A DNA stretch of 36,788 nucleotides from Kiritimatiellota bacterium (GCA_030590505.1 JAUUYH010000002.1:1-36788), one strand, 5' to 3'; positions 1-36,788 are shown, numbered from the stretch's first letter. The notes: generated by a model not told the origin, from the sequence alone. Translations and numbers: made by a program.

Positions 1-341
1 ACTTCCATATTAGGTCGTTCTATTGGTGTTTCTGTTGGATTTTTTATATCAACTGGTTCCGGTGGCTCTGGTGGTGGTGGTGGTGGTTCTATTTCCGGAA
101 CTTCTATCTTTTTCATTGCTACTGTAATCTCTTTAGCTTTCTCAGGTGCTTTAAATACGATAATTGTACCAAGAAACGCAAGTAGAACGATATGTATTAC
201 TGTTGATATTACTGGGCCTGTCAAATGCTCCTTAATATCTTCAAAAGTAATTTTACGAGCCTCCATCAAATCTTCATAAGAGCTAAATCCTGTATCTTCG
301 ACTTCCTCTAAAATCTCTTCATTTGCATGTTCTTCATTCAT
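1..341 (-). CDS. 5' part of a membrane-anchored protein with acidic N-terminus, one TM helix and a Pro-rich linker; runs off the window start
   Basis: Not in the ORF track. Manual translation from ATG at 341 gives MNEEHANEEILEEVEDTGFSSYEDLMEARKITFEDIKEHLTGPVISTVIHIVLLAFLGTIIVFKAPEKAKEITVAMKKIEVPEIEPPPPPEPPEPVD..., open to position 1. GGAG RBS lies 7 nt upstream. The architecture resembles TonB-like or PVC TM/Pro-rich proteins; the C-terminal domain is not visible. Confidence 0.8.
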   Translation of the reverse strand, partial: MNEEHANEEILEEVEDTGFSSYEDLMEARKITFEDIKEHLTGPVISTVIHIVLLAFLGTIIVFKAPEKAKEITVAMKKIEVPEIEPPPPPPEPPEPVDIKNPTETPIERPNME

Positions 342-386
342 TGTAATTCTCCATTTATAAAATATTACATTTTCTTTCTTTGGTAT

Positions 387-415
387 AGTATACAACTTTA
401 CCAATGAAGTGTCAA
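387..415 (-). promoter_or_regulatory. sigma70-type promoter for the partial CDS starting at 341
   Basis: Minus strand reads TTGACA (415-410), a 17-nt spacer, then TATACT (392-387): near-perfect consensus. Confidence 0.75.
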
Positions 416-491
416 GTGCTTTTTTCGTTTTTCTTTTGTTTTTTTACGAATCACACCAAATCAACCACTAATACCTAATATTATTCACCCA

Positions 492-1763
492 TCAATGGCT
501 TTTATTAATTTGGATCTTCAATATTTTTTTTCTATCAGCCTGAAGTACTATAATTTTCAGGTGATTATCATCAACAGTAAGCTCTTCCCCTTTGTGCGGA
601 ATATGCCCTAGTTCGCCACAGACAAAGCCCCCTATGGTATCCACATCTTCATCATCTGGAATATGTGAATCAAGGATATCATTAACATCATCGATTAAAG
701 TCCTAGCATCAAAGACAAAAGAGCCGTCTGGCATAACTACGTGCATTGGAGTATCATCTTCATTGATATCGTACTCATCCCTAATTTCTCCTACAATCTC
801 TTCAATAATATCTTCTAATGTCACAATCCCTGCAGTGCCACCGTATTCATCAATGACAACAGCGAAATGATTTCTTGTTTTTTGTATTTCCGCTAGCAGG
901 TCTCCCACCTCCTTTGTCTCTGGAATAAAAATAGGATGCCTAGCAATGTGAATCAGAGGTTTATTTTTAAGTTTTTCTTTATTCAGAAAGTCTTTTGCGT
1001 ACAAGATACCTTTAATATTATCCATATTTTCCCCATAGACAGGGATTCTGGAATGTCCGCTTTCAATAAATGAGAGCACTGCTTTATCAATAGTTTCATT
1101 CAAATCAATACCTATAATATCCACGCGCGGCGTCATTATTTCACGCACGTCAGTATTATCCAAATCGAACACTCCTTTTATCATTCTTTTTTCATCTTCT
1201 TCGAGAGAGGTGTCCTCTCCATCTGTCTCATCCTGCTCAACAAGGGATAGAATTTCATCCTCTGTCGTGGCTCGCTCTTCATCATCCTCCTGCTGTTGCC
1301 ATTTATCTATTTTATCTCTTAATGTCTCTATACAAAAGACAAACGGAAAGAAGAGAGAATAGCGCAGAATCTTAACCCATGGCATTGTGATCTTTAGCAA
1401 AAGCAGATCAAATCTAGCAATGATACCCTCATTTATTATTTCAGAAACAATAAGAATGAGAAATGTACCAAGCATTGCAGTCAGCACAGTCAAATAAAGA
1501 GACTGTATTGAAGTATGTTTTTTTACAAAGTAGAAGATAAAACTTGCAAGGCAAGATATAGTGAGAAAAACAAGAAACCTAAATACTGACTCATAGGCAT
1601 GTTTATTTTCCAGCCAATCTTCCGATTTTTTTGCTAGTTCACGATCCTTTGACTCGATTCGGCGTATACGGCCCCCACTAAAATGCACTAGAGCATCCCA
1701 AGCGGAGATCAGCCATAAAAAAAAGACTAGAACCAATGTAAATATTACTATATCTGTATGCAT
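492..1763 (-). CDS. HlyC/CorC (TlyC/CNNM) family protein with TM domain, CBS pair and CorC_HlyC domain
   Basis: N-terminal hydrophobic helices, VREIMTPR, HSRIPVY, VIDEYGGTAGIVTLEDIIEEIVGEI, C-terminal DTIGG. Confidence 0.92.
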   Translation of the reverse strand: MHTDIVIFTLVLVFFLWLISAWDALVHFSGGRIRRIESKDRELAKKSEDWLENKHAYESVFRFLVFLTISCLASFIFYFVKKHTSIQSLYLTVLTAMLGTFLILIVSEIINEGIIARFDLLLLKITMPWVKILRYSLFFPFVFCIETLRDKIDKWQQQEDDEERATTEDEILSLVEQDETDGEDTSLEEDEKRMIKGVFDLDNTDVREIMTPRVDIIGIDLNETIDKAVLSFIESGHSRIPVYGENMDNIKGILYAKDFLNKEKLKNKPLIHIARHPIFIPETKEVGDLLAEIQKTRNHFAVVIDEYGGTAGIVTLEDIIEEIVGEIRDEYDINEDDTPMHVVMPDGSFVFDARTLIDDVNDILDSHIPDDEDVDTIGGFVCGELGHIPHKGEELTVDDNHLKIIVLQADRKKILKIQINKSH

Positions 1764-1975
1764 CTGTTAATATCCAAAAAATGGGTTTAATTTGTGTAGC
1801 ATCGTGTTACCTGTCTATATCTCATATAGTTGTCCACTTTGCAGACCTGAAATACTCTCAAATTTTATCGAGTTTGCTACTTGCATAAAACTGTATATTA
1901 AGGAGTCATGAACAAATAACGTTGTATGTCGTAATTCTTTAAGCATTCCTGCCTAAGCCTTTCTGTAAAATAATA

Positions 1976-4039
1976 TCACGCCTCATTAAGTTTATCCAGT
2001 AGTTGCTTAGACAACGGGTCTATTTTTATAATAACTGCTTTACGCTTATCTGGCATTTTTACCTTGTCGTTCAGTATTTGACCATTCAATACTTTCCCAA
2101 GTGCACTTGTATATGCAATACTGTTTGTCTCTGGATCACTATCCCACACTCCGAGTACATGAAATGTCTCTTTCTCCTCATTATCAGAATATGCAACAGT
2201 AACAGTGGAGCCTGGTATAACCGTTTTAGCTATCTCCTGAAAAGAGAAATTCATTGGCTGAGTTCTTATAACAGATGACTCAATTTCATCACGTCGAGTC
2301 TGAAGATAGGCCTGCCGCTCTTTTGCCGCTTTATATTCAGCATTTTCTCTTAAATCACCATAACTTCTAGCATGAGCAATGGCTGCTGAGTTCTCTGGGA
2401 TCTGCTTGTTTATGATATCATTCAGCGTATCCATCATTTGTGCGAATGAGCGAAACGATGTAATATCCGCAGCATCCTCAGACTGCTTCTCAATATGCTT
2501 TCTTCCCGCAGCAGCAAACATTTTTTTACCTTCGCCTTTTTCAATATGATTTTTAACTACAGATGATATTGCAGAACATTTGACAAGAAGACTCTGCTTT
2601 TCATCCATTCTCATATTATCACAAGCTTGAATGGCCCTCAATAGATCCATCTCATTACCTTTAATTCTCTTTATCAATTCCTCCTGAAAGACCTTATCAT
2701 CGATAAATAGATTTTTAACATCTTGAGTTGCTGGCGATGCATTCGGGGCATCTATTGCTTTCCTCAATGCCTGAGGTAAAATTGTAGCAATGGTCGTATT
2801 TTGCAATTTACTTCTGGCTTTCCATACCCATAAAATCGCATCAGCAGTAAGGAATGGTGCATTTTCTATTGCTACAGCAAGCGTTTTTATATTAATTGCA
2901 GGCACTATGCTATTCCAGCATCGAGAGGTCAGCTGTAGTAACAGCGATGCCATATATTCGTCTGAAAAAATATCTGAAGTCAATTGTGCAATAATTGAAA
3001 GGTATTTTGCTGACATTTTTTCCCATGCTGCAAGCTTAATTCCCGCCGCCCCTGAAGGATGAGGCCAAAAAATTACTTGATCCTTAACTCCATCAGCAAT
3101 TTTAACTAAACCATCTTCTGGAATATAGCTTTTAAGCATAGCAAGTGATTCTGCAAGCATCAGCATATTTTTGGGATTCGTATCAAGTTTCAGTTTATGA
3201 AAAGTTTTATTTAGCATCTCCTGCTCTCCGTCAGAAAAAGCAGTACCACTATAGCCAAGAAGTAAAATATTCAATTCATGTAGAGTTCGTGCAGTTGACG
3301 GATGCCGCTCCGCTACCTGATTTACCTCTTCTGTCTCATTATTCCACCAATCATCAAAAGTATTATTAGTAATCCCCTTCTCCATTGCAATAGAAAAAGT
3401 CAAATGCTTCATTATTGCATCATCAACTGTAAGCATAAAATTATTGTTAAGCTCTTTTTTCCATTTAGAGACTGATGTTGCAATCTGTTTCCCTTTTATA
3501 GAAAAATTTGGCAATTTTTGAAGAAAGAGCAGATCAGTTAAAGCAGACTGCAAACTCATAGCTGTTGTACTATTCGCTGTATTCCATTTGGCTCTGATTT
3601 CAGATGTTATTTCATCTAACTCTTCAATTTTCCCCAGCCGCCCACTTTCTGGATTAAAAATCAAAATTCTCGCTTTAAGCCTTTCAAGAACAATAAAGCG
3701 CTCGGCAATCTCCCTGATAGGGATCTCTTCATCACGCACTCCTGTCGCTTTGACAACAGCTGACTTCATAAAAGTTGATTTTTTCAGACAGTTAAATGCC
3801 CGATGCAGCGAGATTCTAAAAACTGCAGAATCTGGGGGGGAGAGAAGTGCAAGTTCAAGGCAGAAATTTGATTTCACAGGAGATGTTTCTATTGAATCCC
3901 CCCAAGCCTCGAGCAAAAAATCAATTCCAGATACAACTTCCACCGAAGATAAATCCGATTGGTCCTTAAGAGCAGAGAGCAGTTGCTCTATAATTCCTGC
4001 GTCTTCCGCCTCTGTTGCGTTAAAAAATAAATTCTCCAT
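1976..4039 (-). CDS. greA: Long GreA/GreB-family transcription elongation factor with a large N-terminal extension
   Basis: C-terminal ENSAAIAHARSYGDLRENAEYKAAKERQ and SIAYTSALGKVL match the GreA motifs. Start placed at ATG 4039 (MENLFF), 1 nt after the upstream stop; the track start at 4099 overlaps the upstream gene. Confidence 0.8.
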   Translation of the reverse strand: MENLFFNATEAEDAGIIEQLLSALKDQSDLSSVEVVSGIDFLLEAWGDSIETSPVKSNFCLELALLSPPDSAVFRISLHRAFNCLKKSTFMKSAVVKATGVRDEEIPIREIAERFIVLERLKARILIFNPESGRLGKIEELDEITSEIRAKWNTANSTTAMSLQSALTDLLFLQKLPNFSIKGKQIATSVSKWKKELNNNFMLTVDDAIMKHLTFSIAMEKGITNNTFDDWWNNETEEVNQVAERHPSTARTLHELNILLLGYSGTAFSDGEQEMLNKTFHKLKLDTNPKNMLMLAESLAMLKSYIPEDGLVKIADGVKDQVIFWPHPSGAAGIKLAAWEKMSAKYLSIIAQLTSDIFSDEYMASLLLQLTSRCWNSIVPAINIKTLAVAIENAPFLTADAILWVWKARSKLQNTTIATILPQALRKAIDAPNASPATQDVKNLFIDDKVFQEELIKRIKGNEMDLLRAIQACDNMRMDEKQSLLVKCSAISSVVKNHIEKGEGKKMFAAAGRKHIEKQSEDAADITSFRSFAQMMDTLNDIINKQIPENSAAIAHARSYGDLRENAEYKAAKERQAYLQTRRDEIESSVIRTQPMNFSFQEIAKTVIPGSTVTVAYSDNEEKETFHVLGVWDSDPETNSIAYTSALGKVLNGQILNDKVKMPDKRKAVIIKIDPLSKQLLDKLNEA

Positions 4040-4040
4040 A

Positions 4041-4595
4041 TTAAAATTCATTGTCTTCGTTATCGTTGTAAAATGTGAAATTACTAGGAGCGGATTCAAC
4101 TAAAGCATCAGCAGTCCCTTTATCAAAAGGCCCTTCAATAACAACATACGTTGTTTGTTCGTCAGTATCATAATCACCTACCATAGCTTTTGGAAGAAAT
4201 GATCTGTAAAAAGTTCCATCAATCACTAACGCAAGTGGCTCACTCTTAAAACCCGCACTAAGCTGCATCCAACGCAAACGTCCACGACGATTCATAAATA
4301 ATTTCAGGTCGTAGAATCCTCTCTTCTTTTTGTTTGGCATCAACTCAATTTTTTTAATCACACTTGAATGGATAAATGCGTTGACGTTAATCCAAATTGT
4401 TCTACCACTGAATGTCCCTATCTGTTTTTCAATCTTTTTAGCTCTAGGGTATTGAATAATCTGATTAATTGTTATCTCATTTTTCGGCTTCGGCAGATTC
4501 CCGAGCATGCGATCCCAATCGGTCTTAAGCTTACATCCTGTCAAAAGCATACAACTCAGCAACATAAACATTGTAATGTTTTTAAAATTCATCAT
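4041..4595 (-). CDS. Predicted lipoprotein, possibly related to the SecD/SecF P1 head subdomain
   Basis: Lipobox LLTG-C after a hydrophobic stretch. The segment LKLFMNRRGRLRW...EPLALVIDG resembles the SecD head motif LAIVLDG (inference). Confidence 0.6.
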   Translation of the reverse strand: MMNFKNITMFMLLSCMLLTGCKLKTDWDRMLGNLPKPKNEITINQIIQYPRAKKIEKQIGTFSGRTIWINVNAFIHSSVIKKIELMPNKKKRGFYDLKLFMNRRGRLRWMQLSAGFKSEPLALVIDGTFYRSFLPKAMVGDYDTDEQTTYVVIEGPFDKGTADALVESAPSNFTFYNDNEDNEF

Positions 4596-4613
4596 AGTTC
4601 CTTTTTTTCTTAT

Positions 4614-5975
4614 CTATTCTTCTTCATTAATTTTACTATATAGAGTTGCAAGACTTACACCAAGTTTCTTGGATGCCGACTCCTTATCTCCATTGCACTC
4701 TGACACTACAGCTTTTAAATATGAAATCTCTACATTTTTCATATAATCCTTTAAAGACAAGCGATCCTCCTGTGCCGTTCCCGTATTTGCATTCGTGATC
4801 TCTCCGTCATCTTCAAAATCTAAGCCACCCAAATCATTAATTTCTATTAAATCATTGTCACAAAGCGTAGCCGCACGCATAATTGCATTTTCAAGCTCTC
4901 TCACATTTCCCGGCCATTTATGCTTTGTCAATAATTTAACCACCTGAGCCGATATTTCAATCTCTCTGACATTATTACTGTTATATTGTTGAAGAAAATA
5001 ATTTACAAGTTGCGGAATATCCTCTTTCCGTTCGACGAGAGGTGGTAACTCAATAGGAATTACAGCGAGCCGGTAGAAAAGATCCTCTCTAAAGGTTTGA
5101 GTCTTTATCTTTTTTGCAAGATCCTCATTGGTCGCAGCAACGACCCTGACATCAATTTTAATATCATCAGTGCCTCCTACATGCCTAATCTCTTTCTCCT
5201 GAAGTACGCGCAATAATTTCATCTGCATACTTAGTGGAATGGATCCAATCTCGTCAAGAAAGATCGTCCCCTTATCTGCTGACTCAAAAAGTCCTTTTTT
5301 ATTTGCATTAGCTCCAGTAAAAGCACCTTTTTTATAACCAAAAAGCTCCGATTCTAGCAAATTTTCTGGCATTGCCGTACAGTTTACTGTGACAAAAGGC
5401 TGTTCAAAGCGTGAACTTGCTGAGTGTAGTGCTTTTGCAACTAACTCTTTACCAGTGCCACTCTCCCCTGTAATTAAGACTGTACTATCTGTACGAGCAA
5501 CCTTTTCAATCAGCTTATAAACTTTTCGCATTGGCTCGGCATCACCCACCAAACAATTAAAATGAAAATGTGTATCAAGGGATGATTTCAAAACTTCATT
5601 TTCTGCCAAAGCCTGCTCATACGTAAGTGCACGTTGAACCGTCAAAAGTATCTCATCAAATTTAAACGGCTTGGTCACGTAGTCGAATGCCCCATTTTTC
5701 ATCGCCTCTACCGCATTGTCAACTTTTGCGTATGCTGTTATGACAATTACAGCAAGGTGCGACTGTAGCTCTCTTGCCTGTTGCAACAGAGTTATCCCAT
5801 CGATCTCGGGCATTCTAATATCAGTAATTAACAAATCAAAGACATTCTCTTTTAATTTACGCAGAGCATCTTTTCCATCTCCTGATGTCGTAATAGAGTG
5901 CCCTTCATGAGACAAAAGGGTCTTGAGCACTTCAAGAATACTCAATTCATCATCCACAATCAATATTCTAGCCAT
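4614..5975 (-). CDS. sigma54-dependent NtrC/AtoC-family response regulator (REC-AAA+-HTH)
   Basis: ILIVDDE and DIRMP receiver motifs, Walker A GESGTGKE, GAFTGA loop, FLDEIG, WPGNVRELEN, Fis-type HTH LGVSLATLY. Confidence 0.95.
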   Translation of the reverse strand: MARILIVDDELSILEVLKTLLSHEGHSITTSGDGKDALRKLKENVFDLLITDIRMPEIDGITLLQQARELQSHLAVIVITAYAKVDNAVEAMKNGAFDYVTKPFKFDEILLTVQRALTYEQALAENEVLKSSLDTHFHFNCLVGDAEPMRKVYKLIEKVARTDSTVLITGESGTGKELVAKALHSASSRFEQPFVTVNCTAMPENLLESELFGYKKGAFTGANANKKGLFESADKGTIFLDEIGSIPLSMQMKLLRVLQEKEIRHVGGTDDIKIDVRVVAATNEDLAKKIKTQTFREDLFYRLAVIPIELPPLVERKEDIPQLVNYFLQQYNSNNVREIEISAQVVKLLTKHKWPGNVRELENAIMRAATLCDNDLIEINDLGGLDFEDDGEITNANTGTAQEDRLSLKDYMKNVEISYLKAVVSECNGDKESASKKLGVSLATLYSKINEEE

Positions 5976-5979
5976 AAAA

Positions 5980-8900
5980 TCATCTCCAATTCTGGATCTG
6001 CTTAATTAAATATCGCTCCTCCCAAGAGAGGGCATTATTGTTAACATTCATCACTTTTACAATTTTAGATTTAACTAACGGGTTCTTACAATGCACCATA
6101 ATTCCTAAAATACCATAACTGAATGCTTTTTCTGGTTGATGTTCTTTAAAAAGCCTAGCAATAATTAATGATGGCTCGCTATCTGTAACAACATTCAAAT
6201 CTTCTACATCTTTCTTAGAGACCAATGATGAAGCTGAGAAGTACTGCATTAAAAAGTTTTTAACCTCCTCTTTTGAGTAATTCCCCAAAGCATATTCTGC
6301 CCCAGCGTTAAGCATCAGCAAACCAGGATAAAAACGTGTAGTACAAATTTCCGCTCTATTTAAACCTGCAACTGTAATTTTTTTTACATCTCCAGCGTAT
6401 GGATTGTTTGCCATCTTCAATAAAAGCACTTTACGCCATAGATCTCCTGAGACGAGAAGAGGAGTAACTTTTTTCTCCAGTGAGTTAATTAACAACTCCT
6501 CACCTGCAAATATCGCCCCGTTCATTGTATGGTATCGTGCCAGAGCGGCAATCAGCACTTTCGCAGAGGTATCTGAATGATAACACTTTAAAAGCATCAA
6601 CTCGTTGATTTGCGATTTTCGCAAAGCTTGTTGATTGAGCAATTCCCCCGCTGCAGTGACAAATTTCAAATCTCCACGAAATTTAACCTGCGCCCCATAT
6701 ACATCGTGCAGGCGCCCACTTAATGATTGGAATTTAGGAATATTTAATGGATGATTACTTTCAATGCATGCTTGCAGTCCAAGAAGGCCCACTTTTACGC
6801 TCATAGCATACGAAGATAATGCTTGGTAATTATATGTGGCAGAAGTTAATAATGGAAACCTAGTTTGGCGTGTAAGCAGATCATATTCAAAAATCAAAGA
6901 TAATATCAACGGAGCCATTGCCCCAGTTTTATAATGTGAGTACTGAGTTTCCATCATTTGATGAATCTTTGCACGTGCTGATCCATTGCCAAGTTGCATA
7001 TCTGCCAGACCATAGGCAAAGATTAATGCACTCTTCCATGATTTTATAGTAGTAGGAGTTACAGTATTGGCAATATTGCTAATTTTTTTTGAGTTAAATA
7101 TAGCATAAACAAGCGGCCAGTCTCCATTATCAAGTGCTGTGGATAATTTCATCGCCTGAAGAGCCACTGGCTGAAATTTAAGCTTATTACTTTTTATTAC
7201 AATATCAAGGAATGCCTGTGCCGCCCCCTGCTTCTCTTTCGTCCAATAATAAAAGGGGATACGGTTATCCGAAAGACGCTTTACTCCACTTACACGAGCA
7301 AGTGCCAACTTCGCTTTTTTTTGAGTCGCATTGAGGTGGTCTATCTCATTTGCATTTAGCTTAAGCAAGCAATTACTGTAACGTGCACGTATTACCATAG
7401 CAGCATTGAATCTTTTTTCAGCACTTACAGGCACTTGAGGGATATTCTGTATCTGATCAATCGCTGTTAACTCTGGGGTGTATTTATGCAACTGAGCCTT
7501 AATTTGAGGTAAGATTATTTCATATCTTGAAGCGAAGAGCGAGCCCCTAGGTGCTTTAGAAAGTTGGCAAAATAAGGTGACAGCTTTAGAATACTCCTTA
7601 GCCTTCAAGGCATCATCAATCATCTTAAGAAGAGTGATGCACTGCACCTCATTACTGCTTATGTCAAAATCCTTTTTTATTGATTCCCAGCACTTTTGAT
7701 TTCTCTTCGTCAAATTCTGCACATTATTAAAGATATCTAAAAAACTATCAGGTACAAATAAAAGAGTAAACGAAAGAATTACATTATTCTCTTCGCCTGT
7801 CAATGCATTCTCCACAGATAGCACCCCTTCTTTTAATAAAAGAATAAGGTGTTTATGGGAAATTGATGCCCATTGCATTGTATGACCTAGTGTAACTTTT
7901 GCATTATTATGATAAGCCAGCTTAATTCCTTTGTCTGTAAATGCTCTCACACTGTAATTTTTTAACTTTTTAGAACACATCTCTGGAGGCAATTTCTTAT
8001 TGTTAAAATACGACTCTTTAGATTTAATTAAACTAATTATTTTCCCTGCACTTGGAAGAATCGTCGATGTAAAAAATTCAACCCTGATTGTATATTGTGG
8101 TGCGATAACATCTGAGCCTTGATCCCACTCTTGTAAACCGCTTTTTAGGGTCGTTAGGCTGTTCCCGTTTCTGAAACCATCCAATGCTATATAGTAGTTG
8201 TTTATTGTACCGTTCAGTGCAAGTTGAGTTTGATGGTCTTCCTTTTCTTGAGATAACGTTTCCCGCTCTAGCTCTAATTTGCCAAGCTGCTCTTTTGCAA
8301 TTTTTTCATTGCGAATTTCGTCCATTTTTTCTCTATGCTGCCTCAGACGATCTGAAAGTTTTTTATATACATCAGTAAGAAACGTCTTGCTTCCTAATGG
8401 AAACATCAAATAGCTGACATCCGAAGCTTTTCTTAGAATATCCTGTAACTTCTTATTTAAATCTTGCATTTCTGCAATAGGCGTCTTTTGACTATCTATA
8501 TTCACAGCTTTCACCGATACCAACACTGCATTAACGCGTTTCTCAAACTGTGCCTGTTCTGAAGCTCGCCTCTTTCTATTTCCCTCTATAGTTACAACTC
8601 TTGCTTCCAATGTTTTCAACCTAGACAATGCCTCAGAGGGAACATCATTGTCGTGATCTTCTATAAAATTCTTTACTTTTTTTAAAGCGATTGTCGGATT
8701 TTTCTTAAATATCTCTTTTTTTAATTTATTCCACTCCGCAATAACAACTTCGGGATTGGCAATCCTTATTTTTCCGCTTTTTCCCTCAGAGTCCTCCTGC
8801 TTTAAGAAAAGCATCGCCACCACTCCAACTCCTAAAATAATAATTACACTAAGAAGTGATTTGACAATTAATGATAACTTTTTATCACTCACGATAGAGG

Positions 8901-9885
8901 CTGCTGGATCGATATGCAGATGGGTATGAAAAACCTTTTTTGAAACCTCCGGCTCCCGTATTTTCTTCAATGCAAGATGGACTGCCTCCCAGGTCTCTGG
9001 TCTATTTTCCGGACTCTTTGCAAGCATCTGCTCACATATCTCGACTAATGCCGGTGCAAGTTTAGAATTATAGCTAAGTAACGGAGATGGTGTATCATTG
9101 AGATGTTGTTGAAAAATTACTTCTGGGTCATTATCTGGAAATGGTGGAACTCCTGTAAGCATTTGATATAAAGTTGCCCCAAAAGAGTACATATCAGAGT
9201 GAAACCCGATTAACTCAACTTCACCCTTGATTACCTCAGGCGGAGCGTAAAGGGGTGTTGCCATAATGCCGTCCTCAAAATTGTCATCATGCACAAATTT
9301 TGCAAGCCCCAAATCTGCAAGTTTTGCACTGCCTGCATTGTTTAAAATAATATTATCTGGTTTTATGTCGCCATGTGTCAATTTCTGAAATTTCCAAGCG
9401 TAATCAAGAGCATCTGCAATTTTAACTGCAATCTTTAAAGCCTCTTTTGGGGCAAGTTTGCCATGAGACTCTATGCTTGTCTCAAGCGTCTCACCCTCAA
9501 TCAACTCCATAGCAAAAAAGGATACTCCTTCTGGTGATCGTCCTGCATCAAAAACCTGCACAATATTGGGATGATTTAAGCTGGCGGCGGCACGGGCTTC
9601 TTTAAAAAAACGTTCAACAAATTCTCGGTCATTTGCCAAGTCATCTGCAAGAACTTTCAGTGCAACATCACGCTCAAGATTCAACTGCCGTGCCCGGTAA
9701 ACAATTCCCATACCGCCACGCCCTAACTCGTCCACAATCCTGAACCCACCCAGCATTGTCCCCGGAGGTAGATAATTCGCCGAATGAATAATCACCGCAC
9801 CACAGACAGCACACAACTGAGCATTACTGTTGGCATCCTTCCTCAGCTCTACATCTTTTTCACATCTATAACAATATCTTTCCAT
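5980..9885 (-). CDS. Membrane-bound Hanks-type Ser/Thr kinase with N-terminal Zn ribbon and very long C-terminal helical region
   Basis: CYRC...CAVC, LGRGGMGIVY, VALK, HGDIKPDNI, DLG, YAPPE, DMYSFG, TM helix LLSVIIILGVGVVAMLFL. Confidence 0.92.
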   Translation of the reverse strand: MERYCYRCEKDVELRKDANSNAQLCAVCGAVIIHSANYLPPGTMLGGFRIVDELGRGGMGIVYRARQLNLERDVALKVLADDLANDREFVERFFKEARAAASLNHPNIVQVFDAGRSPEGVSFFAMELIEGETLETSIESHGKLAPKEALKIAVKIADALDYAWKFQKLTHGDIKPDNIILNNAGSAKLADLGLAKFVHDDNFEDGIMATPLYAPPEVIKGEVELIGFHSDMYSFGATLYQMLTGVPPFPDNDPEVIFQQHLNDTPSPLLSYNSKLAPALVEICEQMLAKSPENRPETWEAVHLALKKIREPEVSKKVFHTHLHIDPAASIVSDKKLSLIVKSLLSVIIILGVGVVAMLFLKQEDSEGKSGKIRIANPEVVIAEWNKLKKEIFKKNPTIALKKVKNFIEDHDNDVPSEALSRLKTLEARVVTIEGNRKRRASEQAQFEKRVNAVLVSVKAVNIDSQKTPIAEMQDLNKKLQDILRKASDVSYLMFPLGSKTFLTDVYKKLSDRLRQHREKMDEIRNEKIAKEQLGKLELERETLSQEKEDHQTQLALNGTINNYYIALDGFRNGNSLTTLKSGLQEWDQGSDVIAPQYTIRVEFFTSTILPSAGKIISLIKSKESYFNNKKLPPEMCSKKLKNYSVRAFTDKGIKLAYHNNAKVTLGHTMQWASISHKHLILLLKEGVLSVENALTGEENNVILSFTLLFVPDSFLDIFNNVQNLTKRNQKCWESIKKDFDISSNEVQCITLLKMIDDALKAKEYSKAVTLFCQLSKAPRGSLFASRYEIILPQIKAQLHKYTPELTAIDQIQNIPQVPVSAEKRFNAAMVIRARYSNCLLKLNANEIDHLNATQKKAKLALARVSGVKRLSDNRIPFYYWTKEKQGAAQAFLDIVIKSNKLKFQPVALQAMKLSTALDNGDWPLVYAIFNSKKISNIANTVTPTTIKSWKSALIFAYGLADMQLGNGSARAKIHQMMETQYSHYKTGAMAPLILSLIFEYDLLTRQTRFPLLTSATYNYQALSSYAMSVKVGLLGLQACIESNHPLNIPKFQSLSGRLHDVYGAQVKFRGDLKFVTAAGELLNQQALRKSQINELMLLKCYHSDTSAKVLIAALARYHTMNGAIFAGEELLINSLEKKVTPLLVSGDLWRKVLLLKMANNPYAGDVKKITVAGLNRAEICTTRFYPGLLMLNAGAEYALGNYSKEEVKNFLMQYFSASSLVSKKDVEDLNVVTDSEPSLIIARLFKEHQPEKAFSYGILGIMVHCKNPLVKSKIVKVMNVNNNALSWEERYLIKQIQNWR

Positions 9886-10040
9886 AAATTACCAATTTAA
9901 AAATCACTTCCCTCAAAATTGCTTTACTAAATCTGTCTTAAAGATACCTCTCTTTTTGTGAAAAGCTACTGATTTACCCTAAAGAAAAGTGATTTTCATA
10001 AAAAAAAGAGGTGAATTTTAAAAAAATAGCAATTTCACCC

Positions 10041-10069
10041 TTGCGAAAAGTACATGTCTATGCTATCTT
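10041..10069 (+). promoter_or_regulatory. Candidate sigma70 promoter (extended -10) for the 10156 gene
   Basis: TTGCGA (10041-10046), 17-nt spacer ending in TGC, TATCTT (10064-10069). Confidence 0.45.
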
Positions 10070-10155
10070 AAAACGTTTCGTTCTCTTTTTTTAAAAAAGG
10101 GTTATAATTTAGTATGTAAATAGGTGGTTCTAATAATTTCTAGAAGGGGAAACAG

Positions 10156-11397
10156 ATGTTAAAAAAAATGATGTTAATTTTTGCAGTGATTTGTTCGATG
10201 AGCTTGAGCCTTAACGCTCAGGAAGTAACAGAAAAGCTAGAAAGCGCTCTTAACGATCCTCAGGATTTGACCGAGCAGGCAAAAAATGCTGAAGGTGAAG
10301 CAATTGCTGATGCTGAAGTTGATACAGAAAAAGTAAGTAACGAGAATAGCTCTTCATGGTTCGGATGGCTTTGGCCTTTCGGTGGTGACGATGAGGATGA
10401 AGTTATCGTGGCAGATGACAAGACTGAACCGATTGTAGAAGAGCTTGAAATTGAAGAGATCAATACTGAAAAAGCTTCAAAAGAGAAAGAGGAGAAAGCA
10501 GAACTGAAAGGTGATGCTGCAAATGAAATAAATAGTAAAGTATCTGAAGAAATTGCTGAGGATGAAGCAATTGCTGATGCTGAAGTTGATACAGAAAAAG
10601 TGAGTAACGAGAATACCTCTTCATGGTTCGGATGGCTTTGGCCTTTCGGTGGTGACGATGAGGATGAAGTTGTCGTGGAAGGTGACATAACAGAACCGAC
10701 TGTAGAAAAGCTTGAAACTGAAGAGATCGTTGAAACGATCTCAGAAACACCTACAACTGAAACAATAACTGAAGAGCTTGCTGAAGCTGAAGAAACAGAT
10801 GAGCCAGAAATGGTGTCTGAAATACCTGAGGCAGAAGGTAAAATCAATGTAACCAATAAACTTATCTACTACTTCCCGAATCTTTTCCTTAACTTAATGG
10901 ACTCTTTTACTGCTAATATTGGGCTCGGTGCAAAATCAACATTCGCATTATCAATGACAAGATATGCACAATTTGGTGGAAGCTATGGTGATGAAGTTTT
11001 CCTAGAAAAGGGAATTTATCGCAGATATGGTGGCGGTTACAATAATGGACACTCTCTAAAACTCGGACCATTGTTAGGAGAAAAACGTTATATCGATAAT
11101 GTTATAGGAGATATGACACCTCGCATAATCAAAAAACCTGAGCTTCAAATGCAGCGCCCGACTAATGCAATATACAAAGACAAATATCGTAATTTTTGGA
11201 CTGTAGGTATTGATATCGGATGGTTGATTAATATTGGCTTACACCTAGAACCTATTGAATTCGCGGATTTCATTACTGGTATATTTTTCTATGACCTTTG
11301 TGATGATGACTTAGGTAGATCTGTGGAAGGCGACGCAACAGAAGAAGATATTGATGAAAATGTTGAAGAGCTGGAAACAATAGAAGGAGATCTGTAG
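10156..11397 (+). CDS. Secreted acidic hypothetical protein with an internal duplication and a non-repetitive C-terminal domain
   Basis: Signal peptide MLKKMMLIFAVICSMSLSLNA, GGGG/AAGG RBS, Glu-rich N-half with two SSWFGWLWPFGGDDEDEV motifs, C-terminal domain ending EFADFITGIFFYDLCDDD. Confidence 0.8.
   Translation: MLKKMMLIFAVICSMSLSLNAQEVTEKLESALNDPQDLTEQAKNAEGEAIADAEVDTEKVSNENSSSWFGWLWPFGGDDEDEVIVADDKTEPIVEELEIEEINTEKASKEKEEKAELKGDAANEINSKVSEEIAEDEAIADAEVDTEKVSNENTSSWFGWLWPFGGDDEDEVVVEGDITEPTVEKLETEEIVETISETPTTETITEELAEAEETDEPEMVSEIPEAEGKINVTNKLIYYFPNLFLNLMDSFTANIGLGAKSTFALSMTRYAQFGGSYGDEVFLEKGIYRRYGGGYNNGHSLKLGPLLGEKRYIDNVIGDMTPRIIKKPELQMQRPTNAIYKDKYRNFWTVGIDIGWLINIGLHLEPIEFADFITGIFFYDLCDDDLGRSVEGDATEEDIDENVEELETIEGDL
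10288..10728 (+). repeat. Intragenic direct repeat, two ~174-bp copies (10288-10461 and 10555-10728), period 267 bp
   Basis: Near-identical tgaagcaattgctgatgctgaagttgatacagaaaaagt...tcatggttcggatggctttggcctttcggtggtgacgatgaggatgaagtt at an in-frame offset of 267 nt. Confidence 0.92.
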
Positions 11398-11474
11398 GAA
11401 TAACAGAAGAGACTGAAACAGTTGAAGTTAACGATGTTAATGCTCCTTAAATACAACAGGAGTCGTGAATAATG

Positions 11475-11505
11475 AAAAAGCGTACTCAGTGAGTACGCTT
11501 TTTTT
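11475..11505 (+). terminator. Intrinsic terminator, probably bidirectional
   Basis: AAAAAGCGTACTC-AGT-GAGTACGCTTTTTTT: perfect stem with A and T tracts. Confidence 0.85.
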
Positions 11506-11544
11506 ATAGAATAATTAAGAAATTAGAGGAAAAAGGAAAGTATT

Positions 11545-12963
11545 ATGTGTAGCAAAATTAAAAAAGAACTAAGTACATTTGAGCAGGAGCATATCCTTGA
11601 TTTTATAACTGAACTGAATCAAGACCAGCGTGAACAGCTACTTTCACAAATCGAACAAATCAATTTTGAAGAACTTGATGAGCTTATTAAAAAATATGTA
11701 ATAAATAAGCCTGAAATAAAAATCCCTGAGAATATTTCACCTTCTCCTTACTTTTCTGAAATACCCGAAAACGATGATCAAAAAAAACTTTATGACGATG
11801 CCAACAAAAAAGGAAAAGAACTGCTTGCAAAGGGAAAAATTGCCGCATTAACAGTGGCCGGTGGACAAGGAAGTCGCCTAGGCTTTGACGGCCCTAAAGG
11901 CAGCTACCCCGTAACACCGGTTGAGAACAAAACCCTATTTCAATATTTTTCAGAATCTTTACTCAGGGCAGGAAATAAATTCGGGGCTCCTGTCAAATGG
12001 TATATCATGACCAGCACAGTAAATGACAAAGATACCCGTGATTTTTTCAAAGAGAATAAATATTTCGGACTGGAGGAGTCACAGCTCTTCTTCTTCACAC
12101 AGGGCACAATGCCAGCAATCGGACTTGATGGAAAACTGCTACTTAGCGAAAAAGATTCTCTCGCATTAGCTCCAAATGGTCATGGTGGCACCCTTCTTGC
12201 CCTCTATAACTCAGGAGCTCTTGAAGATATGAGAGATAATGGCATAGAACATATCTCATATTTTCAAGTCGATAACCCGCTAGTCTCGGTTGTAAACCCT
12301 TTTTTGATAGGCCTGCACGCTCTACAGCAATCTGAAATAAGTGCAAGGGCCTTAATAAAAACTGGACCTTTTGAAAAACTCGGGAATTTCTGTATAGTTG
12401 ACAATCGACTAGAAATAATTGAATATAGCGATATGCCCGATGACCTCGCACAGGAGAGAGAAGATGATGGAAAACTCCGGTTCCGTGCGGGAAGCCCTGC
12501 AATACACGTTATTTCAAGAAAATTTGTAGAACGCCTGACAACAGGTGGCAGACTTCAACTCCCTTGGCATCGTGCTGATAAAAAAATCCCCTATATAAAT
12601 CAGAACGGTGAAAAAATCAATCCCGAAGAGTCGAATGGCGTCAAGCTGGAAACATTTATCTTTGATGCAATTCCGATGGCAGAAAAGACCATGATTCTTG
12701 AAGCACAACGAGAGAACGAGTTTGCACCAGTAAAGAATCAGACTGGTGTTGATTCCGCAGAAAGTTGCAGAGCTATGCTAATTGCGAGAGATGCAAAATG
12801 GCTGGAAGCTGCTGGCATAACTGTACCGAAAAAGGCCGACGGATCACCCGATTGCATTATCGAACTCTCTCCTGCAAAATTCTTCGACCTTGAGGATGTA
12901 AAAGAGTATTTTAAAGAGAAAAGCTCTGTTATTGAGCCTAAAGCCATTATATATTATGAATAA
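11545..12963 (+). CDS. UDPGP-family (eukaryote-type UAP-like) UDP-N-acetylglucosamine/UDP-sugar pyrophosphorylase
   Basis: VAGGQGSRLGFDGPKG, WYIMTS, APNGHGG, QVDNPL, IEYSD, KLETFIFD, EFAPVKN motifs. Confidence 0.92.
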   Translation: MCSKIKKELSTFEQEHILDFITELNQDQREQLLSQIEQINFEELDELIKKYVINKPEIKIPENISPSPYFSEIPENDDQKKLYDDANKKGKELLAKGKIAALTVAGGQGSRLGFDGPKGSYPVTPVENKTLFQYFSESLLRAGNKFGAPVKWYIMTSTVNDKDTRDFFKENKYFGLEESQLFFFTQGTMPAIGLDGKLLLSEKDSLALAPNGHGGTLLALYNSGALEDMRDNGIEHISYFQVDNPLVSVVNPFLIGLHALQQSEISARALIKTGPFEKLGNFCIVDNRLEIIEYSDMPDDLAQEREDDGKLRFRAGSPAIHVISRKFVERLTTGGRLQLPWHRADKKIPYINQNGEKINPEESNGVKLETFIFDAIPMAEKTMILEAQRENEFAPVKNQTGVDSAESCRAMLIARDAKWLEAAGITVPKKADGSPDCIIELSPAKFFDLEDVKEYFKEKSSVIEPKAIIYYE

Positions 12964-13294
12964 AATTCTAAAAATAAATATTAGCGATATAATCATTGAC
13001 CCAGCCCGTGAATCTGAAATGATTACCAATGCTTGCATACGCTCAATTCACATGAGGCCGACTGGAGTCTGCCAATTCGGAGATGCCATTCTAATTGTTA
13101 TGGAAAAGTGTAATTCAGAAAATTATGATTCTAAACAGAATTATATATATACTTTAGCCCCCTTGAACTCTGCAAATCTTGATGAGGTTATAGCAGAAAT
13201 AAGCTCGAGATACTTCGCAGGCTTCTCGATTCTTGGCGGATTTGACGTCAAAAATGAGAAATGGGCCCTGTTTGAAAAAAAGGACCTTCACTAA
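12956..13294 (+). CDS. Hypothetical protein (~112 aa)
   Basis: ATG at 12956 overlaps the upstream stop (likely translational coupling); plausible protein sequence MNKILKINISDIIIDPARE... Confidence 0.7.
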   Translation: MNKILKINISDIIIDPARESEMITNACIRSIHMRPTGVCQFGDAILIVMEKCNSENYDSKQNYIYTLAPLNSANLDEVIAEISSRYFAGFSILGGFDVKNEKWALFEKKDLH

Positions 13295-13297
13295 AAT

Positions 13298-13385
13298 TAT
13301 ACCGCAAGCGGTAAAGATCTTACCTTGCTTTTGCTAGCTAATTAAGTTTAAAGAAAATGTTAAGATTTCATACGTGCAAAGTATA
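13298..13385 (+). mobile_element. 88-bp TATAC...GTATA miniature repeat (ERIC/RUP-like MITE candidate), copy 1
   Basis: 82/88 identical to the reverse complement of 20892-20979; terminal TATAC/GTATA; 5' hairpin TACCGC-AA-GCGGTA. Confidence 0.75.
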
Positions 13386-13450
13386 GTAGGCAACCGCTTT
13401 CTCTTCTTTTGAAAAAGAGAAGACATAGAGTTTATGCCTTCAAATTGGCA

Positions 13451-14566
13451 TTAACTCTCGTTATAGCTAAGAAAAAGGATAAAATCTCCGAGTGCAAGAA
13501 AATCACCAGCATGCATAAGCTTTTTCTTAACCTTCTCATCATTTACATAAGTTCCGTTTGTGCTGTTTAGATCTGCTGCTAAAACACTTTTCTCATAAAT
13601 AATCAGCTGAACATGCTGTTTTGACAAACTGGACTCTTCCATAGTATATGTAACATCCGTACCGCGACCAATACTTACAGCTTTGCCAGCTTGCGGAAGT
13701 TCAAGATTTACCGCAGATTCAGCACTCTCCCCAAGTACTTGTAAAAGCATAAAAGTCTTCTTTGCTGTAGCAGAAAAGTCCATAAAATCACCAGCCTGTG
13801 CAATAGTTGTTGATTCAGGAATCGAAAATCCCAACTCCCCGATGGAAAAGTGCGAACCTGCACATATGGGAGTAGGCTCTGTAATTACAGCACCCTGCAT
13901 CAATAGTGGGAATTTATCACTCAATGGTTCAATAAAAAGCTGATTGTTGTAGCTGTTAATCATTGCCAGAAAAGGCTCTTTCAATATCGGATCAAGATTA
14001 TCCTCTAACATAGATTCAGTGATTACAACATCACAGATAGCCTCTGCCCCGATCAAACATGGCTCTTTAGAATTAAATGGGGTCTGAAGTTTTCCATTCT
14101 TTAATTCAAATTTGTGTTGAGGGTTAATCTTCTGAGACATTTTGAATTCATTATTACCATTCACAAGAACTAAATGAGTATCACCTATCTTTAAGGTGCA
14201 GTAACCATTATGCTCAAACACAAACTGATAATTGGGAATTCCATTGATCTGTAGCATATTAGCTCTGGCATATTCCATAACAAACCATGAACTGCCTAAC
14301 TTCTGCACGACAACCTGAACACGTTCCGACTCAGGTTCTGAAATACAGATCTCCGAATCATGCGCACTGTTTCCTATGCAATACCTCATTTTATTTGAAG
14401 AAAATTCCTTACTCTGCCACTCCTTGCCAACACGAGAATAACATACCATATTTGGCAATTTCTTAAGATCTTTAGAAGAAATCGTTGATCCATCTCTTCC
14501 TTTGGTCTTGTTCATGATAGCGTTAAGAGTTGTCTTTATGGTCGGAGAACTCTGTGTTTTATCCAT
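13451..14566 (-). CDS. FHA-domain protein with one canonical C-terminal FHA and two degenerate FHA-like segments
   Basis: C-terminal SIGRG...SKQH...DLNSTNGTYVN...GDFLALG. Upstream segments (YCIGN...LQING, CLIGAEAICDV) look like FHA folds lacking the pThr-binding residues. Confidence 0.8.
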   Translation of the reverse strand: MDKTQSSPTIKTTLNAIMNKTKGRDGSTISSKDLKKLPNMVCYSRVGKEWQSKEFSSNKMRYCIGNSAHDSEICISEPESERVQVVVQKLGSSWFVMEYARANMLQINGIPNYQFVFEHNGYCTLKIGDTHLVLVNGNNEFKMSQKINPQHKFELKNGKLQTPFNSKEPCLIGAEAICDVVITESMLEDNLDPILKEPFLAMINSYNNQLFIEPLSDKFPLLMQGAVITEPTPICAGSHFSIGELGFSIPESTTIAQAGDFMDFSATAKKTFMLLQVLGESAESAVNLELPQAGKAVSIGRGTDVTYTMEESSLSKQHVQLIIYEKSVLAADLNSTNGTYVNDEKVKKKLMHAGDFLALGDFILFLSYNES

Positions 14567-14816
14567 TTGATTACCCCCCCGTATTAATTGATATTATTGC
14601 ATAAAATATACACAAACTCATTCAGAAAATCTACCAAATGACGAATCATTGCTTACTTATATTACCATAATGTAGAAAAAATACAAGAAAATCTAAAAAA
14701 AGACTCAAAACTTTGCGAATTTCGCAAATTGCCATTATGATTGCCTGATCACAACCTATCATACTGTCGTCCTACTCGGGCAAATACAACATTGCGGGCT
14801 CATGCCTTTCTATGTT

Positions 14817-14979
14817 ACCTAGATTGTGAAACATAAGTGCTTGAGTTGCGCAAATGCTTTGTTTTCAGGTGTTTTAGCTTTTCTGTAAAACTCCTTTTAA
14901 GTGAACTAAATAAAAAGCCAAAGCATATGCGAACAAATGACTTATGAAAATTTGGTGTTTAGAACTGCACGATTTAGGT
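14817..14979. mobile_element. Degenerate ~163-bp IS-end/MITE remnant with imperfect terminal inverted repeats
   Basis: Left end ACCTAGATTGTG versus right end CACGATTTAGGT. The right 43 bp match 34580-34622 at 35/43. Confidence 0.5.
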
Positions 14980-14980
14980 G

Positions 14981-16777
14981 TTATTTAGAATGCTCAGTTT
15001 GATACTCTTTGATTGCTTCACAAAAGAACTTTCCATACTGCGCCATCTTTACCTGACCAACACCTGAGATCTGCAACATTGCACCCCGTGATGTCGGATA
15101 CTCCCTTGCCATTTCATGCAATGTTTTATCTGAAAAAACAAGATACGGTGGGATATCACGTCTCTTAGCAATAACAGTCCTCACCTGACGCAGGCACTCA
15201 AAAAGAGCTTTATTGTAATCTTTTGTGCGACTTATTTTTGATATCCCCGCCTGTTTTTCAACCTTAACGGGTTCAATAATTGAAAATTTCTCAGAACCAA
15301 ATAAAATATTACGTCCACGATCAGTAAGTTTGATCTGATTATGCTCATCACTCATCTGCATAATTGCGTCTTTCGCAAAAAGTGCATCAATAAGAAAAGT
15401 CCACTCCTTGTTTGATATTTCACTGCCGACCCCGTATGTCTTTATTTCCGTGTGATTAAACATCCTTATCTTTTGTGTGTTCGCGCCACGAATAATGTCA
15501 ATAATATGGTTCCTGCCAAACATCTCTTCTGTCCTCAATACTGCTGACATAAAGATCTGAGCTTCTCGTGTTGCATCGCGTGTTGAAAATTTCCCACTAC
15601 AAACATCACACGAACCACAATTTGTACCTGGGAACTCCTCTCCAAAATATTTCAACATAGCTTTTCGACGACAAATATGGTTATTCGCAAAAGATGACAT
15701 AGATGCGAGTTTCGCACTATTTCGCTTTTTCTCCTTTTCATCCTCCACCTGCCCAATAAAAAACTTTATTGTAGCCTCATCGCCGTAGGAGTGAAGTAAC
15801 AGACAGTGCGCTGGCTCACCATCCCGCCCAGAGCGGCCCGTCTCCTGATAGTAACTTTCGATATTTTTCGGAAGATCACCGTGAACAACAAAGCGTACAT
15901 TCGATTTATCAATTCCCATCCCAAATGCGATTGTCGCAACAATTACTTGAATATCATCTTTATTGAATGCATCCTGATTTTTCTTGCGAATTTCGCTATC
16001 GAGCCCAGCATGATAGGGCAGAGCATTAATTTTATTCTTCTTTAAGTAGGCAGCTGTCTTTTCAACGGATTTTCTAGTTGTACGATATACAATACCTGCC
16101 TCATCTTTATGCTGCTCAATAAAATCGAGGATTTCTGAATTAACATCTATTTTTCGCTGTACCTGGTAAAAAATATTTGGTCGATTAAATGATGCAAGTA
16201 TGTTAAACGGAGATACTAAATTCAGTTTCATCAGAATATCATCCTGAACATGCGGCGTAGCTGATGCGGTAAATGCGGCAAGCGGTGTATCTGGAAAATT
16301 CTCCTTCAATTTAGATAAAACCATATAGTCTGGTCGAAAATCATGCCCCCACTCTGAGATACAATGAGCCTCATCTATTGCAAAAAATGCGATATTCGCA
16401 CGTTGCTGAAGATCCCTAAAAAAGTAGTCTAAGGACAATCGCTCTGGAGCAAGATAGAGTAGATCTAAAGAGTTATTCCCTATTGCTACATCAACTTCTC
16501 GTTTTTCAGATATAGTAAGGGAACTGTTGTAGTAGGCCGCACGTATACCGTTGGCTCTGGCACCATCAACCTGATCTTTCATCAACGCAATTAGCGGACT
16601 GATAACCACACACATACCCGAGCTTAAAACCGCAGGAAGTTGATAACAGAGAGATTTCCCACCACCGGTTGGCATTACGGCAAACACGTCACGCTTATTT
16701 AGCAGTGCTGCGATTATCTCTTCCTGATTCTCACGAAAAGAGTCAAATCCAAAAACATTCTTTAAATGAGTTTTCAT
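14981..16777 (-). CDS. recQ: ATP-dependent DNA helicase RecQ
   Basis: MPTGGGKSLCYQLP, IDEAHCISEWGHDF, VATIAFGMGIDK, YYQETGRSGRDG, Zn-binding CRR...CGSCDVC, RQC and HRDC (PPYLVFSDKTL). Confidence 0.97.
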   Translation of the reverse strand: MKTHLKNVFGFDSFRENQEEIIAALLNKRDVFAVMPTGGGKSLCYQLPAVLSSGMCVVISPLIALMKDQVDGARANGIRAAYYNSSLTISEKREVDVAIGNNSLDLLYLAPERLSLDYFFRDLQQRANIAFFAIDEAHCISEWGHDFRPDYMVLSKLKENFPDTPLAAFTASATPHVQDDILMKLNLVSPFNILASFNRPNIFYQVQRKIDVNSEILDFIEQHKDEAGIVYRTTRKSVEKTAAYLKKNKINALPYHAGLDSEIRKKNQDAFNKDDIQVIVATIAFGMGIDKSNVRFVVHGDLPKNIESYYQETGRSGRDGEPAHCLLLHSYGDEATIKFFIGQVEDEKEKKRNSAKLASMSSFANNHICRRKAMLKYFGEEFPGTNCGSCDVCSGKFSTRDATREAQIFMSAVLRTEEMFGRNHIIDIIRGANTQKIRMFNHTEIKTYGVGSEISNKEWTFLIDALFAKDAIMQMSDEHNQIKLTDRGRNILFGSEKFSIIEPVKVEKQAGISKISRTKDYNKALFECLRQVRTVIAKRRDIPPYLVFSDKTLHEMAREYPTSRGAMLQISGVGQVKMAQYGKFFCEAIKEYQTEHSK

Positions 16778-16817
16778 AAAATATTATTAATTCCCCAAAG
16801 TGGATATTTAATTTAGT

Positions 16818-17645
16818 TTAATCCACCAGTCCCGATAGATATTTGATCCACTCACCTATTCCATCTCCTGTTTGTGCACTGAGTTCAAATATAAATACCC
16901 CTGGCTTGATGTCGCGGAGATATTTTCTACATCTCTGCATATTCCAATCCAGATGCGGAACAAGATCAGTCTTTGTTAGCAATACAATCTGAGAATCAGA
17001 GAAGAGAACAGGATATTTTACAGGCTTATCTTCCCCTTCCGTTACAGAGAGCAGGGCAATCTTAAAATTCTCGCCAAGATCAAATGCTGCAGGGCATACC
17101 AGATTTCCAACATTTTCAATAAAAAGCAACTCTGTATCTTTTTCGATCACCTTAGGTAGAGCCTCTCCAACCTGAGTCGCATTCAGATGACAGGCACTTT
17201 GTGTCTCAATCTGAATAACATTCGCACCTTTTCCCTTAAGCCGCTTTGCATCGTTATCTGTCTGCTGGTCACCTACAATTACCGCACATTTAATTTTGCC
17301 ATCAAGCTGCTCAAGCGTCTTTTCCAGCAACATTGTCTTGCCAGATCCAGGCGAAGAGATAAGATTCACTGCTACAATCCCACGCTCGGCGAGATAAGAT
17401 CTATTTCTCATCGCAACTTCATCATTTTTAGCCAGTACATTCTGCTGAATTTGAACTCTCCGGCTTACTCCATCGTGCTCAGTGCGAGCATGAGTATGCG
17501 TCGTGCCATCAGAATGCGTATGCTCATGAGGATGCTTATGGGGAAGGCTAGCATCGTCATGCGAATGGGTCGTGCCATCTGCATGCGTATGGCTGTGGAA
17601 ATATTTTTTTTCATTTCCTTCTGTACATCCACAATCCTCACACAT
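16818..17645 (-). CDS. hypB: Nickel incorporation GTPase HypB
   Basis: MCEDCGC N-terminus, His-rich linker, SSPGSGKT, ACHL, IENVGNLVCPA, EGEDKP, TKTD. ATG at 17645 follows an AGGAG RBS. Confidence 0.95.
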   Translation of the reverse strand: MCEDCGCTEGNEKKYFHSHTHADGTTHSHDDASLPHKHPHEHTHSDGTTHTHARTEHDGVSRRVQIQQNVLAKNDEVAMRNRSYLAERGIVAVNLISSPGSGKTMLLEKTLEQLDGKIKCAVIVGDQQTDNDAKRLKGKGANVIQIETQSACHLNATQVGEALPKVIEKDTELLFIENVGNLVCPAAFDLGENFKIALLSVTEGEDKPVKYPVLFSDSQIVLLTKTDLVPHLDWNMQRCRKYLRDIKPGVFIFELSAQTGDGIGEWIKYLSGLVD

Positions 17646-17780
17646 AATCAAATCTCCTTATTTTTCTATTTGCTACTGAACATGCCTGTTTTCTACATCT
17701 GTAATCTGCGAATTTCGCAGATTTTTTTAGGGAGGCAACTACAACGCTAAATTTTGTGCGAAATACGCAAGCGACCAACG

Positions 17781-18128
17781 TTAAACTGATTCAACCTCCA
17801 TCTCTTTTATAACAAACTCCCGGCCTGCAATAATTGCAATATTATCTGAATGGCAATGCGTGCAGACAATTATCGGCACCTCCGGGTATGACTCCTTATC
17901 ACAATCATCACATTTCACCTGGAGTTTAACTCTTTCATAGATAAATTTACTCTTTTCAAGCAGTGTACCTTCCGAAACAAACGGAAGTGCAAAATCGAGA
18001 GCATCTTTATCAACTCCTGACAGATCACCAATCAGCAGAGTAACAGATGTAATTACAGAGATATTATCCTCTACCGAAATCTCAACTATTTTACCTACCA
18101 GTGATTCTGCTAAAGCCAATTCATGCAT
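17781..18128 (-). CDS. hypA: Nickel metallochaperone HypA
   Basis: MHE N-terminus, GDLSGV, CDDC...CTHC, GRE. Confidence 0.95.
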   Translation of the reverse strand: MHELALAESLVGKIVEISVEDNISVITSVTLLIGDLSGVDKDALDFALPFVSEGTLLEKSKFIYERVKLQVKCDDCDKESYPEVPIIVCTHCHSDNIAIIAGREFVIKEMEVESV

Positions 18129-18206
18129 AATTGTATCAACATTTATTTATAATTTGAATCCCACCATTTATTCTGACACACAAGTGCATTCTAAAAAGAC
18201 GTAAAA

Positions 18207-19925
18207 TTAGATCTGCGGCATAGGAAAATCCTGCATCATAACCTTAACTTCTTTTGCAATAGCCTTCAAGGCTGCATCATCAGACTGAACCGAGATGGCA
18301 CGATTGATAAAGTCCGCAATCTTAACCATCTCCTTTGTCTTCATTCCACGTGTTGTTACCGACGGCGTTCCTATGCGAATACCGCTGGTCACAAATGGTG
18401 ATTCAGGATCAAATGGAATCATATTTTTATTTACAGTTATTGCCGCTTTATCCAGAGCTAATGCCAGAATTTTCCCTGTTACATGCTTCGGCCTTAGATC
18501 AACAAGCATAAGATGGTTGTCTGTTCCACCGGAAACAATACGGAATCCAAGTTGTCCCAAAGTATCTGCGAGTTTCGCAGCATTTTTTATTACCTGCGAC
18601 TGATATGTCTTAAACTCTTTTGACATCGCTTCATGAAAACAGATCGCCTTTGCTGCAATTGTATGCATCATAGGTCCCCCCTGGAGTCCAGGGAAAAGTT
18701 TTGAATTAATCGGCTTTAAGAACTCCTCTTTGCAAAGTATCAGGCCTGAACGCGGACCACGCAGCGTCTTGTGTGTTGTCGTTGTAACAATATCTGCATA
18801 AGGAACCGGGCTCGGATGCACTCCTGCGGCAACCAGTCCTGCGATATGTGCCATATCAACCATAAATTTTGCACCTACACTGTCTGCAATCTCTTTGAGT
18901 TTCGGAAAATCAATAGTTCTCGGATATGCACTTGCACCGGCAACAAGAAGTTTCGGTTTATGCTGTTCTGCGAGTTTCGCAATTTCATCATAATCCATCA
19001 TTTCACTCTTTTTATCAACTCCGTACGGTATGATATTATAAAGCATGCCACTAAAATTCATCGGATGCCCGTGAGTAAGATGCCCGCCATGATCAAGTGA
19101 CATAGCTAAAATTGTATCACCTGGCTTGATAACTGCGAAATACGCAGCCATATTTGCCTGACTGCCAGAGTGGGCCTGTACATTTGCCGCTTCAGCTCCA
19201 AAGAGCTTACACGCACGCTTTATTGCAATACGCTCAACATCATCCACCACGTCACAACCATTATAGTAGCGTTTCCCTGGATAACCTTCTGCGTATTTAT
19301 TTGTAAGCACCGTCCCCTGAGCCTGCCTTACGGCTGCACTTGCAAAATTTTCCGACGCAATCAATTCAATTCCATCCGTCTGACGCGTTACTTCATCATC
19401 AAGCAACTCTGCAATTTGTGGATCTACCTTTCTTACCGATGGAATATCATCATGGCTCTGAGTCTCAATTTTGTTAAGTCTGCGTATATGCCTTTTCTCC
19501 TGCGTAAAAGGAGTATTAAGCCAGGCATCGACAACCTTAATTGCGTTATTTATTGAAAGTTTATCTCCTGGCAGTATAAGTACATTCGAACAATTATGCT
19601 CTCTGCTGGATATTGCAGTAACTTCATCAGACGCAATTGCCGCACGTACGTTATGATAACGATTTGCAACAATGCTCATTCCGACTCCCGAGCGACAGAT
19701 TAAGATTCCACATGTAGCATCTCCTTTGATAATCATCCTGCCTACAGCTGCACCGAAATCAGGGTAATCATCCTCGGTATTAATTTCGTGAGCCCCCACA
19801 TCAATGGTATTTACTCCACGTTCTACAAGCATCTCAATCAACTGTTTCTTCATCTCGAATCCACAATGATCCGTACCCAATGCAATCTGTAGTTTTCCCC
19901 CCTGCCAATCCAGAATCTTTTTCAT
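18207..19925 (-). CDS. rpiB-glyA: Fused ribose-5-phosphate isomerase B and serine hydroxymethyltransferase
   Basis: N-part: [29 protein letters not shown] (RpiB). C-part: [36 protein letters not shown] (SHMT). One continuous ORF. Confidence 0.95.
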
Positions 19926-20094
19926 TATCTATTTCCTTATGTTCCGTTATAAAAGTTAAATTCCACTAAGTGGATTAATTCTCCATTCCGTCCTTTTGAG
20001 ACGTTTCAATATAAAAATTATTTTTCTAGGCTTTTGGTAAAAGCTTAGAGACCTTGTAGACTCTACCACGAGGTCGTTCATTTACTCTTTATGT

Positions 20095-20553
20095 TTATTT
20101 CAATTCGTTCTTCTTCAATTCATTCAACAGACTCTCCAATGCAGGCTTCATTGTCCTAAAACAGAAACTATACACATCCATGTCTCCTCCGAATGGATCA
20201 GCAACATCTTCACCGCGAGCTGAATACTCTCCCAGAATTTTTGTCTTCTCTAAGGCAGATGAATCAAGTTGACCAACATATATTTTGTGCGAGCCCGTCA
20301 TTGCAATAATCAGATCAACCTCTTCTATTAATTCACGCGTAAGTCGCGTACTTCGCTGATCTGAAATATCAATCCCGTACTCCTGAAGTGCTCTTACGGA
20401 ATGCGAACTCGGCACATCCCCTTCTGCGGCATAAGTACCTGCAGATGAAACCTGAACACCAAAAAAACCTCCATCCTCAATAAGAGAACGAAAATAACCC
20501 TCTGCCATAGGACTTCTGCAAGTATTGCCGGTACAAATAAAAAGAATATGCAT
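20095..20553 (-). CDS. Low-molecular-weight protein phosphatase, YwlE-like (likely pArg phosphatase)
   Basis: ILFICTGNTCRSPMAE P-loop, SAG, DPFGG. Start placed at ATG 20553 (MHILFIC). Confidence 0.88.
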   Translation of the reverse strand: MHILFICTGNTCRSPMAEGYFRSLIEDGGFFGVQVSSAGTYAAEGDVPSSHSVRALQEYGIDISDQRSTRLTRELIEEVDLIIAMTGSHKIYVGQLDSSALEKTKILGEYSARGEDVADPFGGDMDVYSFCFRTMKPALESLLNELKKNELK

Positions 20554-20792
20554 AATTATTTTTCTCCTGAACTTAAGTATTATACACCAACGTAAATAAT
20601 CCGCAAACGATATATACCGAACATTACACAAAAACTCAGAAAACAACCCCATTCTTGCAAAAAAAAGATTCTCAACAAAAGGCGAACGGCGCATTTAGTG
20701 CCTGAACGAATGATACACTTATCTTGCCATAGCTGTTTCCGCAGTCATTGCATCATCCCACAAATAGATAAATCTTTTTATTGAAGTGTTCT

Positions 20793-20840
20793 ATCCCGCC
20801 AAGGTGGGTTTTATTCCCCGTCCCTTGGGGCGTACCATAT
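20793..20840. repeat. 48-bp double-hairpin repeat (REP/IS200-605-end-like), copy 1
   Basis: atcccgccaaggtgggttttattccccgtcccttggggcgtaccatat; 45/48 identical to the reverse complement of 34759-34806. Confidence 0.8.
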
Positions 20841-20891
20841 AAAAATATATTTTGCCAAGCTTTTATTGAAAGCGTATATACCTCGTATAGT

Positions 20892-20979
20892 TATACTTTG
20901 CACGGATGAAATCTTAACATTTTCCTTAAACTTAATTAGCTAGCAAAAGAAAGACAAGATCTCTACCGCTTGCGGTATA
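20892..20979 (-). mobile_element. 88-bp TATAC...GTATA miniature repeat, copy 2
   Basis: Reverse complement matches 13298-13385 with 6 mismatches. Confidence 0.75.
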
Positions 20980-21030
20980 TCTGCTTTGCAAATCTGTCGC
21001 AATGCTCGAGTAGACATCTAGGTAGTTTAT

Positions 21031-23463
21031 TTACTTTTTCAGTTGAATAGCAATTTTTTGTGCTTCTGGCGTTTTAGTCAGCTCAGGGAATCTTGTCTGA
21101 AATTCGCGCCAAGTTGTTTGAGCTGCTTTTTTATCTTTCATTTTTAGTGAGATCTGAACACTCAGTAGCATCGCTTCAGAGCATATTTTTTTATCCTGCG
21201 AGAGGATAAACACAGACATTGCGTATCGATTTGCAGTTTTAAGCCTATCATCCTGTTTTGCCAAAATTTTGGCCAACCCCAGTCTTGCGGCAGCTGCATA
21301 TTTTTTATTATATGGATTGTCCAGAGATTGCTCAAAAACAAGTACAGCCTCCTGATCTTTTCCACGCTCAACAAGAAGATTCCCAAGTAGCAGAATCGCT
21401 TCAGTTGTGGTTTTTAGATCACCTTGCAGTTTTACGGATTTTCTTAACAATTCAATACCTTTTACTGCGTCACCCTTCTGCATTGCAATTGCTGAAAGCC
21501 CGATATAGCCTAATTGCTGAGCCTGTCTCTGCTGTCGGCGGAGCAGTTCATTAAAACACAACTGTGCAGCAGAAGGATTTTTTTTAATCAGTGCTGTACC
21601 CAGTTCATTGACAAACGAGGTTACCGCATGGGCAAGTAGTCGTCCCTGATTTTTTGTTGAGTTAAAAATAAGGATTGATGCATCAATTTCCTTAAGTCTC
21701 AAGAGAGTCCACAGAAGATATATTTTGACATCCTGATGAAGATCTGGAGTAAGTTGTTTGCGATTTCTAAGTTTTGCAAGTATCTGCTTTGCTGTTTTAT
21801 AATCCTTTTTGTAAAATGCTAGGTAACCCTGATAAAAAGTTGCAAGCATTGCTACAGGTTTTTCTGGGAATCGCTTGATAACTTCTGAAAAATAGACCAT
21901 TGAAGTATTCCACTGCTTTTTGTCAGCGAGGAACATTACCCCAATTCTCAGCATAGCCTCAGAATAAAGTTCACTTTGGGGGAACGTCTTGATCAGTAAT
22001 TTGTATTTAGCCGCTGCATCTTCTATTTTTCGCATTTTTTCAAGTGCCTGGGCCTCCCCCATTAGTGCATAAGGAAGAAACTCCTTCAAATCCTCTTCTG
22101 CAATGCTACGATATAGATTTAATGCTTCATCTGCCTTTCCAGCTTTTATGAGAAGAGCTGCGAGCTTCAGATTTAGAAGAGTTACATTTTTTGAATTTGC
22201 TGGTATGGTTTTAATTGCTTTTCTAAGTAGTTTTTCTCCTTCATCTGCACCGCAGTAATCAGTAATCAAAACTACCATATCCCTTACACCATCCCGAGAA
22301 AATGATGGCTTTTCTATATATTGATTCATAAGATTAAGAGCTGATCTTAACTCCCCTTGCTGTAACTGAATTTCAACATACTTATACGCTGCAAACTGGA
22401 GCATCGCGCTCTCTTTGCTTTTCGACATTACAGATTTGAGGGATTCAATGGCCTTTTTTTTAAAATTTAGATTACTTAATGATGAGGCTTTCATTAAATA
22501 GAAACGCTCCCAGCCTGAATCTGCAATCTGTCTATTTTTTATCAGACGGTCGATTTCAGAAATGACTTTTGCATAATCCTTCAGCATATAAATTGCCTGC
22601 AATCGCTTGTAAATTGCATCTTTAGCAACCGGACTTTTTGAAAATAGAATTGCTAACTTCGCAAAAACATCGGCAGCTTTCTGATATTGTGCAGCATCAA
22701 AGTATAGCTCCCCAGTTAACCAGTGCAGCCTTAGTGAGAGCTCCTGTGAAAGATTACTATTATTAATAATGCCTGAGAGCAACCTCAGTGCCTCTGCCCC
22801 CTCTTTCCTTTGTTTATGAATTTTCACTAATTCAATTAATGAAGTGACACGAAAATCATCTTGAGGAGATTTTTCAATCTTTTTGGAGGCTACTATATTG
22901 AATTCAGAAAATGCCTCCGCATCTCTCTTTTCGGCAAGATAAAGTTTGCCGAGATGAAAGCCTGCAGCATCTTGGATTACAACAGGATTGGCGCTTTGAG
23001 ATTTTAATTTATTCAGAAGATCAAGAGCTTTTGTCTTATTTCCCTCGATTCCCGTTTTGTAAAGGACCAACGCATATTTCAGATGTGCGGCAGGGAGGAT
23101 CCTACTCTTTGAGAATTTTGTGAAAAATGTGTTGAATGCAGCAAACGCCTTTTTAAAATCCTTTTTTGCTGCATAAGCCTCTGCCAGTTGAACCCAGGCT
23201 TCAGCCACCAAAGGATCGTTTGCAAATTTTTCAGTTAAACGAAGATATTCCGCAATCGCAAGATCATGGTGTCCACGTGAAACAAGTCCATCTGCAAATC
23301 TAATCTGATCATCAATGTAGATAATCTTCTGATCATCCGTTATCGTTTTTGCAGAAACTGGAAATGTGAGTAAAAACAGAGTAAACCCCAAGAGGAGGAG
23401 CAGAGTTGTTCGTGATACCATTCTATATGGGTCTTGAACTGCATTTATAGTGTGGTTTATCAT
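21031..23463 (-). CDS. Secreted multi-TPR protein (BamD/CpoB-like repeats)
   Basis: Signal peptide ...LLTFPVSA and many TPR-like units (AIAEY...FANDPLVAEA, LIKTFPQSELYSEA, VIKRFPEKP). Confidence 0.85.
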   Translation of the reverse strand: MINHTINAVQDPYRMVSRTTLLLLLGFTLFLLTFPVSAKTITDDQKIIYIDDQIRFADGLVSRGHHDLAIAEYLRLTEKFANDPLVAEAWVQLAEAYAAKKDFKKAFAAFNTFFTKFSKSRILPAAHLKYALVLYKTGIEGNKTKALDLLNKLKSQSANPVVIQDAAGFHLGKLYLAEKRDAEAFSEFNIVASKKIEKSPQDDFRVTSLIELVKIHKQRKEGAEALRLLSGIINNSNLSQELSLRLHWLTGELYFDAAQYQKAADVFAKLAILFSKSPVAKDAIYKRLQAIYMLKDYAKVISEIDRLIKNRQIADSGWERFYLMKASSLSNLNFKKKAIESLKSVMSKSKESAMLQFAAYKYVEIQLQQGELRSALNLMNQYIEKPSFSRDGVRDMVVLITDYCGADEGEKLLRKAIKTIPANSKNVTLLNLKLAALLIKAGKADEALNLYRSIAEEDLKEFLPYALMGEAQALEKMRKIEDAAAKYKLLIKTFPQSELYSEAMLRIGVMFLADKKQWNTSMVYFSEVIKRFPEKPVAMLATFYQGYLAFYKKDYKTAKQILAKLRNRKQLTPDLHQDVKIYLLWTLLRLKEIDASILIFNSTKNQGRLLAHAVTSFVNELGTALIKKNPSAAQLCFNELLRRQQRQAQQLGYIGLSAIAMQKGDAVKGIELLRKSVKLQGDLKTTTEAILLLGNLLVERGKDQEAVLVFEQSLDNPYNKKYAAAARLGLAKILAKQDDRLKTANRYAMSVFILSQDKKICSEAMLLSVQISLKMKDKKAAQTTWREFQTRFPELTKTPEAQKIAIQLKK

Positions 23464-23542
23464 AATTATCCTTCTTTAAGCTATTACAGATTAGTACTCA
23501 TATATGAAATCAATAGTAAAATACTCATAAAGTTGAGTCCTA

Positions 23543-23974
23543 CTATTCAGATCCAACTTTAGAATCCTCTTTTATCGTGGCAAATGAGATGTTGGAGATA
23601 TCTACTTTTGCACATATATCAATGATCTGAATAAGATATTTGCAGTCAGTCTCCCTGTCAGGCCTTATAACTACAGGCTGGCCCGAGTAGGTGTCTGCAA
23701 GTTTTTTTAACAGTATTTCAAGCCTAACTGGTGTATATTCTACAGAATTAAGAAAAAATTTACCTTTTTTATCTATATTGATAATCGCCTCCCCATCATA
23801 GCGTGCCCTGTCGAGCCCAGTATCCGCTGTCGGCACTTTTATCTCCAATTTAGATTCCCACTGGGAATATACTGCCGCTGCAATAAAGAAGATGAGGAGC
23901 AGAAAAATAATATCGACCATAGGCGCCATCTGGAAGCCTACGCTTTGTTCATTTATATCTTTTCTGAAATTCAT
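23543..23974 (-). CDS. exbD: ExbD/TolR family biopolymer transport protein
   Basis: MAPMVDIIFLLLIFF with the conserved Asp; VVIRPD. Confidence 0.92.
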   Translation of the reverse strand: MNFRKDINEQSVGFQMAPMVDIIFLLLIFFIAAAVYSQWESKLEIKVPTADTGLDRARYDGEAIINIDKKGKFFLNSVEYTPVRLEILLKKLADTYSGQPVVIRPDRETDCKYLIQIIDICAKVDISNISFATIKEDSKVGSE

Positions 23975-24021
23975 TGTATCGATTCTCCTGAATATTTAGT
24001 TTTTATGAAGTTGCTGTATCG

Positions 24022-24756
24022 CTAAAACGGCGAATTGGTATCATCATCAACAAGCATCATCTCTACTGCTATTTTATTGCAGCTGTTCTCCAGTTCAGTT
24101 AAAATTTTGTTTATTCTGGCTCTGAATACCGAATAGAGAATCATTGCTAAAATACCGACGATCAGCCCTGCGGCTGTTGTAAGAAGTGCCATTGATACAC
24201 CGCTAGCAATAACTGTCGGACGCGGAGTTGCAGATTCCGCACTCAACCCCATAAAAGATTTGATCATCCCTAGTACAGTCCCAAGGAGTCCAACCATAGG
24301 AGCGATTACCGCGATATCCTGAAGTGCCTGAATTCTGTGCCAGAGTAAACCTGCCTGCCTTACACCTTCATCTTCCACTGCATCCTTGATCATCTGATAA
24401 TTATTTTTTGACCTCAGGAATATATTTGCCCCTGCTGCAATAATTTTTGAGGCTGGACTGTTATTCTTTTCACATACCCGTGCAAGTACTTCAAAATCCT
24501 TTTGATTGATTGCATTTTCAGCCTGAACAATAAATTCCTTCGGCACAATAACCGAATTACGTAGGGTGAGCAGGTAATAAAAAACTAGACATGATGCAAG
24601 AAAAGAGAGCAAAAGAAGTATATACATAATAATTCCGCCTTTCTCAAAGATCAACAATAGATCGACCTTATTATCTCCGCCATCCTGTGCAAGCAAAGGA
24701 GTTGAAGAAAAAACCGTAAAAACAAACATAATTGCCAATGTAGAAAAACGCCGCAT
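24022..24756 (-). CDS. exbB: MotA/TolQ/ExbB proton channel protein
   Basis: GGIIMYIL, APMVGLLGTVLGMI, ALLTTAAGL. Confidence 0.92.
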   Translation of the reverse strand: MRRFSTLAIMFVFTVFSSTPLLAQDGGDNKVDLLLIFEKGGIIMYILLLLSFLASCLVFYYLLTLRNSVIVPKEFIVQAENAINQKDFEVLARVCEKNNSPASKIIAAGANIFLRSKNNYQMIKDAVEDEGVRQAGLLWHRIQALQDIAVIAPMVGLLGTVLGMIKSFMGLSAESATPRPTVIASGVSMALLTTAAGLIVGILAMILYSVFRARINKILTELENSCNKIAVEMMLVDDDTNSPF

Positions 24757-24874
24757 AAATTTCTCCTAATTTATAGTCATCAAAGACTTGCTAAATACAA
24801 CTAAAGATGTACTTTACTAACTTTTACATGCTATACAAACAGCATATTAATAATAATCACAATAGAAGTAAGAT

Positions 24875-25456
24875 ATGTCTAGAATTGAATTGTTCAAACA
24901 TTTTGTTAAAAAACCTGGAGAAATCGGTGCTGTTTGCCCTAGTTCAACCTATCTGGCAAAGACAATAACATCTGAAATAGAGATTGAAAAGGCACTGAAT
25001 GTAGTAGAAATTGGTCCTGGCACGGGTGTTTTCACAGAAAAAATCATTCCTAATCTACATAAAAATGCCAATTTTTTTGTAATAGAACTGAATAAAGAGC
25101 TTCACTTACTTTTTGAAAAAACTTTTCCTGAGATCAAGTCATACAACAACTGTGCTTCTGAACTTGCAAACATAATGAAAGATCAGAAAATTGACTCAAT
25201 TGATGTTGTGATCTCTGGATTACCATGGGCTTCTTTCCCTAAAAAGCTCCAAAACGAAGTACTGCATACAATCTTTGATTCGCTTGCACCTGGTGGAGTA
25301 TTTACCACATTTGCATACCTGCAGGGATTTCTAATGAAAGGAGCTCATAGCTTCAAAGCACTTCTGAAAGAGACATTTGATGAAGTGGAAACGTCAAAAA
25401 CTGTATGGCGCAATTTCCCTCCAGCATTTGTCTATCGATGCAAGAAGAAAAAATAG
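24875..25456 (+). CDS. Class I SAM-dependent methyltransferase, PmtA/OlsG-like lipid N-methyltransferase
   Basis: IGAVCPSS, VVEIGPGTG, VISGLPW, VWRNFPPAFVY are typical of the rhizobial PmtA-type family. Confidence 0.8.
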   Translation: MSRIELFKHFVKKPGEIGAVCPSSTYLAKTITSEIEIEKALNVVEIGPGTGVFTEKIIPNLHKNANFFVIELNKELHLLFEKTFPEIKSYNNCASELANIMKDQKIDSIDVVISGLPWASFPKKLQNEVLHTIFDSLAPGGVFTTFAYLQGFLMKGAHSFKALLKETFDEVETSKTVWRNFPPAFVYRCKKKK

Positions 25457-25495
25457 TCATTGAACACGCCGAGATATGCAAGCCGATACGATAAA

Positions 25496-25698
25496 CAGAG
25501 CTCAGTACTTTTAGCGTAGTGCCTGTCCAATTAAACACCCATTTATTCAACGAATCTAGGCGTTCATTAGACAATTAAAGTGCTTTTTGAATGTAATATA
25601 TTTAGAAGTGTCCAATAGTCGACCTGTTTTTCGAGACATACAAAGTCAATGTAAAGAGAAAAAAAGGAAGTTCAATTGGACAGACGTACTGAGCTCTG
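25496..25698. mobile_element. 203-bp MITE-like element with long terminal inverted repeats
   Basis: Left CAGAGCTCAGTAC-[12 nt]-GCCTGTCCAATTAAAC; reverse complement of the right end is CAGAGCTCAGTAC-GTCTGTCCAATTGAAC. Flanks GATAAA/GATACA are a possible target duplication. Confidence 0.75.
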
Positions 25699-25703
25699 GA
25701 TAC

Positions 25704-25734
25704 AAAAAAAAGCGGATATCTTTCGATACCCGCT
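25704..25734 (-). terminator. Intrinsic terminator of the rpmJ-rplQ operon
   Basis: Minus strand AGCGGGTATC-GAAA-GATATCCGCT followed by a T run, just downstream of rplQ. Confidence 0.85.
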
Positions 25735-25760
25735 CTATATATCTTTAAAAAGAGTCTTGC

Positions 25761-26276
25761 TTATTTTTTAGCCTTCTCTTCTTTTTTTGCTTCAACCTTC
25801 GGCTCTTCTGCGGGAGCTTCAGTCTTCTCTTCTTTAACTTCTACAGTTTCTTCTTTTTTCTTAGCTTCTGGTGTAACTTTCTTTGCAGCAGCCTTCTTCT
25901 TAGATGGCTCAGGGTTATTTTCAGCTTCTACCCACTGAAGAATACACATCTCTGCAGCATCACCAATTCGTGTCCCGATACGGATAATTCTAGTATATCC
26001 TCCGTCACGGTTTGCAAATTTCGGAGCTACTTCACTAAAGAGCAGTGCTACAGCGTCTTTATCTCTCAACTTAGAGATTGCCATTCTGCGGTGATGCAGT
26101 TCACCTTTTTTACCTAAAGTTACCATGCGATCAGCAAACCGACGTGTCTCTTTTGCCTTAACAATTGTAGTCTTAATTTCACCTTCTGTGATCAGACTGC
26201 ATACCTGATTGGCAAGCAGAGCCTTTCTGTGAGCTCCAGATCGGCCTATTTTGAATGTATGTTTTCTATGTCTCAT
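25761..26276 (-). CDS. rplQ: 50S ribosomal protein L17 with Lys/Glu/Ala-rich C-terminal tail
   Basis: MRHRK...GRSGAHRKALL, IKTT..KAKE, RDGGYTRI. Start placed at ATG 26276. Confidence 0.97.
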   Translation of the reverse strand: MRHRKHTFKIGRSGAHRKALLANQVCSLITEGEIKTTIVKAKETRRFADRMVTLGKKGELHHRRMAISKLRDKDAVALLFSEVAPKFANRDGGYTRIIRIGTRIGDAAEMCILQWVEAENNPEPSKKKAAAKKVTPEAKKKEETVEVKEEKTEAPAEEPKVEAKKEEKAKK

Positions 26277-26280
26277 TATT

Positions 26281-27315
26281 CTAGTTCTCCTCTTCCTCTT
26301 TATCTTCAGCACGAAGTTTATCAGCTTCAGCATTTAACGCAATGACAAGTTCTTCTGTCATCTTCATGCCGAGACCAAGTCCCATGCTCTCAAGTTTTTC
26401 GATAATTTCATCAAGAGATTTCTTACCGAAGTTACGATATTTAAGCATTTTATTTTCAGATTTCTGGCAAAGCTCGCCGAGAGTTCTGATATCAGCATTA
26501 TTAAGACAGTTCTGTGCACGAACAGAGAGTTCGACATTTTCAACTGGCTGAATAAGTGTTCTGTATAATTTCTGTTCCTCTTCAGATATAGCAGCAAGCA
26601 TATCATCTTCATCAGATTGCTTTCCTAGGAAAGGACGAAGGTGATCCTGCAGAATTTTAGACGCTCTTTCGAGTGCATCTGGAGGATTCATTCTACCATC
26701 TGTCCAAATCTCCATTACGAGACTGTCCATCTCTGTCTCTTCTCCAACACGTGCTGCACCAACTTCATATCTTACACGAGTTACAGGACTGAAGAGAGAA
26801 TCTATAGGAATAGTTCCAAGTGGATGATCCGCTTTTTTGTTCTTTTCTGACGGAGTATATCCCCTTCCTTTGATTACCTCAATTTCTGCACGGAAACTAA
26901 CTTTTTTATCAAGTGTACAGATAATCTGGTCCGGATTGAGTACTTCCATAGAACCATCAGTTATAATATCAGCCGCTGTTACAGTACCTGCAGCATTTTT
27001 TACTATTTCAAGCTGCATTGATGATGCATCAGTATTGCAATGAAGTCTTACCTGTTTTAGATTAAGGATAATTTCTACTACATCTTCAATAACATGTGGC
27101 ATTGTCGCAAATTCATGAGATACACCATCAATACGTACTGCGGAAATAGCCACACCTTCCAAAGATGAAAGGAGAACTCTCCGTAATGAATTACCTATAG
27201 TATGTCCGAATCCGCTTTGCAGTGGTGCCGCAGTAAACTCACCATAAGTATCAGTTGCAGTTTTTTCATTCAACTCAATTACCTTAGGCATTGGAAATCC
27301 TGAAATAAAAGCCAT
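26281..27315 (-). CDS. rpoA: RNA polymerase alpha subunit
   Basis: PLQSGFGHTIGNSLRRVLLSS, IDSLFSPV, CTD LSVRAQNCL...NFGKKSL. Confidence 0.98.
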   Translation of the reverse strand: MAFISGFPMPKVIELNEKTATDTYGEFTAAPLQSGFGHTIGNSLRRVLLSSLEGVAISAVRIDGVSHEFATMPHVIEDVVEIILNLKQVRLHCNTDASSMQLEIVKNAAGTVTAADIITDGSMEVLNPDQIICTLDKKVSFRAEIEVIKGRGYTPSEKNKKADHPLGTIPIDSLFSPVTRVRYEVGAARVGEETEMDSLVMEIWTDGRMNPPDALERASKILQDHLRPFLGKQSDEDDMLAAISEEEQKLYRTLIQPVENVELSVRAQNCLNNADIRTLGELCQKSENKMLKYRNFGKKSLDEIIEKLESMGLGLGMKMTEELVIALNAEADKLRAEDKEEEEN

Positions 27316-27414
27316 TTGTATTCCTCCATAAAATGGCGCTTCCGATAAAAATTAACCGTAAAGCGCGTAAATTATTTAAATTTAATATTGCAGTAAAAAC
27401 AGTTATTAAAACTG

Positions 27415-27900
27415 CTATACACGTCGCCTTTTTGGAGGCCTGCATCCATTATGAGGAACAGGCGTTATATCCTTCAGGACTGAAATATCCATTCCTGCAG
27501 CGACAATTCCCCTTACAGCTGATTCGCGTCCAGCTCCGGGTCCTTTAATTCTTACTTCAACTTCACGCATCCCGAGCGTCTGTGCTTTTTTTGCAGCGTC
27601 AGTTGCGACCTGCTGTGCAGCATACGCAGTGCTCTTTCTGGATCCTTTAATTCCCATCTTACCAGCACTAGACCAGCACAGGGTATTACCATGAAGATCA
27701 GTAAAAGTTACTTTAGTATTATTAAAAGTGGCATTAATAAATGCGATACCAGCAGGTATTGCACGTCCACTTCTTGCACGTTTAGTGCCCTCTGTTGATG
27801 GTGAAGCCTCAGGTTCCTTAGTTGCTTCAACAGCAGCTTTAGGAGCATCAACAACTGCAGTCTCTGCAGCCACTTCACTCTTTTTTTCATTATCAGCCAT
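27415..27900 (-). CDS. rpsK: 30S ribosomal protein S11 with N-terminal extension
   Basis: [44 protein letters not shown]. Confidence 0.98.
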
Positions 27901-27936
27901 AAATAGAATCCTTGCTTATTTTGCAGTCTGCCCGAA

Positions 27937-28332
27937 TCAGGTTCCGGCAAGTTTACGTTGAGTTTTATCACGAATCGCGCCAACAGTCTGTTTGCGGCCC
28001 TTACGAGTTCTAGCATTGGTCTTTGTTCTCTGACCACGAACAGGGAGGCTACGACGATGCCTGAACCCACGATAAGATCCGACGGCCTGAAGCCTACGGA
28101 TATCCTGAGCAATCATACGTCTCAAGTCTCCTTCTACAGCATAATCATTCTGTAGAATAACAGTTATTTTTGAGATGTGTTCGTCTGTGAGATCATCAGC
28201 TTTCAACCCGATCGGAATTCCAGCTTTTTTGATAATATCCATAGCCCGAGTCGGCCCTACACCATAAATATAGCGCAAAGCGTATTCAATTCGCTTTTTG
28301 CCCGGGATGTCAATTCCAAGTATACGTGGCAT
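27937..28332 (-). CDS. rpsM: 30S ribosomal protein S13
   Basis: MPRILGIDIP, YIYGVG, YRGFRHRRSLPVRGQRTKTNARTRKG. Confidence 0.98.
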   Translation of the reverse strand: MPRILGIDIPGKKRIEYALRYIYGVGPTRAMDIIKKAGIPIGLKADDLTDEHISKITVILQNDYAVEGDLRRMIAQDIRRLQAVGSYRGFRHRRSLPVRGQRTKTNARTRKGRKQTVGAIRDKTQRKLAGT

Positions 28333-28352
28333 AATATAAATTCCTTACAGTT

Positions 28353-28469
28353 TTAGCCCTGTCTCTGTTTATGACGAGGATTGCGCGAACATAAGATTCT
28401 AACAATTCCATTACGTTTTACCACCTGGCAATATTCACACCGGCGTTTTACAGAAGCCCTGACTTTCAT
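28353..28469 (-). CDS. rpmJ: 50S ribosomal protein L36 (Zn-binding C+ type)
   Basis: Not in the ORF track. Manual translation: [38 protein letters not shown]. Confidence 0.98.
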
Positions 28470-28639
28470 TTTTAAACCTATTTTTTAATTATATGTTAAC
28501 TACTAAATTTCCAAGCATATATTTAAATAGTACCTGTATTTCACCTTAATGTTAATACAAATTCTACCTAAAATGCAACTTCATGCTCAGTGTCCTTCAC
28601 CTAAACAGGACAATTTTCCCCTATAAAATGGGGACGTGT

Positions 28640-28667
28640 AAACTAGACTCTTCCTGCATATAGTCAA
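28640..28667 (-). promoter_or_regulatory. Candidate sigma70 promoter of the rpmJ-rplQ operon
   Basis: Minus strand TTGACT (28667-28662), 16-nt spacer, TAGTTT (28645-28640), with an AT-rich upstream tract. Confidence 0.5.
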
Positions 28668-28700
28668 GCGAGTAATATAAAAAAAATCACTTTTTTTTTA

Positions 28701-30083
28701 TTATTTTTTGAGCTTGAGTACAAGAGGGCTCTTTTTTGCTGAAATTTTAATGGCTGTTTTTCTTTTTTTTAGCTTGGATAGCTTCTTCTTTTGCGGTGGC
28801 ATATTTCTTCGTGATCCCGCGGGTAACGCCTTATGATTTATTGCATCAACGACAGCCTCCCAAGTCAAAAAACGCTCTTCCGGTGTTTTTGCCATCAATT
28901 TAGTTATAATATTTTTTGTCTTGCCTGAAATGGATTTACCAGATGGGAATCTGATTTTTTCCCTAAGGTGTTTTTCAATCAAGGCATACGCACTAGGTGC
29001 TGAAAACGGAGGAGCACCAGTCAAGAGTTCATAATAAATTGCCCCTAGAGCATATTGGTCAGAGGTCCAGTCTAATTGCTGATCGAGTGTCTGCTCAGGT
29101 GGCATATACTGAGTAGACCCGAAAAAATATGCCCTATTCGTCTGAAAAACATTTGAGACCCACGGCGCCAGCCCCAAATCAGCAACAGCCGGCATTGAGT
29201 TCTCATTAAAGAAAATATTGGAAGGAGTAATATCGCCATGAAATAGTCCGAATCCTGAAGCATATACCATCGCTTCACTTATCGACAATATATAGTTGGT
29301 TACATCTTTTTCTGCAATGCCATCCGGGAATTGAGGCATAAGTGTTGCTAAAGTACCCTGAGGAGCGTACTGCATGGCAACATAGCAGAGGTTGGCTGTA
29401 ACTCCAGCATCTATAAAACCAAGGATATTCGAATGATTTAACTTACCAACATTACTGACCTGCTGAAGAAAAAATCTCTGCTGCTCTTCTGTAATAAAGT
29501 CTGTGTGAAATGTTTTTAATGCAACAGTTCGCTTCAACCCTGTCTGAAATACTAGATAAGTTGTAGAGTAGTTCCCACCACCAAGTAGACGTAAAAATTC
29601 AAACCCCTCAACTTCCGGAAAAATATCCTCCCCTTGCTCAGAAGACGCAAGAGCTACAGGTGTAATCGGCTCCAAGTTTGTTGTATCTTTAAATGGGTAT
29701 TCATCAGGGGGAGAAAGATCAGGAACAGCTTTTTTGACATATATTGTAGTTGTATCGACCAGTTCATACGGATTATCCTGATATGAATAAAAAGTAAAAT
29801 GCATATCCCCGACTCCAATCACATCACCATCCCTCATAGGGCACTGCTGAGCTTGGAGGCAAAGGTCGTTTAAGTATGTTCCATTGCTTGAACCTAAGTC
29901 TCTCACAACATAATCACTGCCATTGGGGTCTTTAAAGATCATGCAGTGCTTACGACTAACAGAAGAGTCTTCACGCAAACGTACATCATTCTCCATGCTA
30001 CGCCCGAGATAAAATTCAAGAATCTCATCAGCTATAGGGATAGATCTATTAGAGATAGTGTTGTCATAAACAAGATATGGCAT
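28701..30083 (-). CDS. Cytoplasmic FHA-Ser/Thr kinase with a basic C-terminal tail
   Basis: FHA: LGR...VSRKH...DLGSSNGTYLN. Kinase: LGGGNYSTTY, VALK, HGDITPSNI, DLG, YMPPEQ, SDQYALG. Confidence 0.9.
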   Translation of the reverse strand: MPYLVYDNTISNRSIPIADEILEFYLGRSMENDVRLREDSSVSRKHCMIFKDPNGSDYVVRDLGSSNGTYLNDLCLQAQQCPMRDGDVIGVGDMHFTFYSYQDNPYELVDTTTIYVKKAVPDLSPPDEYPFKDTTNLEPITPVALASSEQGEDIFPEVEGFEFLRLLGGGNYSTTYLVFQTGLKRTVALKTFHTDFITEEQQRFFLQQVSNVGKLNHSNILGFIDAGVTANLCYVAMQYAPQGTLATLMPQFPDGIAEKDVTNYILSISEAMVYASGFGLFHGDITPSNIFFNENSMPAVADLGLAPWVSNVFQTNRAYFFGSTQYMPPEQTLDQQLDWTSDQYALGAIYYELLTGAPPFSAPSAYALIEKHLREKIRFPSGKSISGKTKNIITKLMAKTPEERFLTWEAVVDAINHKALPAGSRRNMPPQKKKLSKLKKRKTAIKISAKKSPLVLKLKK

Positions 30084-30097
30084 TATATTTTATAGTG

Positions 30098-31702
30098 TTA
30101 ATTATTTTTAAATTCCTCAATACGCCTCAGCCTATCTTCTTCCATTTCACGCAGTCTCTTGCCCTCAAGAATACCTTCCTGCTCTTCTTTTATAAGTATA
30201 TTCTCTTTGATAAGAACAAATTTTGTAAATTTCAACTTGTCATCAGTTAAAGAAATGAGAAGTTTTGCAATTATCATCTTCCCAGACCAAGTCAGCTGAA
30301 TGTCTTTCTCTATTATCGGTTCAGTAAGGTCGGCTTGTCTTACTCCACATTTTGTACATATTTTATTTTTTGCCCACTTATGCGTATCCTTGCCTTTTTT
30401 GTCTTTTTTGCACAGATTCCTTATTGCCTGTAGACGAGTTTGCCTTTCATGCTCTTTTTCACCCGCTTCGACCATCTCAGTTGAATCTCCGTAATTATCC
30501 TTAATGGAGTCCCAGAGAAGCTCCATCGCTTCGGCAGGGCCTATGCGGTAAATTACTTCAATTTTATATAAAAGATTATTGATAAAAGAGAAGATAACTC
30601 TATCTATTTTGCCTTTGGGATATGATAATGTCGCAGTAACTCCTTCACCTTTAAGGCCAGTCAAAAGATTTACTTCATCATGAGTTAAACCTAAAAGAAC
30701 CACTAGGTCACCTTTTGTAAAAGAGTGATCAGCATCAATTCCATACTGAGAACCGGAAATTTCCATCTGCTTCTTCTCGATATTCTGTTTCAATTTTGCG
30801 ACTTCTAGAGCAATCTTAGCATACGCATCCACGCCATCGGGTGCCTCAGGTTCTGTACCAAAATCCTCTCCTGAAGCATCCACTAGATCGGGTAACCCCT
30901 CAGCATTGACATCAGCTGTAACCACCTCAGGCATTTTTCTGATCTCTTGCTTAATAATAATTTCAGCAACCTCTTTTGGTGTACGCCACTTATTCCAAAC
31001 ATAAAGGTACCCTAAATTAATATTTGTTGTAACTACTTTCTCACGTTCTTCAGTAAAATACTTATTCATCAATGACTGCTTTCTCTTAGAATATATTTTT
31101 ACTTTTTTAGCAATATACTCTTTTCTGATTTTCGCACAGAAAACCTTATCAAATTTTGCCCTATCAGTATCAACTAGATCAATAAATGCAATTGGTGTAT
31201 GATCTCCTATAACTACACTGTTGCCGCCAAGACCAAATCTGTAAAAAATCCCAGAAACAACACTTGAACGCCTTCCCTGTAGAATCTTGACAGTTACAAA
31301 CTCTAGCTTATCCTTAAGTATATATTTCTTCACTGCCTCTTCTGTCGCTTTTAGTTTTACATTCTTTATGCTAACCGGAAAGCGCTTATGTACAATTTTG
31401 CGAACATCGCTAGCTATATCTGCAAGTTTTTTCGTAAAGATCTCTTCTTTCGGCTCAAGTAGCATTTCGCGTCCAACTGCACCTAAAATAGCCTCCTGAA
31501 CTAAAAAGTCCCTTAAGTTCTCTTTTTCAGCCACGAACTGCCCTATAATGCGCTTGATACTATTTATCCGTATTGCTGAAATATCTATAGTTTCTGCATC
31601 AAGTCGATCTAATGCAGGGAAAACCATTAGAAAAGCAATTAAAAGAAAATTTGAAAAAAATCTCTTTCCCGTCTTGTTCATTTTGTAATATGGGCTATTC
31701 AT
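30098..31702 (-). CDS. Secreted hypothetical protein with a possible small Zn-binding motif
   Basis: 534-aa ORF with an N-terminal signal-like segment and C...HKW...CTKC near the C-terminus. Confidence 0.75.
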   Translation of the reverse strand: MNSPYYKMNKTGKRFFSNFLLIAFLMVFPALDRLDAETIDISAIRINSIKRIIGQFVAEKENLRDFLVQEAILGAVGREMLLEPKEEIFTKKLADIASDVRKIVHKRFPVSIKNVKLKATEEAVKKYILKDKLEFVTVKILQGRRSSVVSGIFYRFGLGGNSVVIGDHTPIAFIDLVDTDRAKFDKVFCAKIRKEYIAKKVKIYSKRKQSLMNKYFTEEREKVVTTNINLGYLYVWNKWRTPKEVAEIIIKQEIRKMPEVVTADVNAEGLPDLVDASGEDFGTEPEAPDGVDAYAKIALEVAKLKQNIEKKQMEISGSQYGIDADHSFTKGDLVVLLGLTHDEVNLLTGLKGEGVTATLSYPKGKIDRVIFSFINNLLYKIEVIYRIGPAEAMELLWDSIKDNYGDSTEMVEAGEKEHERQTRLQAIRNLCKKDKKGKDTHKWAKNKICTKCGVRQADLTEPIIEKDIQLTWSGKMIIAKLLISLTDDKLKFTKFVLIKENILIKEEQEGILEGKRLREMEEDRLRRIEEFKNN

Positions 31703-31793
31703 TTAGTTCCTAAATTTTAAAATGTAAATATCTTGATGCGCTAACAATCATAAATATAGCAGTATATTAAATTTTTTCAAATAATAAATTAAA

Positions 31794-32744
31794 ATGATAA
31801 TAAATATAAAATCTTATTCGCTTAAATTGACACAAATTCAACTTGCGAAACTTACTAAAATCGTCAATGACGGAACATGGGATCTTGGCGAGATTCCGTA
31901 TGCTCATTGGAAGGCAAAAAAAGAGAATGTATCTGTTGCTGCCTATAATAGCGGCAAATGTGTGATACAAGGAAAGGGGACAGGTGAATTTTTAGAATTT
32001 ATCTTGGAGCCTCAAATAACAGGGGTACTTGATGACATACATAGCTCATCACCACCTTCAGAGAATGATGCAGATGCCTCTCTTCCCTTACCGCATGCTG
32101 GCATTGATGAAAGTGGTAAAGGAGATTATTTCGGACCATTGGTAATTGCTACGGTTTTTGTTGATCAATCAATGGAATGTGCACTTTTGGATGCGGGAGT
32201 AAAAGATTCAAAAATCATCAAAAGTGAGAAAAAAATCATTAAAATTGCCTCTGAAATTAGAAATATTGTAAAGGGGAAATTTGCGATTGTCGCAATCGGT
32301 CCTGAAGCATATAATCGACTTTATGATAATATAAAAAATTTGAATAAACTTCTTGCATGGGGCCATGCAAGAGTTCTTGAAGATCTTTTGACGAAGACTC
32401 CTGAATGCAAAGTTGCACTCTCTGATAAATTCGGCAATGAATCGCTTATCAAAAACGCCCTCCTCGAACAAGGGAAGAAGATAACCCTCCATCAGAAAAC
32501 AAAAGGAGAGAGTGATATAGCAGTTGCAGCAGCATCAATTATTGCAAGAGATGAGTTCGTACGCAGATTACATCAACTGGGCGAACCGCTGGGAATCGAA
32601 CTTCCGAAAGGTGCATCTGCGAAGGTTGAGGAGATGGCGCGAGAAGCAGTACTGACTCATGGACGGGATGTACTTGCGAAAATCGCAAAACTTCACTTCA
32701 AAACAACAACAAAAATCATGGCCACTATCAACCCAGAATGGTAG
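31794..32744 (+). CDS. rnhC: Ribonuclease HIII
   Basis: N-terminal TBP-like YNSGKCVIQG; GIDESGKGDYFGPL, GVKDSK, DKF, KGES...VAAASIIAR, AKLHFKT. Confidence 0.95.
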   Translation: MIINIKSYSLKLTQIQLAKLTKIVNDGTWDLGEIPYAHWKAKKENVSVAAYNSGKCVIQGKGTGEFLEFILEPQITGVLDDIHSSSPPSENDADASLPLPHAGIDESGKGDYFGPLVIATVFVDQSMECALLDAGVKDSKIIKSEKKIIKIASEIRNIVKGKFAIVAIGPEAYNRLYDNIKNLNKLLAWGHARVLEDLLTKTPECKVALSDKFGNESLIKNALLEQGKKITLHQKTKGESDIAVAAASIIARDEFVRRLHQLGEPLGIELPKGASAKVEEMAREAVLTHGRDVLAKIAKLHFKTTTKIMATINPEW

Positions 32745-32806
32745 ATTCATTAGTCGTTGCCAGTAATGCGTAAGTCCTATTTGCAACGCCACTTTCCGTT
32801 CAGGAA

Positions 32807-33352
32807 CTATTTAGTCAACTGCTTTATGCGTTCTTTAATTATCAAGTCAGCATTCTTTTCTCGTTTATTTATTTTTTGCTTGAGATCCTCAAGTCTTTTC
32901 ACTGTTTTTTTGTAGCTTCTTCTGTTGGCATCCATCTTTTTATTGAACTGGCTACGAACTAAGTCAGAAAGTTTCTCTTTAATTGCACTTTTTTCTGCAT
33001 CAGATGCTGCATTGTATGCTTTGACAATTTTTTTTAATTCCAGATTTTTTTTATTGTTGGCCGCTCTATATTTGCTTACAATTTTGGCTATCTCCTTGCG
33101 GAAAGCCTGAGGATTGCACCGATGGAGTTTTCGCAACCTAGCTCTCTTCTCACTTCCCATCTCTGCCATAACAATTGCAATTACCGAAGTAGAGACTTTC
33201 TTCCCATTTCCTGCATTTTTTTTACGAAGCACCACGTTACTCTTTTTTTTAGGCTCTACTTCCTGGGCCGAATCTTGTGCATAAATAGCTGTAAGATTTA
33301 TAGAGAATAGCAGTAAAAGGATTACTGAAATAGGAAAAATTTTATTATACAT
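32807..33352 (-). CDS. Secreted basic helical protein (third gene of the ECF operon; Spy/CpxP-like by context)
   Basis: Signal peptide ...LTAIYA-Q, Lys/Arg-rich helices, 23 nt from the anti-sigma gene. Confidence 0.65.
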   Translation of the reverse strand: MYNKIFPISVILLLLFSINLTAIYAQDSAQEVEPKKKSNVVLRKKNAGNGKKVSTSVIAIVMAEMGSEKRARLRKLHRCNPQAFRKEIAKIVSKYRAANNKKNLELKKIVKAYNAASDAEKSAIKEKLSDLVRSQFNKKMDANRRSYKKTVKRLEDLKQKINKREKNADLIIKERIKQLTK

Positions 33353-33375
33353 AACAACTCCTTCTTTAATAAATA

Positions 33376-33897
33376 TTACTCTTTTTCAATTTGTACACTC
33401 TCTTCTTCATTCGGAAGAAGAAGAATATTTAATTCAATATCAGTGATAACCTCCAGAAATTCATCATCCATACTAATATTACTCCAAGAAAGTTCATTTG
33501 AACTTGCAGAATTAGCAAAATTTCTATCCATGCTTCCACCAATCACTCTTCTGTGTTGAGTTGATTCGAGGACGAGCACAACCAGCCAAGCTATCAACAC
33601 CCCACATGCAGCTGAAGCAAGGTATGATATCATTCTCTTCGGTCTATGAATATGTTTCGGTTGGTGATGATTAAAAGCCCGCATCTGTTCTTCCATAAAT
33701 AGATCAGCTTCCTTCTTAATTACAAAATCAAGATCAATCTGAGGAGAGAAAGCATTACTAGCAGGTTTTGCAGGCAGAAAGGAATCCAGAGAGTCTTTAA
33801 ATATCTGACAATCCCCGCATTTCTCCAGATGCTCAGTAATCTCCTTATTGAGATTGCCGTTCATCAAATCTATCTCTACTTGTGAACAATTCATCAT
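33376..33897 (-). CDS. Zinc-binding (ZAS/zf-HC2) transmembrane anti-sigma factor
   Basis: MNC...HLEKCGDC motif, one TM helix, directly downstream of the ECF sigma gene. Confidence 0.8.
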   Translation of the reverse strand: MMNCSQVEIDLMNGNLNKEITEHLEKCGDCQIFKDSLDSFLPAKPASNAFSPQIDLDFVIKKEADLFMEEQMRAFNHHQPKHIHRPKRMISYLASAACGVLIAWLVVLVLESTQHRRVIGGSMDRNFANSASSNELSWSNISMDDEFLEVITDIELNILLLPNEEESVQIEKE

Positions 33898-33913
33898 TAA
33901 CCTTTTTTCAAAT

Positions 33914-34477
33914 CTAATGTTCTTTCCATTCCGCCATACAGTTGCGCAGATTACTAATCGCGTACTGCATTCGTCCTAAAGCCGTATTGATTGAGCACTC
34001 TTGAATTTCGGCTATCTCCTTAAAACTGAACTCATCTTGTCTAAGTATAAAAACCTCTCTCTGCTCCTCTTTCAACTTTGCAGTACAACGAGCAAGTGCA
34101 TCTGCTAATTCCGCATTATCAAGTTTTCTCCATGGCTCATTGCCAATAACTGCAAAAAGTTTTGAACCCTCCGTGTCTTCAGTCAAAATTTCATGTTTGG
34201 ATTTTCGAAAATGATCTATTGCCAAATTATGCGCAATTCGCATTACCCAACCCATAAATCTCTGACTATCCTTATATTTAGGAAGTTGCCGAATCACTTT
34301 TATCCAAGTATTCTGAAAAATATCATCTACTAGGGCATGCTGCCCAGGCAAAAGACGATTCAAATACGCATACAATTGATTACGATATCTGGCATATAAA
34401 ATATCAAATGACGCACTGTCACACTCCAGAAATTTCTCAATCAGTTGTATATCAGATAACTCTTCCGGCATCTTCAT
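33914..34477 (-). CDS. ECF RNA polymerase sigma factor
   Basis: DDIFQNTWIK, WVMRIAHNLAIDHFRK, QREVFILR...SFKEIAEI...INTALGRM. Confidence 0.95.
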   Translation of the reverse strand: MKMPEELSDIQLIEKFLECDSASFDILYARYRNQLYAYLNRLLPGQHALVDDIFQNTWIKVIRQLPKYKDSQRFMGWVMRIAHNLAIDHFRKSKHEILTEDTEGSKLFAVIGNEPWRKLDNAELADALARCTAKLKEEQREVFILRQDEFSFKEIAEIQECSINTALGRMQYAISNLRNCMAEWKEH

Positions 34478-34579
34478 CTACTCCTTACTATCAAACGTAA
34501 CTTATTTTATATTATTGTGTCTATTTCTCTTTTTTCTTAAAATATCTTACTTTTCCTTTATTTCAATCAAAAAATAGCG

Positions 34580-34622
34580 ATGACTTATGGGAATTGTATG
34601 CTTAGGATTGCACGATTTAGGT
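34580..34622 (+). repeat. 43-bp repeat matching 14937-14979 (IS/MITE end remnant)
   Basis: atgacttatg...tgcacgatttaggt, 35/43 identical without gaps. Confidence 0.65.
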
Positions 34623-34758
34623 TGTAGTTTAAGGTTTTATAAATCATTCTTGGACAAATTTTAATATTTTTTCTCTTCGTAACGTGCGAGAATCGCAAAA
34701 TGCATTATACTTTCTGCACAACGTTGAATAATAAACTTTAATGCCGTGAATAGATATA

Positions 34759-34806
34759 ATATAGTACACCCCAAGGGACGGGGAATAAAACCCACCTTGG
34801 TGGGAT
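34759..34806. repeat. 48-bp double-hairpin repeat, copy 2
   Basis: Inverse copy of 20793-20840; contains CCCACC-TT-GGTGGG. Confidence 0.8.
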
Positions 34807-34835
34807 TTAGATGAGATGGAGTATTACCAAATATA

Positions 34836-35771
34836 ATGATAAACACGATAGAAAAACCGAAAGACCACACGCAGAAGCCGATAACGTGGCCAATTACCAT
34901 TTGGATTCTGCTGCTTGTGCTCTGCTGGGCTACAAATTCTGTTATCGTAAAATTTGTCGTGGAAGCTATGCCGTCGGCGTGGGGAGCATTTCTGCGTTTT
35001 CTAATTGCTTATCCGCTTGTTGTTATATTTATTCTCCTGCAAAAGCCCTCTCTGAAGATTGGTAAAAAAGGAGCGACAATCTGTATATTACTGTCGCTTA
35101 TGACATTTGTACAGATTATGCTATTCAATATCGGTGCACAATATACCACTGGTGGACGCGTTACAATGTTAATTTTCACCTACCCGCTTATTGTTCCGTT
35201 TATTGCACATTTTCTGCTCAAAAATGAGAAACTTCAGCTTCGTACAATTATCGGAAGTGTAATTGCCTTTGCCGGCCTGATGATACCGTTATACGATACA
35301 CTTATCAATCAAGGCCCCACACTGAAAGGAGATCTTCTCGAGCTGCTAAGCAGTCTTGTTCTATCGCTTCTGATTGTTACCAATAAATATGCTTTTTCGT
35401 TTATGAATAAATGGACTGTATTTTTCTGGCAGGCAACATTTAACCTGTGTCTCTTTGGCGGCACTGCTCTATTCACATCGGGCTTTGTGCCGTCAGAAGT
35501 AACAGCAACAGCATGGTGGAGTCTTATATTTCAGGCATTGGCAATAAGTGTGTTCGCATTTTTATCATATCAATACATACTTGCAAGGCACAACTCATCA
35601 AAGGTATCTATCTTCTTCTTTGCCACTCCACTCTTCGGAATGCTGCTCGGCGGAGTGATCCATAAGGAAGCATTTGAAATATCTCTGTTTGTTGGGTGTA
35701 TTTCTGTTGGTTTGGGTATATTTTTAGCTAACAGCAAAAAAAAAGCGAAAAAAAAGGAACAGAATGGATAA
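34836..35771 (+). CDS. DMT/EamA family transporter
   Basis: About 10 TM helices in two EamA repeats; WA...VK, FLRF, YPLIV, GD, PLFG. Confidence 0.92.
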   Translation: MINTIEKPKDHTQKPITWPITIWILLLVLCWATNSVIVKFVVEAMPSAWGAFLRFLIAYPLVVIFILLQKPSLKIGKKGATICILLSLMTFVQIMLFNIGAQYTTGGRVTMLIFTYPLIVPFIAHFLLKNEKLQLRTIIGSVIAFAGLMIPLYDTLINQGPTLKGDLLELLSSLVLSLLIVTNKYAFSFMNKWTVFFWQATFNLCLFGGTALFTSGFVPSEVTATAWWSLIFQALAISVFAFLSYQYILARHNSSKVSIFFFATPLFGMLLGGVIHKEAFEISLFVGCISVGLGIFLANSKKKAKKKEQNG

Positions 35772-36788
35772 CAGAAAAATAGTTATCAACGTAACAATGG
35801 TCGGAATTATTCTGCTTCTAACAAGTTCAATTGTCAGAACTGGCGCATCGTTATATCTTCCAGCACTTCCCATTATCGGTCAGGATTTAGATATTTCGGA
35901 TGCAACAATGAGTCTGACCATTACGGTATATTTTGCTGCATTCTCATTTTTTGTATTTCTTACAGGTCCTTTTTCTGATGCGTTCGGCCGACGACGCCTT
36001 ATTCTACTTGGAGTTTTGATTTTTATCATTGGCTCGTTCCTCTGTGGGTTAGCAACATCAGCATCTTATCTCATTGTCGGACGCATCTGCCAGGCAATCG
36101 GTGCAAGTATGATTCCAGGAACTGCACGTGCAATGATCCGTGATGTTGGAAATGACACACAGGTTATATCTCTGATGGGGTGGATGGCAATCTTGGGAGG
36201 AGTGATGATGATTGCCGCTCCAATTATGGGAGGAGTTATTACAGAGCATCTTACATGGCGTTATAATTTTCACTTTCTCGTTGCATTCTCTATCTTTGTT
36301 TTTGCTATCCTTATTATGAAGTTACCGGAGACTCTTATTCGAGAGAAAAGGATAAAGCTGCACCCATCAAAGACATTTAAAACTTACGGGAATATCATTA
36401 TTTCTCCAAGTTTTTCTCTCGTCGTTATGCCGATTGTTGTATGCTATGCAGTGCAGGGAGCTTATCTTGCGGCGGCTCCATTTATTTTCATCAAGGGTTT
36501 TAAATTAACTCCGACTCAATTCGGGCTGACAAATATCTGTATCGTTATAGCTCTCCTCATCGGACGTCATCTGTCCATAAAGTCAACAAAAAAATACTCT
36601 CCATCGACAGCATATATGATCGGTGCCTCAATCGTCTTTGCTGCGGGTGCGTTTTTTGCGATAATCGCAATTTACCAACTATACAATATCCACATACTGC
36701 TTTTGGGAATCTCCATCTTCGGACTAGGCTTCGGAATCGTCGCTCCCATAGGAATGAAGTCGTCAATCACAACTTTCAGAAAAACAAG
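35764..36788 (+). CDS. Bcr/CflA-type (DHA1) MFS transporter, truncated by the window end
   Basis: Not in the ORF track. ATG 35764 gives MDNRKIVINVTMVGIILLLTSSIVRTGASLYLPALP...GPFSDAFGRRRL (MFS motif A), later GRICQAIG and APIMGG...WR. Confidence 0.88.
   Translation, partial: MDNRKIVINVTMVGIILLLTSSIVRTGASLYLPALPIIGQDLDISDATMSLTITVYFAAFSFFVFLTGPFSDAFGRRRLILLGVLIFIIGSFLCGLATSASYLIVGRICQAIGASMIPGTARAMIRDVGNDTQVISLMGWMAILGGVMMIAAPIMGGVITEHLTWRYNFHFLVAFSIFVFAILIMKLPETLIREKRIKLHPSKTFKTYGNIIISPSFSLVVMPIVVCYAVQGAYLAAAPFIFIKGFKLTPTQFGLTNICIVIALLIGRHLSIKSTKKYSPSTAYMIGASIVFAAGAFFAIIAIYQLYNIHILLLGISIFGLGFGIVAPIGMKSSITTFRKT

Follow-up and report, generated by a model that had tools for sequence, protein, structure and literature searches.

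An iterated two-part palindrome, TGCGA-N3-TCGCA, in the genome of an uncultured Kiritimatiellota bacterium and its place among highly abundant genome words

The window, by which we mean the whole stretch of DNA analysed here (36,788 nucleotides), holds 12 exact copies of a short word, TGCGANNNTCGCA, which is its own reverse complement; its copies are given without strand. The first of these (TGCGATTTTCGCA, 6611–6623) lies in a Ser/Thr kinase ORF on the minus strand (5980–9885), where it is read as TTG CGA AAA TCG CAA (L-R-K-S-Q). The next, TGCGAATTTCGCA at 14714–14726, is intergenic, between a gene for an FHA-domain protein (13451–14566) and recQ (14981–16777). Within recQ there are three exact copies, at 15704–15716 (AGT GCG AAA CTC GCA, S-A-K-L-A), 15926–15938 (GTT GCG ACA ATC GCA, V-A-T-I-A) and 16388–16400 (R-A-N-I-A), as well as two one-mismatch copies, TGCGTCTTTCGCA at 15365–15377 (A to T at position 5) and TGCGAATTTCGCT at 15985–15997 (last A to T). 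TGCGAATTTCGCA recurs at 17707–17719 in the region between a hypB-like gene (16818–17651) and hypA (17781–18128), where the flanks lengthen the palindrome to 21 nt, and is followed at 17757–17769 by the one-mismatch copy TGCGAAATACGCA (T to A at position 9). The rpiB-glyA fusion gene carries exact copies at 18567–18579 (A-A-K-L-A) and 18969–18981 (I-A-K-L-A), and TGCGAAATACGCA again at 19134–19146. Further one-mismatch copies are present at 22651–22663 in an ORF for a TPR protein (TGCTAACTTCGCA, G to T at position 4), at 31399–31411 (TGCGAACATCGCT) and at 34230–34242 (TGCGCAATTCGCA, A to C at position 5). The remaining exact copies are located in an RNase HII/HIII-type gene (31794–32744) at 32282–32294 (F-A-I-V-A) and 32675–32687 (L-A-K-I-A), in the divergent intergenic region before an EamA-type transporter gene (34836–35771) at 34685–34697 (TGCGAGAATCGCA), and in an MFS transporter gene (35764–36786) at 36657–36669 (F-A-I-I-A).

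All 12 exact and all seven one-mismatch starts that had been listed in a sequence-only reading of the window were recovered. In 100 dinucleotide-preserving shuffles of the window, the mean number of exact copies is 0.01 and the maximum 1, with no shuffle reaching 12; when up to one mismatch is allowed, the 19 matches (12 exact and 7 near copies) compare with a shuffle mean of 0.84. The shuffle mean for exact copies coincides with the earlier chance estimate of about 0.01 per window, which had assumed a GC content of about 36%, a value that should be corrected to 0.387 genome-wide. Pfam assignments agree with the gene context that had been proposed, namely nine exact copies in ORFs (kinase, recQ three times, rpiB-glyA twice, RNase HII/HIII-type twice, and MFS) and three between genes, and with the observation that eight of the nine ORF copies read xxT-GCG-Axx-xTC-GCA, the kinase copy (L-R-K-S-Q) being the exception. 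The middle spacer base was said to be A or T, which applies to 12 of 12 exact copies in the window but to only 70% genome-wide (A 0.32, T 0.38), so that the spacer formula NWN describes a preference rather than a rule. Seven sequencing runs carry the window, all as Logan contigs and with no RNA run listed among them, and across these runs a single variant falls inside a word site: C to A at 16397 in one metagenome contig from run X1, turning the half-site into the TGCTA type that is commonly tolerated.

In the 2.54-Mb genome of this uncultured sediment bacterium (263 contigs, 86% complete), TGCGA-N3-TCGCA occurs 1218 times, corresponding to 0.48 copies per kb or about one per 2,000 letters. 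A literature search returned no description of this word. The abundance is restricted to one spacer length, with 1218 copies at spacer 3 as against 0–3 at each of spacers 0–2 and 4–12, and genome-wide Markov nulls gave 4 and 1 copies at order 3, and 5 and 2 copies at order 5. ORFs contain 1022 copies, compared with 12–31 (mean 21.0; 21 ± 5) in 30 synonymous-codon shuffles. These coding copies are divided over the three frames as 780, 153 and 89, and another 195 are intergenic, which places 84% of the copies inside ORFs. ORFs (0.49/kb) are about as dense in the word as intergenic DNA (0.42/kb), and the ratio of exact to one-mismatch copies is likewise the same (1.32 and 1.23, respectively). The earlier suggestion that the constraint acts on DNA rather than protein is borne out, since all three frames and intergenic DNA are affected at equal density and the effect survives the codon-shuffle and spacer controls. 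The word is a tag on the DNA itself, and neither codons nor composition nor a mobile repeat account for it. Copies are evenly distributed along genes and across intergenic classes, and when all 263 contigs were checked for word density, one was significantly depleted and two were enriched. Contig ends show no enrichment (24 copies observed within 100 bp, 24.5 expected). Spacing between copies is over-dispersed and not regular (CV 1.4); small short-gap peaks at 21, 31 and 40–42 bp comprise counts of only 5–6, and no periodicity is claimed for them. The genes that are densest in the word encode ordinary enzymes (AsnB, CysRS, GluRS, PurL, CobQ, a DegT-type aminotransferase and a GT4 glycosyltransferase), and were for this reason rejected as a functional clue.

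As for the proteins, peptides that are compatible with the word number 1208, 167 and 113, whereas within-protein shuffles give 318–358, 14–19 and 11–21. This 3.5- to 11-fold excess implies that the word bends the proteome. The word is present in 780 of 1208, 153 of 167 and 89 of 113 of these compatible contexts (65–92%); the frame with 780 of the 1022 coding copies encodes A-x-[FLIV]-A, and the proteome sites recoded by the word are on the order of 800. Because recQ lacks a close orthologue in the family (best match 44% over half the protein; best elsewhere 55%, in other phyla), site conservation was followed in glyA. At a shared GlyA site, the first Ala is found in 10 of the 12 rows that represent word-bearing families, against 0 of 13 other rows, leaving out 5 of 30 rows that were mis-extracted ORFs (G017, G027, G030, G032 and G034); the GlyA tree is a quick tree only. 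The rpiB-glyA copy at 18969 has exact counterparts in G002, G021 and G028 and counterparts with a single mismatch in G033 and G038, and in word-free lineages the first Ala at this site is replaced by E, Q or N. The copy at 18567, on the other hand, is exact only in the present genome (G000) among the orthologues compared.

The word has no conserved flank beyond ±3 bases (the logo over the 1218 genome copies is flat), and its contexts are unique. True repeat families of the same genome (197, 109, 108 and 72 copies) are almost all intergenic and have long conserved flanks. Genome-wide, 65% of the copies have A as the first spacer base and 64% have T as the third, a stronger rule than the middle-base preference. 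The commonest tolerated change is G to T at position 4, and conservation is lowest at the adenines in positions 5 and 9. Single strands of the word are foldable (−4.3 to −8.3 kcal/mol), but a hairpin or cruciform was rejected since covariation is lacking: complementary pairs at symmetric flank and spacer positions are not in excess (470 vs 437, 392 vs 404, 396 vs 427 and 567 vs 565). The spacers show no strand bias, each spacer word being as frequent as its complement (AGT 150 and ACT 122; ATT 127 and AAT 113). Double half-site variants occur at approximately the product of the single-variant frequencies. This independence of the half-sites, combined with the two-part symmetric form, points to a dimeric protein that would read duplex DNA rather than a hairpin.

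Comparison with related genomes shows that the conserved core is TGCG-N5-CGCA, and that the word first noticed in the window is only a local dialect of it. The core is enriched in 18 of 18 genomes of the family f7, in some of f1 and in several further orders of this class, giving a patchy distribution; in g84 the counts are 898–1442 vs 22–26. Enrichment holds at GC contents of 0.35, 0.41 and 0.57, in each case for a single spacer length, and none of about 265 genomes from other classes has more than 14 copies. The present genome and f7 use TGCGA-aNt-TCGCA, G522 uses tTGCG-N5-CGCAa, with the five inner positions nearly free, and G411 has mostly TGCGAASTTCGCA. A mild excess in f3 and f6 was considered as a regulon and rejected, as it consists of one fixed word, TGCGATGATCGCA, often near contig ends, and represents a repeat element. 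Sister lineages with and without the word can be contrasted in three places (G000, G002 and G004 vs G001 and G003; g84 and g73 vs g217; G579 vs G580 and G581), and with such clean contrasts the reader should be findable by gene-content comparison.

Based on these observations, we lean tentatively towards the view that the word is a kin-DNA tag of the HIP1/USS class, spreading by biased uptake or recombination. Judging from the anatomy of the word, a putative sequence-specific protein, symmetric and probably homodimeric, would read it on duplex DNA through two TGC/GCA contact points one helical turn apart, across the A/T-rich centre. Copies would arise anywhere in the genome by point mutation, and would preferentially be kept if word-bearing DNA had an edge in some DNA-handling step, most likely one in which kin DNA is recognised, processed or recombined in the course of natural transformation; the word may then accumulate site by site until halted by protein constraint. 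The site-by-site pressure, the dimer-like anatomy and the old, dialect-bearing core support this reading, as do the transformation parts encoded in the genome, i.e., ComEC (C254), DprA (C59) and a PilM-type protein (C109). These genes are, however, as frequent in word-free relatives (ComEC in 39, DprA in 40 and PilM in 41 of 41 genomes, the present one included), and thus do not discriminate, which counts against a kin-DNA tag, as do the facts that no reader was found and that phages carry copies. The symmetry of the word also speaks against it, known uptake words being asymmetric, and so does intergenic DNA that is not richer in the word, unlike the situation for USS and DUS.

As to the phages, a complete genome with terminal repeats (G623), the host of which was not identified, has nine copies of the word, compared with 0 for the control, and carries the word within its own genes. 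No integrase was found among the 20 of its 56 ORFs that were scanned. By head protein it has no relatives in IMG/VR, and against 351 genomes of the class it produced only one weak match, with three weak tblastn matches in the present genome. A fragment with phage structural genes, also of a host not identified, contains 13 core copies in 10 kb. Among 355 viral stretches, 344 have no further copy, and these stretches had been retrieved with a 15-letter version of the word. Since a lytic phage should escape any transformation bias, the phage copies favour a process inside the cell. It is possible, and we hold this with slightly more reserve, that an as yet undescribed, sequence-specific system, long conserved in one class, reads the core as a protein dimer without methylation, and drives or selects the word into all resident DNA, host and phage alike. 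Were this true, the word would represent a self tag of a novel type, spread over the whole genome, or else a molecular drive powered by biased repair. Being two-part and methylation-free, it would also be the first of the HIP/USS class to let its reader be traced with plain phylogenetic contrasts and a DNA pull-down.

One process inside the cell that we regard as unlikely, if still arguable, is biased repair or gene conversion, where a dimeric enzyme would resolve mismatched near-cognate TGCG-N5-CGCA duplexes towards the word. It would resemble very-short-patch repair, with a two-part site and no cytosine methyltransferase, and would make mutation towards the word faster, and mutation away from it slower, in any DNA replicating in the cell. 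The occurrence in phage genomes, the near-saturation of compatible contexts and the shared exact:one-mismatch ratio of coding and intergenic DNA would all be explained in this way. We know of no enzyme with such a mismatch-resolving property for a two-part site, neither Vsr (PF03852) nor a C5 methyltransferase was found in the 86%-complete genome, and changes that need at least two steps would gain nothing unless recognition is graded. For HIP1, a repair model of the same type was put forward by Elhai (PMC4390886).

It is rather improbable that the word acts as a protective self-mark, with a host nuclease or defence system sparing word-bearing DNA or treating it differently, as RecBCD does at Chi. 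Each copy would confer a local, additive benefit, which fits the saturation, and phages would copy the mark, in line with the word inside the genes of the phage above. No candidate system was found, and known Chi words are far less enriched. Moreover, Chi is asymmetric, strand-skewed and read on single strands (PMC5861425), which is at odds with a symmetric word and independent half-sites, although a Chi-like role is one of two mechanisms put forward for HIP1.

More improbable still are binding sites of a nucleoid-associated or chromosome-organising protein, held by weak per-site selection in very large populations. Dimeric DNA-binding proteins typically have sites of this form, 13 bp long, symmetric and A/T-rich in the centre, and the independent half-sites would agree with this, but there are 1218 copies rather than tens, over-dispersed (CV 1.4) and not confined to one region of the 263 contigs. 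A need for density only would not fill 65–92% of contexts or change amino acids, and a phage would have no reason to carry such sites. The suggestion in the sequence-only reading of a matS-like macrodomain or occlusion site does not fit on the same grounds, i.e., copies throughout the contigs, the lack of regular spacing, the filling of nearly all compatible peptides, and the changed amino acids.

The same reading offered a methylation-driven iterated palindrome, which in Elhai's sense of a HIP would have the target of an orphan methyltransferase in the word, with methylation-dependent repair or function creating and keeping it. HIP1 and alternate HIPs do accompany cognate methyltransferases (PMC4390886), and there are two N6-type methyltransferase genes in the present genome. 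Searches of this 86%-complete assembly gave no match to PF00145, PF01555 (N4/N6), PF02086 or PF03852 (Vsr), and found neither a Dam-type nor a C5 methyltransferase. Of the two N6-type enzymes, the closest match to HsdM (62%) comes from the word-poor G036, with none at 1e-20 in G002, G004, G021 and G038, and a 1009-residue Eco57I/MmeI-like enzyme has no orthologue in 40 relatives. PF00145 is present in 21 of 41 genomes, many of them word-poor, and was not found in four of the eight word-rich ones (G000, G010, G021 and G038). Judged by gene content, then, no methyltransferase tracks the word, be it the N6-type enzymes of the present genome or the C5 family among the 41 genomes; furthermore, adenines 5 and 9 are its least conserved letters. 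A methylation-based origin is accordingly very improbable, and the lack of an accompanying methyltransferase suggests that the iterated-palindrome phenomenon is separable from methylation. Finally, the idea that the word simply follows from codon usage, dinucleotide bias, some frequent peptide or a dispersed repeat element, to which the 780 of 1022 coding copies in the A-x-[FLIV]-A frame might point, is refuted by the codon shuffles, the Markov nulls (1–5 copies), the other spacers, the equal effect in the other two frames and intergenic DNA, and the unique flanks, which differ from the long conserved ones of the intergenic repeat families.

Returning to the kin-DNA tag that we tentatively prefer, preference for kin DNA in natural transformation is established for USS and DUS and has lately been proposed for HIP1; this proposal, together with the likeness to USS and DUS in copy density and proteome bending, counts in favour of the tag. 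Few non-coding signals in bacterial genomes are as strong as words of the HIP1, USS and DUS type, and HIP1 is still unexplained after 30 years. In practical terms, the word occurs on at least one complete phage and could thus help to connect uncultured phages with their hosts, and for annotation, its density offers a ready test for foreign DNA in word-bearing genomes.

Among known systems, REP/BIME-type palindromes are also short and present in hundreds of copies, but REPs are extragenic with long conserved flanks, whereas 84% of the word copies lie in ORFs and in unique contexts, unlike REP or MITE elements. CRP-S sites of gamma-proteobacterial competence regulons (TGCGA-N6-TCGCA) have five-base half-sites identical to those of the word. 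They differ in the spacer, which is 6 rather than 3, and the word occurs in thousands of copies, mostly in genes. Chi, recognised by RecBCD or AddAB, resembles the word as a genome-wide over-represented sequence that marks self DNA for a DNA-processing machine, but the word is symmetric with independent half-sites, and the asymmetry and strand bias of Chi are not found in it. The matS sites of E. coli (GTGACRNYGTCAC), bound by MatP, are 13-bp palindromes with the same 5-3-5 layout, of the kind that protein dimers recognise. These sites number about two dozen and are confined to the terminus region, in contrast to 1218 copies over all contigs with saturated coding contexts.

The resemblance to USS of Pasteurellaceae and DUS of Neisseriaceae extends further. 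These words have approximately one copy per 1–2 kb and dialects between related lineages, arise by point mutation, shape proteins, and are found in genomes with ComEC and DprA; the same is observed here, with transformation machinery encoded, 0.48 copies per kb, an effect on proteins, and dialects among related lineages. As words, however, USS and DUS lack symmetry, are enriched in the DNA between genes and often form pairs in terminators, unlike the word, which is symmetric, equally dense in coding and intergenic DNA, and carried by a phage genome.

The cyanobacterial HIP1 (GCGATCGC) and alternate highly iterated palindromes are treated in Elhai 2015 (PMC4390886), Xu et al. 2018 (PMC5861425) and Rodriguez-Cruz et al. 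2026 (PMC13756078). In searches of three HIP1 papers, no mention of phage or virus concerned HIP1, and no phage counterpart is known to us; a tie between HIP1 and transformation has recently been proposed in this literature. HIP1 is a contiguous 8-mer, cyanobacterial and methylated by two enzymes, whereas the word consists of two half-sites of 4–5 bases round a soft centre, 13 bases in all, occurs in a non-cyanobacterial class and has no tracking methyltransferase. Compared with HIPs as Elhai (2015) defined them, it is thus neither a contiguous GC-rich palindrome of 8–10 nt nor accompanied by a methyltransferase wherever it is abundant, but it shares the over-frequency, the occurrence in several frames of genes and between genes without conserved flanks, and the sharing within a clade with loss or replacement. 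Neither HIP1 nor the word has a settled function or reader, and transformation has been proposed to be involved in both cases. Both are palindromic, enriched tens- to hundreds-fold over composition, situated in genes in all frames as well as between genes, and common to a large clade with variants and lineages of loss. The word stands as an independent hyper-abundant case in a different, uncultured lineage, and as a two-part counterpart of HIP1 and the DNA-uptake words.

The word TGCGA-N3-TCGCA (in duplex form TTGCGAANTTCGCAA) reflects a real, site-by-site pressure that acts at the DNA level. The 12 exact copies that the sequence-only reading had reported in the window are all present where it placed them, against a mean of 0.01 in 100 dinucleotide-preserving shuffles, none of which reaches 12. 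Its list of seven one-mismatch copies is also matched exactly, giving 19 matches with at most one mismatch (shuffle mean 0.84). The source genome G000, an assembly of 2,535,744 bases in 263 contigs (86% complete, GC 0.387; the window is contig C158), holds 1218 copies, and spacers of 0–2 and 4–12 yield 0–3 each; half-sites in reverse order give 0–15 copies, and in direct order 1–20. As many as 35% of the TGCGA pentamers (1218/3442, one strand) belong to a copy. Markov simulations produce 4 and 1 copies at order 3, and 5 and 2 at order 5, and thirty within-gene synonymous shuffles of a crudely called set of 1955 ORFs (minimum length 100 aa, covering 82% of the DNA) give 12–31 copies, compared with 1022 observed in ORFs. 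The word survives both the codon shuffling and the change of spacer length that the sequence-only reading had put forward as checks, and since the shuffle, Markov and spacer controls all fall far below the observed counts, every refutation set out there fails. The proposed NWN spacer is true of the window copies, but of only 70% of copies genome-wide.

Pfam bears out the gene names suggested for the window, i.e., a Ser/Thr kinase, an RpiB-SHMT fusion, an RNase HII/HIII-type protein and an MFS protein; the recQ label is based on the earlier reading and on homologues. As claimed, nine copies are coding, of which eight read xxT-GCG-Axx-xTC-GCA and the one in the kinase gene encodes L-R-K-S-Q; the other three are intergenic. 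The interval between the exact copies at 18969 and 32282, within which rpoA lies, has no other. A 707-aa ORF at 1976–4099 has GreA/GreB domains in its last 160 residues only, and its N-terminal ~550 residues match no Pfam family.

Genome-wide, 1022 copies lie within ORFs, 195 are intergenic, and one crosses an ORF end. The coding copies fill 780 of 1208 compatible five-residue contexts in the frame xxT GCG, 153 of 167 in TGC GAx and 89 of 113 in xTG CGA. These contexts are themselves in excess, given that five shuffles within proteins yield 318–358, 14–19 and 11–21 and a reversed-peptide control 421, 8 and 12, so amino-acid changes were needed for most coding copies. Of all GCG codons, 11.3% fall inside a copy. 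The genes with most copies are ordinary enzymes, and no more than 4 copies occur in the 32 kb of contig C97, probably the rpoBC and ribosomal-protein cluster judging from ORF sizes. Density is 0.49 per kb in ORFs and 0.42 per kb between them (exact to one-mismatch ratio 1.32 and 1.23), and gene deciles hold similar numbers of copies (90–111 each). Intergenic density is 0.42, 0.54 and 0.35 per kb in tandem, convergent and divergent gaps, respectively, and the spacing between copies is over-dispersed (CV 1.4) and not regular.

The logo of the word in G000 is w-t-Y TGCGA a-n-t TCGCA R-a-w, and is flat outside ±3. One-mismatch variants are scarce in the outer TGC and GCA blocks (7–21 per position at letters 2, 3, 11 and 12; 56–58 at letters 1 and 13), rise to 115 and 135 at letters 4 and 10, where they are mainly G>T and C>A, and peak at letters 5 and 9 (267 and 250). 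By mismatch class there are 1218 exact, 941 one-mismatch, 1028 two-mismatch and 6250 three-mismatch sites. Single strands of three window copies can fold (−4.3 to −8.3 kcal/mol), yet symmetric positions do not covary, and a hairpin reading is therefore rejected: complementary pairs at −1/+1, −2/+2, −3/+3 and spacer positions 1/3 number 470, 392, 396 and 567, compared with 437, 404, 427 and 565 expected if independent, and variants in both half-sites are about as frequent as the product of the single-variant rates predicts, whether pairing is kept or not. The centres of the TGC and GCA blocks are 10 bp apart. This anatomy suggests that the reader of the word would be a symmetric dimer bound on one face of duplex DNA.

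The pressure is old, class-wide yet patchy, independent of GC, specific to one spacing, and acts on a phage too. Among 251 genomes of the order of G000, the exact word is abundant in all 18 genomes of family f7 (339–1041 copies; reversed-word control, ACGCT-N3-AGCGT, 1–28) and in three of family f1, namely G000 (1218), G002 (352) and G004 (233). It is moderate in G011 (110), G013 (68) and G015 (65), and low in G001 (18) and G003 (14), both of the same family as G000, as well as throughout f3 (144 genomes, none above 32) and f6 (60 genomes, none above 23). Outside the class, no genome exceeds 14 copies in roughly 265 rows of an even 401-genome phylum sample. A scan of 351 class genomes for the relaxed core TGCG-N5-CGCA, given here as count vs. 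reversed control, finds the same order enriched in f7 (503–1718 vs. 11–122), G000 (1800 vs. 19), G002 (597 vs. 31), G004 (479 vs. 16) and G013 (206 vs. 10). In other orders the core is strongly enriched in genera g84 (898–1442 vs. 22–26) and g73 (812–959 vs. 69–116), family f15 (429–989 vs. 90–152), and genomes G559 (1749 vs. 158), G579 (1424 vs. 195), G585 (937 vs. 196), G484 (299 vs. 14) and G620 (280 vs. 42), and about 3-fold in f75, f80 and f85. Close relatives of enriched genomes can lack it, i.e., G001 (108 vs. 91), G003 (50 vs. 76), g217 (19–20 vs. 8–20), and G580 and G581 (~1-fold). Sister groups that differ in the core are G000, G002 and G004 vs. G001 and G003, g84 and g73 vs. g217, G579 vs. 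G580 and G581, G585 vs. G582–G584, and G013 vs. G022. It is not enriched in the 47 f14 genomes or in most of f3 and f6, where a few genomes show a 3- to 7-fold excess (e.g., G155, 35 vs. 5; G076, 67 vs. 13).

Three comparison genomes were sampled at 400 kb each. G010 (f7, GC 0.35) has 108 exact copies and 0–1 at other spacers, with 69/154, 21/28 and 10/15 contexts filled; G033 (f7, GC 0.565) has 37 and 0, with 22/118, 7/14 and 4/6 filled. In G522, from another order (GC 0.41), there are 78 core copies and 2–6 at other spacers (controls 3); the inner five letters are almost free (position 5, A 40% and G 37%; position 9, C 45% and T 27%) but the flanks show a stronger preference (T 72% at −1 and A 69% at +1). 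The form in G411 is mostly TGCGAASTTCGCA. From these patterns, the TGCG half-site and the spacing are conserved class-wide, and the adjacent letters form dialects.

One site, at 18969 in the window, was followed through GlyA in loci from 30 of 41 genomes, five rows being dropped as their longest ORF was not glyA (G017, G027, G030, G032 and G034). At this site G000, G002, G021 and G028 carry an exact copy, G033 and G038 differ from it by one letter, and G003, G001 and G010 by two or more. Of the 12 rows from f1, f7, f8, f10 and f12, ten have the first Ala codon; all 13 remaining rows lack it and encode E, Q or N there instead. In a quick single-gene tree that includes the five mis-extracted rows, a branch with SH-aLRT 87 sets the 13 Ala-less rows apart from the rest, and G001 and G003 are sisters (90), which is weakly consistent with one old origin of the word and later losses. 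RpiB and serine hydroxymethyltransferase form a single 572-aa ORF here (18207–19925), a fusion that seems to be kept throughout the order, given that most of the 40 relatives have open frames of ~573–600 aa in the orthologous position.

IMG/VR was scanned three times for the word in 15-letter forms, which retrieved at least 355 viral stretches; among the matches listed, 344 have one copy, eight have two, and one each has three, four and five. The phage record G623 (36,940 bp, direct terminal repeats, CheckV 100% complete, GC 0.40) has nine exact copies (control 0), with spacer 3 only, eight of them inside ORFs in unique contexts. It encodes a major head protein, portal, large terminase, tape measure, DnaB-like helicase, O-like initiator and endolysin, and no integrase among the 20 of 56 ORFs scanned. 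Searches with its head protein give no close relative in IMG/VR and a single weak match in 351 class genomes, so the word alone links G623 to these bacteria. A phage fragment, G625 (10,068 bp, GC 0.33), has a portal-head-tape-measure module in which the core occurs 13 times (control 1). Neither resides in G000 as a prophage. A CRISPR array in G010 (C1, 1–900, locus L125) has a 36-nt repeat with the word as inner palindrome (TTGCGATTTTCGCAG), which recalls HIP1, the iterated palindrome of cyanobacteria, reportedly found inside the CRISPR1 repeat of Synechocystis (PMC6604393). The window recQ (14981–16777) lacks a close orthologue in its own family, and its best matches (55%, MAGs labelled Nitrospirota and Chlorobi) lie outside it, so that horizontal acquisition is probable; the gene nevertheless holds three exact and two near copies.

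Other enriched palindromes of G000 are of a different kind, being nearly all intergenic with long conserved flanks. They include a REP-like family TACCGCttGCGGTA (197 copies, two in ORFs; palindromic consensus of ~45 nt around TACCGCTTGCGGTA), a terminator-like family, CCCACCaaGGTGGG with a T-run behind it (108 copies across the genome in the CCCACC..GGTGGG form; in the window as CCCGCCAAGGTGGG plus T-run), TGCGTTG...CAACGCA (109 copies) and AGGCAttccTGCCT (72 copies). The REP-like and terminator-like hairpins adjoin at 20795–20985 in the window, where metagenome contig depth rises to hundreds or thousands. A ~250-nt intergenic repeat in three copies (C231:18700–19100, C247:16200–16600 and C262:6870–7300) has two words 40 bp apart, GGTTGCGAGGTTCGCATAA and TTATGCGAATTTCGCATAA, and may represent a small RNA gene or a MITE. 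The slight excess of the word in some f3/f6 genomes was rejected as signal, as it stems from a single fixed 13-mer, TGCGATGATCGCA, found 10–30 times per genome in G234, G244, G086 and others, often ~100 bp or less from contig ends; this 13-mer probably marks an insertion-sequence terminus or some other repeat. The control word is itself enriched in G367 (81 vs. 3) and G457 (33 vs. 1), and its relaxed form in genus g72, which includes G600 and G601 (314–334 vs. 149–187); this may be another iterated word or repeat.

As for the role of the word, we tentatively put first that it may be a tag of kin DNA, favoured in uptake, processing or recombination. The presence of the word in a phage and its equal coding and intergenic density pull instead towards a process inside the cell, and on these grounds we give some weight to biased repair as its source, a rather unlikely explanation, and slightly less to a protective self-mark. 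Architectural sites of the nucleoid type, which the sequence-only reading had proposed, are more doubtful than either.

That reading had also considered methylation. PF00145, PF01555, PF02086 and Vsr have no match in the 86% complete assembly of G000, where methyltransferase-type genes comprise a type I HsdM, a 1009-aa Eco57I/MmeI-like enzyme and some fragments. The HsdM has its best match (62%) in the word-poor G036 and none at 1e-20 in G002, G004, G021 or G038; the 1009-aa enzyme has no orthologue among 40 relatives. PF00145 occurs in 21 of 41 genomes and was not found in the word-rich G000, G010, G021 and G038. A methylation-linked iterated palindrome is thus very improbable, since no methyltransferase family tested goes with the word, although the MAGs are incomplete and specificity is not readable from sequence.

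Transformation genes are nearly universal, G000 included (ComEC in 39, DprA in 40 and a PilM-type protein in 41 of 41 genomes), and do not separate word-bearing from word-free genomes. Three f7 genomes have a second, longer ComEC-like gene (frames of 930–951 aa; G010:C21, G021:C141 and G028:C343) besides the usual one of ~700–770 aa.

A full-text search over six spellings, with most subscription journals and supplements outside its reach, returned no description of the word; none of the motif terms occurred in the papers listed for iterated palindromes or uptake words in PVC taxa, and a search on spaced or bipartite palindromes gave only work on HIP1 and on the DNA uptake words USS/DUS. Our preference for a kin-DNA tag comes from these two systems. 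With USS/DUS the word shares its copy density, the bending of the proteome and the existence of dialects. HIP1, the closest known case, was recently tied to transformation: it correlates phylogenetically with type IV pilus and competence genes (PMC13756078) and changes transformation by up to >100-fold (bioRxiv 10.1101/2024.09.10.611283).
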